DNA from: an uncultured Verrucomicrobiae bacterium
Lineage (GTDB): Bacteria > Verrucomicrobiota > Verrucomicrobiia > Chthoniobacterales > JAFAMB01
DNA: 64,000 bases
Reading direction: 5' to 3'
Assembly: GCA_963762565.1 (NCBI GenBank)
Contig: CAVXLD010000010.1
Span: 416,001 to 480,000 of the forward strand
Part shown: piece by piece, positions 1 through 64,000 of the stretch
Numbering within the stretch: position 1 is the first letter of the stretch
Layout: every line of letters begins with the position of its first letter
Notes under the pieces: model-generated
Told to the model about the DNA's origin: nothing
Database searches by the model: none
What the model saw: the letters and a program-made list of their open reading frames with translations, nothing else
Translations under genes and position numbers: made by a program

Positions 1-132
1 CAATTTGTGGAACATGGCTCGATCAATATCTTGCGAGAGAAGCACGGCATAACTGCGGCTGCCGCCTTGGAGAAAATTCGTCCTTTTATCAAGAAGCAGC
101 TGGGAACGAAACAGGGCCGTCCGGCAGCCTAA
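1..132 (+). CDS. dxs: 3' end of 1-deoxy-D-xylulose-5-phosphate synthase (partial)
   Basis: Frame 1 reads QFVEHGSINILREKHGITAAAALEKI...PAA*, matching the DXS C-terminal (PD)xFIEHG...L...G motif. Confidence 0.7.
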   Translation, partial: QFVEHGSINILREKHGITAAAALEKIRPFIKKQLGTKQGRPAA

Positions 133-134
133 AG

Positions 135-459
135 AAGGAGTTAGGAGCTAGAATCTAGGAGCTAGGAGAAGCGTGGCGGCTCGGTGACAGTCGTTCTCGT
201 CCTTCGTCGTTCCGACTTCGCTCGGTGATGGAGCTTACAACCTACAAACCAAAAGCCTCGTCGGACAGGCTGTCCTCGTGCTCGAAACGCAAATTCTTCC
301 CAAGATTGCGTAAGACCTGGGATTTTCGATTGCTGCCAGAGACTAGCTCAGGAGACTCATGCTGCGCGGCGAGCTAACAATCCACTTTCGAGAACGACGA
401 CGAGGACGAGAACGATTACGAAGGAGCCGCGGCACGCTCCTCCTAGATCCTAGCTCCTT
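135..459. repeat. Nested palindromic element: (GGAGCTA)n arms > TCGTCC-type arms > 61-nt CCTGTCCGAC insert
   Basis: aggagctagaatctaggagctaggag...ctcctagatcctagctcct encloses tcgttctcgtcc...gacgaggacgagaacga; insert at 211-271. Confidence 0.85.
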
Positions 460-479
460 TTAAGGCTAACGTTCACCAG

Positions 480-1499
480 ATGGCGCCCACGATTGTCGCG
501 AAGGACCTTTCGAAGTTCTATCGCACCTATAAGAAGCGCTCCGGTTTAGTCGGAGCGCTGCAAGGCTTGGTTCGCCGGGACTTCGAGGAAACTCGTGCGG
601 TCGATCGAGTTTCGTTCTCGATCGAACAAGGGGAATTCGTTGGATTCCTGGGGCCAAATGGAGCCGGAAAGACCACGGTTCTAAAAATGTTGTCGGGCTT
701 GCTGGTCCCGACTTCCGGCTCCGCATCGGTGCTGGGGTTCAAGCCTTGGGAACGAAAACCGGAGTTTAAACGGCAATTCAGCCTGGTGCTGGGACAGAAA
801 AACTCGCTCTGGTGGGATTTGCCGGCTCGGGAATCACTGGAGTTAAACCGGGCTATCTATCAGATCCCGCGGGCGACTTATGAGAACACCGTTGGTGAAT
901 TGGTCGAGCTCCTCGATGTGCGTGACAAACTGAACGTGATGGTGCGCGAGCTCAGTCTCGGAGAACGGATGAAAATGGAATTGATCTCCGCCTTCCTGCA
1001 TCAGCCAAAGATCCTTTTCCTGGATGAACCCACGATTGGTCTGGATGTAGTCAGCCAAAAGAACGTCCGCGAATTCTTACGCCACCATAGCGCCCAGAGA
1101 AAGACATCGACGATTTTGACCAGCCACTACATGCAGGACATTGCAGAGCTCTGTCAACGAGTCCTCATTATCGACCATGGACGCGTCTTTTTTGATGGCG
1201 AACTGTCGGAGATCATCGAGCAGTTTTCGGGGCACAAATTTCTGCAATTCACTTTTCGCGTCGCCACCCCTTACCAACCGACCTGGGGCGAGATCGTAAG
1301 TAAATCGGGAATGTCCATTACTCTGAAAGTCCCTCGGGAAAAAGTGACGGAGATCTGCCAAGACATTCTAGCGACGGGTAACGTTCAGGATTTCAGCGTC
1401 GAGGAGGAACCGATCGAGGACATTATCCGCGAGATCTTTGAGCGACAGCACGAGAGAACAAAGGAGCTGAGAACAAAGGAGCTAGAAGCTAGAATCTAG
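480..1499 (+). CDS. ABC-2 type exporter ATP-binding protein
   Basis: Walker A GPNGAGKTT, signature LSLGERMK, Walker B ILFLDEPT, H-loop TSHYM; no permease adjacent. Confidence 0.92.
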   Translation: MAPTIVAKDLSKFYRTYKKRSGLVGALQGLVRRDFEETRAVDRVSFSIEQGEFVGFLGPNGAGKTTVLKMLSGLLVPTSGSASVLGFKPWERKPEFKRQFSLVLGQKNSLWWDLPARESLELNRAIYQIPRATYENTVGELVELLDVRDKLNVMVRELSLGERMKMELISAFLHQPKILFLDEPTIGLDVVSQKNVREFLRHHSAQRKTSTILTSHYMQDIAELCQRVLIIDHGRVFFDGELSEIIEQFSGHKFLQFTFRVATPYQPTWGEIVSKSGMSITLKVPREKVTEICQDILATGNVQDFSVEEEPIEDIIREIFERQHERTKELRTKELEARI

Positions 1500-1697
1500 G
1501 AGCTAGGCGCTTCGCGACAGTCGTTCTCGTCCTCGTCGTCGATTGGGGGCGACGAAACGCATGCGCGGCTCCCCTCCGGACGTTGGATCGGTGCGGGCCA
1601 ATTCAGCTTACAAACTTTCGAGGACGAGGACGAGAACGATTAAGATAGAGCCTCGACACGCCTCCACTAGCTCCCAGATTCTAGCTCCTAGCTCCTT
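1476..1697. repeat. Nested (GGAGCTA)n / TCGTCC palindromic element between convergent genes
   Basis: Same arms as 135-459; the arms supply the TAG stops of both flanking genes. Confidence 0.85.
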
Positions 1698-2368
1698 TTA
1701 TTGATCTGCCTGATGATCAACGTCGCGGCACAAGCCGCGCCGTACCCATTATCGATATTCACAACCGTGATTCCGCTCGAACAGCTGTTCAACATTGTGA
1801 GAAGAGCCGATAGACCTGACATATTGAGACCGTAACCGACGCTGGTAGGCACCGCGATAACCGGACAGGACAAAAGCCCCGATATAACGCTAGGCAAAGC
1901 GCCTTCCATCCCTGCCACCACAATTACTACGTCACAGCTAGCCACCTCATGAGCAGCTCGGATGGTTCGTTGCAGCCCGGCTACCCCCGCGTCATTGACG
2001 ATCTTGGCTTCGACCCCTACCAAACCCAGCGTTACAGCTGCTTCTTCCAGTACCGGCAAATCTGCGGTTCCTGCCCCTACGAGCCCGACAGTTCCAGCTA
2101 ACTTAGGGAGCGCATTCCGTTCGATGGTCAGACATTGCGAACGCTCGTGATAGAGCGCTTCCGGATGAGCTAAAATCACTGCCTCGGCCTTTATTTTGGA
2201 AACTCGGGTTGCCAACGCGACGCCATTGCGATCGGCTAGAACACGCAGGATGGCGATTAGCTCTTGCGCCGTTTTCGGTTCTCCATAAATAGCTTCGGGC
2301 AAACCACGCCGGCCCAACCGTGCTACGTCGATCTTGGCGAATTCCAAATCGACCGTGTCTTCGTGCAT
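1688..2368 (-). CDS. larB: Nickel pincer cofactor biosynthesis protein LarB (AIR carboxylase-like)
   Basis: GLPEAIY.EPK, AGTADLPV, DAGVAGL, VAGMEGALPSV, PTSVGYG, VNIDNGYGA motifs. Confidence 0.9.
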   Translation of the reverse strand: MHEDTVDLEFAKIDVARLGRRGLPEAIYGEPKTAQELIAILRVLADRNGVALATRVSKIKAEAVILAHPEALYHERSQCLTIERNALPKLAGTVGLVGAGTADLPVLEEAAVTLGLVGVEAKIVNDAGVAGLQRTIRAAHEVASCDVVIVVAGMEGALPSVISGLLSCPVIAVPTSVGYGLNMSGLSALLTMLNSCSSGITVVNIDNGYGAACAATLIIRQINKRS

Positions 2369-2384
2369 ATAAATAAAGGGAGCG

Positions 2385-2536
2385 AGGAGCTAGAATCTAG
2401 GAGCTAGGAGAGCCTCTCGTGGCTCTATCATAATCGTTCTCGTCCTCGGTCGTCGTCCTTGTTCTCGAAAGTAGGGTGTTGGCTCGCCGAGCTGCAGCGC
2501 GCTCTCCTAACTCCTGGATTCTAGCTCCTGGCTCCT
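2385..2536. repeat. (GGAGCTA)n palindromic element with a half TCGTCC unit
   Basis: aggagctagaatctaggagctaggag...ctcctaactcctggattctagctcct; supplies the stop of the GNAT gene. Confidence 0.8.
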
Positions 2537-3024
2537 TCCTGGGGTTGCGCGTGGGCCGCTGCCGAAGTACCGAGCCACAAACGCATCGGAACCATCGCTG
2601 AGCGTTGGAAGCCATATTTTTCAAAAAACGCGAGCGACTCCTCGCTGGCTCGCTCGGTCAGCAAAGTGATCCGCAGAAAATCTTTCTGTTTGGCGTATTC
2701 GATCGCATACTTGAGCAGCTCGGCACCAAACCCTTGCCGGCGAAAATCCTTGTGAATGATCAGGTCCTCCAGAAGAATGACGAATCCGCCCTCTGCCGTG
2801 CTGATCGTGAAAAGCAGATTGATCATTCCGATGATTTGGGTCGCGCTACGCAACACCAAAATACGGCCACGGCTCGGCTGTTCCAAAATCAGGCGCAAAC
2901 CGCGGATTTGTGAATTGTAATCCGGCCTGAAATCCGATTCCTGCGCGAACAGGTCCATCAATAGCTCCGCTAGCAATGGCAGATCTTCCATTGTGGCAGG
3001 TTCAATACGGGTCAGACCGAGCAT
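2521..3024 (-). CDS. GNAT family N-acetyltransferase
   Basis: Acetyl-CoA motif DFRRQGFGAELL and FFEKYGF. Confidence 0.88.
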   Translation of the reverse strand: MLGLTRIEPATMEDLPLLAELLMDLFAQESDFRPDYNSQIRGLRLILEQPSRGRILVLRSATQIIGMINLLFTISTAEGGFVILLEDLIIHKDFRRQGFGAELLKYAIEYAKQKDFLRITLLTERASEESLAFFEKYGFQRSAMVPMRLWLGTSAAAHAQPQEGARS

Positions 3025-3052
3025 CGCGCCCGTAAGATGCCAAAGGGAAGAG

Positions 3053-3192
3053 AGGAGTTCAAGGAGTTGCAGGAGTTCAGGAGTTCAGGAGCCTGCTATC
3101 GTTGCTGTAGGGTTGCTCCCAGATTCTCAGATAAAGCTTTATCCGTGCAATTCCGTGGTTCCGCCAAGCCTGAACTCCTGAACTCCTGAACT
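3053..3192. repeat. (GGAGTTCA)n / (TGAACTCC)n inverted octamer-repeat element
   Basis: ggagttcaaggagttgcaggagttcaggagttcagg...cctgaactcctgaactcctgaact. Confidence 0.8.
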
Positions 3193-3341
3193 GGCACCAA
3201 GCGATAGCCGATGATATGCTGCGATCCGTCAATTAATACGGCAATTTCGGCCTGAGCCCTTGGGTGGCGATGCCGTTTGCTGCCGATTTTTTGCAACTCG
3301 ATTAACAATTTCTCGTATTTCCCTGTGGAAATGCGGCGCCT

Positions 3342-5201
3342 ATGAATTCCGAGAATCCGGCTTTCGATCCGACTCGGCTTCTGTTGGCGCTCCGCCGCAG
3401 CGAGCTCTTCGCTTCGCTTTCCGCTGAGGCAATGGCCGCCCTCGAAGCTCAGCTAACGCCGGTCACCCTGATGAGTGGCGAAGTCCTGTTCAAGGAAGGC
3501 GAGCCGAGTGATAGCCTGTACATTGTCATTAGCGGGCGTTTACGAGTTGTTTCCCGCGCGGCGGAGGACCAATCCGAGCGGCTTGTGGCGGACCTTGGGC
3601 ATGGCGAAATCGTCGGCGAGATGGGTCTGGTGTGCGGAGAACCACGCTCGGCAACCGTTGTAGCGATAAGAGACACGAACCTCGCTAAACTCACCGAAGA
3701 ACGCTTTAATCAACTCGAGCCAAGTTGTGTTCAACCCATCTACTCGGCGATCATTCGTCAACTCGCTTCCCGACTTAGAAACGAAACTGCCGGCATTCGA
3801 ATCCGGAAGCCGACGGCCCGTTGTGTGGCGATTGTCGGGCTGTCGAACGATGTTTCGATAAGAACTTTCACGGACTCTTTGACCAACGAGCTAGCCGAGG
3901 AAGGAGCCGTCCTAAGGTTAAATAGCGAGCGAGCAGACAGCCTGTTCGGGGTGCCAGGCGCAGCCCAATCAATGGGTGGAGACGGCACTCCAGCTCGCTT
4001 CGTCGACTGGCTCAATGAAAAGGAAACTCGCTATTCTAAGGTATTATACGAGGCCGACGCATTGAATTCCGCATGGACGGCGCGCTGCCTTCGCCAAGCG
4101 GACCAAATTTTGGTGATCGTTCGCGCCGGCGACGACTATGTGGAGGCCGGTTCCCGAGCGGCAGGTCTTTGGGGAACTGGAGACGCATCTAATAAGCCCA
4201 GGATTCTAGTGATTCTCCACCACGACGGCAATACCCCGCCAACCGGAACTCGTGAGTGGATCCTGCGAATCCCCGCAGTGCGCCACTTCCATGTCCGGAT
4301 GAATAACGAACGGGATTTCGCGCGTTTGGCTCGTTTTCTGAATGATCGATCAGTCGGCTTAGCTCTAGGCGGCGGTTTCGCCCGCGGCATCGGGCACATC
4401 GGCGTGATACGCGCGCTGCACGAGCTCGATATTCCCATCGACATAGTTGGCGGCACCAGCATGGGCGCGATCATCGCAGCAGAGTGCGCCTTTGAATGGG
4501 ATCTCCAAAAAATGCTGGAACTCACCTGTAAGAACTCCGCTAAGTCGGTGCGCCACGACTATACCATCCCGGTAGTCTCTTTTATGACCGGACGAAAAGT
4601 CTCCCAAGCCCTCACTGCTTTCGGCGCAAACAAGGATATCGAAGACATGTGGCTGCCATACTTTTGTGTGTCAGCCAATCTCACTCGCGCGGAAGGGAAA
4701 GTGCACTTGTCAGGGGACGTCTCGCGGAGCGTAATTGCCAGCAGCCGGGCGCCGGGAGTTTTCCCGCCAGTGACCTGGGACAATGAACTCCTGTACGACG
4801 GAGGTCTCGTCGATATAGTCCCATTTGACGTGGCTCGAGATTTAGTCGGTCAGGGCACGGTGATTTCAGTTGCTGCCTCGCCTCCGGTCGAGTACCGGAA
4901 TGTCGATTTTGGTTTGTCGTTCTCGGGCTGGGAAGGTCTTCGCCGGCAGCTCTTTTCCAAGAAGGAACGGCTTCCAGGCTTACTTGATTTGCTGATGAGG
5001 ACGCTCGACTTCGGGCGCACACCGGCCGCTCGGTTGCGGCACTTGGCTGACGCTTATCTTACTCTTCCACTGGGCAATTTCACGTACGGCGACTTTCGTC
5101 GCGGATCTGAAATCGCCGAGGTCGGGTATCGTTTTGCAATCGACTATTTCGGGGGGTGGCTCGAATCAAACGGCCGTCCATGGCTACGATCGGATTCGTG
5201 A
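3342..5201 (+). CDS. Cyclic nucleotide-binding patatin-like phospholipase (NTE/RssA family)
   Basis: N-terminal cNMP domain (GEMGL..GEPRSATV); patatin motifs GGGFARG, GTSMG, DGG. Confidence 0.92.
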   Translation: MNSENPAFDPTRLLLALRRSELFASLSAEAMAALEAQLTPVTLMSGEVLFKEGEPSDSLYIVISGRLRVVSRAAEDQSERLVADLGHGEIVGEMGLVCGEPRSATVVAIRDTNLAKLTEERFNQLEPSCVQPIYSAIIRQLASRLRNETAGIRIRKPTARCVAIVGLSNDVSIRTFTDSLTNELAEEGAVLRLNSERADSLFGVPGAAQSMGGDGTPARFVDWLNEKETRYSKVLYEADALNSAWTARCLRQADQILVIVRAGDDYVEAGSRAAGLWGTGDASNKPRILVILHHDGNTPPTGTREWILRIPAVRHFHVRMNNERDFARLARFLNDRSVGLALGGGFARGIGHIGVIRALHELDIPIDIVGGTSMGAIIAAECAFEWDLQKMLELTCKNSAKSVRHDYTIPVVSFMTGRKVSQALTAFGANKDIEDMWLPYFCVSANLTRAEGKVHLSGDVSRSVIASSRAPGVFPPVTWDNELLYDGGLVDIVPFDVARDLVGQGTVISVAASPPVEYRNVDFGLSFSGWEGLRRQLFSKKERLPGLLDLLMRTLDFGRTPAARLRHLADAYLTLPLGNFTYGDFRRGSEIAEVGYRFAIDYFGGWLESNGRPWLRSDS

Positions 5202-5226
5202 GCACTTCGTTCTCATCCTCGTCTTT

Positions 5227-5434
5227 GGTGGGGCGAGGCTCCCGAATAGCCCGCCGGATGACCAAGGTGCAACGCACAAACGCCGTGATGAATGAGCAAG
5301 GCCGAAAAGACGCGCCGAGCCGTGGCCCACGATAGACCACGGCTCGGCGCGATTTAGGGCCTAACAAATGATGGGGATCGGCGTTTCCAACCGCTTCGGT
5401 CAATCGCTGGGCTCTTCGGGAGCCTCGCCCCACC
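5227..5434. repeat. Family C ~208-nt REPIN-like hairpin
   Basis: ggtggggcgaggctcccga...tcgggagcctcgccccacc with central cgcgccgagccgtgg/ccacggctcggcgcg. Confidence 0.9.
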
Positions 5435-5500
5435 AACTCGAGAACTAGGCACATCGTTCCGACATCAAACCGAGGGCCGAGAGACTTTCGGCCAACGAGG

Positions 5501-6121
5501 CTAGTCTCTCTCGCCACTTCGCGGCAAAGCTCGCACCAGCGCTTCCAACCGGTCTGCAAGCTTGCCCGTCAGTCGCAACATTCGAGCCGCGAAAACCGTG
5601 GCATCACCCAGATCTTTTAACCCTGAGAATTTTCGCTTAGAAAATATCGCGGGGATTGCCTCATCGATGGCATCGGAGATCATCCGAGCCGTAACCAATG
5701 GTATCCCCTTGCGGCGGCACAGGCTCGCGATTGCTTCCGACTCCATATCGACTGCCACCGCGCCCTGCGAACGGTTCAATGACCATTTGGCCGAAGCCGA
5801 AGCGACTTGCTGCACTTGGAAAAAGGGACCGGCAGCATCGAAGATTTTCTGCCGGCTCAGAAACTCTGCAATATCAGCATCCGTGTAGTTGGTGGATAAA
5901 ACAAAATCGCCTGGCTCCAATAAGGAGCGAGTTGCACCGGCGAAACCCGAACTAATGACCATTCGCGGTTTGGTCAGCTCGACTGACCGCTGAAGCTCCG
6001 CGATACGGCCGGCGCCAATCCCAACAAAGCTAAGCGAAACTTCCTGCCCTCCAAAAACTCCTCGAACCCGGCGTCTGACGACTCGGGCCTCTTCTGGCAA
6101 GGCAAAAACCAGCTTCAGCAT
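5501..6121 (-). CDS. Purine/uridine phosphorylase superfamily protein (MTA nucleosidase / HpnG-like)
   Basis: GIG, SSGFAGA, AVDMES, RMISD motifs. Confidence 0.75.
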   Translation of the reverse strand: MLKLVFALPEEARVVRRRVRGVFGGQEVSLSFVGIGAGRIAELQRSVELTKPRMVISSGFAGATRSLLEPGDFVLSTNYTDADIAEFLSRQKIFDAAGPFFQVQQVASASAKWSLNRSQGAVAVDMESEAIASLCRRKGIPLVTARMISDAIDEAIPAIFSKRKFSGLKDLGDATVFAARMLRLTGKLADRLEALVRALPRSGERD

Positions 6122-6125
6122 ACGT

Positions 6126-6566
6126 TCAGCCCTGGGCTTTGATCTGCACGGTGACCACGCACCTTGCCGGTGAAGCGGCTGGGCTCGCCTCAGGTAGGTC
6201 TTTGAACCCGTCCGTCACGGCATCAATAAAGCTTTTTCGGTTCTCCACCGGGATCTCTGCGATTAAGTCCGTAGTAGCCCCGGCATCCGATTGTTTGCTC
6301 ACCGCGCTCCCGCCCAATTTGGTGGCCAAATATTTCACTCGCGCCACCTCAGATTCCAATTGGGACTTCATGACCGACAACTCAACCGTCGGCTCGGATA
6401 GGCTTGACCCTCCCAATAGGTCGGACATGCGCTGCTTCAGTGAATCCGTCAATGGCTGGAGGTTAGGCTCCTGCGGATGCTGCGCCCGTGGGGCAAAGAA
6501 CAGCACGCCGGTCACCAAACAAATCGCTACCGCAAGAGTAGCTGCCACTACCAAGATCCAACGCAT
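6126..6566 (-). CDS. Hypothetical membrane-anchored protein
   Basis: N-terminal hydrophobic helix after ATG at 6566; stop lies 4 nt before the next gene. Confidence 0.6.
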   Translation of the reverse strand: MRWILVVAATLAVAICLVTGVLFFAPRAQHPQEPNLQPLTDSLKQRMSDLLGGSSLSEPTVELSVMKSQLESEVARVKYLATKLGGSAVSKQSDAGATTDLIAEIPVENRKSFIDAVTDGFKDLPEASPAASPARCVVTVQIKAQG

Positions 6567-6623
6567 AAGAATTCGCCGCCTTGCCAACGCGGGCAAAATC
6601 GGTTGAATGAGAGATTCTAAACA

Positions 6624-7622
6624 GTGATCGATTTGACGAAAGGTAAAATCCTAGTAACCGGTGGCGCAGGCTTCATCGGTAGCGCATTGATCTGGGCCCT
6701 GAATTTAAGGGGGATCGACCACATCCTGGTCTCTGATTTCCTGGGAACCGACGACAAGTGGCGGAATCTCGTCCCGCTTCGATTTGATGATTTCATTCAA
6801 CCTGAAAAATTACTGGATCGGGTCGAGCGAGATCCAAGCTCACTAGACGATATTCGCACCGTATTTCATCTCGGCGCTTGTTCCGCCACCACCGAACGCG
6901 ATCTCGGTTATCTGATGCGAAACAATTTTGAGTTTAGCAAGATCTTAGGTGAATGGTCGGCTCAGCGAAAAATCCGTTTCATCTACGCATCTTCGGCGGC
7001 CACCTATGGCGACGGATCCGCCGGAATGAAGGATGACGAGAGCTGCTTGGACCTGCTTCGGCCTCTCAACGGCTATGCGTTTTCCAAGCAACGCTTTGAT
7101 GCCTATGCTGCCCGGCGCGGCCTGCTAAGCCAGTTTATCGGGCTAAAATATTTTAACGTTTTTGGACCCAATGAAAGCCATAAGGGTGATATGCGCAGCG
7201 TTGTCCACAAAGCCTTTCAGCAGGTGCAAACCACTGGCAAGATCCAACTTTTCAAGAGCTATCGTCCAGATTATCGCGACGGCGAACAAAAGAGGGATTT
7301 CCTGTACGTGAAGGATGCGGTCGAGATGACGATCTTCTTGGCCTCAAATCCAGCGGCTGCGGGAATTTTCAACCTGGGATTTGGTCGTGCCAGGACCTGG
7401 ATTGACCTGGCAAACGCGGTCTTTTCCGCATTAGGACAGCCCCCCGTGATCGAATTTATCGAGATGCCAGATGCCCTGAGACCCAATTACCAATACTTCA
7501 CCGAGGCGACCATCGATAAGTTGGTCGGCTTGGGGTTTAAGGGTCCAACGTTCACACTGGAAGAGGCCGTGAGCGATTACGTGCAGAACTACCTCGTTCC
7601 AGGCCGGTTTTTGGAGCCCTAG
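6624..7622 (+). CDS. hldD: ADP-L-glycero-D-manno-heptose 6-epimerase
   Basis: GGAGFIGS, HLGACSAT, YASSAATYG, PLNGYAFSK, YFNVFGPNE.HKG.M.S, RDFLYVKD, YQYFTEA. Confidence 0.95.
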   Translation: MIDLTKGKILVTGGAGFIGSALIWALNLRGIDHILVSDFLGTDDKWRNLVPLRFDDFIQPEKLLDRVERDPSSLDDIRTVFHLGACSATTERDLGYLMRNNFEFSKILGEWSAQRKIRFIYASSAATYGDGSAGMKDDESCLDLLRPLNGYAFSKQRFDAYAARRGLLSQFIGLKYFNVFGPNESHKGDMRSVVHKAFQQVQTTGKIQLFKSYRPDYRDGEQKRDFLYVKDAVEMTIFLASNPAAAGIFNLGFGRARTWIDLANAVFSALGQPPVIEFIEMPDALRPNYQYFTEATIDKLVGLGFKGPTFTLEEAVSDYVQNYLVPGRFLEP

Positions 7623-7639
7623 TCCCGGAGCCCCAGATC

Positions 7640-7715
7640 GGTAGGGCGAAAAACTCGGCGCGCCCGGGATGCTGAATTCAGACTGGAAAGAACGCGCCGA
7701 GTTTTTCGCCCTGCC
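7640..7715. repeat. Family D short (76-nt) GTAG REP hairpin
   Basis: ggtagggcgaaaaactcggcgcg...cgcgccgagtttttcgccctgcc. Confidence 0.88.
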
Positions 7716-7742
7716 GCTCCTGGGTTCGTCCGATGCCAACCG

Positions 7743-7967
7743 CTAACCCAACAGATCTTCTGATAACACGCTAGTCTGCTCCCTGGACCCTAGGATTTCA
7801 GCTTGTTTTACTACCGCTGCTGGATCGGCATTGAAACGATACCCATGACAGCTCGGGCAAGTGGCCACGCGCTGGGTCACGATAGAGTCGCATCCCTCAC
7901 AGATCTTGTATAAATGGGGCTCGCGAGCGATTTCGGCCGCCTTAGCTGCTCGCTGCGAAAGAGACAT
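7743..7967 (-). CDS. Small zinc-ribbon protein
   Basis: CEGC-x10-CPSC in a 74-aa ORF. Confidence 0.75.
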   Translation of the reverse strand: MSLSQRAAKAAEIAREPHLYKICEGCDSIVTQRVATCPSCHGYRFNADPAAVVKQAEILGSREQTSVLSEDLLG

Positions 7968-8013
7968 ATCTCTTATATCTTCATTAAAGCTGCTCTCTTG
8001 GCAAGCCGGCAGC

Positions 8014-8157
8014 GGTTATAGGTTATAGGTTTTAAGTTATAGGTTGTACGTTTTAAGTTGCGCGCTCGGTGCTCAAGCTGCAAATCGCCCAGGCGCTGTC
8101 CCCGGCCGCCGGCCCAAAACCTAAAACTTAGAACGTAAAACCTAAAACCTAGAACTT
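8014..8157. repeat. (GGTTWTA)n / (AAACCTA)n inverted heptamer-repeat element
   Basis: ggttataggttataggttttaagttatagg...aaacctaaaacttagaacgtaaaacctaaaacctag. Confidence 0.8.
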
Positions 8158-9108
8158 TTAACTGTTTCGGGGCAAGAACTCGGATTCTAGAGCCAGCGCA
8201 GCCGCCCCAATTATGCCGGCATCGTTACCGAGTGCCGCCGGAACAATCTCGAGATTTTCCCAAAACGTCTTCTCGCACCGGTTCTGGATCGTCTGCCGAA
8301 TATACTGGAAAAGCCGTTCTCCAGCTTGGGAAACCCCGCCCCCAAGCACGATCCGACCAGGGTTGACCAACCAAATTACATTCGTGAGTCCGACCCCGAT
8401 TTTAAGTCCGATATCCCGCCAAACTTGGTCGGCCAGCCCATCTCCCTGCTCAGCGGCCTTTGACAAATTCCTCGGATCACCCTCTTCGTCCGAAATGCGC
8501 ACTCCTGCTGCTGAGTATATTTCCCTTGCCCGATCCGCGATCTTGTAGTGGCCAACGTAGGCTTCTAACGCGCCTTTATTCCCGTAGACAAAATCAACCC
8601 CTTGATAGTCAATCGACATCTGTCCTATTTCGCCGGCGACAAAGTTTGTGCCTCGGTACAATTTCCCATTCAGGATTAAGGCTCCACCGACCGCCGTGCC
8701 CAGGGTGACACATACAGTGTTGGGAACTTGCGCGCCGGCTCCGTGTTTCCACTCCGCGTAGGCCATGGCCTTAGCATCGTTTTCCAGGTTGGTTACGAGC
8801 CCGGTCGCCGACTGAACAATTTCGCGCAATGGGATTTTGATCCAGCCTCTCACGTTTGTCAGACGAATGACCATCCCTTGGACCGGATCAATGATCCCCG
8901 GAACCCCAAACCCTACCGATTGAACTTCCGGATGACGTGCTTTTAGTGCCTTGATTTCCTTGATCATCTCGGAAACCAGAGCATCGGTGTTCCCGTCCTG
9001 TCGGGTCTCTATCACGTTGCCCTTCTCTAGGATGACTCCATCCCTAACGACTCCGGTCTTGATGGTAGTCGCGCCAAAATCGAATCCGATAGCGGTTGCT
9101 GAGCTCAT
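8158..9108 (-). CDS. ROK family sugar kinase (glucokinase-like)
   Basis: GFDFGAT, GVPG, LENDA, LGTAVGG, AGEIG, LGGG, LGNDAGIIGAA. Confidence 0.9.
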   Translation of the reverse strand: MSSATAIGFDFGATTIKTGVVRDGVILEKGNVIETRQDGNTDALVSEMIKEIKALKARHPEVQSVGFGVPGIIDPVQGMVIRLTNVRGWIKIPLREIVQSATGLVTNLENDAKAMAYAEWKHGAGAQVPNTVCVTLGTAVGGALILNGKLYRGTNFVAGEIGQMSIDYQGVDFVYGNKGALEAYVGHYKIADRAREIYSAAGVRISDEEGDPRNLSKAAEQGDGLADQVWRDIGLKIGVGLTNVIWLVNPGRIVLGGGVSQAGERLFQYIRQTIQNRCEKTFWENLEIVPAALGNDAGIIGAAALALESEFLPRNS

Positions 9109-9839
9109 GAGGGGAGGTTTCGAGTTGCTATGATGCGTAGCCCTTCCAGAGTGAGGTCAGGATCTACGATTTGCAACTCCGGAAGTTTCGCGGCGATCAA
9201 AGGCGCATAGCTGCCAGTTGCCACGATGTGAGCTTTCCCTTCGAGCTTGGCAACGATCTCGGTCACGATTTGTCTGACCAAACCCCGGTACCCATAGACG
9301 GCGCCAGCTAGCATCGCTTCCCGCGTGGATTTGCCGATGACGTCGGTTGGTTCCTCCAGATCGATCCGTGGTAACAGCGCCGTCTTTTGATAGAGATACT
9401 CGGTCATTACTCCGAGCCCGGGAGCAATTACCCCGCCTATATATCGGCCCTCTCGGGAAATGATATCGAAGGTGACAGCCGTCCCAAAATCCACCACCAC
9501 CGCAGGTGTACCGTGTCGGTGTGAAACACCGACTGCATTAGCAATACGGTCCGCGCCAATGGTTTCAGGCCGGGGAAAGTCGATCCCGACACCTAAATCA
9601 AGCTTCGGGCCGACCTCTAACAGCGGTGCTTTGACTAACTTCAAAAATATCCCTGTCTTTTGAGGCACTACCGACCCAACCAACGCGAAATCAAAAGACC
9701 AACGCTGCAAAACCCGGCGCACGCCGGCCACAGTCAGCTTCTTCGTTGGGATTACAGCTTTCTTCAGCAGCTTCTCCGCGTCCGACAACGCCAGTTTTGT
9801 CGAGGTATTGTTCAGGTTAACTAAGAGAAATCGGTTCAT
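9105..9839 (-). CDS. coaX: Type III pantothenate kinase
   Basis: GSVVP, IGADRIAN, VVDFGTAVTFD, GGVIAPG, LTLEGL. Confidence 0.9.
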   Translation of the reverse strand: MNRFLLVNLNNTSTKLALSDAEKLLKKAVIPTKKLTVAGVRRVLQRWSFDFALVGSVVPQKTGIFLKLVKAPLLEVGPKLDLGVGIDFPRPETIGADRIANAVGVSHRHGTPAVVVDFGTAVTFDIISREGRYIGGVIAPGLGVMTEYLYQKTALLPRIDLEEPTDVIGKSTREAMLAGAVYGYRGLVRQIVTEIVAKLEGKAHIVATGSYAPLIAAKLPELQIVDPDLTLEGLRIIATRNLPS

Positions 9840-9876
9840 GGTTTAGAGGAATGTGGGAGCCGCGAAGCCGAGGGTC

Positions 9877-10107
9877 GGTAGGGCGAAAAACTCGGCGCGC
9901 CCAAGATTTCGTTGCTCGATCAAATTAGAACGCGCCGGTTTTGAGCCGCGCCGTGGAGATGGCTTCACCCCGGAACCTGCCACAACGGAAACGCTCGGTT
10001 TGCGGCGATCATAGGTAGATTCTGGCCGCACGCCGCAGCTCAAATCCGGCGCGAAGCGACGCTGATAAATGGCTAAAGGTTGGGCGCGCCGAGATTTTCG
10101 CCCTACC
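9877..10107. repeat. Family D long (231-nt) REPIN-like element
   Basis: GTAG ends as at 7640, plus inner cgcgccggttttgagc/gctcaaatccggcgcg repeat. Confidence 0.9.
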
Positions 10108-10179
10108 AACCCATTTTCGCGGTAAAGCCACCCCTCCACCCCGCATTTGCCAGCCAGCTGCCGAGATTTAGAGTGTGTC

Positions 10180-11163
10180 ATGCTTCAACTATTGCGGAGA
10201 CCTCGCCGCGTGCGTTCAAACCCGGCCTTGCGGCAGATGGTAAGGGAGAACAGCCTCGAGACACGTCAATTGATTTACCCAATGTTTGTCTCCGAGAAAG
10301 TTGATAAATCAGAAGCTATTTCCAGCATGCCTGGCGTCTACCAATACTCGGTAAACGAGCTTGTAGAAAATGCTAAACAAGTCTTCGATCTCGGAATACC
10401 TGCCATTCTGTTGTTCGGTATTCCACGTTTGAAAGACGAGCTAGGTTCGCGAGCTTTTGACCCTAACGGCATCGTACAAAGCGCCGTGCGCCACCTTAAA
10501 AAGAGCGTGCCAGACCTTCTGGTGATCACTGATGTCTGTCTCTGCGAATATACTTCTCACGGTCATTGCGGAATCGTAGACAAACGCAGAGGCGGATTTG
10601 AGGTGCTCAACGATCGATCGGTCGAAGTGCTGGTACAAACGGCTGTTAGTCAAGCCGAAGCCGGCGCGGACGTGGTTGCGCCCAGCGACATGATGGACGG
10701 GCGAGTCGGAGCGATGCGTTCCGGGCTCGATCAAGCGGGATTCAGCGACTTACCGATCATGAGCTACGCGGCAAAGTTCTGTTCGGCATTTTACGGACCG
10801 TTCCGAGAAGCAGCCGAAAGCGCTCCTCAGTTTGGCGATCGGCAAAGCTATCAAATGGATCCAGCCAATGCCGACGAAGCACTCCGTGAAGTCGCATTGG
10901 ATATCGAAGAGGGCGCGGACCTGATCATTGTAAAGCCTGGCCTACCCTACCTGGACATTCTCTGGCGGGTAAAACAACGGTTCGGCCTACCGACGGCCGT
11001 TTACAACATCAGCGGCGAGTACGCCATGTTAAAAGCCGCAGCCGCCAACGGCTGGATCGACGAAAAACGGGCCGTCCTCGAGGTAACGACCGGCTTTCGT
11101 AGAGCCGGCGCCGACATGGTGATAACCTACTGGGCCAAGGATCTTGCCTCCTGGCTGCGGTAG
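10180..11163 (+). CDS. hemB: Porphobilinogen synthase (delta-aminolevulinate dehydratase)
   Basis: RPRR.R, DVCLCEYTSHGHCG, APSDMMDGR, SAFYGPFR, VKPG; start placed at ATG 10180. Confidence 0.97.
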   Translation: MLQLLRRPRRVRSNPALRQMVRENSLETRQLIYPMFVSEKVDKSEAISSMPGVYQYSVNELVENAKQVFDLGIPAILLFGIPRLKDELGSRAFDPNGIVQSAVRHLKKSVPDLLVITDVCLCEYTSHGHCGIVDKRRGGFEVLNDRSVEVLVQTAVSQAEAGADVVAPSDMMDGRVGAMRSGLDQAGFSDLPIMSYAAKFCSAFYGPFREAAESAPQFGDRQSYQMDPANADEALREVALDIEEGADLIIVKPGLPYLDILWRVKQRFGLPTAVYNISGEYAMLKAAAANGWIDEKRAVLEVTTGFRRAGADMVITYWAKDLASWLR

Positions 11164-11209
11164 AGGCAACGTGCTGGCCTACGGGCATGTGGGATAGAAA
11201 AAAATCCCC

Positions 11210-11309
11210 GGGCGCTGCGAACAGATAGGACCTATACGACCTATAGGACTTATATGCTTTGACCTATCGGTCCTATAGGTCCCATAAGTCCTATCCATTC
11301 GCAGCGCCC
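11210..11309. repeat. (ATAGGACCT)n inverted nonamer-repeat element
   Basis: gggcgctgcgaa..ataggacctatacgacctataggac...gtcctataggtcccataagtcctat..ttcgcagcgccc; a related unit lies at 41944-41970. Confidence 0.8.
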
Positions 11310-11401
11310 AGCGCATATCTCCCCCGCCCATTCGCCGACACGCCCACACGCTACCCCCTCTCCCCGCAACTTCCGCATTCCTTTCGGGTTCTTATGGTTG
11401 T

Positions 11402-11842
11402 ATGAAAATAACTCCCCTCCGAAGTGTTACTATTGCGCTGATAGCGTTGGCAGTAACCTCCTATCCATCAATTACCCAAGCGAAAGCTACTCCCACTCCA
11501 GCTCCCAGCGTTGCCCAGGCCAGCGGGAAGCAGGCGCCTGAGTCGGCGGATGAACGGCTGGCCGACCTCAAAAAACAGGTCAACCTCACCAAGGCACAAG
11601 AGGCCAAAGTGAAGCCAATCATCACGAAATACGTCTCGGATCGCGATGGGCTTTCCACCGACAAAACTCTCTCGAAGTCGGATAAGAACTCCAAAAAGGA
11701 AGCCCTCCGGAAGCAATATAATACGGACATCAACGCGGTCCTGACGCCGGATCAGCAACAAAAATGGGCTGCCGCCAAGAAAGAGATTTTCCAACCTAAA
11801 CAGCCCGTCGCCGCTTCGCCAAGTCCGTCTCCTAAGAAGTAG
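11402..11842 (+). CDS. Secreted helical protein (Spy/CpxP-like LTxxQ motifs)
   Basis: Signal peptide; LTKAQ and VLTPDQQQKW motifs; Pro/Ser tail. Confidence 0.7.
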   Translation: MKITPLRSVTIALIALAVTSYPSITQAKATPTPAPSVAQASGKQAPESADERLADLKKQVNLTKAQEAKVKPIITKYVSDRDGLSTDKTLSKSDKNSKKEALRKQYNTDINAVLTPDQQQKWAAAKKEIFQPKQPVAASPSPSPKK

Positions 11843-11891
11843 GGCATCCCTACAGCGCTAGTCGCTTCGTTCTCGTCCTCGTCGAGGATTT

Positions 11892-12160
11892 GGGGAGCCG
11901 CTTTACCACGTACTTTACGACTTAGCGTTATTTGTTTCTGCGCGCGATCCGGCCAAAAAATGTGGCAACAGGCGGCTCCCGGGAACTACCCACCGGTTTG
12001 CTGCTCTATCGGCTACACGGCAAAGGGAACCGTGGGGGCCAGCGTAAATAGATCGCGCTGGGTAATTCCCGGGAGCCGCCTGTTTTTTCCCTTTTCGGCC
12101 GGATTGCCGTTGAGGCGAATACCGCGAGGGTGGCGACATACGCGCCAAAAGCGGCTCCCC
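11892..12160. repeat. Family J four-motif palindromic element (GGAGCCGC)
   Basis: ggggagccgcttt...ggcggctcccgggaactaccca...tgggtaattcccgggagccgcc...aaagcggctcccc. Confidence 0.85.
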
Positions 12161-12198
12161 TCCGACGCTGGAGCTTCGCGCCCAAACGCCCCATCGCC

Positions 12199-13413
12199 TC
12201 ACTTCCCCGCCACTTCCGCTGGCGCTTGGGCTACTGAAACCGGCGTTCGACGAAGAGTCAGCGAAAGTAGAAAAGCGACCCCCATCACAATCCCACCGAT
12301 CAGGAAGGGGGTATTACCGTAGGCAGGGATAGCGCCGGAATGATCCCAGCCGAGCATGTAGCTCCCGACCGCGGGTCCAACCACCCGGCCGAGACTCCCA
12401 GCCGATTGCACCGTTCCGATCACCCTGCCTTGCGCGGTAGCGGCCGCTAACCGGGAGGCCATCGCCGTCAACGTCGGTTGAGCCAAGCTGTTCCCCACCG
12501 CTAGGCCAAACGTGAACAGCAAGAACAACCCCATATTATGCGCCAACGGCATAACCAGCATGCTAATTGCCATCACAGCTAAACCAGCGCCGGCCAATTT
12601 GTAGTCTCCGAATCGCTTGGCTAACCGCCCAATGGCTCCGCCTTGAATAAGAGCTCCTACTAATCCAAGGAACACAAAGACCAAACTGATTTGGGTCGGC
12701 GTCAGACTAAATCGCCGGTCGAGCACCAAGGGATAAATCATGGTCACAATCGCGAAACCGGCAATAGCGACAAAGTAGGTTGCGACCAAAACCGGAATCC
12801 CATTAAAGCCGGTCCGCTCTACCACGCCCGGACTAACCGGTACCGTCATCTCGGACCGCTTCACATGCTTCTCCGGCTCCGGCAAAAACAGGAGGACAGC
12901 GATCGCGTTGAGGAAGGCGACACCGGCTCCGAACCAGAAGGGTCCTACCGTCCAAAAATGGCTCAGAATTCCGCCGATAGCAGGCCCAAGCACAAACCCC
13001 ACTCCGAACGCGGCCCCGATCAGGCCCATCCGCCGGGAACGATTCTCGGGCGGGGTGATGTCCGCGATGTAGGCCGCTGCCGTGCCCACGCTAGCGCCAC
13101 AGATACCAGCAATGATCCGGGCGATGAACAACATGGTCAGCGATTGAGCATTAGCCATCACCGCATAGCCAATCACCGAACCGATCAGGCTAATCAGCAA
13201 AACAGGTTTACGCCCGATACGATCTGATATGTAGCCGAGAACCGGGGAAGCCAGAAACTGCATGAAAGAGTAGACGCCCAGCAGCAATCCAATCTGCCAT
13301 TCCTCTGCCCTAAAGCTTTTGGCATACAGCGGCAGGATCGGGATGATCATGCCAAACCCGATCAGATCGACAAATACAACCAGCAGAATAGTGGCTAGAG
13401 GTGACTTTTTCAT
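12199..13413 (-). CDS. MFS transporter, TetA/DHA1-like
   Basis: DLIGFGMIIPILP, motif A SDRIGRKPVL, GFVLGPAIGG; many hydrophobic helices. Confidence 0.92.
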   Translation of the reverse strand: MKKSPLATILLVVFVDLIGFGMIIPILPLYAKSFRAEEWQIGLLLGVYSFMQFLASPVLGYISDRIGRKPVLLISLIGSVIGYAVMANAQSLTMLFIARIIAGICGASVGTAAAYIADITPPENRSRRMGLIGAAFGVGFVLGPAIGGILSHFWTVGPFWFGAGVAFLNAIAVLLFLPEPEKHVKRSEMTVPVSPGVVERTGFNGIPVLVATYFVAIAGFAIVTMIYPLVLDRRFSLTPTQISLVFVFLGLVGALIQGGAIGRLAKRFGDYKLAGAGLAVMAISMLVMPLAHNMGLFLLFTFGLAVGNSLAQPTLTAMASRLAAATAQGRVIGTVQSAGSLGRVVGPAVGSYMLGWDHSGAIPAYGNTPFLIGGIVMGVAFLLSLTLRRTPVSVAQAPAEVAGK

Positions 13414-13440
13414 GAATGCTCAAAAGGCTTTACCCAAGAC

Positions 13441-13663
13441 AACCGCGAATGGACACGAATTGACGCGAAGACAAACAGAATAAGTCCAACCGCAGATTAA
13501 CGCAGATGTACGCAGATTTCGTCTAGAGGTTGAAGATTGCCAGCGAGCTAAACGACGCTGCTGGAGGCCACACCGTTTTCGTTTCGTTCTAGCGGATGGA
13601 ACAACCTCAAAACGAAATCTGCGTAATCTGCGTAATCTGCGGATCATTCCATTAGTCTGCGGT
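13441..13663. repeat. Family F (CGCAGATTA)n inverted-repeat element
   Basis: ccgcagattaacgcagatgtacgcagatttcg...cgaaatctgcgtaatctgcgtaatctgcgg; homolog at 34365-34663. Confidence 0.85.
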
Positions 13664-16216
13664 TCACGCTCGTTCACGCTCGTTCCCGGCGCTATTAAGC
13701 GTCCCGTGAGTTACCCCGAGTCGTGAGTCCGCTTTCAGTTCGTGCCACAGGTCGTCACCGGTACGGGAACCATCCAATAATCCATGATAGAGCGAGATCA
13801 AGCGACGAGCGTTTTCCCGATCTTCATCCAGAAGTTCGACTCGGAAATATTTTAGCCCGGCCCTTTGCAATCGCGCAAAATAGTGAGCGCCGGTTTGCGC
13901 TCGAGCGTTGAAAACGGTATTGCGGCAGCCGACGTCCGCTTTCACCAAGTGAGTCTGACCGACGCGGTCGCGCACTTCGACCCGGTGCCGGTCACACGGC
14001 CGGCCGCAGTTGGTATAATCAGTTCCATTTGACAAGAAGGCGGCAAACACACAGTGCTCCATGTGAAACATGGGCATATGTTGGTGTAGAGTCAGTTCGT
14101 AGCGAGCCCCGGGAGAATACGCCAACAGAGCCAAGATCTGTTCAAAAGTCAGGTCGTACGAGATAGTCAAGCGGCTCAAACCCTGTTCCACCAAGAAATC
14201 TGCTGCCAACGGATTCGCCACATTCAGCGAAAAATCACCGCGCAACTTCAGGCCTTTTCCTCGGAAATAGGCGATTGCTCCGAGATTACGAATGAGTATG
14301 CCCGCCGGCTGCGCGTTCTCTATTGAGCGGAAAAAACCTTGCTCACCCGGCTTCTGTATTCTCGGAGTCGCCAGAAATAGCTCGGCTCGCGATCCAACCA
14401 TTTCGACTGCCTCAGGGTAGCGCCGGATATCTTCAAAATCGACATAGATCGAGCGCACACCCAGTGAGAGTGCCGCCTCAAGCTGAGGGATGCTTCTACA
14501 CAAAACAACCAATTCAGGCCGAACAGCCGCCATCGCATTGGTTGAGGGAACCGGCCTGAGCGGCCAATCGACGTGGAGCACTGCCTCGCTTGCGAGGCCG
14601 ACGCGGTCGGCACCTTGCAGTGCTGGGACCTTGGCGGCCAAAGCTTCTATCGCATCCCGACGCAATTGGTTTATCGCGCCCGCCGCCATGAAAACGCCTT
14701 CATCCAGCTCGACCCCGATTTTCTCCGCATGAAACCGGCTCCCACCCAACTTTCCTAACTGCTCTTGAACGCCGCGCACAGTTAATGGCGCAGATCGCGC
14801 TGCCTGCAACACTTGGGCGGACTCCAGGTCGACGGTCACATCGCCGCAAGCAACTTTCAGCCTCAACGGCAAACCGCATTTGCCGGTCGCGACCATTGAC
14901 ACCGGCAATGTCGATTTTTGCAGGTCACGAGAGAACGTTTGCCGGAGTGCTTTGTTGAGTGCCGGATCGTCCGTTTTCCAAACTCGATCCCCCACTGCCA
15001 CCCTGGCAAAATCAATCTCATTATTACCGAAGAAGAACCGCGCACCCCGGACCTCGTAAACCCTCCCGCCCTCTTCTTGCTCCGTATCGCCACCGTTGAC
15101 GAAAACCAGTCCATCCCCTGGCCGGACAGCGATGCGAGCCCGAATCTCGACAAAATCTTTGCCCACTTCGGTAACTTCGCCCACATACGCCCCCCGCTTC
15201 TTGCCGAATCGGCCGTTGACCAGCTGCTGATGATTTACGCCGTGAAGCCACCCGGTATAGAGCCCGCGCGAAAAAGTCATCTCCAGCGCATACCGATCGT
15301 CAGTTGACGCGGTCGGCACCGTGGAGCGCGCCTCGCTTGCGAGGCCGGCGCGGTCGGCAGACGCTACCGGCGATGTTGGCATTGTCGGCGTTGACGGCGC
15401 TGCCGGCGCTGCCGGCGTTAAAACCCCATCGATGGCCTTCCGATACACCTTAGTGACCGCGGCTACATACTCCGGGCTCTTGAGCCGTCCTTCGATCTTA
15501 AAGGCGCGAACACCGAGACCGATCAACTCCGGAATTTCTTCTAGCCCTGCCAGATCTTGAGGCGATAGCAGGTACCGGCGATCGCCCAACTCGTGTTTCA
15601 GACCATCAACAACCAAGTCGTACGGAAGACGGCACGCTTGCGCACATTCGCCACGATTCGCGCTCCGTTGGCCAAGCGATTCACTGGTCAGACATTGGCC
15701 GGAGTAAGCCACGCAAAGCGCTCCGTGAACAAAAGTCTCGATTGGTACATCCACCGCTTTGAATCGGTCGAGTTCACGGAGAGATAATTCTCGTGCAACA
15801 ACGGCTCGACTGATTCCGGCTTGCCTCATCAGCTCCAGACCTTCAGGAGAGGTGATGGTCATTTGCGTCGACGCATGCAGCTCGAGCTCCGGAACCAGGT
15901 GCTGAGCAAGCCGGACCAAGCCGACATCTTGCACGATAATAGCGTCAGCACCGGCAGCAGCGATCGCCTTCAACTGAGCCGCCGCCTCGGCCAGCTCATC
16001 CGTGAAAATGAGGGTATTAAACGTGATGTAGCCGCGCACATTCCGCTCGTGGAGGTACTCCATCACCCCTGGCAACTCTTCGAGCGTGAAATTATGCGCG
16101 CGCAGTCGGGCATTGAACTTCGGCAAACCGAAATAGACCGCATTCGCGCCGTTGGCGACAGCAGCGCGAAGGCATTCCCAATCACCCGCTGGGCTCAGTA
16201 ATTCCGGGGCCGGCAT
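13664..16216 (-). CDS. U32 family peptidase-like protein (long RlhA/DUF3656 type)
   Basis: PELLSPAG, FNAR, HASTQM, HGALCVAYSGQC, RSANRGECAQACR, KIEGRLK; second U32-like module at the C-terminus. Confidence 0.92.
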   Translation of the reverse strand: MPAPELLSPAGDWECLRAAVANGANAVYFGLPKFNARLRAHNFTLEELPGVMEYLHERNVRGYITFNTLIFTDELAEAAAQLKAIAAAGADAIIVQDVGLVRLAQHLVPELELHASTQMTITSPEGLELMRQAGISRAVVARELSLRELDRFKAVDVPIETFVHGALCVAYSGQCLTSESLGQRSANRGECAQACRLPYDLVVDGLKHELGDRRYLLSPQDLAGLEEIPELIGLGVRAFKIEGRLKSPEYVAAVTKVYRKAIDGVLTPAAPAAPSTPTMPTSPVASADRAGLASEARSTVPTASTDDRYALEMTFSRGLYTGWLHGVNHQQLVNGRFGKKRGAYVGEVTEVGKDFVEIRARIAVRPGDGLVFVNGGDTEQEEGGRVYEVRGARFFFGNNEIDFARVAVGDRVWKTDDPALNKALRQTFSRDLQKSTLPVSMVATGKCGLPLRLKVACGDVTVDLESAQVLQAARSAPLTVRGVQEQLGKLGGSRFHAEKIGVELDEGVFMAAGAINQLRRDAIEALAAKVPALQGADRVGLASEAVLHVDWPLRPVPSTNAMAAVRPELVVLCRSIPQLEAALSLGVRSIYVDFEDIRRYPEAVEMVGSRAELFLATPRIQKPGEQGFFRSIENAQPAGILIRNLGAIAYFRGKGLKLRGDFSLNVANPLAADFLVEQGLSRLTISYDLTFEQILALLAYSPGARYELTLHQHMPMFHMEHCVFAAFLSNGTDYTNCGRPCDRHRVEVRDRVGQTHLVKADVGCRNTVFNARAQTGAHYFARLQRAGLKYFRVELLDEDRENARRLISLYHGLLDGSRTGDDLWHELKADSRLGVTHGTLNSAGNERERA

Positions 16217-16295
16217 ATTGGTTACGCTAGTCCGCGCCGCCTATTGCGCAAATCATTGGGATGCGAGGAGGATATCGGCGTCGCCGATACGCCAC

Positions 16296-17489
16296 CTACC
16301 TCACCGCAACCGTACGCCGAAATTGACGAGGTGAAACACCTAACTTCTTTTTGAATAACGCGCTGAGATATTCGACGCCGGAAAAGCCGAGCTGCCGGGC
16401 AATCTCGGCGATAGAAAGATCGGTTGTGGTTAACAGCTCTTTCACCCGCTCGATGCGCAAGCGCAGAATCTCTTCGTAAGGAGATCGGCCAAGCAACTTT
16501 TGGAATCTTCGTTCCAATACCGTCCGTGACACGGAAACGGTTCTCAATACATCTTCAACCCCGATCCCATCACAAGCATGGTCACGGATAAATCTTAGTG
16601 CACTCGCGATCTGTTTGTCTTCAACCACAATGCGGTCCGTAGACCGCCTGGCGCAAACCCCGATCGGTTCGATATACTTAATCGATGACAGCAGACTGGC
16701 TCCATTCATCAGCTGGTCGAGCATCTTGGCCGCTTCGTAACCGGCCCTACGAGAGTTCGGAATGACACTTGAAAGCGGTGGATCACACAACTCACAAAGC
16801 AATTCGTCATTGTGATGCCCTATCACCGCCACCTCATCCGGAACCCGGATACCAATCTGCCGGCACACGTCGAGCAATTGTTGTCCGCGAATATCATAAC
16901 AGGCAAAGATGCCAGCCGGTTTAGCGATATGAACAACCCATTGAATCAGCTTGTCTTGTTCCAGGCGCCAATCGTGGGCGTCTCCTAGTTTGCTATTGAA
17001 GTTATCAACCACAAACCCTGCTGCTTTGATGTACCGGCCGAAGTTTTGTTCGTGGCGAAGGGACCATTCGAATCTGACATCACCACAAAATCCAAACGAC
17101 TGAAACCCGTGGTCCAACAGATGTTCGGCTGCAGCTCGGCTCACCCCATCGCTGCTGCTGGCCACGGTGGGATAGCTCCATTTCAAGCTCGCCGTGCTAA
17201 CGTTGACCACCGGCAAGTTAGCTTCGATCACGGCATCTTCTATTTGATGATTCTCCATTCGAGCAATGATGCCGTCTCCGCGCCATTTATGAAACCAGGG
17301 TGGCGGCTCATCGCCCCGGCCTTGCTCAGTGAAATGGATTTCCCAATCCGCTCTCTCGCGCATGTAAGCTCGAATCCCGACCAGCAAGCCGCGGCTGTAG
17401 GCATTCGAAGTTTCGATCAGCAGCGCCACCTGTGGACGCCGGTTAATTCTGTCAGCGTGATCAAGCACAACGGGACGAAGGGTAACCAA
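16296..17489 (-). CDS. XylR-type transcriptional regulator (LacI-like sensor plus AraC HTH)
   Basis: VALLIETSNAYSRGLL, DGIIAR, VPDEVAVIG, PPLSSV; C-terminal AraC HTH. Confidence 0.9.
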   Translation of the reverse strand: MVTLRPVVLDHADRINRRPQVALLIETSNAYSRGLLVGIRAYMRERADWEIHFTEQGRGDEPPPWFHKWRGDGIIARMENHQIEDAVIEANLPVVNVSTASLKWSYPTVASSSDGVSRAAAEHLLDHGFQSFGFCGDVRFEWSLRHEQNFGRYIKAAGFVVDNFNSKLGDAHDWRLEQDKLIQWVVHIAKPAGIFACYDIRGQQLLDVCRQIGIRVPDEVAVIGHHNDELLCELCDPPLSSVIPNSRRAGYEAAKMLDQLMNGASLLSSIKYIEPIGVCARRSTDRIVVEDKQIASALRFIRDHACDGIGVEDVLRTVSVSRTVLERRFQKLLGRSPYEEILRLRIERVKELLTTTDLSIAEIARQLGFSGVEYLSALFKKKLGVSPRQFRRTVAVR

Positions 17490-17528
17490 TGACCGTTTGC
17501 AGATCTGAAGCCGCAGTCAAAACAAAAA

Positions 17529-17611
17529 CTAATCCGGGACACCGGCATCCCGGAGAAATAGAACGGTTTTGAGAGCTCTTCTTCGCCGGCGCTGCCAGTG
17601 TCCCGGATTAG
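17529..17611. repeat. MITE-like element with 19-bp inverted ends
   Basis: ctaatccgggacaccggca...tgccagtgtcccggattag (18/19 complementary). Confidence 0.7.
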
Positions 17612-17653
17612 ATCGCTGTTAAACCGGCGCTTTCGCGCCGGTTTAAAAGCCGC

Positions 17654-17759
17654 AGCCTGCATTTCTCACAAAGCCGAGCTGCTGAAATTTGCTCATTTAG
17701 AGAAGTGCGCCCGGAGCCGAAAGCTTTGACAAGCCGCACATTTGTGAGAAATGCAGGCT
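17654..17759. repeat. MITE-like element with perfect 19-bp terminal inverted repeats
   Basis: agcctgcatttctcacaaa...tttgtgagaaatgcaggct. Confidence 0.75.
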
Positions 17760-18005
17760 ATGGGGGAGTTTTATTCAGACTTAGCTCAAGCGCTACGGGA
17801 CCGGCTTCAAGTGATTGGGGATAAGACTCTTCAGAATAATCCGAGCGCTCATTTGGAAAAGCTGCGTGAAGCCTCCGAACGCATCGATGCTCTAAAGACC
17901 AAACTTCCGCCGAACGCAGATCCCCGACTGATGCATTATCTCGATCGGATGAGCCTGAGTAAGGCCTTGGAATTTATAGAAACCGAGTGCCTCGCCAAAG
18001 GATAG
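17760..18005 (+). CDS. Small helical hypothetical protein
   Basis: Open ORF with protein-like amphipathic helices; ATG 17760 preferred because ATG 17751 lies in the repeat. Confidence 0.65.
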   Translation: MGEFYSDLAQALRDRLQVIGDKTLQNNPSAHLEKLREASERIDALKTKLPPNADPRLMHYLDRMSLSKALEFIETECLAKG

Positions 18006-18008
18006 TAT

Positions 18009-18177
18009 GCGTTCGGCGCTCGGCGTTTGGCGTTTGGCGTTTCCCGGGAGCGGCGTCGCGCTTGGAGAAAACACTTGCTCTAAGAACCAAACCAATGATT
18101 ATCACCGCGAGGTAGCGGCACAGCGTGGCAAGCGGCAACCACCGAACGCCGAACGCCAAACGCCGAACGAGCAACGC
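18009..18177. repeat. (GGCGTTY)n / (RAACGCC)n inverted heptamer-repeat element
   Basis: gcgttcggcgctcggcgtttggcgtttggcgttt...aacgccgaacgccaaacgccgaacg. Confidence 0.82.
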
Positions 18178-18192
18178 TAAACGGTACCGGCG

Positions 18193-19080
18193 ATGCGTGT
18201 CGCGATCCTAGCCGATATTCATGCCAACATCTCCGCGCTTGAGGCGGTGATCGCGGACTTGGAGGCAGTCGAGCCGGATCGGGTCATCGTGGCGGGCGAT
18301 TTTCAGAACCGCGGTCCTTTCCCTCGCGAAGTGACCTACCGCCTATTCGCCTTGGACTGGACCTTGCTGCGCGGCAATCATGAAGATTACGTAATAATTC
18401 AGAGTCAACCGGCGCAGAACGTTGACCAGATTGATGCTTATTCCTGGCAACCAGCTCGCTGGACCGCCGAACAAGTCCCTGAGACAGTTCCGCGCCTGAA
18501 GTCTTTACCGATCTCCATCGCAACCGACGGCCCGGATGGCTCGAAAGTCTGCTTCGCTCATGGCTCACCGCGTTCCAACGAAGAAGGGTTCTTCCCTTCA
18601 ACCACTGACGCCAAAGCCAAAGAGATGCTTGGCACATCTCCACCTCAAGTCCTCTGTTGCGGGCACACCCATATTCCACTCACGAAACAGATTGACGGAA
18701 CATCTGTATTTAACGTTGGATCCGTCGGATTTCCTTTTGACGGCGATTCGCGCGCCGCATATGGGATGCTTTCGTGGAAGGATGGACGTTGGGAAACAGA
18801 GCTCAGGCGCGTCGGTTATCCGGTAGCCGACGTTGTTGCTGCAGTCAGCGACCCCGGTTTCTACGAAGGCGCCGGCCCTTTGGGCCGCATCATCCAACGC
18901 GAGCTTGAGTCCGCCCGCCCGCATCTAACACTGTTTACCATGACGTTTCTACCGCGCGTTCGAGCGGGTGAGTTCGGTATCACCGAGGCAGTCACCGAAT
19001 ATCTCCGTCACCCGCAAGCCGAGATCGAGACCTGGTACGCCCAGATCCGAAACAAAAAAATGGCGGATAGCGAGCCGTAA
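18193..19080 (+). CDS. Calcineurin-like metallophosphoesterase
   Basis: DIHAN, GD, RGNHE, HGSP, GHTH, NVGSVG. Confidence 0.92.
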   Translation: MRVAILADIHANISALEAVIADLEAVEPDRVIVAGDFQNRGPFPREVTYRLFALDWTLLRGNHEDYVIIQSQPAQNVDQIDAYSWQPARWTAEQVPETVPRLKSLPISIATDGPDGSKVCFAHGSPRSNEEGFFPSTTDAKAKEMLGTSPPQVLCCGHTHIPLTKQIDGTSVFNVGSVGFPFDGDSRAAYGMLSWKDGRWETELRRVGYPVADVVAAVSDPGFYEGAGPLGRIIQRELESARPHLTLFTMTFLPRVRAGEFGITEAVTEYLRHPQAEIETWYAQIRNKKMADSEP

Positions 19081-19086
19081 AGCGAG

Positions 19087-19243
19087 CGTCTGGAGGGGAG
19101 CCGCTTTATACCAGGGCAGCTCTATCGGACAGCAGCAAGCGGCTCCCGGGAATTACCCAGCGATTCGCAAGTCTGCGTGCTGGCTTGGAAAAAGACTGGT
19201 CGGATGAAGGTAAGCCGCCGAGCTGTTCCTTGGAGCCGCCCCG
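19087..19243. repeat. Family J element (degenerate copy)
   Basis: ggaggggagccgcttt...agcggctcccgggaattacccagcg, matching 11892-12160. Confidence 0.75.
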
Positions 19244-19306
19244 CTCGACAACTCTCCCGGACCATCGAAGAAGCAACCGAACGGGTAATCGATTGGCTGA
19301 ATCCGC

Positions 19307-19849
19307 TTACCCAATCCTTTTCCGCATAAAAATCGTGGCCTGCGGATTCGAATTATAGCGGTCGCAATGCTCATAGCCGTGCCGTTCGTAGAAGCCTATA
19401 GCCTCCACCAGATCGCTTTTCGAATCTAGGTACAGCCATTCATAACGAGCAGTCTTCGTCGCAAATTCTTCCAATGCCTGCAGCAAGCTCTCCGCGAGAC
19501 CTCGCCGTCGATAGGCCGGTTTCACGTAGAGCCGCTTAATCTCGCCACTCCGAACCGGGGAGGCCAGAGCGTGAAGAACGATGCACCCAACCGGCTCTTC
19601 CCCCGCAAACGCGAGCCAAACGCCCCCATCATCTCCCAACGCATAGTCGTTAAACTTGCTCTCCGTGTCGCGGACCCAGACGTCGATTGCCTGAAAATAT
19701 TCCTTCACCAGTTCGAACGCGCCTGGCAGATCGTCCTGGGTTGCTCGGCGGATGAAACTGGGAGGGCGCGCGTCCCCGCGCGCCGCGAAGGTTGAGCGCC
19801 GGCCAGAGTTGGAAAGGACGGGTCGATCAATGCTTGGTTCGCTGGACAT
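19307..19849 (-). CDS. GNAT family N-acetyltransferase
   Basis: EIKRLYVKPAYRRRGLA, LYLDS, FYERHGY; N-terminus contains a family E REP (ARGDARPP). Confidence 0.88.
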   Translation of the reverse strand: MSSEPSIDRPVLSNSGRRSTFAARGDARPPSFIRRATQDDLPGAFELVKEYFQAIDVWVRDTESKFNDYALGDDGGVWLAFAGEEPVGCIVLHALASPVRSGEIKRLYVKPAYRRRGLAESLLQALEEFATKTARYEWLYLDSKSDLVEAIGFYERHGYEHCDRYNSNPQATIFMRKRIG

Positions 19850-19933
19850 GAGAGTTTTCCTTTATAAGCAAAACTCGCTACAGGTGATCCATATGTCCAA
19901 TATCTGATTATGATGTATTGATATCTCTAGAAT

Positions 19934-20884
19934 ATGAGTGAGTTGATCGAGCTTCGGCATCTTCGTTACTTCGTTACGGTCGCTGAGGACTTGCATTTCA
20001 GCCGGGCCGCTAAACGGCTGCATATCGCGCAGCCGCCGCTGTCTCAACAGATTCGCAAACTAGAGCAGTACATTGGGCATCCTTTGTTCATTAGAAATTC
20101 GCGTACCGTGACTTTAACCCAAGCCGGCGAAATCCTGCTCGAACGTTCTCGTTACTTACTCCGGCGACTGGAAGAGGACCTGGAAACGGTTCGCAGAGTA
20201 GGCAGAGGCGAGATCGGGACGTTGACGGTAGGTTTTATCGGATCAGCGATGCTCACGGTTCTTCCCGCTCTCATTGGCAGTTACCGCAAACGTTTCCCCA
20301 AGGTAGATTTACGGCTTCGGGAGTTAACCACTAGCCGCTTAGTCGATGCCATCCGCCAAGGCGCGGTTGATCTGGGCTTCTTGCGAGATGCCGGCCCAAC
20401 GGAAGGCTTAGTGGTTGAACGGGTAGTGGCGGAACGATTTGTAGTGGCTCTAACTGAGAAACATCCCTTAGCGGATCGAAAGAAAATATCGCTCTTACAC
20501 CTCAAGGAAGACCCTCTGATCCTATTCGCCCGCGAGTTGGGCCCGTTGGCCTGGGACAAGACAATCGCACTTTGTGAGACTTCAGGATTCCACCCCGCGA
20601 TTGTCCAAGCCGCACCGGAATGGCTAACCGTACTTAGACTCGTTAGTTCAGGTCTTGGCTTTTCCATCGCACCTGCTTGTGTTGCCACCATCCAAACACC
20701 AGGAGTAGTTTGCCGTGAGTTAACTAAGTGTCCGGTCTCAACCAATATCGAACTGGCCCGGCGCAGCGATCACCTCAATCCGATCATGGAAGCTTTTCTG
20801 GCCGAAGCGAAAGAAATGTTTCGGGTGATGGGACGCGGATCGGAGCCCGCGATCGGTAGGGCGAAAACCTCGGCGCGCCCTTGA
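19934..20884 (+). CDS. LysR family transcriptional regulator
   Basis: ELRHLRYFVTVAEDLHFSRAAKRLHIAQPPLSQQIRKLE; divergent from the GNAT gene. Confidence 0.95.
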   Translation: MSELIELRHLRYFVTVAEDLHFSRAAKRLHIAQPPLSQQIRKLEQYIGHPLFIRNSRTVTLTQAGEILLERSRYLLRRLEEDLETVRRVGRGEIGTLTVGFIGSAMLTVLPALIGSYRKRFPKVDLRLRELTTSRLVDAIRQGAVDLGFLRDAGPTEGLVVERVVAERFVVALTEKHPLADRKKISLLHLKEDPLILFARELGPLAWDKTIALCETSGFHPAIVQAAPEWLTVLRLVSSGLGFSIAPACVATIQTPGVVCRELTKCPVSTNIELARRSDHLNPIMEAFLAEAKEMFRVMGRGSEPAIGRAKTSARP

Positions 20885-21081
20885 TGCAGCAGCCACCTGG
20901 ATCTATCGCGCCGGGTTTGAGCCGCGCCGCGCGTATGGCTTTGCCCATGGTGTGGCCGGACTGAAAAACGCTGGGTTGGCGGCGATTTAGATGGCTGCCA
21001 CACTCACGCATGGCTCAAATCCGGCGCGGTTTGGCGAAGGGGTCAGCTACGTCCTGGGCGCGCCGAGATTTTCGCCCTACC
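20855..21081. repeat. Family D long (227-nt) REPIN-like element
   Basis: Same architecture as 9877-10107; overlaps the last codons of the LysR gene. Confidence 0.9.
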
Positions 21082-21132
21082 GGCATTGCTCTACTTGCTT
21101 GCTCTAATTGCTCTCTAGTTTATCTTACTATC

Positions 21133-21675
21133 ATGACCACGGCCACCTTAGCCAAGACTGCGGCCGAACAAATCGCTAAGCTACGACCGGCTGGCGAGGC
21201 AGCTGATGCCTTTCTCGAAGCCGTAGCCGAAAACTATATCGCCCGGGAACTACCCCGTAAAGCGGAGCGTGCCCGGCTGTTACAACGAGCACGAGCCAGA
21301 GGCGCGGCTCTCAAGGCCAAATTGCAACAGGACGGCGAATTTCTCTCGAGCGAAGCTCTCGCCGAATTTCTCGGTATCCGGCGACAGGCCATCGACGGCC
21401 GCCGTAAGACCGGTAAGCTCGTTGCCTGGCGCGATCAGCGTGCACATTGGCAATTCCCTCTTTGGCAGTTTGATCTGGACAAGAAAACAGTTCTTCCGGG
21501 GATCGCCGAATGCCTTAGGGAATTGCCAGACGATGATTGGAGTCGCATGCTTTTCTTTCTCAGTATCGACGAGGCATTATCGAAAAAAGAGAGACCAATC
21601 GATCTCCTACGCCAAGGCGAACGGACCGCTGCCGTGATTAAATCGGCCGAACGTTACGGTCGTCATGGCGAATGA
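21133..21675 (+). CDS. Putative antitoxin with HTH-like region (MbcA/Xre-like partner of RES toxin)
   Basis: LAEFLGIRRQAIDGRRKTGKL...FPLWQF...RPIDLL; ATGA overlap with the RES gene; start placed at ATG 21133, downstream of the repeat. Confidence 0.72.
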   Translation: MTTATLAKTAAEQIAKLRPAGEAADAFLEAVAENYIARELPRKAERARLLQRARARGAALKAKLQQDGEFLSSEALAEFLGIRRQAIDGRRKTGKLVAWRDQRAHWQFPLWQFDLDKKTVLPGIAECLRELPDDDWSRMLFFLSIDEALSKKERPIDLLRQGERTAAVIKSAERYGRHGE

Positions 21676-22265
21676 GCTCCGAGTTCCCGCCGCCGAGCCC
21701 GGAGCTCTCGAAACGAACCCTCCCTCGAAGAAGATCGCCCAAAACACTGGTCCGGCTCAGCCGCCAGGAATTTCGGGACCCGATCTTTTGGAGCACAAAA
21801 GGCAAATACCGCTTCGATTCAACTACGGCTCGTTACGGCGTGCTCTATACGGCTAACAGCTTAGAGGGAGCGATTCTGGAAGTATTCGGTGACCGCTGGC
21901 TCGAACATCGAGCGTTATCGGAACAGCTTTTGCGTTCGTACAACCTAGTGAAGCTCAACATCACATCGGGACTCTGGCTAGCTAACACGCTCGGATCCAA
22001 TCTGATGTTTGCCGGAATTGATGCGCGACTTTTCGTATCCACCGATTACGACAAAACCCAGGCTTGGGGACGAGCCTTTATGGAGCATCCTCAAAATTTT
22101 GACGGGATCCTTTATCATTCCCGCAAAAATCCGCGCAAGCTCAACTGTGCTTTCTTTGAAACGGAGTCGGCCCAGAAAGCAATTACCGTTGCCGACACCG
22201 TGCCGTTAATCGACACGAACGAGTTGTATCCGATTTTGGAGCGATACGAGATTATGCTGTTGTGA
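21672..22265 (+). CDS. RES domain protein (putative NAD+ phosphorylase toxin)
   Basis: YRFD, VLYTANSLEGAILE, DGILYHSR (R-E-S triad). Confidence 0.85.
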   Translation: MSSEFPPPSPELSKRTLPRRRSPKTLVRLSRQEFRDPIFWSTKGKYRFDSTTARYGVLYTANSLEGAILEVFGDRWLEHRALSEQLLRSYNLVKLNITSGLWLANTLGSNLMFAGIDARLFVSTDYDKTQAWGRAFMEHPQNFDGILYHSRKNPRKLNCAFFETESAQKAITVADTVPLIDTNELYPILERYEIMLL

Positions 22266-22341
22266 TTGTGGGCTAGCTGTTGATCGAAATGAATACCGCC
22301 TAAAAACATCTCCAACCCCGTGGAATCGCGGAGGGAAAATC

Positions 22342-22583
22342 GGGGAGGGCGCGCTGCCTGTCCGACATAGCCTTATGCATCCGATCGGTTTTTCTCCGAG
22401 CGGGGCGACGTCGGATCCCCGCGCGCCGCGAGGACGCGTCACAACTTGAAAATGTATTTTCGTCCGCGATCACGAGACCTCCTCGACTTCGGTAACAACG
22501 GATCGCGAGGATCCGACGTCGCCAGCGCTGGGAAGAAAAGACCCTCGATGGAAGGCTATGTCGGACAGGCTGCGATCCCTCCC
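22342..22583. repeat. Family E REP doublet carrying two CCTGTCCGAC inserts
   Basis: gggagggcgcgc[61 nt]tccccgcgcgccg...gatcgcgagga[60 nt]gcgatccctccc. Confidence 0.9.
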
Positions 22584-22637
22584 AAGCTTGTCGCCCGCTC
22601 GCCGTTTCGCCCACTCGCCCACTCGCCCTTTCGCCAC

Positions 22638-23231
22638 CTACTGCTTGCCCTTCTGAATCTCTTCAGGCCAAACGAAACCGCTCTGAAGGAAGTCGACCAG
22701 AGAAGCGCCATTGGCGCCTTCTGAAGCCGCATAAGTGAAACGATACTCGATATTCCAGTCGCCCCGACGTGCTACTAACAAGCGTGACCGTAGCGGTTGA
22801 ACTTTCCCGGCAAAAGTATCGGTGTATTCATAATTGGCCACGAGCGCTGGGTTCTTTTTGGGACTAACGAAACCCGTCCCACGGTCTACCAACTTTGTAT
22901 CCTGGTGTAGAGCGACGATCTGATTCTCACGAACCACAAACTCCGTTTCTAACAGTCGGCCGTTGCTCGGATACACATAGATCGTCGCGGCGATTCGCGG
23001 TGTATCAACTTCGTAGCCAATCGATACCCCCTGTCCAGCCGTATCATATTGCCGGGTCATAACTCGCTGGAATTTTCCGATCTTATTTGGAAACGAAAAT
23101 CCGGACGCGATATGAATGATATTGCCGTCAAGAGTCACCGCAAAGGGACCGGAAGCGGCCTTCGCCCGCTCATCGCCTAGAGTGAACACCAAGCCAATGC
23201 ACGCCAGCCAAAGACGCAGATCGGATCGCAT
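22638..23231 (-). CDS. Hypothetical exported protein
   Basis: Signal-peptide-like N-terminus and a beta-rich ORF of about 197 aa. Confidence 0.65.
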   Translation of the reverse strand: MRSDLRLWLACIGLVFTLGDERAKAASGPFAVTLDGNIIHIASGFSFPNKIGKFQRVMTRQYDTAGQGVSIGYEVDTPRIAATIYVYPSNGRLLETEFVVRENQIVALHQDTKLVDRGTGFVSPKKNPALVANYEYTDTFAGKVQPLRSRLLVARRGDWNIEYRFTYAASEGANGASLVDFLQSGFVWPEEIQKGKQ

Positions 23232-23358
23232 AGGCAATTACTGCCCGGGAGGCTGCGATTCTTCAAGACCAACCCTGTGTCCTGTCCCATAAATAACATG
23301 GCTTCGCTCGGCAGCTGCCGGGCGGCTGCCGACCGGCGGTCCATTTTGATCGCAACGA

Positions 23359-23375
23359 AAGGCACGTTATTTGCG
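23359..23375 (+). promoter_or_regulatory. Possible sigma-54 (-24/-12) promoter for the hybrid kinase
   Basis: aGGCACG-ttat-TTGC matches TGGCACG-N4-TTGC, but it overlaps a possible decayed MITE end. Confidence 0.3.
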
Positions 23376-23479
23376 TGCAACTCCCTGGACACGGATTAGA
23401 TTCGGGGTCGCGAACATACGATGTTGTTTGAGACATCAGGGTTGGTGTTCGATCTGCTATAAAACCTCGTTCGAGTTCT

Positions 23480-26400
23480 ATGGCTGTTGAGCCTTCAGGA
23501 CATGTCTACGAAACCTTGCGAGTCGATGAAGAGTTTAGCCTTTGTCGAGTTCGACAGGAGGGAGAGCCTTCGACTGTTCTGGTTGTAGCCCCGGTTTCGG
23601 AATATCCATCACTCGGAAGCTTAGCCCGCCTGGAGCATGACTACTCATTACGGGACGAACTTGACCCGGAGTGGGCGGTTCGACCGGTGGCGCTCAGCCG
23701 CCAAGGGAGACGGATAGAGCTTGTACTTGAAGATCCCGGCCCCGGAGCCGCCGGGCTTGACCGTTTGCTCAGCAACCCGATCGAACTAGACCGCTTCTTA
23801 CGCTTGGCTATAAATCTGGCCGGTGGACTCGCGAAGCTGCATCAGCGGGGGCTCATTCACAAAGACATTAAGCCTGTCAACATACTGGTAGACGCCGTGA
23901 CCGATCGGGTCTGGTTCACCGGCTTCGGGTTTGCTTCTCGGCTAAGGCGCGAACAGCACGCAGCCGAGCCTCCTGAGGTGATAGCCGGCACACTAGCCTA
24001 CATGGCGCCCGAGCAGACAGGCCGTATGAATCGGTCCATCGATTCTCGCAGCGATCTTTATTCACTGGGCGTAACCCTCTATCAGATGCTCACCGGTGCG
24101 CTTCCGTTCGAAGCCGCCGATGCCATGGAGTGGGTTCATTGCCATGTAGCCAGGCAGCCTCCGAGCCCGAGTGAACGGTTGGCCAGCGTACCTGAGCCTA
24201 TTTCGGCGATCGTCTTGAAACTCCTGGCTAAGACTGCTGAGGAGCGCTATCAGACAGCCACGGGTCTCGAGGCGGATTTAAAGAAATGCTGGTTGGAATG
24301 GAAGCAGGAATGCCGGGTCAATGCGTTCCCTCTGGGATTGGAGGACGTGCCAGACCGGCTGGCGATCCCGGAAAAACTCTACGGCCGCCAGCAGGAATGC
24401 CAAATACTGCTGGATGCCTTTGATAGGGTAGCTGCTTCCGGCAAACCGGAATTGATCCTCGTGACCGGCTATTCCGGGATTGGCAAGTCCTCACTCGTGC
24501 ACGAGCTGCAGAAACTGATTGTCTTACCAAGAGGCATCTTTATTTCGGGCAAATTCGACCAGACTAAACGGGATATCCGATATGCAGCGCTAGCCCAAGC
24601 TTTCAAGCCTTTGGTGCATCAAGTCCTACTTAAGAGCGAGGAGGAGGTCGATCGTTGGAAGAATGTTATTCTCAATGCGCTGGGGCCAAATGGCCAGCTG
24701 ATGATCAACTTGGTCCCAGAACTGGAGCTAGTTATCGGCAAGCAACCAGACCCCCCAGATCTTCCTCATCAACAAAGCCAAAATCGATTTGAGGCGGTCC
24801 TACGCGCGTTCATCGGGGTATTCGCCCGCAAAGAAAACCCTTTGGTGCTGTTCCTCGACGACCTCCAATGGCTCGACTCAGCTACGCTCAAGCTGCTCGA
24901 ACAGCTGCTCACCGACTCAAGCGTCCAGCATCTGCTCTTGATCGGCGCTTACCGAGATAACGAGCTAGTTGAGCGTCCAGAGGAGCATCGACTTGAGTTC
25001 CATACGGGTTCGGCAGCCGCGACACGTTGGCTAGGGCACGCCGAACGTGGCCGGGCCAAGGGTTTCACCGACAACGTGGTGGTGATAACCCGTCATCCAC
25101 TCCTGCTGGTCCTCGATTCAATCCGCAAGAGCGAGGTGGTCCTTCATGAGATTGTCCTCAATCCGCTTTCTCTTGCGGACGTGAACCAGTTGCTTGGAGA
25201 CGCCCTGCGTTGCGAGCTCAATCGTGCAAGACCCTTGGCAGAGCTTGTACACGAGAAGACCCGAGGCAATCCTTTCTTCACCCTTCAGTTCCTGACCAAC
25301 CTGGCTGAAGAGCATCTGCTTGAGTGCGACGCGGGAGCGGCGCTTTGGCGATGGGATATGGAACGCATCCGGGCCAAGGATTTTACCGATAACGTGGTGC
25401 ATTTCATGATCGGGAAGCTAAATCGTCTATCAGACGAGACGCAGGAAGCCCTAAAGCAGCTCGCCTGTTTGGGAAGCGGAGCCGAAGCAGTCACGCTGGC
25501 CTTGATACGAGGGGTATCGGAGACGCAGCTCCATGGCGCTATCTGGGAAGCCGTTTGGGAGGGACTTGTCTTGCGGGAGGGTGGCGCCTACGCGTTCCTC
25601 AACGACCGGGTGCAACAGGCGGCCTACGCGCTCACTCCCGAGAGCGAAAGAGCAGCCGTACACCTTCGAATCGGCAGATTACTGGTTTCGCGGATGCGGC
25701 CGGAGGAAGTAGAGGAGGATATCTTCAAGATCGTCAACCAGTTCAATCGTGGTACCGCGTTGATCGACTCCCGGCAGGAACGAGAGGAAATCGCCAGATT
25801 CAATCTCGTTGCTGGAATACGGGCGACGAATTCGACGGCGTATGCTTCGGCACTCAATTACTTCGCCACCGGCCGGGAGCTGCTGGCCGCGGAGAGTTGG
25901 GAACGCCAGTACGCGCTTACCTTCGCGCTGGAGCTCCGGCGGGCCGAGTGCGAGTTTTTGACCGGTAATTTCACGGCGGCTGAAGAACAGCTGTCCAGGC
26001 TATCGCACCGCGCCAGGGACCTACCGGATAGTGCCGCTGTTGCCCGTCTGCAAACGGAACTGTATGGCGCTCTAGACAGGAGCGAGTGCGCTGTCGCGGC
26101 AGCGTTCGACTACCTGCGACGCGCCGGGATCGATTTGCCGCTGCACCCAACCAATGATCAGCTCCGCCAGGAATATGAACAGGTTTTGCAACAACTAGAG
26201 AACCGGTCCATCGAGTCGCTCCTCGAATTACCCGCGATGACCGATCCGGTTTGCCGGGCGAATCTTGACGTTCTCGCCGCAGCCGAGGCTCATTCCTTTC
26301 TCGTTAACCAGGACCTACGGTGTCTGGTCGTGGCTCGCATTGTAAACCTCAGCCTCAAATACGGTAATAGCGACGGATCATGCATTGCCTACGTCCAACT

Positions 26401-28792
26401 CGGATGGCTGGTTGCCCCACGCTTTGGCGACTATCAAGCCGCGCTCCGTTTCGGCCAGCTTGGCCTCGATCTAGTCGAGAAGCGAGGACTCGAACGATTC
26501 GGGACCCGGGTCTCCCAATGCTTCGCCTATTTTATCAGTCCCTGGTCACGGCCTTTACACAACAGCCTCGAATTGTTGCGACGCTCGTTCTTCACCGCGC
26601 TTGAGACTGGCGATTTAAAGTATGCCGTGTTTTCCGGCGACCGCTTGATTACCCTGCTTCTGGCGATCGGCGCCCCTCTAAGCGAAGTGCAATACGAGGC
26701 CCAGGACCGCCTCGAATTCACGCGAAAAGCGAAGTTTGGCTACGTCGCCGATATCATCGTGGGAAACCTGAGATTCATCCGAGCTCTTCGGGGTCTGACC
26801 GCGAGCCTGTCCTCGTTTGACGATGCTGAGTTTGACGAGAGGCAGTTCGAGCAGAGGTTGAGAATCAATCCGAACTCGCTCTTCGCCCGGTGCTGGTATT
26901 GGATCCGGAAGCTGCAAGCGCTCTATTACGCGGACGACTATGACTCGGCGCTTCAGGCGGCATCCATGGCCGAGCCGCTGCTGCAGACTGGACCAGGACA
27001 TTTTGAGTATGCTGAATACACTTTCTTCAGCGCGCTGGCCCTGGCCGCACACTACGACTCTGCATCATCCGAGCAACAAACCCAGTATCGAACGGCACTC
27101 GCCGCCCGCCACAGACAGATCGCGGTGTGGGCGGAGAATTGCCCGGAAAACTTCGGGAATCGGGCGGCGTTAGTGGCAGCAGAGGTTGCCAGGATCGAAG
27201 GTCGGACTCTAGACGCCGAAAATCTTTACGAAAAGGCGATTCAATCCGCCCGGCAACATGGCTTCATCCAAAACGAGGCCATCGCTCACGAAGCGGCAGC
27301 GCGATTTTACTCGGGACGCGGCTTCGTCACGATTGCAAACGCTTATTTGCGCAGCGCCCGTTACTGTTATCTGCGCTGGGGAGCCGCCGGTAAGGTTGAG
27401 CAGCTGGATCAACGCTACCCGAACATCGCCCAAGAAACGTCGTTGCGACCCAGCGTCCAGATCGCCGAACCGGTTAGGCAAGTGGATTTAGAGACAGTGA
27501 CGAAGGCGTCGCAGGCGGTCTCAAGCGAGATCGTCCTCGAAAAGCTGATCGAGACACTATTGACCATTGCGCTTCAGCATGGCGCTGGCGAGCGAGCTCT
27601 CTTGATTCTTCAGCGAGGGGATCACCAGCAAATTGCAGCGGAGGCAAAAAGCGTCCGGAACAAGATTGCCGTTGATTTTCGCGAATCAACGTTAACGCCT
27701 TCCGAGCTGCCGGAGTCGTTGATCCGTTACGTCATCCGAACTCAGGAGCGAGTCATTCTGAGTGACGCTTCGGCTGACAATATTTTCTCGGAAGATGAAT
27801 ACATCCGCCAAAAACATCCTAGATCCGTGCTCTGCCTTCCTTTGATCAAGCGGCGCAGATTGGTTGGCACCCTCTATCTCGAGAATAACTTGGCACCCAA
27901 CGTTTTCGCGCCCAACCGCCTGGCCACCTTGGAGCTAATCGCGTCCCAAGCCGCGATCTCGTTGGAACAGGCTCGGCTATATGCTGAACTAACGCACGCC
28001 AATGAAGAGCTAAAGGCCGAGATCGCTGAGCGCCGCCGCGCTGAAGAAGCCTTGCGCCAAAATGAGGCTTCTTTGCGTGAAGCGCAAACCCAACTGGCTC
28101 ACGTTAGCCGGTTAACCACCATGGGAGAAATGGCGGCTTCCATTGCCCACGAACTCAATCAGCCGCTGGCGGGCATGGTAACGAACGCCAATGCAAGCCT
28201 GCGCTGGCTGGCGGGAGCTTCGCTTAACCTTACCGAAGCCCGCGAAGCCATCAGCCGCATTGTCCGCGATGGCACCCGGGCCGGCGACGTGGTTACCCGG
28301 TTGCGAGCGCTCTTTAGGAAGGCTAATCCGGCAAAAGAGGCGGTGGATATAAACAAGGCCATTGAGGAAGTTCTCGTCCTCACCCAGAGCGAAGTTAAGA
28401 GAAACAAAGTGTTATTGCGGATGGACCTGGCCGCGAACTTGCCGCCGGTTACGGCTGACCGAGTACAAATACAGCAGGTAGCCCTAAACCTGATCGTGAA
28501 CGCTATCGAAGCGATGAGCACCGTAGACGACCGTGAGCGAGAGCTGACAGTTGGCACCCAAACTGGCCAAGACGATCAAATCCGGGTCGTGGTACGGGAC
28601 TCAGGGATTGGGTTTGATCCGCTGAACGCTGAACGAATCTTTGATGCTTTCCATACCACCAAACCAGGTGGGCTAGGCCTTGGGCTGGCGATCAGCCGTT
28701 CCATTGTTGATTGGCATGGCGGCCGGCTCTGGGCGGTCACGAACGACGGTCCAGGCGCAACTTTCCAATTCACGCTTTCGCCCTGTCAGTAA
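23480..28792 (+). CDS. Hybrid Ser/Thr kinase - AAA ATPase - GAF - sensor histidine kinase
   Basis: HKDIKPVN, YMAPEQTGR, Walker A GYSGIGKS, LFLDDLQW, GAF LYLENN, H-box AHELNQP, N-box, DSGIG, GLGLGL. Confidence 0.95.
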   Translation: MAVEPSGHVYETLRVDEEFSLCRVRQEGEPSTVLVVAPVSEYPSLGSLARLEHDYSLRDELDPEWAVRPVALSRQGRRIELVLEDPGPGAAGLDRLLSNPIELDRFLRLAINLAGGLAKLHQRGLIHKDIKPVNILVDAVTDRVWFTGFGFASRLRREQHAAEPPEVIAGTLAYMAPEQTGRMNRSIDSRSDLYSLGVTLYQMLTGALPFEAADAMEWVHCHVARQPPSPSERLASVPEPISAIVLKLLAKTAEERYQTATGLEADLKKCWLEWKQECRVNAFPLGLEDVPDRLAIPEKLYGRQQECQILLDAFDRVAASGKPELILVTGYSGIGKSSLVHELQKLIVLPRGIFISGKFDQTKRDIRYAALAQAFKPLVHQVLLKSEEEVDRWKNVILNALGPNGQLMINLVPELELVIGKQPDPPDLPHQQSQNRFEAVLRAFIGVFARKENPLVLFLDDLQWLDSATLKLLEQLLTDSSVQHLLLIGAYRDNELVERPEEHRLEFHTGSAAATRWLGHAERGRAKGFTDNVVVITRHPLLLVLDSIRKSEVVLHEIVLNPLSLADVNQLLGDALRCELNRARPLAELVHEKTRGNPFFTLQFLTNLAEEHLLECDAGAALWRWDMERIRAKDFTDNVVHFMIGKLNRLSDETQEALKQLACLGSGAEAVTLALIRGVSETQLHGAIWEAVWEGLVLREGGAYAFLNDRVQQAAYALTPESERAAVHLRIGRLLVSRMRPEEVEEDIFKIVNQFNRGTALIDSRQEREEIARFNLVAGIRATNSTAYASALNYFATGRELLAAESWERQYALTFALELRRAECEFLTGNFTAAEEQLSRLSHRARDLPDSAAVARLQTELYGALDRSECAVAAAFDYLRRAGIDLPLHPTNDQLRQEYEQVLQQLENRSIESLLELPAMTDPVCRANLDVLAAAEAHSFLVNQDLRCLVVARIVNLSLKYGNSDGSCIAYVQLGWLVAPRFGDYQAALRFGQLGLDLVEKRGLERFGTRVSQCFAYFISPWSRPLHNSLELLRRSFFTALETGDLKYAVFSGDRLITLLLAIGAPLSEVQYEAQDRLEFTRKAKFGYVADIIVGNLRFIRALRGLTASLSSFDDAEFDERQFEQRLRINPNSLFARCWYWIRKLQALYYADDYDSALQAASMAEPLLQTGPGHFEYAEYTFFSALALAAHYDSASSEQQTQYRTALAARHRQIAVWAENCPENFGNRAALVAAEVARIEGRTLDAENLYEKAIQSARQHGFIQNEAIAHEAAARFYSGRGFVTIANAYLRSARYCYLRWGAAGKVEQLDQRYPNIAQETSLRPSVQIAEPVRQVDLETVTKASQAVSSEIVLEKLIETLLTIALQHGAGERALLILQRGDHQQIAAEAKSVRNKIAVDFRESTLTPSELPESLIRYVIRTQERVILSDASADNIFSEDEYIRQKHPRSVLCLPLIKRRRLVGTLYLENNLAPNVFAPNRLATLELIASQAAISLEQARLYAELTHANEELKAEIAERRRAEEALRQNEASLREAQTQLAHVSRLTTMGEMAASIAHELNQPLAGMVTNANASLRWLAGASLNLTEAREAISRIVRDGTRAGDVVTRLRALFRKANPAKEAVDINKAIEEVLVLTQSEVKRNKVLLRMDLAANLPPVTADRVQIQQVALNLIVNAIEAMSTVDDRERELTVGTQTGQDDQIRVVVRDSGIGFDPLNAERIFDAFHTTKPGGLGLGLAISRSIVDWHGGRLWAVTNDGPGATFQFTLSPCQ

Positions 28793-29085
28793 AACGACGG
28801 TTTGGCCTTATTTTTGGGCGATCGTAAAAAGCTTGCTCACACGATCTACATCAGTCCGTATCAAAACAGGACTGCCTGGAGCGTGACGATTCTTAAGATA
28901 ACGTAAGTCCAAATTCTCGTACTGAAGTCTTCGAGTATTGCTACGATACATAAGCATTTGATAGGAAGGAACAAGCGTCAGAGCATAACAAGTTGGCACG
29001 TAACCTGTTACACCTTTTGCCGGACAGGAGATTGTTGCCGCGTTAGTTCATACATCCAGTCAATCTTGAACATCGGAGTGAACCT

Positions 29086-30558
29086 GTGGAAACCGACCAA
29101 TCAACCCCCTCCTCAGTCGAAAAACCAGCTTCCGTTCCCGACCCGACGAAACCAACCGCTAAGGCGCCAAGTAAACGCCGCCGTGTCTTCATTGTGGCTG
29201 CCATCGCGGTAGCAATATCGCTACTCGTCTTCGGAGTCCCGCGAATCATCCGTGCTTTTAATACCGTCTCGACGGATGACGCCTACGTGAACGGCTATGT
29301 CACCTTCGTAGCGCCACGGGTGAGCGGCCAGGTGGCACGTGTTCTGGTTGACAATAACAATCGAGTGAAGAAAGGCGACGTCCTCCTTGAGCTCGACCCC
29401 GAGCCATACCAGGTGCAGGTCGCAATCAAGCAAGCTGCTGTCGACGCCGCTCAAGCGAATCTGACGGTCGCTCAAGCGAGTGTGCGAGGCTTGATCGGTC
29501 AGACCCGAAGTAACCGCTTTAAGCTCTCCCGGGCCATTGAGGATGTTGATAACCAGATCGCATTGATCGCGGCTCGCGTCGCGACTTGGGAGCAGGAAAG
29601 GGCTACCTTAGTGCTCGCTCAGCAAGAGTTTGACCGCGCTGAAAAATTGCTCTCAACGAGGGTGGTGAGCCAAGAAGAGTATGATGAACGGCGCGAAGCG
29701 CTGGATGTCGCCAAAGCCCAAGTAACCCAAGCTCTACAAAATATTTATCAGGCACGCGTCGCACTCGGGTTACCGGCTCAAGCACCCGAAGGAAAAAATC
29801 TAGCCTATGTGCCGGACAATCTTGATCAGAGTTTTTCCTCCGTTCGCCAAGCGCAGGCTGACCTACTGCAAAGCGCTGCTCAGCTCGGCATCGTGCCGTC
29901 ATCCTACAGTCTGACGCCGCAGCAAATGCTGGATGAATTTTACCGGCGCGATCCCGCCGGGGATTTAGATCGCATCTATGCCGAAGTGATCAAAAACGCC
30001 CCGAGTCTAAAGCAAGCTCAAACCACCTTGATGGAGGCTCAGCGTGATCTCGATCAGGCGAACCTGAATTTGCGTTACTGCACGGTCGTCGCCGAGATCA
30101 ATGGCGTTATCACCCGAAGGAACGTGAATCCCGGCAACAACCTGCAAGCCGGTCAAAGTGTCATGGCGATCTGCTCGTTACGCGATATTTGGATAGACGC
30201 TAACTTCAAAGAAACCCAGCTCCGCAACCTGCGTATCGGCCAACACGTCGACCTTGAGCTGGACATGTACGGCGGCAAGCACACGTTCGAGGGCCGGATC
30301 TCCGGTTTCACCTATGGCACCGGCTCCACATTGGCCTTGTTACCGGCCCAGAACGCAACCGGTAATTTCGTCAAAGTAGTACAACGGCTGCCGGTCCGGG
30401 TTGATGTCCTGAACTATGACCCGGACAAACTGCCACTCTTCGCCGGTCTCTCGGTGACTCCAACGGTAGATTTGAAAATCGCTCCTACGGGACCGAATGC
30501 CGGCCAATACCTGCAACAACCCGAGCAAACGTCTGCCGCTGTTAGCCCTACACCATGA
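29086..30558 (+). CDS. HlyD/EmrA family efflux periplasmic adaptor
   Basis: STDDAYV, APRVSGQV, ANFKETQL, NATGNFVKVVQRLPV. Confidence 0.93.
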   Translation: METDQSTPSSVEKPASVPDPTKPTAKAPSKRRRVFIVAAIAVAISLLVFGVPRIIRAFNTVSTDDAYVNGYVTFVAPRVSGQVARVLVDNNNRVKKGDVLLELDPEPYQVQVAIKQAAVDAAQANLTVAQASVRGLIGQTRSNRFKLSRAIEDVDNQIALIAARVATWEQERATLVLAQQEFDRAEKLLSTRVVSQEEYDERREALDVAKAQVTQALQNIYQARVALGLPAQAPEGKNLAYVPDNLDQSFSSVRQAQADLLQSAAQLGIVPSSYSLTPQQMLDEFYRRDPAGDLDRIYAEVIKNAPSLKQAQTTLMEAQRDLDQANLNLRYCTVVAEINGVITRRNVNPGNNLQAGQSVMAICSLRDIWIDANFKETQLRNLRIGQHVDLELDMYGGKHTFEGRISGFTYGTGSTLALLPAQNATGNFVKVVQRLPVRVDVLNYDPDKLPLFAGLSVTPTVDLKIAPTGPNAGQYLQQPEQTSAAVSPTP

Positions 30559-32174
30559 GCACGGGCGCAGCTGCGGCATTGCCACTGGCCGTCGCCCGGC
30601 CACGCGTTTTCAATCCGTGGCTTGTCGCGATGGCGGTAGTGATACCGACTTTCATGGAGGTCCTGGATACCACGATCGCGAATGTGGCCTTGCGTTACAT
30701 TGCGGGCGGACTCTCTGCGGCTGTCACGGACAGCGAATGGGTTATTACCAGTTATCTTGCAGCCAATGCCATCATTCTACCTATCTCCGGTTGGTTGGCG
30801 GCACATCTAGGGCGGCGTAACTATTTCCTGCTATCGATCACCATCTTTACCCTGAGCTCATTCCTATGTGGAATGGCAACGAGTCTCGGCCAGTTGATTC
30901 TCTTCAGGGTCATGCAAGGGCTAGCCGGCGGCGGCCTGCAACCCTCCAGCCAAGGCATCCTCCTCGATAGCTTTCCGCCCGAAAAACAGGGCGCAGCTCA
31001 AACCATGTTTGGAGTGGCAGCATTGCTTGCTCCCGTAGTTGGCCCGACCCTAGGTGGTTACATCACGGACGAATATTCCTGGCGTTGGATTTTTCTTATC
31101 AACATCCCCGTCGGCATTGCCGCACTAGTGCTTTGCGCGATCGTCGTGCGGGACCCGGACTATCTGCAGGATCAGCGCAGGGAGTTGAAGAAACAGCCGC
31201 TGAATTTTGATATTCTCGGGCTCACTCTGCTCGCCATGACCATGGTTTGCTGGGAAGTAGTTCTAAGTAAAGGACAAGAGTGGGACTGGTTTAACGATGC
31301 TTTCGGACGTATCCAGATTTTGTCTGCCCTCTTTCTCGTCGGGGTAACCAGCTTAGTGGTTTGGGAGACGCGCCATTCGAGTCCCATCGTTAACTTCCGG
31401 CCTTTATTGGACCGCAACTTTGCCCCGTGCTGTCTTATCATTTTCTGCGCATTCGGGGTTCTTTATGGGAGCAGCACTCTTTTACCCGCACTCCTGGAAT
31501 CGCTTTTTGGTTATGACGCGTTTCACGCCGGCTTAGTACTGTCGCCCGCCGGGGCCTTTACCATCATGGCGCTAGTCGTGGTCGGCGCCTTGCTAGGGCG
31601 CGGCGTGGACGCTCGCTGGTTGATCGCCACCGGTCTGTTGATTCTTGGTGCCGGCAATTTCTGGATGTCGCAACTCAACCTGGAGATTTCGCCTTGGCAG
31701 GTGGTCTGGCCGCGGGTGGTCATGATCACCGGACTGGGGATGATCTTCGCGCCGTTGAATGTTGCCGCTTTCCTCTACATTCCACGCTCCTTGCGCCCTG
31801 CGGCGGTCGGTTTGCTTGCCTTATTGCGTAATGAAGGCGGCAGTGTGGGAACTACCATGGGGCAGACCATCGCCGAGCGCCGCGAGATATTCCACGCGCT
31901 GCGGTTGAATGAGAATCTCGATCAATTCAACCCTGCCGTGAATTCCTATTTTGAACAGGCAGACGCTACCTTTCTGCAACAGACCGGAGATCCTGCGGCC
32001 GCCCACCAAATGACTCTGCAATCGCTCGAAGATCTTCGGGAACAGCAAGCCTCCTCGCTTTCCTACTTCGACGCTTTCCTGATCTTTGCAGTCCTCGCAG
32101 TCGGGTTGGCATTCCTTGTCTTGCTTATGAAACGCTCCGCCGCTCAAAAAGGAGCTCACATTGCTGCCGAGTAG
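30555..32174 (+). CDS. DHA2/EmrB family MFS efflux permease
   Basis: FMEVLDTTIANVAL, WVITSYL, GPTLGGYITD...WRWIFLINIPVG; ATGA-coupled to the adaptor gene. Confidence 0.94.
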   Translation: MSTGAAAALPLAVARPRVFNPWLVAMAVVIPTFMEVLDTTIANVALRYIAGGLSAAVTDSEWVITSYLAANAIILPISGWLAAHLGRRNYFLLSITIFTLSSFLCGMATSLGQLILFRVMQGLAGGGLQPSSQGILLDSFPPEKQGAAQTMFGVAALLAPVVGPTLGGYITDEYSWRWIFLINIPVGIAALVLCAIVVRDPDYLQDQRRELKKQPLNFDILGLTLLAMTMVCWEVVLSKGQEWDWFNDAFGRIQILSALFLVGVTSLVVWETRHSSPIVNFRPLLDRNFAPCCLIIFCAFGVLYGSSTLLPALLESLFGYDAFHAGLVLSPAGAFTIMALVVVGALLGRGVDARWLIATGLLILGAGNFWMSQLNLEISPWQVVWPRVVMITGLGMIFAPLNVAAFLYIPRSLRPAAVGLLALLRNEGGSVGTTMGQTIAERREIFHALRLNENLDQFNPAVNSYFEQADATFLQQTGDPAAAHQMTLQSLEDLREQQASSLSYFDAFLIFAVLAVGLAFLVLLMKRSAAQKGAHIAAE

Positions 32175-32205
32175 GGCCCGATCATCACACTTGAGAATCG
32201 CCGAC

Positions 32206-33705
32206 ATGAACTGTACTAGAACACTGATTGCCCGTCTGAACTGCTTCCTGATTTGTCTCTTAGCCTCCGGATGCGCTCACACCGTCGCGATCTCCTACCC
32301 GCCGAAAGCCAAAATCGACCCGGATTTCAGCAAACCGGAGATGCTCTGGAACGGTGAAAGGGTTCAGGTAGAATGGACGCCCTCTCTGCGGGACGAATCA
32401 TACAAATATCTGGCCAAATGCGATCAAGTCTTACTGGCAGACTCAATCCGCGAGAAAGGTCTTCGCTATGAATACAAAGTTACCGGAAAAGGGACTCCGC
32501 TAGTCGTATTCGATAAGAACCCTGAAAGCACTCCTCAGGAGAAACATTATCCGAGCAGCGGTATTGTGATTGGATTAACCGCCGTCGAAGAAAGCCACCA
32601 AGCGGGTCCACCCGTGCTTAAGCTATACGACGCGTTCGACCCGTCCGTCGCCCGGTCCGGTGCGGGGCCAGACCCCATCGCTGCCGACTACACCGCTACC
32701 TTAGCTGTACTCTACTCACATGCCCACAAAGTAGCCGGGAGCTCCTTCGAATCGTTTATCAGACCCGACAATCCCAGGTTCGCCACCGGCATCTACCTGA
32801 TTCATCCTTACGATCCCAATAGGATTCCGATCCTGTTCATTCATGGTCTGCTTTCCTCTCCCATTTCCTGGCAAAACTTGGTGAACGATCTTTGCGCGGA
32901 TCCCCGCATTATCGAGCATTATCAACCTTGGTTTTTTCTTTATCCGACCGGCGAACCCGTTCTGGAAAGTGCTGCCCAACTGCGAGAACAACTGGAACAA
33001 ACCCAGCGCTTATTTGATCCGGGCGGCAATGCGGTCGCGTCGCGTCACGTCGTGGTTGTTGCTCATAGCATGGGTGGATTGCTTGCCCACACCTTAGTCT
33101 CTGACTCGGGCAATACACTCTGGAATGCGTTTGCGAACAAACCACTGAACAGTTTGACCCTGCCGGCGGATGAAAAACAATTAATTCTACGGTACTTTTT
33201 CTTCCGCCATCAGCCCTGTATCGATCGGGTTATTTTTTTGGCTGTTCCTCACCGTGGAAGCGATTTAGCGGGTGGCATCGTTGGGAGCGTGGCCAACCGA
33301 TTTATACACCAATCGCGGAATCCGGCTCGCGTGTTGAGGGAATTGTCCACACAATACCCTGGAATTCTGGATACCTACTACGCTCGGGTAAGTATGCACG
33401 GTGGACCAAATAGCCTAATTTCACTAGCGCCAAACCCTTTGTTAGACAGCCTCGCAGACGTGCCCATCAGAGTTCCTTTTCACAGTATCATTGGCCACCT
33501 CGGCAACGACGACGGACCTGACAGTTCAGACGGAGTAGTAGCCTATTGGAGCGCTCATTTGAACGGAGCCGAGTCAGAAAAACACGTTCCGTCAGGGCAC
33601 GCCCCCTTGATTGCTCATCCTGAAACCGTGGCCGAGATTAAACGAATCCTGGAAGAGAATGTTGAGGCAAAGAGTTCGCGAGTGGGCGAAACGGCGCTGC
33701 GCTGA
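32206..33705 (+). CDS. Alpha/beta hydrolase lipoprotein (esterase/lipase-like)
   Basis: Lipobox LASGC, IHGL, nucleophile AHSMGG, PHRGS, SDGVV. Confidence 0.82.
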   Translation: MNCTRTLIARLNCFLICLLASGCAHTVAISYPPKAKIDPDFSKPEMLWNGERVQVEWTPSLRDESYKYLAKCDQVLLADSIREKGLRYEYKVTGKGTPLVVFDKNPESTPQEKHYPSSGIVIGLTAVEESHQAGPPVLKLYDAFDPSVARSGAGPDPIAADYTATLAVLYSHAHKVAGSSFESFIRPDNPRFATGIYLIHPYDPNRIPILFIHGLLSSPISWQNLVNDLCADPRIIEHYQPWFFLYPTGEPVLESAAQLREQLEQTQRLFDPGGNAVASRHVVVVAHSMGGLLAHTLVSDSGNTLWNAFANKPLNSLTLPADEKQLILRYFFFRHQPCIDRVIFLAVPHRGSDLAGGIVGSVANRFIHQSRNPARVLRELSTQYPGILDTYYARVSMHGGPNSLISLAPNPLLDSLADVPIRVPFHSIIGHLGNDDGPDSSDGVVAYWSAHLNGAESEKHVPSGHAPLIAHPETVAEIKRILEENVEAKSSRVGETALR

Positions 33706-33735
33706 CACGGCGTTGAAAGCGTAAAGCCCGGCGCC

Positions 33736-33918
33736 GGGGAGGGATCGCAGCCTGTCCGACATAGCCTTCCATCCAGGGTCTTTTCTTCCCAGCGCTGGCG
33801 ACGTCGGATCCTCGCGATCCTTTCTTACCGACGCCGAGAACCCGTTATTATCGTGGGCGAAAATACACCTTTTGATTGTGGCACGTCCTCGCGTCGCCCG
33901 GGGACGCGTGCCCTCCCC
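33736..33918. repeat. Family E REP doublet with one CCTGTCCGAC insert
   Basis: Inverted homolog of 22342-22583; insert at 33749-33808. Confidence 0.9.
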
Positions 33919-33983
33919 GATTGCCCAAAGAGATACTAAATTGCGATTGATGCTCGATTTCGTAGCTTTGAGGACAAAGGACT

Positions 33984-34361
33984 ATGAGCGACAAAGCTTC
34001 CCCATCCGAATATCTCGTCATTTGCAGAGGCCAATGGGATAAAACCGCTTCGCGAGACCAAATCCAAAACGTTATCGATCAATTCTACGTCTGGCTTAAC
34101 GGATTGGTTGACGAAGGTAAAATGAAGCACGGGCAGCGGCTAAAGTACGAAGGGAGACTCGTCAGTCGTCGAAATGCTGTAACCGATGGACCTTTCAGTG
34201 AGTCCAAGGAAGTGATTGGTGGTTTTTGGTTTGTGCTTGCTAACACCCTTGATGAAGCCGCAGAAATCGCCGCCAGCAATCCTTGTCTCGACTATGGCTT
34301 GTCCCTTGAAATCAGACCCATCGATCAAGACATTGCCTCGGCTGACAATACTAATCCCTAG
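33984..34361 (+). CDS. YciI family (DGPF) protein
   Basis: TDGPFSESKEVIGGF, LEIRP. Confidence 0.9.
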   Translation: MSDKASPSEYLVICRGQWDKTASRDQIQNVIDQFYVWLNGLVDEGKMKHGQRLKYEGRLVSRRNAVTDGPFSESKEVIGGFWFVLANTLDEAAEIAASNPCLDYGLSLEIRPIDQDIASADNTNP

Positions 34362-34364
34362 AGG

Positions 34365-34663
34365 ACCGCAGATTGGCCCGAACTAACAGAAGGGAATATC
34401 CGCAGATTACGCAGATTTCGGTTTGAGGCGGGCTTAGCCCAGCGTGAGAGAAACCGCCGAGCACGAGCGAAGTCTTGAGCCGCAGCCTTGCTGCGGTGTC
34501 AGGTTTCGCTTCTCAAAAATCTACTAGTTACTATTTCCAGAACGCTCAACCGCGTTTCGCTTGAGCTTGCCAGCCTCCAGCCGACAGACCTTCTCCAACC
34601 TCAAAACGAAATCTGCGTAATCTGCGGATATTTCCATTCCCCTCTTCCGCATCAATCTACGGT
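34365..34663. repeat. Family F (CGCAGATTA)n element
   Basis: ccgcagattacgcagatttcggtttgagg...aacctcaaaacgaaatctgcgtaatctgcgg. Confidence 0.85.
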
Positions 34664-36160
34664 TCACGCGGGAACAGCCGCTTTAGCGATATCCCCGGCA
34701 TTGGACAGTTTCTCGACGTCCCAACAGAGGGCGATTAGCTTTTGGATTTGCTCCGGTTTGAGGATCCCTTCCGCAAGATCGGTAAACTTTGATTCGAGAT
34801 CATGATCTGTCATCGGTGCTTCCAAGCTCCCGATCGCATGCTGGATCGTTTTATCGAGTTGTCGCCCATCCTTAAGGGTCAGGGTCATCTCGACCTGCTC
34901 CGGCTTAACCGTAGAGTCGACCACAGGCGCCACGCGAGTGCGGAGGGCAACGATAGTGGGATCCTGAACAGCTCTATCGCTAAACTGCTTTTCACCGGCT
35001 GCACCCTCGACAATCGCGACCGCGACCGCGTGGTAAATGCTAAATTTACCTTCTAAGCCAGTAGTTGGCGTTTTCTTTCCGGTTAGCTCCAACACCAACG
35101 GATTTACCTTAAGATTGATCGTCTCGATTTGGTCGGGCTTGATCTGATATTGATTGCGCAATTGGATCGCGGCATCGATCGCCGGATGCATCACAATTCC
35201 GCAAGCGAAAGGTTTGTAAGTATTCAGCAGCGCCTCGTAGCGTTCCCCAAGTCCTTCGGTAATCTCTTTGTAATCCTGTTTGGTCGAGATGGTGTTAGCC
35301 CAGCCACGCTTGGCCTCGATCATCTGATCGGAACTGGTAAAATTCTTCGAGGCAAGGAATGCAGCGAATAGACCGTTACTGGCGGCGCGCCCCGGATTAA
35401 AACTTTTGTTCATTGAACCGAAGGATTCTCGAAGGCCTACAGGCTGCGATGCCGCTAGTCCAATAGCCCAAATCATTTGTTGTTCTGAAAGACCCAACAG
35501 CTTCCCGGCACTAGCCGCTGCCCCAAAGACGCCTGCAGTTCCGGTGATGTGCCAACCTCGATCATAATGATCCGGATAAACCGCGTTCCCGATCCGGCAC
35601 TCAGTTTCTACCCCAAGAATCAATGCATTCAAAAAGGCCCGGCCATCCACAGGCCGGTACTTGTCGCGCCATAGCGGAGCGGAGGCGGATTCGGCGAGCG
35701 CCAGAATGGCAGACACAACCGGACCCGCCGGATGGATGATGGTCTTCAAATGCGTATCATCGTAATCGAAAATATGTGCGGAAACGCCGTTGATAAACGC
35801 GGCGTTCATCACATCGAAACGTTCGCGGCGCCCAAGGATAGACGCTTGGGACGGTCCTGAGAATGGCGCTAAAGCGTCGACGGCAATATCGATCGTTTCA
35901 TGATGAGACCCGCCCACGGCTACGCCGACCCAATTAAGCAGGGTGCGTAGCCCTTCCTTGCGCACATTCGCGGGCAGATCCTCGTAACGGGCGGAGACAA
36001 TGTAGCTGGCGAGTATTTTGGTCACCTGCGGGATTGAAGGCGAGGGCGAGCCCATAAGCTCTCTGTTGTTGCTGGCGGCCAGCGCCAAGTCCGGCGCCAC
36101 AGCGCCGGCCGCAATAGCGGTAGTAGCGCGTAGAAAAGTCCGTCGGTCAATTTTTGCCAC
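34664..36160 (-). CDS. MmgE/PrpD family protein with twin-arginine signal
   Basis: DRRTFL Tat motif; HIFDYDDTH, IHP, GWHITG, KPFACG, GKFSI; GAGGAG RBS. Confidence 0.92.
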   Translation of the reverse strand: MAKIDRRTFLRATTAIAAGAVAPDLALAASNNRELMGSPSPSIPQVTKILASYIVSARYEDLPANVRKEGLRTLLNWVGVAVGGSHHETIDIAVDALAPFSGPSQASILGRRERFDVMNAAFINGVSAHIFDYDDTHLKTIIHPAGPVVSAILALAESASAPLWRDKYRPVDGRAFLNALILGVETECRIGNAVYPDHYDRGWHITGTAGVFGAAASAGKLLGLSEQQMIWAIGLAASQPVGLRESFGSMNKSFNPGRAASNGLFAAFLASKNFTSSDQMIEAKRGWANTISTKQDYKEITEGLGERYEALLNTYKPFACGIVMHPAIDAAIQLRNQYQIKPDQIETINLKVNPLVLELTGKKTPTTGLEGKFSIYHAVAVAIVEGAAGEKQFSDRAVQDPTIVALRTRVAPVVDSTVKPEQVEMTLTLKDGRQLDKTIQHAIGSLEAPMTDHDLESKFTDLAEGILKPEQIQKLIALCWDVEKLSNAGDIAKAAVPA

Positions 36161-36297
36161 CGTATTGCTCCTCTTGGTTTTAGTGTCCTGTCCCCATCTT
36201 AGCCCCGGTTGGGCCTATCCACCACGCCGACCTACCTGGGTACTCGCAGGGCACATCGCACTCTCGTCCTCGTCCGAGATGAACGCGGCCCCTCGCC

Positions 36298-36476
36298 GGG
36301 AGGGATCGCTGCCTGTCCGACATAGCCTTCACTTCCTGGTTTCTTTTCTCCCAGCTTGGGCGACGTCGGATCCTCGCGATCAGTTGTTCTCGAAGCCCAA
36401 GGCAAACCCGGTCAGGTGTTACAGTAAGTTCCAAGATTATAGGCCTGTTCGCGGCGCGGGGACGCGCGCCCTCCCC
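36298..36476. repeat. Family E REP doublet with one CCTGTCCGAC insert
   Basis: gggagggatcgc[36310-36370]tcctcgcgatc...ggggacgcgcgccctcccc. Confidence 0.9.
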
Positions 36477-36552
36477 AGGTCGTGCTCACTTCGCCACTAA
36501 CAGTCGGCGTGACAAAGATCGCGTTTCCTGATTCTCTATACACGCTGTGCCT

Positions 36553-37674
36553 ATGCGGACAACGCCTTTCATTGCCGGCCTGGTTCTGTCAGGCTTGTTC
36601 GCTGCATCCGGGGAAGAGTCGCAAAATGCATCACTCCCTGAAATCAAGGCTTCAGTCCGGTTTCACTCGGATTCTTATGGCAACGTACCAGACGAAATCC
36701 AGCTACCGGCAAGTACTTTGTTAGCGTCGAAAAACCGACGAGTCATGGAAGGGGATCTAGGCCGGTTGCCGATTCGTATTTTTATCAGGGAAACACCGAA
36801 TCAGACGACGCCCGCGATCGAGGTCAACATCGTTAATAATCGGACAAATAAAGCTCTGGCGGGGTACCCAACTCAGCAAGTAGTCGGTCCGCTACGGATG
36901 CTCAGCTTCAACATCCCTCTCATACCGACCGACTTAGAGACCCTGGTTCGCACGGCAAAAAAGAGCGTCGAAGGTAAACTCGGTAAAGTCGATAACGTCA
37001 CTTTGCATATTGATGTCGACATTCCAGTCAATCCGGAAACAAATTCGGATGGTAATCTTATTTTGGATTGCCAAGATCTTCTCAGACAGGATCAGCTCGT
37101 AGTAGACGATGTATCGCAGAAGATCAATGACACTAGTACCGCCGGTGTCGTTTCGGTTGCCAACGCTTATACGGGTTGTTTAGACAAGCAGACTGAAACG
37201 TTGAGCATCGAGTTAAAGGCCGATGATAAGAAGACCATCAACCGCATCCGCCAGTTGTTACCTGATGTAGCCCCGGTTAGTTTTGATTCAGCGATAAACC
37301 AGAACGGAGGGAGTTATTTTTCTCTGCTGGCGCTTGCTAGTGTCAGTGTCGGTACCAAACAAGCCGAGACGGTAAATCGCTTAGCTAAGCAACTGGCAGG
37401 AAACGCAGCTGCGAATCCGGAGGCACGGAAAGCCGTAGCAACCGCTTTCGCGTCATGCCAGGCAGCATTAAAGGAATTAGTGGCAGCCCCAGATGGCGCA
37501 ACTGACGACGTGAATGTCGCCGATTTGAAGAAGCAGTTTCAATCGGATTTAGCCAAAGCCAAAGCTGCCTTAAAGGAGCTCCAGGAAATCGCCGCTAAGT
37601 TACCGGACAATTCCGCCATGCTCTTGGCGCAATCAACTCTCTCTATTCTGACCACACCGCAGGGGTTCGAGTAA
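36553..37674 (+). CDS. Hypothetical secreted protein
   Basis: Signal peptide, beta-rich N-half and helical C-half; no family recognised. Confidence 0.7.
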   Translation: MRTTPFIAGLVLSGLFAASGEESQNASLPEIKASVRFHSDSYGNVPDEIQLPASTLLASKNRRVMEGDLGRLPIRIFIRETPNQTTPAIEVNIVNNRTNKALAGYPTQQVVGPLRMLSFNIPLIPTDLETLVRTAKKSVEGKLGKVDNVTLHIDVDIPVNPETNSDGNLILDCQDLLRQDQLVVDDVSQKINDTSTAGVVSVANAYTGCLDKQTETLSIELKADDKKTINRIRQLLPDVAPVSFDSAINQNGGSYFSLLALASVSVGTKQAETVNRLAKQLAGNAAANPEARKAVATAFASCQAALKELVAAPDGATDDVNVADLKKQFQSDLAKAKAALKELQEIAAKLPDNSAMLLAQSTLSILTTPQGFE

Positions 37675-37811
37675 GTGAATTGCACGAACCAGAACGATCG
37701 CAAAACCGAGACGGAGTGGCCCGATCGTGTTAAGCAGGCTCATACTCCGACCGCGCGTCGGAGCCATCGCTCCAGGTCAAACAGCGCCAATGTCTCGGCA
37801 CTGACTGCCAG

Positions 37812-37995
37812 CGTTGCCGACATGGACGCTGCGACCGTTGATCCAAAAACAGGCGAATTAAAACCTGAGTTCGTTCCTGACAGCAGTATCGGAAGTCCCG
37901 GCGATAAACTCCACCCCGACCGAGCCGGTTATCAAGCTATGGCCAACACCGTCGATATCAAGGTGCTCGCACCGCGAACCACAAAAGGCCTGTAG
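37812..37995 (+). pseudogene. C-terminal fragment of an SGNH/GDSL hydrolase
   Basis: D...DP......GDKLHPDRAGYQAMA (block V DxxHP); no GDS/G/N blocks recognised upstream. Confidence 0.6.
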
Positions 37996-38107
37996 CTCAC
38001 CCAGCTTCATTACGATGAATAGAGTTTAACGAAAGCGGTACTCGCATTGCGCGCGCGCCGTTTGATTTGAGTCGGGTTTGTGGGACAGGACACTAGCTGG
38101 CGGAAGT

Positions 38108-39220
38108 TTATAACTTCGTTTTCGGCCCAAATACCTCGACCAATTCCTCGAGCATAGCCGCGACCCTTGTATAATTCCTTTGAGGTTCGGTAACCGGCTG
38201 ATCGGCGGAGGCTCGTTTCTCCGCCAACGCAATCAATCGCTCGCTCGTGTCAGCCGAGCCGGATTGCAGCGACTTTTTCAACTCTGTGAGATCGGAGCCG
38301 CCGGCGGGTTTATTAAGTGCTTTCAGCGGTTGATCTCCGATCACAAGCTCCCAATCATGGGTGTCGGCAAAGTAAACCGCCGTAACCCCATTCCGTTCGA
38401 CTCCGAGCTGTTGAGCAATCGTTTCGGCTAACTCTGGCCGGGTCTGTCCGGGGCCGGTGGGTTCAAACGCTGCAAAGGCTCGGGCGTAGATCTTGACTCC
38501 CGTAAATCGCTCAAAGTTCGAAAGCTTATTATTGAAACTTTTTTCTCGAGGAGGAACGGCCGGCAATATTCCGTCTTCATCCGAAAAATGAGCGAACGCG
38601 ACTCGAGGGGCTTTAGCAATTAACTGGTCGAACGCAGCTTGGTCTGCGCGAAAGGCCTTCGCCGCCGCTCCTATGCGCAAAATCTTAACCTCCATCTTGT
38701 CGCCCTTCTGTACTTGAGGCAAAACCTCGAGTCCGCTAACGACTCTACCAAAAACGCTATGCAAATAGTTCAATTGGTTTTCCGCGTCTAAAGTGATGAA
38801 GAACTGGCAGCCGTTTGTATCCGGTCCGGAATTCGCCATCGATAAGACGCCGATCGAGTCATGACGAAGCTTCGGCGAAAACTCGTCTGGAAATTCGTAG
38901 CCCGGGTCTCCGTCACCCGTACCAAGTGGATCGCCTCCTTGGATGACAAAGCCCGGTACCACTCGATGAAACGTCAATCCATCGTAGAATGGTTTGCCCG
39001 GATTAGGTCCTAAGGCCCCCTCAGCCAACCCGACAAAGTTGGTAACCGTTAAAGGAGCTTCTTGATCGAACAACCGGGCGATGATGGTCCCGCGAGGTGT
39101 AATGATTTTCGCGTAAAGGCCGTCAGGCAAATATAAAGGGGAATCGGATGGTGACGGCGAAGCTGCCATTAACCGGCTGGCAGTGATGCTAGCGAAGAGA
39201 ATGAGGATAAGCGAACGCAT
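38108..39220 (-). CDS. Cyclophilin-type peptidyl-prolyl isomerase with signal peptide and extra C-terminal domain
   Basis: APLTVTNF, FHRVVPGFVIQGGDP, SMANSGPDTNGCQFFIT, HSVFG. Confidence 0.93.
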   Translation of the reverse strand: MRSLILILFASITASRLMAASPSPSDSPLYLPDGLYAKIITPRGTIIARLFDQEAPLTVTNFVGLAEGALGPNPGKPFYDGLTFHRVVPGFVIQGGDPLGTGDGDPGYEFPDEFSPKLRHDSIGVLSMANSGPDTNGCQFFITLDAENQLNYLHSVFGRVVSGLEVLPQVQKGDKMEVKILRIGAAAKAFRADQAAFDQLIAKAPRVAFAHFSDEDGILPAVPPREKSFNNKLSNFERFTGVKIYARAFAAFEPTGPGQTRPELAETIAQQLGVERNGVTAVYFADTHDWELVIGDQPLKALNKPAGGSDLTELKKSLQSGSADTSERLIALAEKRASADQPVTEPQRNYTRVAAMLEELVEVFGPKTKL

Positions 39221-39253
39221 TGCCCGCAGTATTTAGCTCAGGAGGGGAAGAAG

Positions 39254-39538
39254 GAATAGCCGCAAAAGATCGCAAAGAACGCAAAAAAAATGGTAGGGCG
39301 AGGCTCCCGAGAGACCTAAGTGCTTCATCAGGGCTGCCGACGTGCACCACATGCGCACCGTTTTTACGCCGATACGCGCGCCGAGCCGTGCCTAGCGCTC
39401 AACCACGGCTCGGCGCGCATATCGGGTTCAGCACGGGAAATATTGACGATATGCCGATCTCCCTGCTTACCCGTACGGTGTTTCGGGAGCCTCGCCCTAC
39501 CAACGCTGGGTATCTTTTGCGATCTTTTGCGGCTATTC
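39254..39538. repeat. (CGCAAAAGA) element enclosing a family C hairpin (39292-39501)
   Basis: Perfect 23-bp IR gaatagccgcaaaagatcgcaaa / tttgcgatcttttgcggctattc. Confidence 0.88.
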
Positions 39539-39865
39539 TTTCTCTGCTGCACGGCCCGCAGCCAACGGCACCTCAGCATTCAACCATTTGCTAAAGCTCT
39601 CATTCACTGACTCAGGCGCTATCTCGGCCACCAGATTGGTATAGCTGATATATTGCCGCACGAGCTCTTCAATCGCTTTGCGATAGCCGGCCTGGGTCTT
39701 GACCAGCAGCACGGTCTCCGGTTCTTCCACTATCTTACCTTCCCAACGATAAGCACACGTGATCGGAAACCAGTTAGTGCACACCGCCAATTGCCGCTCC
39801 AACAATGCTCTACCGATCCGGCGAGCCTCATCGTCCGTGTTCAACGTGATGTAGTAGATGCGCAT
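39533..39865 (-). CDS. cutA: Divalent cation tolerance protein CutA
   Basis: EARRIGRALLERQLAVC, YRWEGKI, E..LLVKT. Confidence 0.9.
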   Translation of the reverse strand: MRIYYITLNTDDEARRIGRALLERQLAVCTNWFPITCAYRWEGKIVEEPETVLLVKTQAGYRKAIEELVRQYISYTNLVAEIAPESVNESFSKWLNAEVPLAAGRAAEKE

Positions 39866-39886
39866 GGGAGAAGAAGTACCCCAAAA

Positions 39887-40094
39887 GGTAGGGCGAGGCT
39901 CCCGAATTATAGACAGGTCGTCGCGGCGTGAAATGACGATTCATGGTATATGGGATGCAACGACTGAAAGCTGCCGAGCCGTGGGTCGCGCAATCCAAGG
40001 CTCGGCAGCTTCTATACGATGCACCTGATATACCAACGAAATGCCATTTATCCCGGCGACTCCCTTTCGGCTAATTCCGGAGCCTCGCCCTACC
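39887..40094. repeat. Family C 208-nt REPIN-like hairpin
   Basis: ggtagggcgaggctcccga...ggagcctcgccctacc; apex gctgccgagcc/ggctcggcagc. Confidence 0.9.
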
Positions 40095-40129
40095 AAACTA
40101 CCCTGCGACTCACCTTGAGGACGATCAAA

Positions 40130-41920
40130 ATGACAATTTCGATACGGATGGGATTAGTAGCAGCCATTGGGGCGGTAGCCATTGCCAGTTATGCGGGCGA
40201 GACCCAGGGTTGGGTGCAGAAAAGCAATGAGGCTGCTAAGCCGCTGCTCGAATACATCGCCAGGTATACGCCCGAATATGGTTCTTCAATCGGGATCGAC
40301 AAAGCAGACGAAGGCGTCATCGATCTAAAGCCAGATCTCTACGCACGCACCAAGGAAGACGGAGAAAAGATAGTCCAAGAGTTGCAGGAGAAGGAATCAG
40401 CCGAGTCCGACCCCAGGGTGCGTCGCGATCTTGAGATCTTGATCACCGCACAAAAGAACAGTCTGGAAACCCGAAGGCTCAATCAAGAGCTGATGCTTCC
40501 GTTCTACGATGTCGCGGAGACCGCTTTTGATGGTCTGCAAAGCTTGTTAGATCCGCGTAATTCAGCTGCCCGGCAAGCGAAAGCAATTGTCCGATTGAAC
40601 CGGTACGCCGGTCAGGAAACCGGTTTCGAAGCGATCACTGAATTAGCGAAAGCACAAACCGAAGCGATGCTGGGGAATGCTAAGTTGGTTCGCCCATACA
40701 TCGCTCAGGTAAACGATGCCATCAGCAATACCCAAACGTATTTGGATGGTATTGCTGAGATGTTCCGAACCGCCAAACTCAGCGGTTGGGAAGCCGCACA
40801 TGCGGCACTAACTCGCCAACTTTTAGCTTACAAAGATTGGTTAATAAAAGAGATCTTACCTCAAGCCAGACAAACGAATCCGCTGCCAGAAGCGATCTAC
40901 GCAGATAATCTGAAAAATAACGGGGTGCTGATTGACCCGCACATCTTGATGGAACGCGCTCGATTCGAATTCGTCGAAATTCAGGACGAGATGCGGACGC
41001 TGGCTAAGGTCATCGCTCAGCAGGAAAAGCTGAGTTCGTCTGATTATCGCGAAGTCATCCGTTCGCTGAAGCACCGAACCGTTCCACCAGACCAGCTGTT
41101 GTCGTTCTATCAGCAGAGGTTGACCCAAATCGAGAAATTGGTGGAGGAGAACAATATCGTTAGCCTACCGAAGCGGCCGACGATTATCCGGTTGGGGTCA
41201 GCGGCTGAGACCGCGGAAGAGCCGGCTCCGCACATGAACCCACCGCGCTTGATCGATAATCAAGGGGAGTACGGCGAGTTCGTGATACCGAATGGCAAAG
41301 ACGGTCTTGACGAAGATTTCGTCAACGAGGGCGAATCCTGGACATTGACCGCACACGAGGCGCGCCCAGGTCACGATCTCCAGTTTACCTCCATGGTCGA
41401 CAATGGAGTCTCAATCGCGCGTTGTATCTTTGCCGACAACAGCGCCAACGTGGAAGGTTGGGCGGTCTATATGGAAGCCGTCATGGAGCCGTACGAACCG
41501 CTAGATGGCCAGCTCTTTTCGCTTGATGATCGGTTACTCCGGATTGCGCGCGCCTTCCTTGATCCGATGCTGAATCTGGGCTTGATGAAACCGGAAGAAG
41601 CTAAGGCATTTCTGATAAACGAAGTGGCTCTTTCCGAGTCAGACGCTCGAGAAGAAGTGGAACGTTACACTTACCGCGCTCCCGGGCAGGCTGCCGCGTA
41701 CTTCTACGGCTATATGACCCTGCGAGAATTAAACGAACGAACTAAGCTCGCTTTGGGCGCAAAATTCAACGAAAAGGCCTACCACGACTTCATCCTATCG
41801 CAAGGCCTCCTTCCGCTAAACCTAATGGCCGAAGCCATCCAGGAGGAGTTTGTTCCGAAGTACTCCAGCGCCACGATAGGGACGAACTCCCACGCGTCCG
41901 CCGGCTCCATCGGGCATTGA
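40130..41920 (+). CDS. DUF885 family exported protein (putative metallopeptidase)
   Basis: HEARPGHDLQ, EGWAVYME, EVERY..PGQA..Y; GAGGA RBS before ATG 40130. Confidence 0.88.
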   Translation: MTISIRMGLVAAIGAVAIASYAGETQGWVQKSNEAAKPLLEYIARYTPEYGSSIGIDKADEGVIDLKPDLYARTKEDGEKIVQELQEKESAESDPRVRRDLEILITAQKNSLETRRLNQELMLPFYDVAETAFDGLQSLLDPRNSAARQAKAIVRLNRYAGQETGFEAITELAKAQTEAMLGNAKLVRPYIAQVNDAISNTQTYLDGIAEMFRTAKLSGWEAAHAALTRQLLAYKDWLIKEILPQARQTNPLPEAIYADNLKNNGVLIDPHILMERARFEFVEIQDEMRTLAKVIAQQEKLSSSDYREVIRSLKHRTVPPDQLLSFYQQRLTQIEKLVEENNIVSLPKRPTIIRLGSAAETAEEPAPHMNPPRLIDNQGEYGEFVIPNGKDGLDEDFVNEGESWTLTAHEARPGHDLQFTSMVDNGVSIARCIFADNSANVEGWAVYMEAVMEPYEPLDGQLFSLDDRLLRIARAFLDPMLNLGLMKPEEAKAFLINEVALSESDAREEVERYTYRAPGQAAAYFYGYMTLRELNERTKLALGAKFNEKAYHDFILSQGLLPLNLMAEAIQEEFVPKYSSATIGTNSHASAGSIGH

Positions 41921-41990
41921 ACGGCGTCTGGTGACACTTAGCAGGGACCCATAAGTCATATAGGTCCCATCCGTGGATCGCAGAGCCACT

Positions 41991-42108
41991 GGGAGGGATC
42001 GCGTCCTCGCGATCAGTGGTTCGCGGAGCTCAGCGCAGACCAGATTGAGGGCTTAACCGTATCGACGATGCAGACCTGGCCGCGGCGCGCGGGGACGCGC
42101 GCCCTCCC
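41991..42108. repeat. Family E REP doublet, empty (118-nt) form
   Basis: gggagggatcgcgtcctcgcgatc...gcgcgcggggacgcgcgccctccc. Confidence 0.9.
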
Positions 42109-42130
42109 ACGTCTAGGGGCCGCCTTCCAA

Positions 42131-42742
42131 CTACCGCGAATACAACTCGACCACGAGTTGCTCGTTCACGATCGGGGCGATCTCGTCGCGCGTAGGAATG
42201 CGCGTGACTTTGCCCTGGAACTGGTCCTTATCCACCACTAACCAACTCGGAATCGGCTGGATCTGAGTCAATTCAAGGTTCCTGGTCACAAGCCTGCGAG
42301 AAGCCGGTTTCTCCTTGATGGTCACAACGTCGCCAGCCCGCAGGTTGTACGAAGAGACGTTCACCTTGCGACTATTCACTAGCACGTGGCCGTGAGAAAC
42401 GATCTGCCGAGCAGCACTCCGCGAATTAGCAAACCCTAATCGGTAGACAACATTGTCCAGCCGGGTCTCCAGCATCTGAAGCAAGGTTTCACCGGTGACA
42501 CCACGTTTTTTCAGGGCGCTTTCAAAGTAACGACGAAATTGTCGCTCCATCAGCCCATACATGAACCGCAATTTCTGCTTCTCAGCCAAAGCGGTGGCGT
42601 AGTCAGACTGTTTACGACGGGAGCCCTTAGGCCCATGCATCCCGGGAGGATAATTCTTCCGCTCTAGTGCTTTGTTGGGGCCGAAAAGAGCGACCCCATA
42701 GCGACGACTAATTCTTGCTTTCGGACCAGTGTATCTACCCAC
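42131..42742 (-). CDS. rpsD: 30S ribosomal protein S4
   Basis: MGRYTGP, LETRLDNVVYRLGF, VELYSR. Confidence 0.98.
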   Translation of the reverse strand: MGRYTGPKARISRRYGVALFGPNKALERKNYPPGMHGPKGSRRKQSDYATALAEKQKLRFMYGLMERQFRRYFESALKKRGVTGETLLQMLETRLDNVVYRLGFANSRSAARQIVSHGHVLVNSRKVNVSSYNLRAGDVVTIKEKPASRRLVTRNLELTQIQPIPSWLVVDKDQFQGKVTRIPTRDEIAPIVNEQLVVELYSR

Positions 42743-42754
42743 TTTAACTCCTTA

Positions 42755-43441
42755 TCAGACGCGACGTTGTTTCGGTGGCCGGCAACCGTTATGAGGAACC
42801 GGGGTGACATCCCGGATCACCGAGATATCGAGGCCAATGGCTTGCATGGCTCGAACAGCGGACTCGCGACCTGCCCCTGGTCCTTTGACCAAGACCTCTA
42901 CTTCCTTCAGCCCGTGTCCCATCGCTTGCCGGCAAGCATCCTGGGCCACTAACTGCGCCGCGTAAGCGGTACTCTTTCGCGAACCTCGGAATCCAGCTTT
43001 TCCGGCACTAGACCAACCGATCACATTCCCGGACAAATCGGTGATGGAGACGATCGTATTATTAAAAGTCGCTAAGACATGAGCGATACCAGAACCCACG
43101 TTCTTGCTACCTTTCGCCTTAACAATCTTCGGGCGCTCCGCAGCCCCGGAGTCAAGTGAAAGGGAAGTCTTGGCCCGTTCGCCAGCGGGCGCTCCTTCTT
43201 TCTTTGGTGCTTTCGGCTTTGCTGCCTTAGGAGCTTTCGGTTCGGCTGGAGCTGCAGGTGTTGCCGAGGTTGCAGGGGGCGTGGATGCCGCAGGGGGCAC
43301 AGATGCCGCAGGTGTTTCGGACGTTGCAGGCGTTACAGACGCCGCGGGTGTTTCGGACGCCGCAGGCGTTGCGGACGCCTCGGGTGTCACAGGCGCTGCT
43401 GGCGCCTCAGGAGCGGGTTTGGATTGTTCGTCGTCAGCCAT
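42755..43441 (-). CDS. rpsK: 30S ribosomal protein S11 with long N-terminal extension
   Basis: [31 protein letters not shown]. Confidence 0.97.
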
Positions 43442-43455
43442 CTTAAAAGTGCGGT

Positions 43456-43851
43456 TTAAACTTTACCGGCCTTAGCGTCTTTGTTCCGTTGAACACCGAC
43501 GGTTTTGCGCGGGCCTTTCCGTGTGCGCGCATTGGTTGAGGTCCGCTGGCCGCGAACCGGAAGTCCACGAATGTGCCGAATACCCCGATAGCACCGGATT
43601 GCCTGAAGACGCTTGAGGTTCGATTGGATGTCGCGACGCAGATCGCCTTCGATCAGTAGCCCGCTCCCATTAATCACATGTACAATCTGCCCAAGTTGTT
43701 CAGGGCTAAGGTTCTTGGCCCGGGTATTTGGGTCGATATTGGCTTGTTCAAGAATCCTTCTCGCTGTCTTCGGCCCTAGGCCATAGATATAGGGCAGAGA
43801 AGCCTCGATTCGCTTTTCTCCGGGGATTTCGACTCCAAGTAAACGTGGCAT
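43456..43851 (-). CDS. rpsM: 30S ribosomal protein S13
   Basis: [25 protein letters not shown]. Confidence 0.98.
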
Positions 43852-43888
43852 AAACGTATCTAGTTCAACATACGGTCAACAAACGCCG

Positions 43889-44002
43889 TTAGCCTTGGCG
43901 CTGCTTGTGCCGCGGATTCTTACAAACCACGCGAACAACATTTTTCCGCTTAATAACGCGGCAGCTCTCACACAGGCGCTTAACTGAAGGTCTAACTTTC
44001 AT
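43889..44002 (-). CDS. rpmJ: 50S ribosomal protein L36
   Basis: [14 protein letters not shown]...[11 protein letters not shown]. Confidence 0.97.
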
Positions 44003-44097
44003 TAAGTCTCTTTGGGTTTCACCCTCTAAAAACAAATAGAGGACAAAAAAACGCCACCGAAATACCCTTTCGGGAGCGTTCGCTTTGTCCAACCACC
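44003..44097 (-). promoter_or_regulatory. Structured RNA between infA and rpmJ (candidate ribosomal-protein leader)
   Basis: GGACAAAG/UUUUGUCC and AACGC/GCGUU stems closing CCC-GAAA-GGG and UUCG hairpins. Confidence 0.5.
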
Positions 44098-44316
44098 TTA
44101 CCTTTGCCGGAAGGTTATTCGGCCTTTCGTCAGGTCGTAGGGAGACATCTCTACCATAACTTTGTCTCCTGGCAAGATCCGAATGAAATGTAACCGCATT
44201 TTTCCGGAAATATGCGCCAGAAGCCTATGTCCGTTGGGAAGTTCAACCCGAAACATCGTATTCGGCAGTAGTTCCACTACCTTGCCTTGAGTTTCGATGA
44301 CGTCTTTTCGCGCCAT
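44098..44316 (-). CDS. infA: Translation initiation factor IF-1
   Basis: [30 protein letters not shown]. Confidence 0.98.
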
Positions 44317-45053
44317 GTGAGGATCTCAGGTTCAGCTTTCGTAACTAGAATCGTGTGTTCAAAATGAGCCGAAGGTGTGTGATCCGCGGTAACCACCGTC
44401 CAATTGTCCTGTAGCAACATCACGCCTGCTTTCCCTAAATTGACCATCGGTTCGATTGCCAACGTCATTCCTGCCTTGAGCTTTGCGGTCGCTCCGGGAG
44501 TCCGATAGTTCGGGATTTGCGGTTCCTCATGGAGATGGCGGCCCACTCCGTGGCCAACAAACTCTCTAACCACACTGAACCCGTTGTGTTCGACGGCGTC
44601 CTGAATGGCTGCGCAGACGACGCTCAGACGACGGCCTTCCCGGGCCTTCTCGATACCGGCATAAAGCGCATTTTCCGTGACCTCCAACAATCTCTGCACT
44701 TCTTCCGGAACTTCACCGATAGGAACCGTAGCGGCAGTATCACCAACGAAACCGTTAAGAATCACGCCGATATCCAGTTTAACGATGTCCCCGTATTGGA
44801 TCCGACGATGGCTACCGATGCCGTGCACAACCTCGTCGTTGAGAGAAATACAGACATTACCGGGAAACTTCTTGTATCCAAGGAAGGCGCTACGGCAGCC
44901 GGCGTCCGCCATCAGGCGCGCCGCCGCTAGATCGACCTCTTTGGTAGTCATCCCCGGACACAGCATCGTCGAGATTTCGTCGAGAATCTGACTTGCCAGC
45001 CGGCATGCGGCCCGCATGTGCTCAACTTCTTGTCGCGTCTTAATGGGAATCAT
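44277..45053 (-). CDS. map: Methionine aminopeptidase type I
   Basis: VVHGI, GHGVG..LHEEP, AIEPM, SAHFEHT. Confidence 0.97.
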
Positions 45054-45709
45054 CCTGCAATCAGCCCCGCAATATCTGCGAAAACAGCCTCGGCGTCACG
45101 TCCGGCCTCGATCTCCACCAACCGGTTTCCATAATACTTATATACCGGGACCGTCTTTTGCCAGTACGCCTCCAGCCTTTTATCCAGAGCTTCACTGTTA
45201 TCGTCCGACCTTTTCTCTAACGGTCCACCACAATTTGGGCAAGGGTCATGAGGAGATTGGACATGCCTGCCCATGCTAACCACTTTCCCACAATCGGCGC
45301 AGACCAGGCGAAGCAACATGCGCGTCCTAATGGTTTCCATTGACACTGCGAGAGCAATAGCCAGATCCAGAGGCGCTTGGCGCTGTTGCAGGATCTCATC
45401 GAATGATTCTGCCTGTTCTACCGTTCTGGGAAAGCCGTCGAATAAAAAGGCCCCCAGGTGGGTTCCGAGCCACTCCTCGACCACTTGCATCACAAGACTG
45501 TCAGGGGCCAATCCTCCTTTGGATATAATTTGTTCGGCCGCCAAGCCAATCGGGGTCCTGGCCTTCGCCTCTTTACGAAGGATTGCCCCCGTGGAGGTGG
45601 TTGGAATGTGGAACCGGTTTTGAATCAACTCCGCTTGGGTTCCTTTGCCGGAGGCAGGCGGACCTAAAAGCACGAGTCTTCTTTTCACCCCGTCAACATC
45701 AATGGCCAA
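45050..45709 (-). CDS. adk: Adenylate kinase (zinc LID)
   Basis: GPPASGKGTQ, DGFPRT, CxxC...CxxC; start uncertain. Confidence 0.95.
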   Translation of the reverse strand: MAIDVDGVKRRLVLLGPPASGKGTQAELIQNRFHIPTTSTGAILRKEAKARTPIGLAAEQIISKGGLAPDSLVMQVVEEWLGTHLGAFLFDGFPRTVEQAESFDEILQQRQAPLDLAIALAVSMETIRTRMLLRLVCADCGKVVSMGRHVQSPHDPCPNCGGPLEKRSDDNSEALDKRLEAYWQKTVPVYKYYGNRLVEIEAGRDAEAVFADIAGLIAG

Positions 45710-47201
45710 CGAAGATCGAGATTGCTACCCCTGCCACGGCCAGGATAGCAGCACCAACACACATCCAAAGCAGCGCGCCTTCCTTGACTAGAGAACCACG
45801 ACTCGCAGGCGTCCGCTCGAACCGGCCTCGGATTCGACCTTTACGCAGGAACCCGTCATAATGTCTCTGGAGCAGATGGGTTTCAATTTGGCGCATCATA
45901 TCGAGAATGACGCCGACGATAATCAACAAGCTGGTTCCGCCGAAGAAACGCGCCGTCAGACGGGGCACTCCTGCCGTGGTGATCAAGAGCTCAGGAATCA
46001 CCGCGATCAAGGTCAAAAAGATCGCGCCAGCAAAGGTTAGCCGCGACAAAGTGAACTCAAGAAAATCGGCGGTCGGTTTACCCGGCCGGTAACCCGGGAT
46101 GTAACCATTGTATTTCTTAAGGTCATCGGCAATTTGATTTGGCTGGAATTGAATGGCCACCCAGAAAAAGCTGAAGAAAAAGATCAGGACGGCTACCATC
46201 ACGTAATGCCAAGGACCGTAAGCCAGAGCATTTGCCAAACTAACCGCCCATTCCTGGTTCCTGAAACCCATGCTCAGAATCGTAGACGGGAACAACAGAA
46301 TCGCTTGGGCGAAGATGATGGGCATAACGCCAACCGCATTAACCTTCAATGGAAGATATTGGGTTTGGCCGCCATAGACTTTGCGTCCAACCACCCTTTT
46401 GGCGTACTGGATACTAATCCGGCGCTGCCCCTGCGTTAACGCGATCACGCCAGCGATCACAAGAACCAGAAACACGATCATCAGGACCAATACTAACGGG
46501 TTGACCTGACTTTGGTTGGCTGTGGAAGGGACAAAAGTGTTCCAGACCTGCACCAATGCGCCCGGCAGCGTGGCAACGATGCCGATCATGATGATCATCG
46601 AGGTGCCGTTACCAACACCGCGCTCCGTGATTTGATCGCCGATCCACATCAAGAACATGGTTCCGGCGCTGAGCGTAATCACCGCGATGATCTGAAATCC
46701 AAGACCTGGAGAGGGAACTAACGGCCCAAGTTTTGCAATCGAGGCCCCAATACCCTGCAGGAAGGGATTCGATTGCGGATTCTGCATGGACAAAGCCAGG
46801 AGATAACCTTGAAAGAGACACAGCCCGAGGGTGACATACCGGGTGTACTGCATGATCTTCGCCCGGCCACCCGTTTCTTCACGTGCCAGCTTGTTCAGAC
46901 GAGGGATCACTGCAGTCAGCAACTGCATCATGATCGACGCGCTGATGTAGGGCATAATCCCGAGCGAAAGAATCGCGCAATGCTCCAGCGCTCCGCCGGC
47001 AAAAATGTTAGCCAGGGCGGCAATACCTCCAGCCGTCGCATTGTTGGTCTGGCTCTTGAACCAGTCATTCAAAACATGCGCGTTCACCCCAGGAATGGTG
47101 ATGGCGGCGCCAGCCCGGACGACGATCAGCATCATCAGCGTAAAAATGATCCGCTGACGAAGTTCCGGAATTTTAAAGATATTCGTGAAAGCCGAGATCA
47201 T
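45699..47201 (-). CDS. secY: Preprotein translocase SecY
   Basis: LGIMPYISASI, GVGNGTS, GVMPIIFA, IPGYRPG, GGTSLLIIVGV. Confidence 0.98.
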   Translation of the reverse strand: MISAFTNIFKIPELRQRIIFTLMMLIVVRAGAAITIPGVNAHVLNDWFKSQTNNATAGGIAALANIFAGGALEHCAILSLGIMPYISASIMMQLLTAVIPRLNKLAREETGGRAKIMQYTRYVTLGLCLFQGYLLALSMQNPQSNPFLQGIGASIAKLGPLVPSPGLGFQIIAVITLSAGTMFLMWIGDQITERGVGNGTSMIIMIGIVATLPGALVQVWNTFVPSTANQSQVNPLVLVLMIVFLVLVIAGVIALTQGQRRISIQYAKRVVGRKVYGGQTQYLPLKVNAVGVMPIIFAQAILLFPSTILSMGFRNQEWAVSLANALAYGPWHYVMVAVLIFFFSFFWVAIQFQPNQIADDLKKYNGYIPGYRPGKPTADFLEFTLSRLTFAGAIFLTLIAVIPELLITTAGVPRLTARFFGGTSLLIIVGVILDMMRQIETHLLQRHYDGFLRKGRIRGRFERTPASRGSLVKEGALLWMCVGAAILAVAGVAISIFVGH

Positions 47202-47213
47202 TAGAACACTCGG

Positions 47214-47660
47214 TTAAGCACGAACCACCGCTGCTCCCCCGGCTTGCTCGATCTTTTGACGCGCCGATTCGCTGAATTTATCCGCTTCGACGGTCAATTT
47301 CTTTGTCAGTTCGCCGCGCCCAAGAATTTTCACGCGCTCAACTTTACCCTTCAACAGGCCTTTCTCGCGCAAGAGTTGCTCGGTTACGTGCGCCTCGGCA
47401 TCAAATCTTTCCAGGTCTGCCAGGTTAATGAGGGCGTACGTTATCTTGAATGGGCCATTACCAAATCCACGTTTGGGCAAGCGACGAATCAACGGCATCT
47501 GCCCGCCTTCGAATCCTAAGCGGATGCTGCCACCGGAACGCGCCTTTTGGCCCTTGTGCCCCTTTCCGCTGGTCTTGCCATGACCGGAACTCTCACCGCA
47601 GCCCAATCGTTTGACCCGGTGTTTTGCTCCCGGGCGAGGCTTCAATTCGTTTAACCGCAT
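47214..47660 (-). CDS. rplO: 50S ribosomal protein L15
   Basis: [26 protein letters not shown]. Confidence 0.98.
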
Positions 47661-47737
47661 AATAAATTCGTTTCGTTTACTTCAAACTTACCGTGGATTA
47701 GCTCATGCAATGAGCCTCAATGAGCTCAATGAGTCTA

Positions 47738-48247
47738 CTACCGGCTCCGAAGGCGCAAGATGTCTTCCTTCTGGCGTAGAGTCCGCAGGGCCTCCATCGT
47801 GGCTTTCACGACATTTGCGTGGTTACTAGAGCCAAGTGACTTTGCCAAGACGTCTTTTATACCGGCCGCTTCTACCACCGCGCGGACGCCGCCGCCGGCG
47901 ATAACGCCGGTGCCCGGCGAGGCCGGCCGCAATAGAACCCGGCCTCCTCCAAACTCGCCAATTACTTCGTGCGGGATAGTATTTTCATGGATGGCCACCG
48001 GCACCATCGCCTTACGAGCCGCATCCGAAGCTTTACGAATTGCCTCGGAGACCTCGTTCGCCTTACCAAAACCATAGCCGACCTTCCCTTTATGGTCACC
48101 AGCCACAATTAAAGCGCTAAAGCTAAAGCGACGACCGCCTTTCACCACTTTGGCGCACCGGTTGATGAACACCACTTTCTCAGTGGTATCACCCTTTTGT
48201 TCTCGATCTCGTCCGTCGTTGCGGCGACCTCTTTGATCTGGTGGCAT
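47738..48247 (-). CDS. rpsE: 30S ribosomal protein S5
   Basis: [22 protein letters not shown]. Confidence 0.98.
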
Positions 48248-48252
48248 AAAAA

Positions 48253-48609
48253 TTAAAATTCTAAACCTGCAGAACGAGCTGCGTCAGCCAATGCTTTCAC
48301 CCGTCCATGATAGGTGAAACCGCCTCGGTCAAACACGACTTGCCGAACGTTCTTCTGTAATGTCCTCTCGGCCAAAAGTGAGCCCACCTTCTGGGCAGTC
48401 GTCACATTCGTATTGCTCCGCTGGTTACCGCGCAGACCTTTCTCCACAGTAGACGCAGCTGCAACCGTTTTGCCTACGGTATCATCGATAACTTGTGCGT
48501 AAATATGTTGGCCTGAAAAATGTACGCACAACCGAGGACGCGCCGTGGTGCCTAACACCCGTTTGCGAATCCTCTCGTGCCGTATTCTAATTCGTGTGGT
48601 AGAAGCCAT
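48253..48609 (-). CDS. rplR: 50S ribosomal protein L18
   Basis: [24 protein letters not shown]. Confidence 0.98.
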
Positions 48610-48624
48610 AGATCGTTCGTCCCC

Positions 48625-49164
48625 TTATTGGACCGTCTTACCCTCTTTCCGCAGGACCTGTTCGTCTGTGTACCGGATTCCTTTACCCTTGTATGGCTCC
48701 GGAGGATAATACGCTCGAATGTTAGCGGCAGCCTGACCCACCTTCTGGCGGTCAATCCCTTCAACCAAAAGCTTGGTATTCTCCTGAACGGTAACCTTAA
48801 TACCGTCCGGAATCTGAAATACGATCGGGTGGGAAAAACCCAAACTGAGATTCAGTTTTGACCCTTGTACCTGAGCTCGAAAGCCGACTCCCTGGATCTC
48901 CAGCGATTTCTTAAATCCCTGGCTAACCCCGGTCACCATGTTGTTAATGAGACTTCGGGAAAGGCCATGCAATGCTTTCACCGAGCGCGATTCTACCGTG
49001 CGGTCGAGCAAGACCTCCTGGCCTTCGATGCGAAGCTTGATCTGCTGCGGCAATGTCCATTCGAGCTTGCCTTTCGGTCCTTCAACAGTAACGGCACCGG
49101 AGTCCGAGCAACCAACCTTCACCTTCTCGGGAAGCACCACACTTTTCTTTCCAATTCGTGACAT
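48625..49164 (-). CDS. rplF: 50S ribosomal protein L6
   Basis: MSRIGK, LGFSHP, PEPYKGKGIRY. Confidence 0.98.
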   Translation of the reverse strand: MSRIGKKSVVLPEKVKVGCSDSGAVTVEGPKGKLEWTLPQQIKLRIEGQEVLLDRTVESRSVKALHGLSRSLINNMVTGVSQGFKKSLEIQGVGFRAQVQGSKLNLSLGFSHPIVFQIPDGIKVTVQENTKLLVEGIDRQKVGQAAANIRAYYPPEPYKGKGIRYTDEQVLRKEGKTVQ

Positions 49165-49177
49165 ACTTAAGACCTCC

Positions 49178-49576
49178 TCACCAGATAATGGCCAGGAGTT
49201 CGCCTCCTACATTTTCACGTTTGGCTTGCCGGCCCGTTAAAATTCCGCGCGACGAGGAAACAATAGCCGTCCCCGTTCCGCCCAGAACTCGAGGCATTTC
49301 GTCAGCTGCCACGTACTTTCGCAGCCCGGGTTTGCTAACTCGCTTTAGCCCAGTCAGCGCCGGAGTCCGATTCACAAATTTCATAGTCACCTTGATAACG
49401 GCCGGACGCGAAGAATGGTCCACCTCGTACTCGGTGATATATCCCTCGTCTTTAAGGATCCGGGTGATCTCCTCTTTGATCCGCGAATGCGGCACGGTTA
49501 CATCCGATCGATGGGAGCTGGCCGCGTTGCGAAGCCTGGTCAGGAAATCAGCAATAGGATCAGTCAATGTACTCAT
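49178..49576 (-). CDS. rpsH: 30S ribosomal protein S8
   Basis: DPIADFLTRLRNA, SKPGLRKY, GGEL. Confidence 0.98.
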   Translation of the reverse strand: MSTLTDPIADFLTRLRNAASSHRSDVTVPHSRIKEEITRILKDEGYITEYEVDHSSRPAVIKVTMKFVNRTPALTGLKRVSKPGLRKYVAADEMPRVLGGTGTAIVSSSRGILTGRQAKRENVGGELLAIIW

Positions 49577-49586
49577 ACTCTCTCTC

Positions 49587-50162
49587 TTACGCGGCAGACT
49601 CCTTGCCCGGCAGCTTACGGTCGCTGAACGGCACGCCGAGTTCGGTTAACAATGCCTTCGCCTCGTCATTCGTGTTAGCAGTGGTGACGATAGTAATATC
49701 AAAACCAATATTTCGCTTAATCTTATCCAATTCGACTTCAGGAAAAATCGCCTGGTCTTTTACCCCTAAGGTATAGTTGCCTTTACCGTCGAAAGACTTA
49801 GGTGAGATTCCGCGAAAATCTCGGATCCGGGGCAACGCCATGCGGATCAGGCGTTGCAGGAATTCGTACATCCGATCGCCACGCAATGTCACTTTCGCGC
49901 CAATGACCTGGTCTTTACGCAACTTGAAATTCGAAATGCTTTTCTTGGATTTCGTTTCCGTAGCCCGTTGGCCAGTGATCAGCCCAATCTCCGCCTTTGC
50001 TTCTTCCAAAGCCTGTTTTTGATCGGCCGAGTGTGTCGATACACAACTATTGATCACCACTTTCTCGACGCGTGGCACCTGGAAGACATTCTTGTACCCC
50101 AATCGCTCGCGAAGCGCCGGAACAACCCGTTCCTTGTACTCTTTATAAAGCTCGGCTTGCAT
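49587..50162 (-). CDS. rplE: 50S ribosomal protein L5
   Basis: LPRIRDFRG, FDGKGNY, IFPE. Confidence 0.98.
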   Translation of the reverse strand: MQAELYKEYKERVVPALRERLGYKNVFQVPRVEKVVINSCVSTHSADQKQALEEAKAEIGLITGQRATETKSKKSISNFKLRKDQVIGAKVTLRGDRMYEFLQRLIRMALPRIRDFRGISPKSFDGKGNYTLGVKDQAIFPEVELDKIKRNIGFDITIVTTANTNDEAKALLTELGVPFSDRKLPGKESAA

Positions 50163-50165
50163 AAC

Positions 50166-50432
50166 CTATTCCGCCTTACCTTTCTTCGTCCGTTTCGGGC
50201 GCGACTCCACAATCTTCACGTTGGAGATGTGGATGGGTCCTTCCCGAGTAACAATTGCGCCGTTCGGATTATCCTGCGATTTGCGAACGCTCTTCTTGAT
50301 CAGGCGCACTCCTTCTATCAGCACTTGCTGTTTCTTAGGTAACACTTGCAGGATCTTCCCTGTGGCTCCCCGATGGTTACCGGAGATAACCTGCACTTCG
50401 TCCCCTTTTTTCACGTGGAAACGCAGCTGCAT
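50166..50432 (-). CDS. rplX: 50S ribosomal protein L24
   Basis: [20 protein letters not shown]. Confidence 0.97.
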
Positions 50433-50797
50433 TATAGGACCTCCGGCGCCAACGAAATGATTTTCATGAAATTCTTTTCGCGGAGTTCACGCGCCACCGG
50501 CCCGAAGATACGAGTCCCTCGCGGATTGAGGTCCTTATCGATGATCACAATGGCGTTGTTATCAAATCGAAGGTAGGAACCATCGTCGCGTTTGACCGGT
50601 TGCCGGGTCCGCACCACCACCGCCCGAACCACGTCCCCTTTTTTGACCGCACCGTTTGAGGCTGCCTCTTTAACGTTGCAAGTAATTACATCGCCTACTC
50701 CCGCATAAAGAGTCGGTTTTCCGATGACGCCAATCATGGTCGCCATCCGCGCTCCAGTGTTATCGGCTACATCAAGCCGGGATCGAAGCTGAATCAT
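50432..50797 (-). CDS. rplN: 50S ribosomal protein L14
   Basis: MIQ...[27 protein letters not shown]. Confidence 0.98.
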
Positions 50798-50808
50798 CTG
50801 GTTCCTCC

Positions 50809-51129
50809 TTAGTGCTTTAGAACTTCGAGTAACTGCCAACGCTTCAGCCGGCTGAGCGGCCGGGTTTCTTGAATTCGAACCAGGTCGCCGACCTCGCATC
50901 GGTTTTCAGCATCGTGCGCGTAGAATTTCTTCGTCCGTTTCATGATCTTTCCGAACTTCGGATGTGGAACTCTGCGCACAACAGCAACGACGATGGTCTT
51001 GTCCATCTTATTGGAGACCACCTCCCCGACTCTAGTTTTCCGAAGATGCCGCTTCGGAACATCAGACTGCTGCGCCGGTTCTACGGGCGCCGTGGCAGTA
51101 CCTTCATTTGTTACAGTCTCTTCACTCAT
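50809..51129 (-). CDS. rpsQ: 30S ribosomal protein S17
   Basis: [17 protein letters not shown]; about 25-aa N-terminal extension. Confidence 0.97.
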
Positions 51130-51165
51130 GTCTGATTTCCTTCCCCGATTCGATTACCGGAATCG

Positions 51166-51369
51166 CTACTTGGCAGCGACCTTTCGATTTCGTTCGGTTA
51201 AAATTGTTTCGATCTGCGCCACCTCGCGGCGGTTGCTTCGGAGAACACTCGGCTTTTCGAGCGCACCCGACTGCTGCTGCAGACGCAAATTAAATATCTC
51301 CTTGCGGAGCTCATACCGGCGCCCGAAAAGCTCGTCGTTGCTCAGTTCGCGTAATTCTTTGATTTTCAT
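51166..51369 (-). CDS. rpmC: 50S ribosomal protein L29
   Basis: ELRELS, FNLRLQ, A.I.TIL; operon position. Confidence 0.95.
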   Translation of the reverse strand: MKIKELRELSNDELFGRRYELRKEIFNLRLQQQSGALEKPSVLRSNRREVAQIETILTERNRKVAAK

Positions 51370-51386
51370 CGCGTCAATCTCCCGAA

Positions 51387-51809
51387 CTAAGCGGCGATGG
51401 CATGCCGAGTTAGGAACCGGGTCCGGATGGGCAACTTGGTAGCCGCCAAACGAAGCGCTTCACGCGCAACCGACTCCGGTACACCATCGAGTTCAAAAAG
51501 AACGTTTCCCGGGCGAACCGTCGCCACCCAGAACTCTGGGTTTCCCTTTCCTTTACCCATTCGAGTCTCGGGCGGACGCTTAGTTACTGACTTGTCGGGA
51601 AAGATCTTAATCCAAAGCTTACCTTTTCTTTTCATGTGACGGGTTAATGCCACACGTGCCGCCTCGATCTGCGTACTCGTTATCCAGGCGCGCTCCAACG
51701 TCTGCAAAGCGTATTCGCCGAACGCGATCGACACATTGCGCGTCGCGTTTCCAGAGCGGCTGCCTCGTTGGTTTTTCCGGTATTTAACTCTTTTTGGTAA
51801 CAACGGCAT
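51387..51809 (-). CDS. rplP: 50S ribosomal protein L16
   Basis: [21 protein letters not shown]. Confidence 0.98.
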
Positions 51810-51826
51810 AGGACTTCTCCTTCCCT

Positions 51827-52525
51827 CTAGCCTCTCCCATTAGGAACCGACGGCACCGGTCTCTCCGGTGCGTTCGACTTACGCTGCTCGGGCTCGGCTA
51901 CTGCTTCTGCCTTACAAATCCAGCATTTCACACCAATCTTGCCGTAAACGGTGTTGGCTTCCGCAAAGCCGTAATCGATCGGCGTGCGTAAAGTATGAAG
52001 CGGAATTTTACCTTCGCGATACCATTCGGCGCGGGAGATTTCGGCGCCTCCCAACCTTCCGGCACAACGGATCTTAACGCCTAAGGCGCCAAAGTCCCGG
52101 GTAGTCTGGACCGCTTTCTTCATCGCCCGTCGGAAAGAGATTCGGCGTTCGATCTGTAGCGCCACATTCTCAGCAACCAGCTGCGCATCCAATTCCGGCG
52201 TCTTGATTTCCTGAATATCTATTTTGACCTGTTTACCACCGGACATCCGGGTGATCTCGTCGGTCATGCGCTCAATTTCCGCGCCTTTCCGGCCGATGAC
52301 GATACCAGGTCGCGCTGTATAAATGGTTACGCGGATACTATTCCAGGCTCGCTCGATCAATACTTTTGAGACAGCCGCTAACGAAAGCTTCGTTTTAACG
52401 TAACGGCGAATCCGCAGGTCAGAATGCAGGAACTCCGGAAACTCTTTCGGAGACGCATACCAACGGGACCGCCAATCCTTATTTAGAACGAGACGAAATC
52501 CGATCGGATTAACTTTTTGTCCCAT
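51827..52525 (-). CDS. rpsC: 30S ribosomal protein S3
   Basis: [36 protein letters not shown]. Confidence 0.98.
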
Positions 52526-52528
52526 AAA

Positions 52529-53116
52529 TTACTCCTTCTGCTTCTCCTTTTTTGCCGATGATTGTCGCTTAGAGGCTTTCTCTTCCGTCGGGGCAGTCTC
52601 ACCTGCATCCGTCGATTCATCAGCGTCCTCCTTCGCCGTCTTCTTTGCAGCCGGCTTCCTATCGGAGGTTTTGCGAGTCGCTGGTGCTTTGGGCTCTGAC
52701 TTCACCTGGCCACCAACTTCCGCGGAGGAAGCCTCTTCCGCTGGTCGATTCTTGCGCGCCCGACCCGCTGGTGCGGCGGGCGCCAGTTCGTCTGCTAATA
52801 CAATCCGGATATGACTCGTTCGCTTCCGCAGAGGGCTCGCGCTTCCTCGGGCGCGAGCTCGGAAGCGTTTGAAAGTAGGACCTTCACCCACTACCGCCTC
52901 TTTCACCAACAAGGTATCAACCTTAAGATCGGCGTTGTTTTCCGCGTTCGCGATGGCGCTTTTCAAGGTCTTACGCACCATGGTCGCCGCCTTCTTAGGG
53001 CTGAACGTCAGGAGATCGAGTGCATCCGCAGCCGAACGGCCTTGGATTTCTCGAGTCACTTCCCGCGCTTTGAAGGCGGATATCCGAGCATAGCGGTAGG
53101 TGGATGTTACTTGCAT
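52529..53116 (-). CDS. rplV: 50S ribosomal protein L22 with charged C-terminal extension
   Basis: SAIANAENN, RARGSA...KRTSHI. Confidence 0.97.
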   Translation of the reverse strand: MQVTSTYRYARISAFKAREVTREIQGRSAADALDLLTFSPKKAATMVRKTLKSAIANAENNADLKVDTLLVKEAVVGEGPTFKRFRARARGSASPLRKRTSHIRIVLADELAPAAPAGRARKNRPAEEASSAEVGGQVKSEPKAPATRKTSDRKPAAKKTAKEDADESTDAGETAPTEEKASKRQSSAKKEKQKE

Positions 53117-53130
53117 TTCGTTTCTCCTAA

Positions 53131-53406
53131 CTACTTGGCCACCTTAGCCGTGTGCGCGCCGTGCTTCTTGAACTGACGCGTCGGCGAGAACTCGCCAAGT
53201 TTGTGTCCCACCATGTTCTCGGTAACGAACACGGAATTAAAAATCTTACCGTTATGAACCAGAAATGTATGACCAACGAAGTCCGGGGTAATCATCGACC
53301 GGCGAGACCAGGTCTTGATCGGCTTCTTCGGTCCCTGGCTCATCCTCTCGACTTTCTCGAGCAGCTTCGGCTCTACAAACGGGCCTTTCTTTAATGATCT
53401 ACCCAT
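53131..53406 (-). CDS. rpsS: 30S ribosomal protein S19
   Basis: [21 protein letters not shown]. Confidence 0.98.
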
Positions 53407-53409
53407 TGG

Positions 53410-54261
53410 TTATTTCTTATGCTTGTGGGGTTTGCGACGCTCCAAAATGAACGAATCGCTGGATTTATGCTTGCGGCGAGTTTTGAACCCTTTGGCTAGC
53501 TGGCCCCAGGGACTAACCGGATGATGCCGGCCTCCACCGCCTTTACTCTTGCCTTGACCGCCTCCCATCGGGTGATCGATCGGATTCATCGCCATTCCGC
53601 GAACGTGAGGCCGCCGTCCCAGCCAACGGGTTCGTCCAGCCTTCCCGCTCGAAACATTCATATGGTCGGTGTTCCCGACCTGTCCGATGGTTGCGTAAGC
53701 ATTCTCGTGGATCTTCCGGATTTCACCGGAGGGCATCCGCACCAGTGCGTAACCGGCTTCACGGTTATTGAGTACCGCCTGTTGGCCCGCGCTCCGCGCG
53801 ATTTGCCCGCCTCGGCCAGGGATAAGCTCTAGGTTGTGAACCACTGTTCCTAACGGGATCGCCTTCAACGGAAGCGCATTCCCAACTTCCGGAGGAACAT
53901 CGTCACCGGCAATCACCTTGGCCCCAACTTCCAACCCGTTCGGTGCCAAAATATAGCTTTTCTCTCCGGTCTTGTAGTTCAGCAAGGCTATCCGAGCTGA
54001 CCGATTCGGATCATACTCGATCGCCTCAACGGTTGCTTCAACACCACGCAGCCGCCGTTTGAAATCAATGATGCGATATTTCCGCTTGTGCCCGCCACCA
54101 ATGTGCCGGGAAGTTAGCCGACCGCGGTTGTTTCGGCCGCCCGTCCTCTTTAACGGCTCAACCAAAGACCTCTCCGGATGATCTTTAGTAATATCGTCGT
54201 AGGCAGACGTCTGCTTGAACCGTTGAGTCGGGGTCAGGGGTCTAAAAGTCTTCAGTGCCAT
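53410..54261 (-). CDS. rplB: 50S ribosomal protein L2
   Basis: [31 protein letters not shown]. Confidence 0.98.
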
Positions 54262-54274
54262 TGTCAGTTACTCC

Positions 54275-54559
54275 CTAAGCAAGCTCGATTTTCTCGCCCT
54301 CGGCCAGCGTCACCACTGCCTTCTTCCAGTGAGCTTTCCGACCAAAGTCAGCGCGGCGTTCTCGCTTCTTTTTGCCGGCGTATTGAGCGGTATTGACCCG
54401 GACCACTTTCTTCCCAAAGAGCTTCTCTATCGCCTGCTTTATCTCAATTTTATTGGCGTCGGTAGCAACTCGAAACACGTACTGATTGTTTCGTTCCCCA
54501 AGCAGACTGGCTTTTTCGGTGAGCCGAATATTGGAAATGATTTGGATCGGTTCCTTCAT
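54275..54559 (-). CDS. rplW: 50S ribosomal protein L23
   Basis: TEKA, ANKIEIK.A.E.LF, WKKAVVTL. Confidence 0.97.
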   Translation of the reverse strand: MKEPIQIISNIRLTEKASLLGERNNQYVFRVATDANKIEIKQAIEKLFGKKVVRVNTAQYAGKKKRERRADFGRKAHWKKAVVTLAEGEKIELA

Positions 54560-55164
54560 GATACCCTCTCCGAGAGCTTGGTCAGCGCGTCTTTGGTAAC
54601 GATGATTTTGCGAAACGCGAGCAACTGCTCGGTATTAACTTCACCTACGGTATTGAGCAGAACCGGACGCAGGTTCCTGGCCGCGCGATAGGTTTCCGGG
54701 GTGTACTGTTCGGCTATAACTAACACCCGCTCCTCCTCGGTCAGCGATTGTAACAGCTTAACGAAATTCTTGGTCTTAGGTTCTTTCACGGTGATCTCGT
54801 CAGCGACGAGCACATCGCCGCCCAGAATGCGAGCGCTCAATGCCTTTAGGAACGCGAGCTTCCGTACGCGCTTGCTGACTTTCTTAGAATAGTCCCGAGG
54901 CTTAGGTCCGAAGACGACACCACCACCCGTCCAGATCGGAGAAGAAGTGTAACCGGCGCGAGCCCGTCCGGTCCCTTTCTGTCGCCACGGTTTCTTTCCG
55001 GAAGCGGTTACCTCAGCCTTTGTCTTGGTGTTGGCAGTTCCGCTGCGGCGATTCGCCCGCAACGCCACCACCACGTCATGTACGGCTTGTGTTCCACGGC
55101 CATTCTCGATGATCGAAATATTGGCCTTTTTTGCGGCTTCTACTGTAAGGACGGTTGCGCTCAT
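54556..55164 (-). CDS. rplD: 50S ribosomal protein L4
   Basis: KPWRQKGTGRARAG, GGGVVFGPKPR. Confidence 0.98.
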   Translation of the reverse strand: MSATVLTVEAAKKANISIIENGRGTQAVHDVVVALRANRRSGTANTKTKAEVTASGKKPWRQKGTGRARAGYTSSPIWTGGGVVFGPKPRDYSKKVSKRVRKLAFLKALSARILGGDVLVADEITVKEPKTKNFVKLLQSLTEEERVLVIAEQYTPETYRAARNLRPVLLNTVGEVNTEQLLAFRKIIVTKDALTKLSERVS

Positions 55165-55811
55165 TGTTCCTTGGCCTCAGTCGATTTCTTCTTGGCTGGC
55201 CGAACGACCACGTAACTACCGTTTGCGCCTGGCACTGCTCCCGAAACTAAGATCACGTTTTCCTCGCCTCTGACCTGAACCACTCGGAGGTTTTGCACCG
55301 TTACCCGGTCATCACCGAGGTGTCCCGGCATCCCCATGTTCTTCCAAACCCGCCCAGGGGTGGATCGGTTGCCGATGGCGCCATTCCGGCGATGCATCTT
55401 TGAACCGTGCGCAGCCGGCTGGCCGGCGAAATGGTGCTTCTTAACTACCCCTTGAAATCCCTTACCCTTGGATCTCCCGATGATGTCGACAAACTCGCCC
55501 GGCTGGAATTGGTTCACGCTTAAGTCGACATCCCCGGTGACCTGCGCCCCGTCCGCTAAACGGAATTCCCGGAGCAATTTCTTCGGTTCGACTCCCGCCT
55601 TTTTAAGGTGACCGAGCTCAGCCTTATTTAGCCGGGATTCTTTCTGAGTTTCGAAGCCAACCTGGACAGCGCTATACCCTTCTTTTTCCACCGTCTTTAC
55701 CTGCACGAGCGAATTACCCTCTGCCTCGATAACGGTCACCGGCGTAGCCTTACCATTCGAGTCGTAGACTCGGGTCATGCCCACTTTTCGTCCTAAAAGT
55801 CCTATTTTCAT
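55161..55811 (-). CDS. rplC: 50S ribosomal protein L3
   Basis: KVGMT, SKGKGFQG, GAVPG. Confidence 0.98.
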   Translation of the reverse strand: MKIGLLGRKVGMTRVYDSNGKATPVTVIEAEGNSLVQVKTVEKEGYSAVQVGFETQKESRLNKAELGHLKKAGVEPKKLLREFRLADGAQVTGDVDLSVNQFQPGEFVDIIGRSKGKGFQGVVKKHHFAGQPAAHGSKMHRRNGAIGNRSTPGRVWKNMGMPGHLGDDRVTVQNLRVVQVRGEENVILVSGAVPGANGSYVVVRPAKKKSTEAKEQ

Positions 55812-55828
55812 CGGAGGGGAAACCTGGC

Positions 55829-56140
55829 TCAGATTTTAATGGTAATATCGACGCCGGCCGGAAGGTTCAGCTTCCGAAGCTCGTCCACGGTTTTCGCCGT
55901 TGGTTCAATGATGTCCAAAAGGCGTTTGTGCGTGCGCATCTCAAATTGGTCCATCGACTTTTTGTCGACGTGAGGTGAGCGGTTTACCGTAAATTTCTCG
56001 ATCTTGGTCGGTAATGGGATCGGACCGGCAACTTTTGCGCCGGTCCGTTTTGCTGTCTCCACAATCTCGACGGCCGATTGATCGAGCATGCGATAATCGT
56101 AGCCTTTAAGCCGGATGCGGATGCGCTGGCCGTTTGCCAT
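55829..56140 (-). CDS. rpsJ: 30S ribosomal protein S10
   Basis: [25 protein letters not shown]. Confidence 0.98.
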
Positions 56141-56141
56141 G

Positions 56142-58316
56142 TTAAGCTCCTTTCTGGTCCAAGACTGCCGCTACAATTTGGGCAGGGACCTGTTCGAAAT
56201 GCGACGGTTCCATTGTGTAGGAAGCACGTCCTTTGGATAGAGAACGAATCGCAGTCGCGTAGCCGAACATTTCGGCCAGGGGAACTTCTGCGTGTACAAC
56301 CGTAGCGAAATCCTTGGCTTCCATACTCATGATCCGGCCGCGGCGACGGTTAAGATCGCCCATGATGTCTCCCTGATATTCATCGGGGGTGACACACTCG
56401 ACCTTCATGATCGGCTCCAGCAGGATCGAAGTGCCTCTCTTAAAAGCGTCCTTCATCGCAAAAATTGCGGCCAGCTTAAAGGCCAGCTCGTTCGAATCGA
56501 CGTCGTGGTAAGAACCATCAATAATCTCGACATGAAGGTCGATCACTGGATATCCGCCCAGCACGCCGTTTAGGACCGCTTCTTCGATCCCTTTCTTAAC
56601 CGCAGGGATGTATTCCTTCGGAATCGTACCGCCAACAACCTTGTTTTCGATCTCGATTCCTTTACCTCGCTCGCGGGGCTCGACGTTAACGATCACGTGA
56701 CCGTATTGACCGCGACCGCCCGACTGTTTGATGAGTTTGCCTTCGCCGGTCGCGCTCTTGGTGATCGTCTCGCGATAGGCGATCTGCGGTTTGCCCGCAT
56801 TCGCGTCCACCTTGAACTCGCGCAGCATCCGGTCCCGAATAATTTCCAGGTGCAATTCACCCATACCGGCAATGATCGTCTGGCCGGTATCTTCATTGGT
56901 GTAGACTCGGAAAGTCGGGTCCTCTTCTGCCAAACGCTGAAGTGCGGTGGCCATTTTTTCTTGGTCCAGCTTTGTTTTGGGCTCGATCGCCATCGAGATA
57001 ACTGGATCCGGGAATGACGGGGGCTCTAACAAGATCGGATCATCTTCGTCGCACAGAGTATCCCCGGTGGTGATGTTCCTGATCCCGACAATCGCGGCGA
57101 TATCGCCTGAATAACAGGTCTCGATGTCTTCGCGTTTGTCTGCCTGAATCTGGATCAACCGGCTAATTCGCTCGCGTTTACTCGTTCGCGGATTAAAAAC
57201 GGTGTCTCCTTTAGAAAGCTTGCCTGAATAGACTCGGAAAAAGACCAATTTACCAACAAAGGGGTCGCTCCAGAGCTTAAACGCCAAGGAACAAAACGTG
57301 GCGTTATCGTCAGTTACCGCTTCCTTTTCCGCGTCGGTATCCGGGTCGATACCTTTCGCCGGAGCGATGTCGATCGGGCTCGGCAAATAATCGATGACCG
57401 CGTCAACCAGGTATTGGACACCTTTATTCTTAAAGGCCGAACCGCCCGCTACTGGGACAAACTTATTGGCGATGGTGAGGCGACGAATGCCTGCTTTGAG
57501 ATCTTTGGCCGTAACCGGCTTCTCCTCCAAGAAAAGTGTCCCAACTTCGTCATCGAGGTTAGCCACTTGCTCAACCAAGTCCGCGTATGCGTTATCGACT
57601 AGCTCTTTATATTCAGCGGGGACCTCGGCGATTTCATAGGTCGACCCAAATTGATCGTTATCGGAGTAGAGAATCGCTTTCTTATTAACGACATCGAGTT
57701 GGCCATGAAGGTGATCTTCTTTGCCCAACGGGATCAAGACTGGCCACGCGTTCGCGCCCAGCTTCTTGCGCATCTCGCTGACCACGTTATCAAAGTTAGC
57801 GCCGACGCGGTCCATCTTGTTAACAAACGAGATTCGCGGCACATGATATTTGTTGGCTTGGCGCCACACCGTTTCGGTCTGCGGCTGCACTCCGGCTACG
57901 CTATCGAAAACCAAGATCGCCCCGTCCAAAACGCGCAGAGACCGTTCGACTTCAGCAGTGAAATCGACGTGGCCGGGAGTATCAATGATGTTAACCCGCA
58001 GTTTTTGGCCCTCGAAGAGCTTGAACACGCCCGCCTCCCGACGCTGGTTCCAAAAACAAGTAGTCGCTGCCGAGGTAATCGTAATCCCCCGCTCGCGTTC
58101 CTGTTCCATCCAGTCGGTAACCGTATTCCCTTCATGGACCTCCCCGATCTTATGGATCATGCCGGTATAAAACAGAATTCGTTCTGTTAAAGTCGTCTTG
58201 CCGGCATCAATGTGCGCACTAATCCCGATATTCCGGGTCCGCTCGAGCGGATACGCCCTATTTGGCGAATTCGGATTCGTCATAGCTTCGGCCCTTTCTA
58301 AAGCTTGAGTTGACAT
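56142..58316 (-). CDS. fusA: Elongation factor G
   Basis: [33 protein letters not shown]. Confidence 0.98.
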
Positions 58317-58321
58317 AAGAC

Positions 58322-58792
58322 CTACCAACGGAAATGAGCGAACGCTCGATTGGCCTGAGCCATCTTATGCGTGTCGTCTCTCTTTTTTATTGCATTACCT
58401 TGCCCTGAGGCGGCGTCTTTAAGTTCTGCCGCTAAATTGTCAACCATAGTCCCACGACGATTCTTCGCGAAATTGACGATCCAACGCATCGCCAGAGACA
58501 CCTGACGGTCCGTGGAAACTTCGATTGGCACCTGATAGGTCGCGCCACCGACCCGGCGTGACTTTACTTCTAGACGCGGCTTCGAGTTGTCCAGTGCCTT
58601 GTGTAGCGTGTCCAAAGGATCAACCGCATCCGACCCTTCCCGGCTCTTTTCAATCGCCTGATACACGATGCGTTCGGCCAACGATTTCTTGCCGTTACGC
58701 ATCACGGTATCGATCAACCGGGCAACTACCGGGCTGCCGTATCGGCTATCAACCTTGAACTCCTTATGAATGACTCTGCGACGACGAGACAT
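58322..58792 (-). CDS. rpsG: 30S ribosomal protein S7
   Basis: [27 protein letters not shown]. Confidence 0.98.
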
Positions 58793-58810
58793 AACGTTAT
58801 TAGATGAGCT

Positions 58811-59218
58811 TTACTTTTTCTTGCCTTTACCGGCGTCAGCCGCGCCTTCTTTGGGCCGCTTGGCCCCGTACTTGGAACGACTCCGTCTTCTGCCGTCGAC
58901 TCCTAAACTATCTAAGGTGCCTCGCACAATGTGGTAACGAACACCGGGCAAATCTTTAACGCGTCCACCTCTTACCAACACAATCGAATGCTCCTGCAAA
59001 TTGTGCCCCTCGCCCGGAATATAAGCGATCACTTCGTAGCCATTCGTAAGTCGGACCTTGGCGACCTTCCGAAGCGCCGAGTTTGGTTTCTTCGGTGTCC
59101 GCGTCATCACTTGAACACAAACGCCGCGTCGCTGCGGACAGTCAGCCAGGGCTGGCGACTTCGACTTGACCGCCATCTTTCTGCGACCTTTTCGGACAAG
59201 CTGATTAATTGTTGGCAT
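58811..59218 (-). CDS. rpsL: 30S ribosomal protein S12
   Basis: [29 protein letters not shown]. Confidence 0.98.
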
Positions 59219-59302
59219 TCGTTTAAAAAATTCGGTTATTCCCCTGCTTTCGGGACTAAAAAAGCCGCCCTGGTACGAACCACCAGACGCGGGGGAGCGT
59301 GG

Positions 59303-59330
59303 ACTATATAATTTTTCCACCCCCACGCAA
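59303..59330 (-). promoter_or_regulatory. Putative sigma-70 promoter of the str/S10 superoperon
   Basis: TTGCGT-N16-TATAGT about 85 nt upstream of the rpsL ATG. Confidence 0.55.
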
Positions 59331-59438
59331 GAGTTTTTTAGGCGATTTCCCTTGTGGAACGCGTCGTACGCCGACCCAGAATAGCCCACAGTCCACCGCC
59401 TGTCCATGCGAGTCGCCTCGCTTGCGAGACCGATGGTA

Positions 59439-59515
59439 GGTAGGGCGAAAGACTCGGCGCGCCCAAGGCATCGCTTATATTTTTCGCTGCGGCCCGCCGA
59501 GTTTTTCGCCCTACC
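59439..59515. repeat. Family D short (77-nt) REP hairpin, preceded by a CCTCGCTTGCGAG unit
   Basis: ggtagggcgaaagactcggcg...cgccgagtttttcgccctacc. Confidence 0.88.
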
Positions 59516-59616
59516 GAGCACGCCTTGTCGCCGTTTCGCCCTCTCGTCCCTTCGCCGTTTCACCGTTTCGCAGTTTCTTGTTAGCCGGTGTGCTTTATGC
59601 TCTTAGTCCAGACTGA

Positions 59617-60027
59617 ATGAAAATCCATGTGGAAAGACAAATCACGGTCGCGCTTGCGAATCAGCCAGGCCAACTCGCAGCGATCTGCAAGCTGCTGAGC
59701 ACCCATGCGATTAATATCGAGGCTCTGTCGCTGGTCGACAGTCTCGAACAAGGGGTGGTAAGACTCCTCACCAGCGACCCCGAATCCTGCAAAAAGATCC
59801 TCCAATCGAGCGGTTTTTATGTGATCGACGGAGAAGTCCTGGTCCTGGATCTATTTGATCGCCTTGGCAAACTGTCCGAAATCACGGCCGTTCTAGCTGA
59901 GGCCAAAGTAAACGTCGATTACGTCTACGGTAGCGTAGAACATCCCGGCTCCCCAATACGACTGGTACTAAGGGCCAGCGACACCACCCGAGCACATACG
60001 TTATTGAGTGCGCTGGCAGATGTTTAA
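59617..60027 (+). CDS. ACT domain-containing protein (tandem ACT)
   Basis: NQPGQLA...INIEAL and DRLGKL...VNVDYVY. Confidence 0.88.
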   Translation: MKIHVERQITVALANQPGQLAAICKLLSTHAINIEALSLVDSLEQGVVRLLTSDPESCKKILQSSGFYVIDGEVLVLDLFDRLGKLSEITAVLAEAKVNVDYVYGSVEHPGSPIRLVLRASDTTRAHTLLSALADV

Positions 60028-60182
60028 CGCCGGCAACGCCGTGATCGCCGACAACGCCGGCATCGGATCCTCGATTCGATGCCTCAACGAAGCAAAAGCG
60101 ATCTCTAGGCGGACAAGTAAGGCCGAACCCAGAGCCATTCGTTCCCGGCGATGGCGGCGCTCGCGACGTTGCCGGCGTTAAA
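60023..60182. repeat. Family M (AACGCCGGC)n inverted element
   Basis: Perfect 16-bp IR tttaacgccggcaacg / cgttgccggcgttaaa; contains the ACT gene stop. Confidence 0.82.
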
Positions 60183-60218
60183 AAGGGAGGCCGGTTGGAC
60201 TTTGGCCCAACCAGCCTC
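60179..60218 (-). terminator. Intrinsic terminator of rnpB
   Basis: gaggctggttgg..ccaaccggcctc hairpin followed by cc and a U-run on the minus strand. Confidence 0.7.
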
Positions 60219-60222
60219 GTTT

Positions 60223-60626
60223 TGTGGCATAAGCCGAATTCTGTCTAGACGGTCTCTCTTGGAAGAGACCGGCCGGATGACCATTTGTCTCACCCCATAT
60301 TATTATAGGGCGTCCCGTCTTCCGGGATGCGACTATTACCCGAGAGCCCTCGGCAATGCCGAGCAGGAAGGCGTCTGACTCTCTGTTCTGTCTTGCACTG
60401 CAAGGGGTTTTTCAAGCGTTGCTCCTTACGGAAACAACCGGTGGGCTCTTACCCCGCCTTTTCACCCTTATCCCGCATACGCGAGACGGTCTATTTTCTG
60501 TGACACTATCCGTCAACCGTGGCTTTCGCCCTCGGTCGCCCGCGCTTTCGCACGGCATGCTGCCTTCATGTGTTCGGACTTTCCTCTGGATCCACAATCG
60601 GGGAACCAGCGGTCATCGACCACGCG
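60223..60626 (-). ncRNA. rnpB: RNase P RNA (type A)
   Basis: GAGGAAAGTCC near the 5' end; ACAGAAAA.AGACCG, GGTGAAA.GGCGGGGTAAGAGCCCACCG, 3' ACAGAATTCGGCTTA; P2 GATGACC/GGTCATC. Confidence 0.96.
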
Positions 60627-60673
60627 CGCAAGATAACCGAACCGGGTGGTTAACGCAATGATTTGCCAGGACT

Positions 60674-60874
60674 GGTGGGGCGAGGCTCCGGAGCTACCCA
60701 GCCGGTTTACCAGGGTTTATGATGTTTCGACACGATTAGGTCAAATAGGCCGATAGTCCGCCGAGCCGATCCCAGGGTAGGCCACGACTCACCAGGCGCT
60801 TCGTTCTCGGCCGAGTCCTCGAATCCCTATAAACCCTGATCAGTCTTTTAGGTCTTTCGGGACCTCGCCCCACC
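60674..60874. repeat. Family C hairpin (201 nt, degenerate apex)
   Basis: ggtggggcgaggctcc...gacctcgccccacc; arms cagggtttat/ataaaccctg. Confidence 0.82.
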
Positions 60875-60943
60875 AATGTCCGGTGACCGCCGGCCGCATC
60901 GCCCATTCGCCCTCACACCGCATCGCCCATTCGCCGTTTCGCC

Positions 60944-61243
60944 TTAAACCGTCCCACCCTGAGAAAAGACCTGGTCCAATTTCCTGGCCAAAGTGAAATC
61001 GTCCGACGTCAGGCCTCCGGCGGAATGGCTCGATAGCACCAGGCGCACTTTTTTCCACCGAATGTCGATGTCCGGGTGATGGTTGGCCCTTTCAGCTTCC
61101 TCGGCAACTCTGTCTACAAAGACAATGGCCAGTGGAAAGGTGGAAAACTCGAAGGTACGGGCAATCGTATTTTCTTCGAGCTGCCATTCCGGTACCTCTT
61201 GCAGCAACGTTTGAACGGCTTCCGGTTCAAGTAAGGCTGGCAT
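60944..61243 (-). CDS. phhB: Pterin-4-alpha-carbinolamine dehydratase
   Basis: AERANHHPDI, SHSAGGLT..DF.LA. Confidence 0.93.
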   Translation of the reverse strand: MPALLEPEAVQTLLQEVPEWQLEENTIARTFEFSTFPLAIVFVDRVAEEAERANHHPDIDIRWKKVRLVLSSHSAGGLTSDDFTLARKLDQVFSQGGTV

Positions 61244-61358
61244 ATTTCTCTCGTTTGCCTCTGGGTTTTTTAGCGATGCGTTGACTTAGTAACTTGAACG
61301 ACGCAGCGCTTCGTGTATCTAGACATCCCACCTCTCCCCGGGTAAACAATAGCCTAAC

Positions 61359-62333
61359 ATGCGAAATTCTGGCAGACTTTACGACAATATCGTCGATACC
61401 GTCGGCGGTACACCTCTGGTTAAGCTCAACCGTATCACTGCTGGAATTCAAGCCACTGTCGCAATCAAGTGCGAGTTCTTTAATGCGCTGGGAAGCGTGA
61501 AGGACCGCATCGGAAAGTCGATGATCGAAGCCGCTGAGCGGGAAGGCATTATTAATAAGGACACGACCATTGTTGAACCCACTAGCGGCAACACCGGCAT
61601 TGCGTTGGCATTCGTGTGCGCGGCTAAGGGCTACAATCTGATTTTGACCATGCCGGAAACAATGAGCATGGAACGGCGGACGCTCTTGGCCATGCTGGGC
61701 GCTAAATTGATATTGACCCCAGGGTCCGAAGGAATGAAAGGCTCCATTGCTAGAGCGGAAGAAATTCTCAAGACAACTCCGAATTCTTGGATGCCACAAC
61801 AGTTCAACAACCCCGCTAATCCAGAAGTTCATCGCTTAACTACGGCCGAGGAGATCTGGAACGATACGGATGGGAAAGTCGACATTCTGATTTCAGCGGT
61901 CGGCACCGGCGGCACGATTACCGGAGTGACTGAGGTCATCAAAAAACGTAAACCGTCCTTTAAAGCAATTGCTGTGGAGCCCAAAGATTCACAAGTGATC
62001 ACGCAGACGCTTAAAGGAGAACCTCTAAAGCCCGGGCCACACAAGATCCAAGGCACCGGGGCCGGCTTTGTACCTTCAAATTTGCACCTGGATATCGTAG
62101 ATGAGGTCATTACGGTATCTAACGAGGATTCGATTCTCATGGCGCGCAGGCTGGCAAAAGAGGAGGGTATTCTAGCCGGGATCAGTTCGGGCGCGAACGT
62201 GTGGGCGGCTCTGCAAGTCGCACAACGCCCGGAGAATCACGGGAAATTGATCGTCACGGTGGCTTGTTCCACCGGTGAACGGTACCTCAGCACAGCCCTC
62301 GCCGATGAAGCTCGCGGGGAAATCGGCGGCTAA
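61359..62333 (+). CDS. cysK: Cysteine synthase A
   Basis: [39 protein letters not shown]. Confidence 0.96.
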
Positions 62334-62353
62334 GAAAGGTTTTAGAACTTTGC

Positions 62354-63160
62354 ATGTCCAGTGACCAACAGATATCAGTCCCGAGCTTAACGGCCGTCCA
62401 GGTCGAGCTCTTTTGGGCGCAGCACGGGAAAAAAGTCTTGATCGGAGCCGCCTTGGTACTCTTGATCTTAATCGGGATCGGCGCTTACCTGGGCTATCAA
62501 GCCGTCCGTAACTCCAGGGCAGACAAGGCGTTCGTCGGAGCTCATGATATTAAGGGCTGGGAATCGGTCATTCACCGGTATGCTGGAACACTCGCGGCCG
62601 GTAATGCCTATCTGGAAATCGCGGCAGCTCAGGCCGCCAGCGGTCAGTACAACGAATCTGACAAATCCTATCAGGCCTTCATTAAGGATTATTTGAGTCA
62701 CCCTCTTTTCGTAAACGGGCTTTTCGGACTAGCCTCAAATGCGGAAGCCGAAGGTAAATCTGACGAAGCTCTCAAGTACTACTCAGATATCTTTAGCAAC
62801 AGCAAGTACAGGTTGAGCTACCTGGCGCCGATGGCGGTTTATTACCATGGCAGGATCAGCGAGCGGAGCGGTAACCCAAAAGGAGCTCTCCAGGATTTCG
62901 AAGAACTGATTCAGGATTATCCGCAGAGTGTTATGGCCCTCACGGCGAGAAAAGATGCGGATCGACTAACTACTAAACTCGGCCTCAACGTTCAGGCGAA
63001 ACCAAGCCCAAGCGTTGCCGGCGCATCCGCCAGTCCTCAAGCCTCACCAAGCACTTCCCCTACCGCGCAGGGATCACCAAGTGTACAGGTTTCTCCAAGT
63101 GCCCAGGCATCGGCAACGCCTGTAGCAAGTGCAACTCCGAGATCCACTTTGGAGCCATAA
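62354..63160 (+). CDS. Membrane-anchored TPR protein (YfgM-like) with Ser/Pro tail
   Basis: Single N-terminal TM helix, TPR-like helices, low-complexity C-terminus. Confidence 0.75.
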   Translation: MSSDQQISVPSLTAVQVELFWAQHGKKVLIGAALVLLILIGIGAYLGYQAVRNSRADKAFVGAHDIKGWESVIHRYAGTLAAGNAYLEIAAAQAASGQYNESDKSYQAFIKDYLSHPLFVNGLFGLASNAEAEGKSDEALKYYSDIFSNSKYRLSYLAPMAVYYHGRISERSGNPKGALQDFEELIQDYPQSVMALTARKDADRLTTKLGLNVQAKPSPSVAGASASPQASPSTSPTAQGSPSVQVSPSAQASATPVASATPRSTLEP

Positions 63161-63208
63161 AGCCTGTATCGCTCAAAAATGCATATGCATTTTTGAGCGA
63201 TACAGGCT
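63161..63208. repeat. Perfect 48-bp palindrome between convergent stops (possible bidirectional terminator)
   Basis: agcctgtatcgctcaaaaatgcat|atgcatttttgagcgatacaggct. Confidence 0.9.
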
Positions 63209-64000
63209 AAATCGGCGCCAATGTGAAGTCAGTACCGGCGTCCGAATCATGGTCGGGCTCGTGGTGGTCCGCAGCTGGTTTCAACAGATCACCTTGAACC
63301 ATTGTTGATTGGCCGATCGTCAATTCACCTGAGAACTCACCACCGCGATCAACCAAAAAGCTTTTTGCATTAACCGTTCCCCGCAGCACGCCTCCTTTTT
63401 TCACCACTACCTTGCCGCTAGAGAGGATCCGACCCGACATCGTTCCCTCCACCTCAATAAGCTCACCCCGGAGAGGACGCACCAGCTCCACTTCAGTTTT
63501 CTTGTCGATTATTACGTGCTTGCTTTCGAGGCTGCCGCTCAGCTTGCCTCTAAGCCGGATCCGCAAAACAGTTGCGCAGATCAAACTGCCCCGCATGTGG
63601 CCCTGGATTTCAGCGGACTCGCAAATCGCACGATTACTGTTGAGATCACCTTTTGGGGTAATCACTAACGAACCGCGAGTTCGAATCGACCGGCTATAGG
63701 ACCCAACAATCTTGTAGTCCTGCAGATCGATGTAGGCCCCGCAGAGCGGACAGATAGTAGAAGTCGCGTTACGGCCAACCTCTCGTCGACCGTTGCATTC
63801 AAAGCACCGGGCGACAAACGTCCTTTGGACACCCAGCAGACCCTCTACCTTTTCAAAAAGGGTAGGTTCTTTAGGGCCAGCCGGCGATGGGCCAGGCACC
63901 CGGCCGCCTTTTGCGATTTGAATATACCCACTGCACTTACGGCAGTAGGTCGACTTCGCCAGCTCAGGCTCTAGCTGAATGTTACCGCAGTGAGGACATT
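63207..64000 (-). CDS. Bactofilin (polymer-forming cytoskeletal) protein with two N-terminal zinc ribbons; 5' end outside window
   Basis: Frame stays open to the window edge: CPHC-x14-CRKC...CFEC-x13-CPLC, then IxG/G.L beta-helix repeats ending GGEFSGELTI. Confidence 0.82.
   Translation of the reverse strand, partial: CPHCGNIQLEPELAKSTYCRKCSGYIQIAKGGRVPGPSPAGPKEPTLFEKVEGLLGVQRTFVARCFECNGRREVGRNATSTICPLCGAYIDLQDYKIVGSYSRSIRTRGSLVITPKGDLNSNRAICESAEIQGHMRGSLICATVLRIRLRGKLSGSLESKHVIIDKKTEVELVRPLRGELIEVEGTMSGRILSSGKVVVKKGGVLRGTVNAKSFLVDRGGEFSGELTIGQSTMVQGDLLKPAADHHEPDHDSDAGTDFTLAPI

Follow-up and report, generated by a model that had tools for sequence, protein, structure and literature searches.

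Long palindromic repeats with GTRG heads in Verrucomicrobiota look like an unusually long form of the REP/REPIN kind

What kind of repeat keeps its ends and its apex from copy to copy and so little of the arms between them? The question is raised by four hairpins in the 64,000-nt stretch of verrucomicrobial DNA analysed here (the window), and a preliminary description placed them at 5227-5434 (copy 1, 208 nt), 39292-39501 (copy 2, 210 nt), 39887-40094 (copy 3, 208 nt) and 60674-60874 (copy 4, 201 nt). All four were found at these positions and with these lengths. Copy 1 lies between two convergent genes, a patatin/cNMP-binding gene on the plus strand that ends at 5201 and a PNP_UDP_1 gene on the minus strand that ends at 5501. 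Copy 2 is flanked by cutA (minus strand, stop at 39533) and a cyclophilin gene (minus strand, start at 39220), copy 3 by the divergent cutA (minus strand) and DUF885 (plus strand) genes, and copy 4 by a pterin-4a-carbinolamine dehydratase gene (minus strand, stop at 60944) and the RNase P RNA gene (minus strand, 5' end at 60623). The neighbours of all four copies are housekeeping genes, and three of the copies sit immediately past the 3' end of a gene. The end motif, searched with up to three mismatches, matched the window eight times against 1.43 expected, a number reached in none of 100 shuffles. A half-element profile built from 34 halves recovered exactly eight halves in the window, the next match having E = 1.1, and so detected no copies beyond the four.

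Each element consists of two inverted halves of ~100 nt that flank a variable loop, and each half comprises a 20-nt end box with a GTRG head, a weakly conserved arm of ~67 nt and a GCCGAGCC apex box. In copy 1 the end boxes are at 5227-5246 and 5415-5434, the arms at 5247-5313 and 5349-5414, and the apex stem-loop at 5314-5348; the apex motifs are at 39380-39388 and 39406-39414 in copy 2 and at 39973-39981 and 39998-40006 in copy 3. GTRG is present at both outer ends of all four copies. Conservation of the 20-nt ends and of the apex was confirmed: both sides of the GCCGAGCC apex are exact in copies 1 and 2, and the right side carries one mismatch in copy 3 and is degenerate in copy 4, which also has two mismatches in its right end box and an 8-nt gap in its right arm.

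The end boxes pair with each other over ~21 bp and the apex boxes over ~11-14 bp, and the arms pair only partly. The z scores against shuffles for copies 1-4 were -10.2, -10.0, -10.6 and -3.3 with RNA parameters and -10.7, -10.0, -9.2 and -2.8 with DNA parameters. Across 10 aligned elements, 95% of the cells in the end stem and 89% of those in the apex stem were paired, and sliding the partner by 1-3 columns reduced this to 30-54%. Position 4 of the end stem covaries perfectly (G-C in six and A-U in four of the 10), and 15 of 17 long forms have either A-T or G-C there. The covariation claimed for the base below the apex was also borne out (C-G in six, U-A in two of the 10). Around copy 2, an outer inverted repeat (39249-39276 and 39516-39543; 28-nt arms, 96% complementary) encloses the element, so that the hairpin extends past the conserved ends. 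An alternative fold within each half, through GGCTC and GAGCC, found no support: single halves folded no better than shuffles (mean z +0.13, 1 of 34 below -2), and the consensus fold of the half reached only -4.6 kcal/mol, without conserved internal structure.

The family extends well beyond the window. A scan of genome contigs returned at least 116 loci, and most of the matches listed were from Verrucomicrobiota. These matches included 55 paired-end elements, 42 of them short (50-155 nt) and 13 long (200-292 nt), and the half-element profile contributed three more long forms. In the short form of other Verrucomicrobiota the end box abuts the apex box; the long form is known, among the matches listed and from the profile search, from the window and five related MAGs. 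Elements form tandem clusters at one locus (L055), and the end box alone occurs in tandem arrays with 17-, 18- and 36-nt periods (L026/L038, L098 and L115). Three elements from two MAGs carry a ~62-nt secondary insert at an identical point of the apex box, indicating a site-specific event. The window also contains a sister family of four elements, which shares the 10-nt head and comprises two short and two long copies; by eye, the long copies show conserved modules between dissimilar linkers of similar length (26-28 nt). The four copies are members of a GTAG/GTGG-headed palindromic repeat family that is spread through Verrucomicrobiota.

The distance from the end to the start of the apex box was 86-90 nt in 34 of 40 halves, whereas whole long forms in relatives measured 200-292 nt. 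Since the loop varies, total length is not fixed, and the fixed length proposed earlier applies to the end-to-apex distance and not to the element.

We found that the arms, described previously as unrelated, carry a weak consensus. Half-elements align nearly gap-free, with a mean arm column identity of 0.355-0.358 against 0.25 expected from base composition (~36% versus 25%). Homologues of the arms occur in Verrucomicrobiota MAGs: the left arm of copy 1 is homologous to L045 (z 10.7), that of copy 4 has relatives in both arms of L100 (0.63-0.67), and copy 2 has an orthologue in L030 (0.78 identity in one arm). Because a weak consensus is shared and homologues exist across genomes, the arms must go back to one ancestor.

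Self-pairing of the arms was uneven. When each arm was cofolded with its own partner and with 32 cross-element partners, the own partner in copy 3 beat all 32, and the number of cross-element partners that equalled or beat it was 2 of 32 for copy 1, 8 of 32 for copy 2 and 15 of 32 for copy 4. The claim that each arm pairs with its own partner therefore stands for copy 3, is borderline for copy 1 and fails for copies 2 and 4. Among the four, arm pairing is best in copy 3, whose column identity is 0.64 where the baseline is 0.355. Across the family, own arms exceeded the cross-element baseline in five of 20 elements, their likeness of 0.64-0.71 lying beyond the 95th percentile (0.60) of all 780 half-pairs; plain copying of whole elements followed by decay would not yield this. 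Near-perfect arms were found in no element, the best being 0.69-0.71, and in 13 of 20 elements the own arms paired no better than arms from different elements. For most elements, these results do not support the view that sequence turns over while structure is kept.

The orthologue of copy 2 lies on L030, a contig from a Verrucomicrobiota MAG; the syntenic stretch measures 993 nt and is 76.8% identical. The orthologue likewise lies inside an outer inverted repeat, which is longer than that around copy 2. Identity between the two was 19/20 and 17/20 in the end boxes, 30/36 in apex plus loop, and 76% and 50% in the arms. Copy 2 has kept its place since the window genome and the MAG split (now about 77-81% nucleotide identity), with the boxes kept and the arms drifted. 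Position 4 of the end stem shows one A-T/G-C swap, changed on both sides. The arms contain no double compensatory change, and 26 pairs were lost in one or other lineage; in a second comparison (L041/L093), there was one double compensatory change and 14 pairs were lost in one lineage. Decay without compensatory change had been named beforehand as the outcome that would speak against conserved arm structure, and it is what the arms of copy 2 and L030 exhibit. No counterpart of copy 3 was found in the 174 nt upstream of cutA in L030, an unalignable stretch where synteny may simply end.

We looked for a mobilising enzyme and for traces of insertion. No RAYT/Y1_Tnp gene was present among the 44 ORFs of the window or among 115 flank ORFs drawn from the 150 longest among the 684 of the listed loci. 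No target-site duplication was detected, the longest abutting direct repeat being 3 nt, in 1 of 58 elements. The flanks were complementary at 9 or more of 15 positions in 7 of 58 elements, against 1.5% in a cross-element control, pointing to nesting within other palindromes. No similar sequence was found in 72,556 plasmid records.

On balance, we favour a REPIN-like action, in which the repeats are non-autonomous elements whose single-stranded DNA hairpins would be the substrate of a RAYT-type HUH/tyrosine nuclease encoded elsewhere in the genome. The end and apex boxes would be the parts recognised by a mobilising or binding protein. The arms would act as a spacer that, being equally long on both sides (86-90 nt from end to apex), holds the boxes in register within the hairpin. 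Paired arms may be maintained in lineages that still replicate while resident copies decay, which, we propose, would account for good pairing in a handful of elements and baseline pairing in the majority. REPINs are already known to conserve the length of the spacer and its ability to form a hairpin over its sequence (PMC3116915). Kinship with GTRG-tipped REP doublets, as proposed in the preliminary description, is reasonable in view of the GTAG/GTGG head at both outer ends, the two inverted halves and the intergenic location. Against it, the RAYT that defines REPINs was unseen in the ORFs scanned. The halves are not themselves REP-like palindromes, and most copies, with 13 of 20 arm pairs at baseline, would be poor hairpins outside their boxes. 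The boxes at the copy 2/L030 locus are conserved as well as coding sequence, which could be equally compatible with a host function. Mobility is putative; the stretch of L030 without copy 3 covers 174 nt of unalignable sequence only. The earlier observations were thus partly confirmed, and their interpretation is partly supported.

It is unlikely that the repeats act instead as structured RNA once transcribed, either as precursors of small RNAs or as long hairpins within 3' or 5' untranslated regions that would stabilise the mRNA or direct its processing. Three copies do lie directly past a gene's 3' end, the boxes are kept at the orthologous locus, and RNA-level roles of REP dimers are discussed by Di Nocera et al. 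(PMC3733652, in the part available). In all four copies the fold of the minus-strand RNA is also 6-11 kcal/mol more stable than that of the plus strand, the minus strand being the one transcribed in copies 2 and 4, but this difference may merely reflect G/T skew. Both orientations occur, copy 3 lies between divergent genes, and the arms lack covariation. No Rfam family matched at gathering score, with only chance microRNA-type hairpins below it. The copies inspected directly have no T-run after the hairpin and are therefore not intrinsic terminators.

Rather unlikely, too, is the ruler or arm-templating element of the preliminary description. In this reading an active process would make one arm resemble the other, for example hairpin-primed copying of one half at a single-strand transposition step or template switching inside the hairpin, and the machinery would measure the fixed 86-90 nt from end to apex. 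Plain whole-element copying predicts that own arms resemble each other no more than arms from separate elements do, the latter averaging 0.36 column identity, and the five elements with arms above the 95th percentile depart from this prediction. The tight spacing, the palindrome continuing into the flanks in 7 of 58 elements and the two-sided change at position 4 between orthologues also agree with arm templating. However, lost pairs far outnumber double compensatory changes in both comparisons (26 versus 0 and 14 versus 1), near-perfect arms occur nowhere, and pairing stays at baseline in 13 of 20 elements. The same pattern follows, with no new mechanism, if replicating lineages are selected for hairpin competence, as already proposed for REPINs (PMC3116915). 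The length constraint behind a ruler-like substrate is real, but arm templating is unsupported.

Some REP/BIME clusters are proposed sites for a nucleoid-associated or topology-related protein, and the four GGCTC/GAGCC boxes at fixed spacing might form such a double-stranded binding array, a reading that we regard as quite improbable. It accommodates the fixed box spacing with loose intervening sequence, the boxes kept at the orthologous locus, the end-box-only tandem arrays and the modular long copies of the sister family. However, position 4 of the end stem covaries perfectly, which speaks for base pairing and not for duplex recognition, duplex binding needs no palindromy of the whole unit, and we know of no candidate protein. 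Deletion derivatives of a DDE-transposase insertion sequence with the same terminal inverted repeats (ordinary MITEs) are very improbable despite the conserved ~20-nt terminal inverted repeats, an element size within the MITE range and subfamilies common to genomes at non-syntenic loci (copy 1/L045; copy 4/L100), since target-site duplications were absent from 58 elements, the flanks are mutually complementary and not directly repeated, the plasmid records held nothing similar, no transposase was found in the window or flank ORFs scanned, and a GTRG head and a short form typify REPs.

ERIC, Correia/NEMIS, RUP and BOX, found in other bacteria, are imperfect palindromes, 100-200 nt long and intergenic, in which internal insertions or deletions give rise to size variants; their core sequence stays recognisable, and some of these families generate target duplications. 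The present repeats resemble them as MITE-like intergenic imperfect palindromes with size variants but differ in that the boxes alone are conserved and that no duplication was seen in 58 elements. Integron attC sites, single-stranded DNA hairpins that are identified by their structure, work alike in principle; their short ends are conserved, and the centre varies and pairs imperfectly. Here, however, the ends lack a GTTRRRY-type core, none of the 44 window ORFs encodes an integron integrase, and the neighbours are housekeeping genes, not a cassette array.

REPINs are REP doublets that form hairpins and are mobilised by RAYTs (Bertels & Rainey 2011, PMC3116915, in the part available, as for the comparisons that follow). 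They differ from the present repeats in size (71 bp between the two invariant 16-mers of the GI REPIN, about 200-290 nt here). In addition, each half here has two conserved boxes (end and apex) with a ~67-nt arm between them and is not itself a palindrome, arms of different copies have drifted apart to about 36% identity, and no RAYT was seen in the 44 window and 115 flank ORFs. In both, two units lie in inverted orientation, conservation is high at the outer ends and lower in the middle, and the middle matters for its length and its ability to form a hairpin, in REPINs with compensatory changes in the spacer. Both are intergenic and multi-copy, sometimes in tandem clusters (here L055), and lack target-site duplication.

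GTAG REPs, including GTGG-headed ones, have been reported from Verrucomicrobia and Planctomycetes (Di Nocera et al. 2013, PMC3733652), and the GTAG-tagged families of the PVC superphylum include Opitutus terrae GTAG-17 to -20 and those of Rhodopirellula baltica. The units described there are 20-40 bp with 5-13 bp stems, so that a half of ~100 nt is several times longer, and the available part of that paper makes no mention of a long two-box form. The box sequences of this family were absent from its four supplementary text files, a comparison that leaves aside the consensus sequences of its Figure 1. The likeness to these REPs, within the same part of the paper, lies in the GTAG head (GTGG in most members of one Verrucomicrobia family), in tail-to-tail dimers with variable spacers, in dimers nested within other palindromes and in the presence of several families together in one genome. 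The ~205-base repeats thus look like an unusually long form of the REP/REPIN kind, a description more apt than that of a novel kind of element.

Four copies of the hairpin element, each consisting of two inverted halves of about 100 nt (a 20-nt end box with a GTRG head, an arm of about 67 nt and an apex box) around a loop, were confirmed in the window where the preliminary description had placed them. Copy 1 (5227-5434) separates a patatin-type gene from a convergent phosphorylase gene. Copy 2 (39292-39501) is flanked by the stop of cutA and the start of the cyclophilin gene, copy 3 (39887-40094) by the divergent cutA and DUF885 genes, and copy 4 (60674-60874) by a pterin dehydratase gene and the bacterial class A RNase P RNA (60220-60623, minus strand, 177.5 bits), whose 5' end is 51 nt from the copy. 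The element is therefore multi-copy and extragenic, with four copies in 64 kb, each between annotated ORFs and surrounded by housekeeping genes. Scanning the window with the 16-nt end motif gave eight matches at ≤3 mismatches, against 1.43 expected, and a profile built from 34 half-elements recovered exactly eight halves, those of copies 1-4, with the next match at E = 1.1. GTAG or GTGG occupied bases 2-5 in all eight ends. Relative to dinucleotide shuffles, the folds of copies 1-4 had z scores of -10.2, -10.0, -10.6 and -3.3 with RNA parameters and -10.7, -10.0, -9.2 and -2.8 with DNA parameters. Copy 4 was degenerate, with two mismatches in the right end box, a decayed right apex and an 8-nt gap in the right arm. 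With RNA parameters, the fold of the minus strand was more stable than that of the plus strand by 6-11 kcal/mol in 4/4 copies, which may reflect transcription or only a G/T strand skew.

The end-motif scan of genome contigs identified at least 116 loci, and the hosts among the matches listed were mostly Verrucomicrobiota MAGs, with a few Planctomycetota; the family figures refer to these listed matches, which are a non-random sample. Among them, 55 elements had both ends, 42 of which were short (50-155 nt) and 13 long (200-292 nt). Short forms have the end box directly against the apex box and a variable loop, and long forms have an arm of about 67 nt between the two boxes on both sides. A profile search added three long forms (at loci L100, L047 and L027) and two solitary halves to the matches listed, and among these matches the long forms outside the window were confined to five MAG assemblies, with the contig prefixes JAFAIO, JAFAZK, JAFAHI, JAFAVN and DASUWQ. 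Of 17 long forms, 15 had T/C at the opposite end to partner the A/G of the head. Related subfamilies were found at non-syntenic loci of other MAGs among the matches listed. The sequences of short-form relatives would also allow a 5-bp GGCTC/GAGCC stem closing a 5-nt loop. One locus contained a tandem array of five short-form hairpins of 92-94 nt with a 136-nt period (L055:425-1062), and arrays of the end box only, with periods of 17-18 nt and 36 nt, were present at four others (L026, L038, L098 and L115).

The arms had been taken to be unrelated between copies. Alignment of 34 halves was almost gapless and showed a weak consensus, with a mean arm identity between halves of 0.355-0.358 versus 0.25 expected from base composition, and homologous arms were found in other genomes: the left arm of copy 1 was homologous to L045 (z 10.7), copy 2 to L030 and copy 4 to L100 (0.63-0.67). 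These results contradict the claim of unrelated arms. Capture of the arms from elsewhere was rejected, as a short-word blastn search with the eight arms produced nothing beyond chance words in the window (best E 0.043) and, in the loci among the matches listed, hit the L030 orthologue alone.

Synteny with the window was found at the L030 locus, which is 76.8% identical over 993 nt and whose cyclophilin is 89% identical in protein; this suggests a Verrucomicrobiota genome of that lineage as the source of the window. The L030 element and copy 2 share one site between cutA and the cyclophilin gene, the two records being in opposite orientation. Identity between the two was 81% in the cutA coding sequence, 19/20 and 17/20 in the end boxes, 30/36 in the apex plus loop, 76% in the arm on the cyclophilin side and 50% in the arm on the cutA side. 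No arm position had changed on both sides with pairing kept, and 26 positions were paired in one genome but not in the other. At position 4 of the end stem both partners had been replaced, A-T becoming G-C. The region identities and pair counts indicate that the boxes are held and that the arms drift without compensation, and the proposal that pairing is preserved while arm sequence turns over thus fails for the arms of this pair. Copy 3, which has the best-paired arms of the four, had no equivalent in the 174 nt that lie upstream of cutA in L030; because this stretch was unalignable, the comparison only suggests an insertion of copy 3. A tblastx search of the flanks of copies 1, 3 and 4 against the loci detected no orthologues, so that synteny among the matches listed was limited to L030 at copy 2. 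In the alignment of L030:175-485 with window positions 39536-39865, the L030 cutA homologue was about 50 nt shorter and two aligned blocks were in different frames, which could indicate a broken gene or a MAG assembly error.

A fixed element length had also been claimed. In the window and the matches listed, 34 of 40 halves had the start of the apex box at a distance of 86-90 nt from the end of the element, and in the other six the apex was degenerate or interrupted. Whole-element length was 200-214 nt in 10 elements, 240-244 nt in 2 and 269-292 nt in 8 of the same set, being variable because the loop varies, and in three elements, which come from two MAGs, the extra length corresponds to an insert of about 62 nt at one apex box. 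The claim therefore holds for the end-to-apex distance but not for the total length (200-292 nt). As the spacing is tight at 86-90 nt even though arm divergence is near-saturated, we infer that the end-to-apex length is under constraint; more scatter would be expected under neutrality, judging from 3 gap columns among 138 arm columns in the copy 2-L030 pair. The inserts, in L047:501-769, L011:501-770 and L093:301-574, have a GTAG-containing terminus and lie at the same point of the apex box, between GCC and GAGCC. An inverted repeat of the window (22343-22583) carries a GTCCGACATAGC motif similar to these inserts, and the right flank of L093 matches window positions 22577-22659.

Since the shared consensus by itself gives some pairing, arms from different elements were used as the control for the pairing of each arm with its own partner. 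Across 17 elements, the column identity of this cross-element baseline was 0.355 (sd 0.078), and own-arm identity was 0.69 for L093, 0.64 for copy 3, 0.62 for L107, 0.60 for L041, 0.475 for copy 1, 0.42 for copy 2 and 0.31 for copy 4. Cofolding of the same number of elements showed that copy 3, L093 and L107 paired better with their own arms than with all 32 cross partners, that six, including copy 1, were beaten or equalled by 2-3 of the 32, and that eight were indistinguishable from the control, including copy 2 (8/32) and copy 4 (15/32). By gapped identity, the own arms of 5 of 20 elements were above the 95th percentile of 780 half-pairs. Arm hairpin capacity thus exceeded the cross-element baseline in 5/20 elements by gapped identity and in 3/17 by cofolding, and the claim that each arm pairs with its own partner was borne out for copy 3, for which none of 32 cross partners was as good, but not for copies 2 and 4.

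In a full alignment of 10 elements, 95% of the end-stem cells and 89% of the apex-stem cells were paired. For arm cells the proportion was 51%, versus 48% with partners dealt among the sequences (8 of 300 shuffles reached the observed value), in a count that uses mirrored alignment columns and so understates the pairing of copy 3. RNAalifold recovered the stems of the ends and the apex, together with one weak 3-bp helix next to the right end stem; it predicted no arm-arm pairing, and its covariation term was approximately zero. The alternative fold within each half, which the preliminary description had raised, was rejected, the mean z score being +0.13 versus shuffles with 1 of 34 halves below -2; its consensus fold reached -4.6 kcal/mol and lacked covariation.

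In the 5 of 20 elements singled out by gapped identity, the similarity between the two arms exceeds that of nearly every pair of arms drawn from different elements, and neutral decay after copying of whole elements would not predict it. Possible causes are selection for hairpin competence in still-replicating lineages, template switching within quasi-palindromes, which is established in E. coli, and re-copying of one half during transposition, and a sample of 20 elements is too small to separate the three.

At the ends of the elements, the longest abutting direct repeat was 3 nt, in 1 of 58 elements, which does not exceed the cross-element control for a target-site duplication. The flanks continued the palindrome (≥9/15 complementary positions) in 7 of 58 elements versus 1.5% in the control. 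Copy 2 is enclosed by an outer, GCAAA/TTTGC-rich 28-nt inverted repeat (39249-39276/39516-39543) that is conserved and longer in L030, and REP dimers nested within other palindromes are described by Di Nocera et al. 2013 (PMC3733652). The window also contains a sister family, which shares the 10-nt GTAG head but has another box after it, in two short copies of 76-77 nt (7640-7715 and 59439-59515) and two long copies of 227-231 nt (9877-10107 and 20855-21081). The long copies appear to have an inner inverted repeat and the centre in common and 26-28-nt linkers that look dissimilar. The copy at 20855-21081 overlaps the start of a 221-aa ORF without a Pfam match, which precedes a RES-domain ORF (21672-22265, plus strand); the layout of this region (21010-22265) looks like that of a RES-type toxin-antitoxin pair.

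Inverted repeats are plentiful elsewhere in the window. Those of about 32-35 nt, AG/CT-rich, at 1475-1698 and 2379-2535 match the L045 flank at about 90%, and further repeat positions listed are 135-168, 1475-1506, 1667-1699, 2375-2410 and 2504-2537. A cluster of the GCGTTTGGCGTT type lies at 18009-18183, and this motif also makes up the complementary flanks of the L011 element. Other families of long inverted repeats, whose arms are 24-52 nt long and 81-100% complementary, are present at 11210-11309, 11944-12107, 34392-34635, 13509-13625, 60023-60182 and 63161-63208, one of them between the RNase P RNA gene, which it closely follows, and the ACT-domain gene.

Copies 1-4 are most likely closest to the REP/REPIN kind, as argued by the GTRG head, the inverted halves folding as one hairpin, the intergenic position, the absence of a target-site duplication, the nesting in other palindromes, the coexisting families and the short form in relatives. 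GTAG-headed REPs, including a GTGG-headed family, are described in Verrucomicrobia and Planctomycetes (PMC3733652). Conservation of spacer length and hairpin capacity over sequence is described for REPINs (PMC3116915), so that the central proposal of the preliminary description corresponds to a known property. A Y1_Tnp/RAYT gene was found in none of 44 window ORFs and in none of 115 flank ORFs scanned, which belong to the 150 longest among the 684 ORFs of the loci.

It is improbable that the long form is instead a distinct class of single-strand hairpin read by geometry, in which a nuclease or recombinase would read end and apex boxes 86-90 nt apart, and the arms of about 67 nt would be periodically re-copied from each other by hairpin-primed or template-switch synthesis and so be lineage-specific yet foldable. 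A DDE-transposon MITE has the inverted repeats in its favour, but the direct target-site duplication was absent from the 58 elements. An integron attC site was rejected, as the ends are a GTRG-headed 16-mer and not a GTTRRRY-type core, and an integrase was found in 0/44 window ORFs. Membership of an Rfam family was dismissed because the sole gathering-score match in the window was the RNase P RNA; a permissive Rfam search of 39200-40200 and seven loci gave sub-threshold matches, mostly chance microRNA-type hairpins, and one tRNA in a locus flank. No match to copy 1 was found by blastn among 72,556 plasmid records. A literature text search for the box motifs returned just unrelated primer sequences, and the literature searched contained nothing on this family beyond Di Nocera et al. 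2013 (PMC3733652), compared by its text.

If the REP/REPIN reading holds, these elements extend that kind to Verrucomicrobiota of soil and fresh water, where it takes a two-box form of much greater length. With boxes and spacing kept at an orthologous locus and drifting arms, they provide a natural test case for what such an element needs to persist, and the short and long forms of the same boxes in related genomes would make it testable, once the protein is found, whether sequence, pairing or distance is read. By themselves the elements do not reveal a new mechanism.

The copies resemble REPs and REPINs in the GTAG-type head that each unit bears on its outer end (8/8 ends), in two inverted units that fold together as one hairpin, and in being multi-copy and extragenic. 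We have not filed them as members, because a RAYT gene was not found in the ORFs scanned and because the halves are non-palindromic and long. A REP unit is an imperfect palindrome of 20-40 nt beside the head, whereas the halves of about 100 nt described here are not palindromes, and each is several times longer than the described REPs.

Follow-up and report, generated by a model that had tools for sequence, protein, structure and literature searches.

Family E doublets in the window and the hairpin nested in them

The window, the whole stretch of DNA that was analysed, comprises 64,000 nt of one contig of an uncultured Verrucomicrobiae bacterium. It carries several copies of family E, an inverted REP doublet with arms GGGAGGG-ATCGC / CGCGC, and of a second repeat, here called F. 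The features are as follows.

41991-42108, no strand assigned: family E doublet with both arms empty, the reference empty site
19760-19783, plus strand: lone empty family E unit of the CG type
22342-22583, no strand assigned: family E doublet with two inserts, one in the CG arm on the plus strand and one in the AT arm on the minus strand
22355-22415, plus strand: H, long form of 61 nt, in place of the CG-arm loop G (folded)
22512-22571, minus strand: H, long form of 60 nt, within the AT-arm loop
33737-33918, no strand assigned: family E doublet with the AT arm filled and the CG arm empty and slightly degenerate
33749-33808, plus strand: H, long form of 60 nt
36298-36476, no strand assigned: family E doublet with the AT arm filled and the CG arm empty and slightly degenerate
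36310-36370, plus strand: H, long form of 61 nt (folded)
211-271, minus strand: H, long form, within repeat F as GAGGAC-(AGCCTGTCCGAC..GTCGGA)-ACGACGA; empty copies of F read GAGGAC-G-A
1617-1650, plus strand: empty F-type site, TTCGAGGAC-GAGGACGAGAACGA
~387 (plus strand) and ~2469 (minus strand): further empty F-type sites

In the reference doublet the arms read GGGAGGGATCGC-G-TCCTCGCGATC and, as the reverse complement, GGGAGGGCGCGC-G-TCCCCGCGCGC. The first-pass annotation had described doublets with no, one and two inserts, each insert 60-61 nt long and at the same position of the REP loop, and a diverged relative at 211-271 in another family of repeats. Checking the coordinates base by base upholds this description and identifies the host of the relative as repeat F. 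The degenerate right-hand arms of the two one-insert doublets were classed as 'other' in our survey of units. All four doublets are located between ORFs, a check that was made for the window. The pattern CCTGTCCGAC N35-50 GTCGGATCC matches four times in the window and not once in any of 100 shuffles, and CCTGTCCGAC occurs 142 times in the genome compared with about 12 occurrences by chance (an arithmetic estimate).

We give the name H to a 30-nt non-coding hairpin that contains no ORF; the 61-nt insert is its long-loop version. The consensus of H is C[C/T]TGTCC-NNC-RWAGCY...RGCGAM-GNN-GGA. In its 30-nt core, a C[C/T]TG tag lies 5' of the foot of a hairpin; the hairpin is made up of an outer stem of 6 bp, a trio of conserved non-Watson-Crick positions (R-W-A facing G-A-M), an inner stem of 3 bp and a loop, which is 2, ~30 or ~70 nt long. 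Of the 253 paired genomic copies, 190 have the tag CCTG and 48 the tag CTTG (C[C/T]TG together in 238), and the stem covaries (TA/CG 220/26, AT/CG 164/74, CG/TA 174/48). A non-complementary A.G is found in the stem of 245 of the 253 copies, with A.C (120) or G.A (114) as the neighbouring pair. That the insert is itself a hairpin, as had been proposed, is true of its base, where TCCGAC faces GTCGGA and GCC faces GGC; the centre of ~30 nt shows no significant self-complementarity (mean z -0.23 for 94 copies), and 67% of its bases are pyrimidines. Three origins of this centre were considered and rejected: an extension of the hairpin, by the same z value; a decayed nested H, since the local alignment score is 5.72 against 6.24 for shuffles; and an independent repeat, since 13-mers of the centre occur outside H near chance level.

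Junctions of filled and empty sites

Filled and empty sites can be compared at base resolution throughout the genome. Among 674 family E units, 427 are empty, 97 carry an insert of 57-64 nt and 19 carry the 30-32 nt form. The insert always occupies one identical junction, at which it replaces the single loop G without duplicating the target. Of 96 filled units, 70 have the linker TG and 23 the linker AG, and in 85 the insert measures 60-62 nt. A conserved target of 4-5 nt is absent 5' of the insert, the left flanks being GC, AC, CA, GA, GT or TG. The genome has 253 inverted family E doublets; in three of them, with spacers that are 89% identical, the CG arm is empty, filled with the short form and filled with the long form, respectively.

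Repeat F is a second host and is non-palindromic. It is represented by 70 empty copies (GAGGAC-G-AGGAC) and 54 filled ones, in which 51 of the inserts begin with AG and one G is replaced, as in family E. H is thus a discrete unit with fixed junctions and with matched empty sites in two unrelated hosts. Clean insertions of the 30-nt form are seen at GGCCTCGCA^AGCGAGGC, at GCGCCGT^AGGC, within another H and, in a viral contig, in a tandem repeat rich in AT. H nests in other hairpins and in other copies of itself, and some copies sit in apparently unique flanks. Target duplication is absent at the family E, F, REP-G-like and viral insertion sites. The first-pass annotation had proposed that filled and empty junctions be tabulated, and had named as evidence against its own reading a segment confined to family E, with empty forms left by independent, ragged deletions. 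Neither is the case: what the genome-wide table gives is one G replaced in both E and F with no duplication, empties that are uniform since the loop G is present in 413 of the 427, and copies of H in repeat F, in other hairpins, in H itself, in other genomes and in viral contigs.

These junctions bear on the direction of the change. The filled form could be ancestral, the empties having arisen by repeated precise excision through hairpin-stimulated deletion. Long hairpins are deletion-prone, and orientation-dependent loss could also bias the strands on which inserts survive. The empties are, however, uniform at the loop G and outnumber filled units by ~4:1, and no flanking direct repeat is present that could yield GC-G-TCC by slippage. 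The doublets that are most similar to each other, presumably the youngest, are almost all empty in both arms. In repeat F, moreover, the replaced G is part of the host's own GAGGAC hexamer periodicity, which makes the empty form the native one. We consider excision as the general explanation highly improbable.

Strand bias and independence from the host doublet

The replication strand was judged by GC skew, a proxy for fork direction, in an assembly of 15 contigs. Filled family E units lie on the locally C-rich strand in 67 cases and on the G-rich strand in 28 (binomial 8e-5), whereas empty units are distributed 150 to 170. The difference between filled and empty units persists in all nine combinations of window and threshold settings (Fisher p 1e-3 to 1e-4) and in each arm separately (AT arm 29:11, CG arm 28:12). 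Among doublets with a single insert, when the AT arm is on the G-rich strand, the AT arm is filled in 1 doublet and the CG arm in 16; when the AT arm is on the C-rich strand, the numbers are 16 and 10 (p 3e-4, both orientations). The filled arm of a doublet follows GC skew and not gene direction, which shows no bias (28/37 vs 120/110, p 0.21), and the skew bias of filled units is present in all four gene contexts. Crude ORFs number 1707 on the G-rich and 1478 on the C-rich strand. H in repeat F has no skew bias (18:19 filled, 31:26 empty). The bias in family E would be linked to replication, inasmuch as GC skew is a proxy for it. We propose that, if insertion is strand-specific, the arm that is hit would depend on the orientation of the doublet relative to the fork.

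The inserts are independent of the doublets that carry them. In 38 pairs of doublets whose insert centres are at least 90% identical, the median spacer identity is 0.615 against a background of 0.58, and in one pair the centres are 100% identical while the spacers are 56% identical. When each doublet with a filled AT arm is matched to the doublet whose spacer is most like its own, that neighbour is empty in 33 of 34 cases, and the TCCY polymorphism of the arms is alike between filled and empty arms.

The inserts also fall into subfamilies that are nearly arm-specific. All 31 members of insert cluster 6 are in CG arms and all 28 members of clusters 8-11 are in AT arms, despite the shared GC-G-TCC target, and an extra W before the G is specific to subfamilies. 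In CG arms there is a weak correlation between the similarity of inserts and that of spacers (permutation p 0.013). Such subfamilies are not expected of a simple site-specific transposon, and they agree better with copying guided by flanking homology than with free transposition. One or a few original insertions for each arm type might therefore have been copied among family E units, mainly by short-tract gene conversion or replication template switching. This mechanism predicts no replication-strand bias, in conflict with the 67:28 distribution and with a filled arm that follows skew. It would also have to account for H in hosts that are unrelated, at sites whose flanks look unique and in viral contigs that offer no homologous donor flank, and for clusters 12 and 20, which are present in both types of arm. 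We regard it as an unlikely main route, though one that deserves more weight than excision.

Spread of H and a possible route of insertion

H is widely spread. Of 43 genomes from the bacterial family, 18 contain H, and 11 of these lack family E; the reversed-pattern control gave 0. In one relative, G012, a 5.0-Mb contig holds 102 copies. A scan of a genome collection returned at least 120 H loci and, among the matches listed, the record titles name many phyla and the MAGs with H are labelled as at least ten phyla. The N pair of the consensus is complementary in 92 of the 123 matches listed, compared with 25% expected by chance. Three genomes of 0.7-1.4 Mb and one of 2.0 Mb hold 5-7 copies each (control 0), and H was found in 13 viral contigs.

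In three relatives (G002, G003 and G005), the coding flanks are 77-86% identical, but the orthologous intergenic DNA holds other repeats and so offers no counterpart with which filled and empty states could be compared; no polymorphic site was seen. When the insert boundaries were compared with contigs of four soil-metagenome runs, no joint appeared among the matches listed. One soil-metagenome contig stops matching at 36309, the left insert junction. That H has moved is suggested by comparisons of sites within genomes.

Could H be an immobile motif, a protein binding site or RNA element whose structure is kept by selection? Its compensatory stem changes and conserved non-canonical trio, its single 30-nt core across many phyla and the strand-asymmetric, 67% pyrimidine loop would all suit such a role. 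A copying process is nevertheless needed for 253 copies with the same ends in unrelated repeats, for self-nesting and for the clean insertions in viral contigs, and a bias in gene direction is absent. Nor does any Rfam family match H: RNase P is the sole family of Rfam 15 that passes in the window, and nothing relevant was found at 22200-22700 (E<=10) or at 16 H loci from other phyla (E<=1). We think it very unlikely that H is immobile. Function and mobility are compatible and not mutually exclusive.

The first-pass annotation had suggested an autonomous partner with the same ends (IS200/IS605 TnpA, RAYT or IS110), and none was found in the genome. At none of its 12 Y1_Tnp loci do H or family E units lie on both sides; a cognate RAYT gene may be missing from the assembly, which is 94% complete. 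Near two of the loci there is one 12-mer resembling family E, in one case with one mismatch, and another has an H-like module inside a repeat array downstream. Four groups of Y1_Tnp genes lie between or next to REP-like repeats of other types, and the flanks of 10 Y1 genes, examined as partners of H, show other repeats or none. The Y1 proteins encoded at C5:482843, C12:565110, C3:501577 and C4:78656 have no REP of their own. At the Y1 loci of two relatives (G012 and G017), the one find was an H ~190 nt away from a RAYT whose REP is a different one. Two Y1 types were rejected as partners, as their phyletic patterns over the 43 genomes do not match that of H cleanly. No longer element sharing both ends of H within 5 kb is present in the genome; for 44 left ends of H, the nearest right-end matches 200-5000 nt downstream all look like chance. 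Four near-identical 1.65-kb IS110 copies have unrelated ends and lie outside family E, and nothing relevant was found at two further IS110 loci. The best score for an integron integrase (TIGR02249) was 78 bits against a cut-off of 265.

We favour the reading, with a probability of roughly 60%, that H is a non-autonomous REP-like element inserted strand-specifically, via single-stranded DNA, by a Y1 HUH enzyme. H would be, or would recently have been, mobile in trans. It would go in as one unit without duplicating its target, and would take the place of the single loop G when the target is a family E REP loop, with a strand specificity set relative to replication. Spread by insertion seems to us the likelier route; most probably, a Y1 HUH enzyme of the RAYT or IS200/IS605 type would transpose it as single-stranded DNA and would recognise the tag together with the imperfect hairpin. 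The independent, site-specific, non-autonomous element proposed at first pass is supported, with refinements: H is discrete and independent, and 'non-autonomous' fits a unit that can code for nothing. To call it a REP parasite is too narrow because REP loops are one among several targets, and the arm-specific subfamilies do not follow from simple site-specific transposition.

A bolder version is that H is a third REP-like kind, defined by its C[C/T]TG tag and R-W-A/G-A-M internal loop, with a core nearly unchanged over at least ten labelled phyla, including candidate-phyla-radiation genomes below 1.5 Mb, and phage contigs. An unnamed enzyme would insert it into transient single-stranded DNA, preferably into hairpin loops, its own included. 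We put this forward tentatively, as a possibility that we would not yet bet on. If true, the doublets with no, one and two inserts, whose filled arm would be predicted by replication direction, would be the first natural record of the way in which a REP-type hairpin is inserted. Arguments about the spread of REP-type hairpins still draw on population patterns and on the biochemistry of E. coli TnpA(REP). It is rare to have natural insertion junctions together with matching empty sites, and this genome has hundreds of matched empty and filled sites, resolved to the base. It also has two unrelated hosts, self-nesting and an internal control, since each doublet offers two target arms in inverted orientation and the arm on the C-rich strand is filled preferentially; these make the question of spread directly testable. 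A 30-nt core shared by distant phyla and phage contigs is unusual among REP-like repeats, and points to a widespread mobilising enzyme or an unnamed conserved cellular factor.

Comparison with known systems

Integron attC sites are folded imperfect palindromes with conserved outer boxes (R''/R', RYYYAAC / GTTRRRY), an unpaired or non-canonical middle and a very variable terminal loop. H resembles this architecture in its outer boxes, non-canonical central part and variable loop. It ends, however, in GTCCGAC / GTCGGA without the AAC/GTT triplets, and neither cassette arrays nor an integron integrase accompany it. MITEs have terminal inverted repeats, a target-site duplication and a parent IS, whereas H is not accompanied by a duplication or by a longer element within 5 kb.

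The likeness to IS200/IS605 elements and PATEs is closer, as these also lack target duplication and are recognised through hairpins. H, at 30-61 nt, is to our knowledge far smaller than any non-autonomous derivative of IS200/IS605. In these elements the left and right subterminal hairpins differ from each other and the target is a fixed one of 4-5 nt, whereas H has one hairpin and variable left flanks. The IS608 model predicts a clean insertion, whereas one base is replaced by H in E and F. According to the available text of two sources, IS608 and ISDra2 act at the lagging-strand template (PMC3333891) and their orientation is tied to the replication strand (PMC3333891; PMC6006769). By the GC-skew proxy, H has a comparable orientation in family E (67:28 filled vs 150:170 empty) and an even one in F (18:19).

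H is most like the REP/BIME/REPIN repeats that are associated with RAYT. Like them, it is a short imperfect palindrome in high copy number (a 30-nt core in 253 copies, where REPs are 20-40 nt) and is intergenic, as checked in the window. Two further features are shared: a conserved tetranucleotide that immediately precedes the hairpin foot on its 5' side, and conserved non-complementary stem bases (A.G in 245/253). As described in the accessible part of PMC3333891, E. coli TnpA(REP) requires the tetranucleotide and the stem mismatch and acts on single-stranded DNA only. The REP tetranucleotide is GTAG or CGTC in the passages available from PMC3733652 and PMC3333891, whereas the tag of H is C[C/T]TG. 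A RAYT gene flanked by its own REPs was not found for H. A REPIN or BIME unit is made of two inverted REPs, whereas H occurs as single nested units; family E does form doublets. The core of H recurs across phyla, while REP families are, in the available text of PMC3733652, partly species-specific and partly common to several species. The literature, as far as its text was accessible, holds no description of H and no occurrence of two H-specific strings; H strings are likewise absent from the accessible supplements of PMC3733652, although overlap with one of its families is possible.

Insertion into REP hairpins has precedents. IS1397, IS621 and ISPpu9/10 insert specifically into them (Tobes and Pareja 2006, PMC1525189; Delihas 2011, PMC3184786), and these REP-targeting elements are, in the text available, protein-coding members of the IS3 and IS110 families, whereas H has no ORF. 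The nearest precedent is in the available text of Di Nocera et al., who place REP units inside larger palindromes and report hundreds of unoccupied copies of the target palindrome in Thermomicrobium roseum; the point is made in passing, and the authors say that the issue was not investigated. Compared with that account, the host of H in family E is itself a REP doublet with no, one or two occupied arms, the junction is resolved to the single base, and H has other hosts and nests in itself.

Family E doublets and the hairpin in their loops

Family E consists of two related REP units, inverted and about 70 nt apart, with an AT arm (GGGAGGGATCGC-G-TCCTCGCGATC) and a CG arm (GGGAGGGCGCGC-G-TCCCCGCGCGC). 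In a filled unit, WGCCTGTCCGAC-RTAGCC-(about 30 nt)-GGCGAM-GTCGGA stands in place of the single loop G. The first-pass annotation had described doublets with zero, one and two inserts in the window, and a relative of the insert in another repeat; all its coordinates hold on re-checking:

211-271 (-): relative of the insert
22342-22583: doublet, two inserts (22355-22415, 22512-22571)
33736-33918: doublet, one insert (33749-33808)
36298-36476: doublet, one insert (36310-36370)
41991-42108: empty doublet

All four doublets are intergenic (between ORFs), and the pattern CCTGTCCGAC N35-50 GTCGGATCC has four matches in the window versus none in 100 shuffles. In the assembly (6.12 Mb, 15 contigs, 54% G+C; the window is C10:416001-480000), filled and empty junctions were tabulated for 674 family E 5' halves with at most one mismatch.

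Table. Family E units in the genome (n = 674).
Empty: 427 (loop G in 413)
Long insert: 97 (AT arm 48, CG arm 48, unassigned 1)
Short insert, 30-32 nt: 19 (CG arm in all)
Another AT-arm variant: 34
Other or degenerate: 97

Among the 96 filled units first scored, 85 have an insert of 60-62 nt, and TG (70) outnumbers AG (23) as the linker. There are 253 paired doublets. In 176 of them each arm is either empty or long-filled: neither is filled in 126, only the AT arm in 21, only the CG arm in 20 and both in 9, against about 5 estimated arithmetically under independence. In 34 units (32 AT arms) the 3' half-stem CGATCCG is replaced by a perfect 16-nt hairpin, TCCGGCAGCYGCCGGA, which is a third way of remodelling the family E REP; such units occur genome-wide (e.g. 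C1:1213442 (-), C10:403227 (-)), with none in the window.

The insert has invariant termini and a centre that varies among subfamilies. Comparison beyond family E reveals that it is built on a basic 30-nt hairpin, which we call H, with the consensus C[C/T]TGTCC-NNC-RWAGCY-TT-RGCGAM-GNN-GGA. Minimal copies are present in this genome. The stems carry compensatory changes (TA/CG 220/26, AT/CG 164/74, CG/TA 174/48), and between them a non-Watson-Crick trio is conserved, with A.G in 245 of 253 copies and a neighbouring A.C (120) or G.A (114).

Table. Length of the 253 genome copies of H having both ends.
25-34 nt: 35
35-49 nt: 16
55-64 nt: 128
65-74 nt: 3
85-99 nt: 69
Longer: 2

The centre of the long form is 67% pyrimidine and has no self-complementarity (mean z -0.23). 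That it is a decayed H copy was rejected by comparison with H, and that it is an independent repeat by a genome search of the centre sequence. Many centres contain TTCTCCC or CTTCCC (e.g. 22372-22403, 36327-36358), which could conceivably pair with the complementary GGGAGGG that lies unpaired at the host REP's 5' end. In the 85-99-nt class, the loop contains a unit of a further hairpin repeat, GGCCTCGCAAGCGAGGC, also arrayed beside a 348-aa Y1 gene. No Rfam family matches H; elsewhere in the window, 60220-60623 (-) matches the Rfam bacterial RNase P RNA class A (177.5 bits).

Probable insertion and strand preference

In a set of three doublets that share their outer flanks and have spacers 89% identical, the CG arm is empty in one, short-filled in another and long-filled in the third. 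In 38 doublet pairs with insert centres at least 90% identical, the median spacer identity is 0.615 (background 0.58, 90th percentile 0.74), and one pair combines identical centres with unrelated spacers. Insert and spacer similarity are uncorrelated for AT arms (permutation p 0.27) and weakly correlated for CG arms (p 0.013). For 33 of 34 doublets with a filled AT arm, the closest relative by spacer is empty, and arm polymorphism is similar between filled and empty arms. As for deletion, which the annotation expected to leave ragged junctions, the empty forms are uniform, and among the doublets most alike nearly all have both arms empty, so that empty units are the basal form. Taken together, these comparisons suggest that filled units arose by insertion, rather than by co-amplification or deletion. 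That insert subfamilies are almost arm-specific counts against free transposition.

Intergenic regions orthologous to two window doublets in three related genomes (G002, G003, G005; L030-L041) hold GCTCCGTAGGAGC hairpin repeats, not family E; across the genus, the repeats found between a given pair of genes turn over completely. A 1.8-kb soil-metagenome contig (run X5, record 7) fits window 34597-36309 and ends at the exact left junction of an insert, 36309/36310, with about 104 letters unplaced; it may represent an allele with no insert or with a different one.

Local GC skew served as a proxy for the direction of the fork. By this measure, 67 filled family E units are on the C-rich strand and 28 on the G-rich strand (binomial 8e-5), as against 150 and 170 for empty units. 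The contrast stands whichever of nine pairings of window size with threshold is used (Fisher 1e-3 to 1e-4), and the bias is found in both arms (29:11 and 28:12). Among singly filled doublets with the AT arm on the G-rich strand, the AT arm is filled in 1 and the CG arm in 16; with the AT arm on the C-rich strand, the counts are 16 and 10 (p 3e-4, both orientations). Gene direction does not explain the bias: sense/antisense counts in co-directional intergenic regions are 28/37 for filled and 120/110 for empty units (p 0.21), and the skew bias is 14:9 in sense, 22:6 in antisense, 17:9 in convergent and 9:3 in divergent contexts. Crude ORFs slightly favour the G-rich strand (1707 vs 1478). Should the lagging-strand template be the G-rich strand, what is exposed there would be the complement of the H consensus given above, 5'-TCCGNC...GNCGGACARG-3'.

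Other hosts and distribution of H

H also occurs outside family E: in a second repeat (F), in other palindromes, in H itself and in genomes lacking family E. Repeat F is non-palindromic, with the empty site ..TTCGAGGAC-G-AGGACGACGA..; among 231 anchors, 70 are empty and 54 filled. Filled sites start with AG in 51 of 54, and the replaced base is the G of the host hexamer periodicity. H copies in F have no skew bias (18:19). The copy at 211-271 sits in F, and empty F sites are also present in the window. Repeat F is made up of octamer repeats (..ACTCC), GGATTCGAGGAC and a run of GAGGAC/GACGAC/GAGAAC hexamers, and is found genome-wide and in the window at about 150-340, 387, 1617 and 2469. It has two target sites, GAGGAC-G-AGGAC and, downstream, GAGGAC-G-AGAAC, the latter holding CTGCCCGAC...GTCGGG variants. 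Short H units are nested exactly in GGCCTCGCA^AGCGAGGC, in GCGCCGT^AGGC and within another H.

In the bacterial family, 18 of 43 genomes carry H (reversed-pattern control 0), and they fall in 5 of 11 genera; empty units of family E are present in only 9 genomes, and H without family E in 11. In relatives having family E, all 12 H copies examined are in its loops, with species-specific centres; in a genome of another genus (G017), all 14 are minimal and lie inside a different palindromic repeat.

A genome-collection scan gave at least 120 loci; over the entire collection, roughly 17 pure chance matches are expected by estimate. The variable pair is complementary in 92 of the 123 matches listed (25% by chance), and many matches are H nested in an H loop or head-to-tail arrays. 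Titles among the matches listed include Verrucomicrobiota, Planctomycetota, Omnitrophota, Kiritimatiellia, Lentisphaerae, Acidobacteriota, Bacteroidota, Proteobacteria, Dadabacteria, Saccharibacteria and Uhrbacteria, these being MAG labels for which mis-binning is possible. Several MAGs from other phyla carry tandem arrays of the H 3' half (AGCYTYRGCGAAGGCGGA, 18 nt) or of the whole 30-nt unit (L125, L126, L151, L161-L164, L167, L172). Four genomes of 0.7-2.0 Mb have 5-7 copies each (control 0). The exact 28-nt core is found in 13 viral contigs in unrelated contexts; in two of these, it cleanly interrupts an AT-rich tandem repeat.

Candidate enzymes and comparison with known systems

Twelve Y1_Tnp matches, forming several groups, were found in the genome; four groups are flanked or adjoined by REP-like repeats of other types, and none of the 12 could be tied to H or family E. 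A gene at C1:531665-532708 (L006) encodes a protein of 348 aa whose N-terminal domain is Y1_Tnp. In the roughly 300 nt downstream of it, at least five GGCCTCGC-AA/GA-GCGAGGC units are arrayed, and the loop of the last one holds an H-like 30-nt module; the array hairpin is also what makes up the loop in the 85-99-nt H class. As partners of H, IS110 elements were excluded on examination of the genome's copies, and an integron integrase by a search of the genome. One 1.65-kb IS110-family element has four copies more than 99.5% identical (C1:471817, C3:319565, C4:142755, C9:31301); each has in its right flank, at a distance of about 90 nt, a hairpin GCCGAGCCG...CGGCTCGGC that may be the element's own target repeat.

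REPs are known targets of insertion sequences (PMC1525189; PMC3184786), and a passing remark in PMC3733652 mentions REPs inside other palindromes, one of which is also found unoccupied. Our literature search found no description of a CYTG-tagged hairpin, its nesting, its cross-phylum spread or strand-dependent arm choice.

TnpA(REP) is active only on ssDNA and requires GTAG together with a mismatch in the stem, and IS608/ISDra2 act at the lagging-strand template (PMC3333891; for the latter also PMC6006769). We infer that H is mobile and has an enzyme, which would recognise it as a tetranucleotide plus an imperfect, mismatched hairpin, as with TnpA(REP); transposition would be of the ssDNA type at the replication fork, as with IS608/ISDra2. 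H resembles the TnpA(REP)/IS608 substrates in its foot tetranucleotide, imperfect hairpin, conserved mismatch and lack of target duplication and, for copies in family E and with GC skew as the proxy, in a replication-strand bias. The IS608 model leaves two features unexplained, the replacement of one base at E and F sites and the arm-specific subfamilies; a homology-assisted step may contribute.
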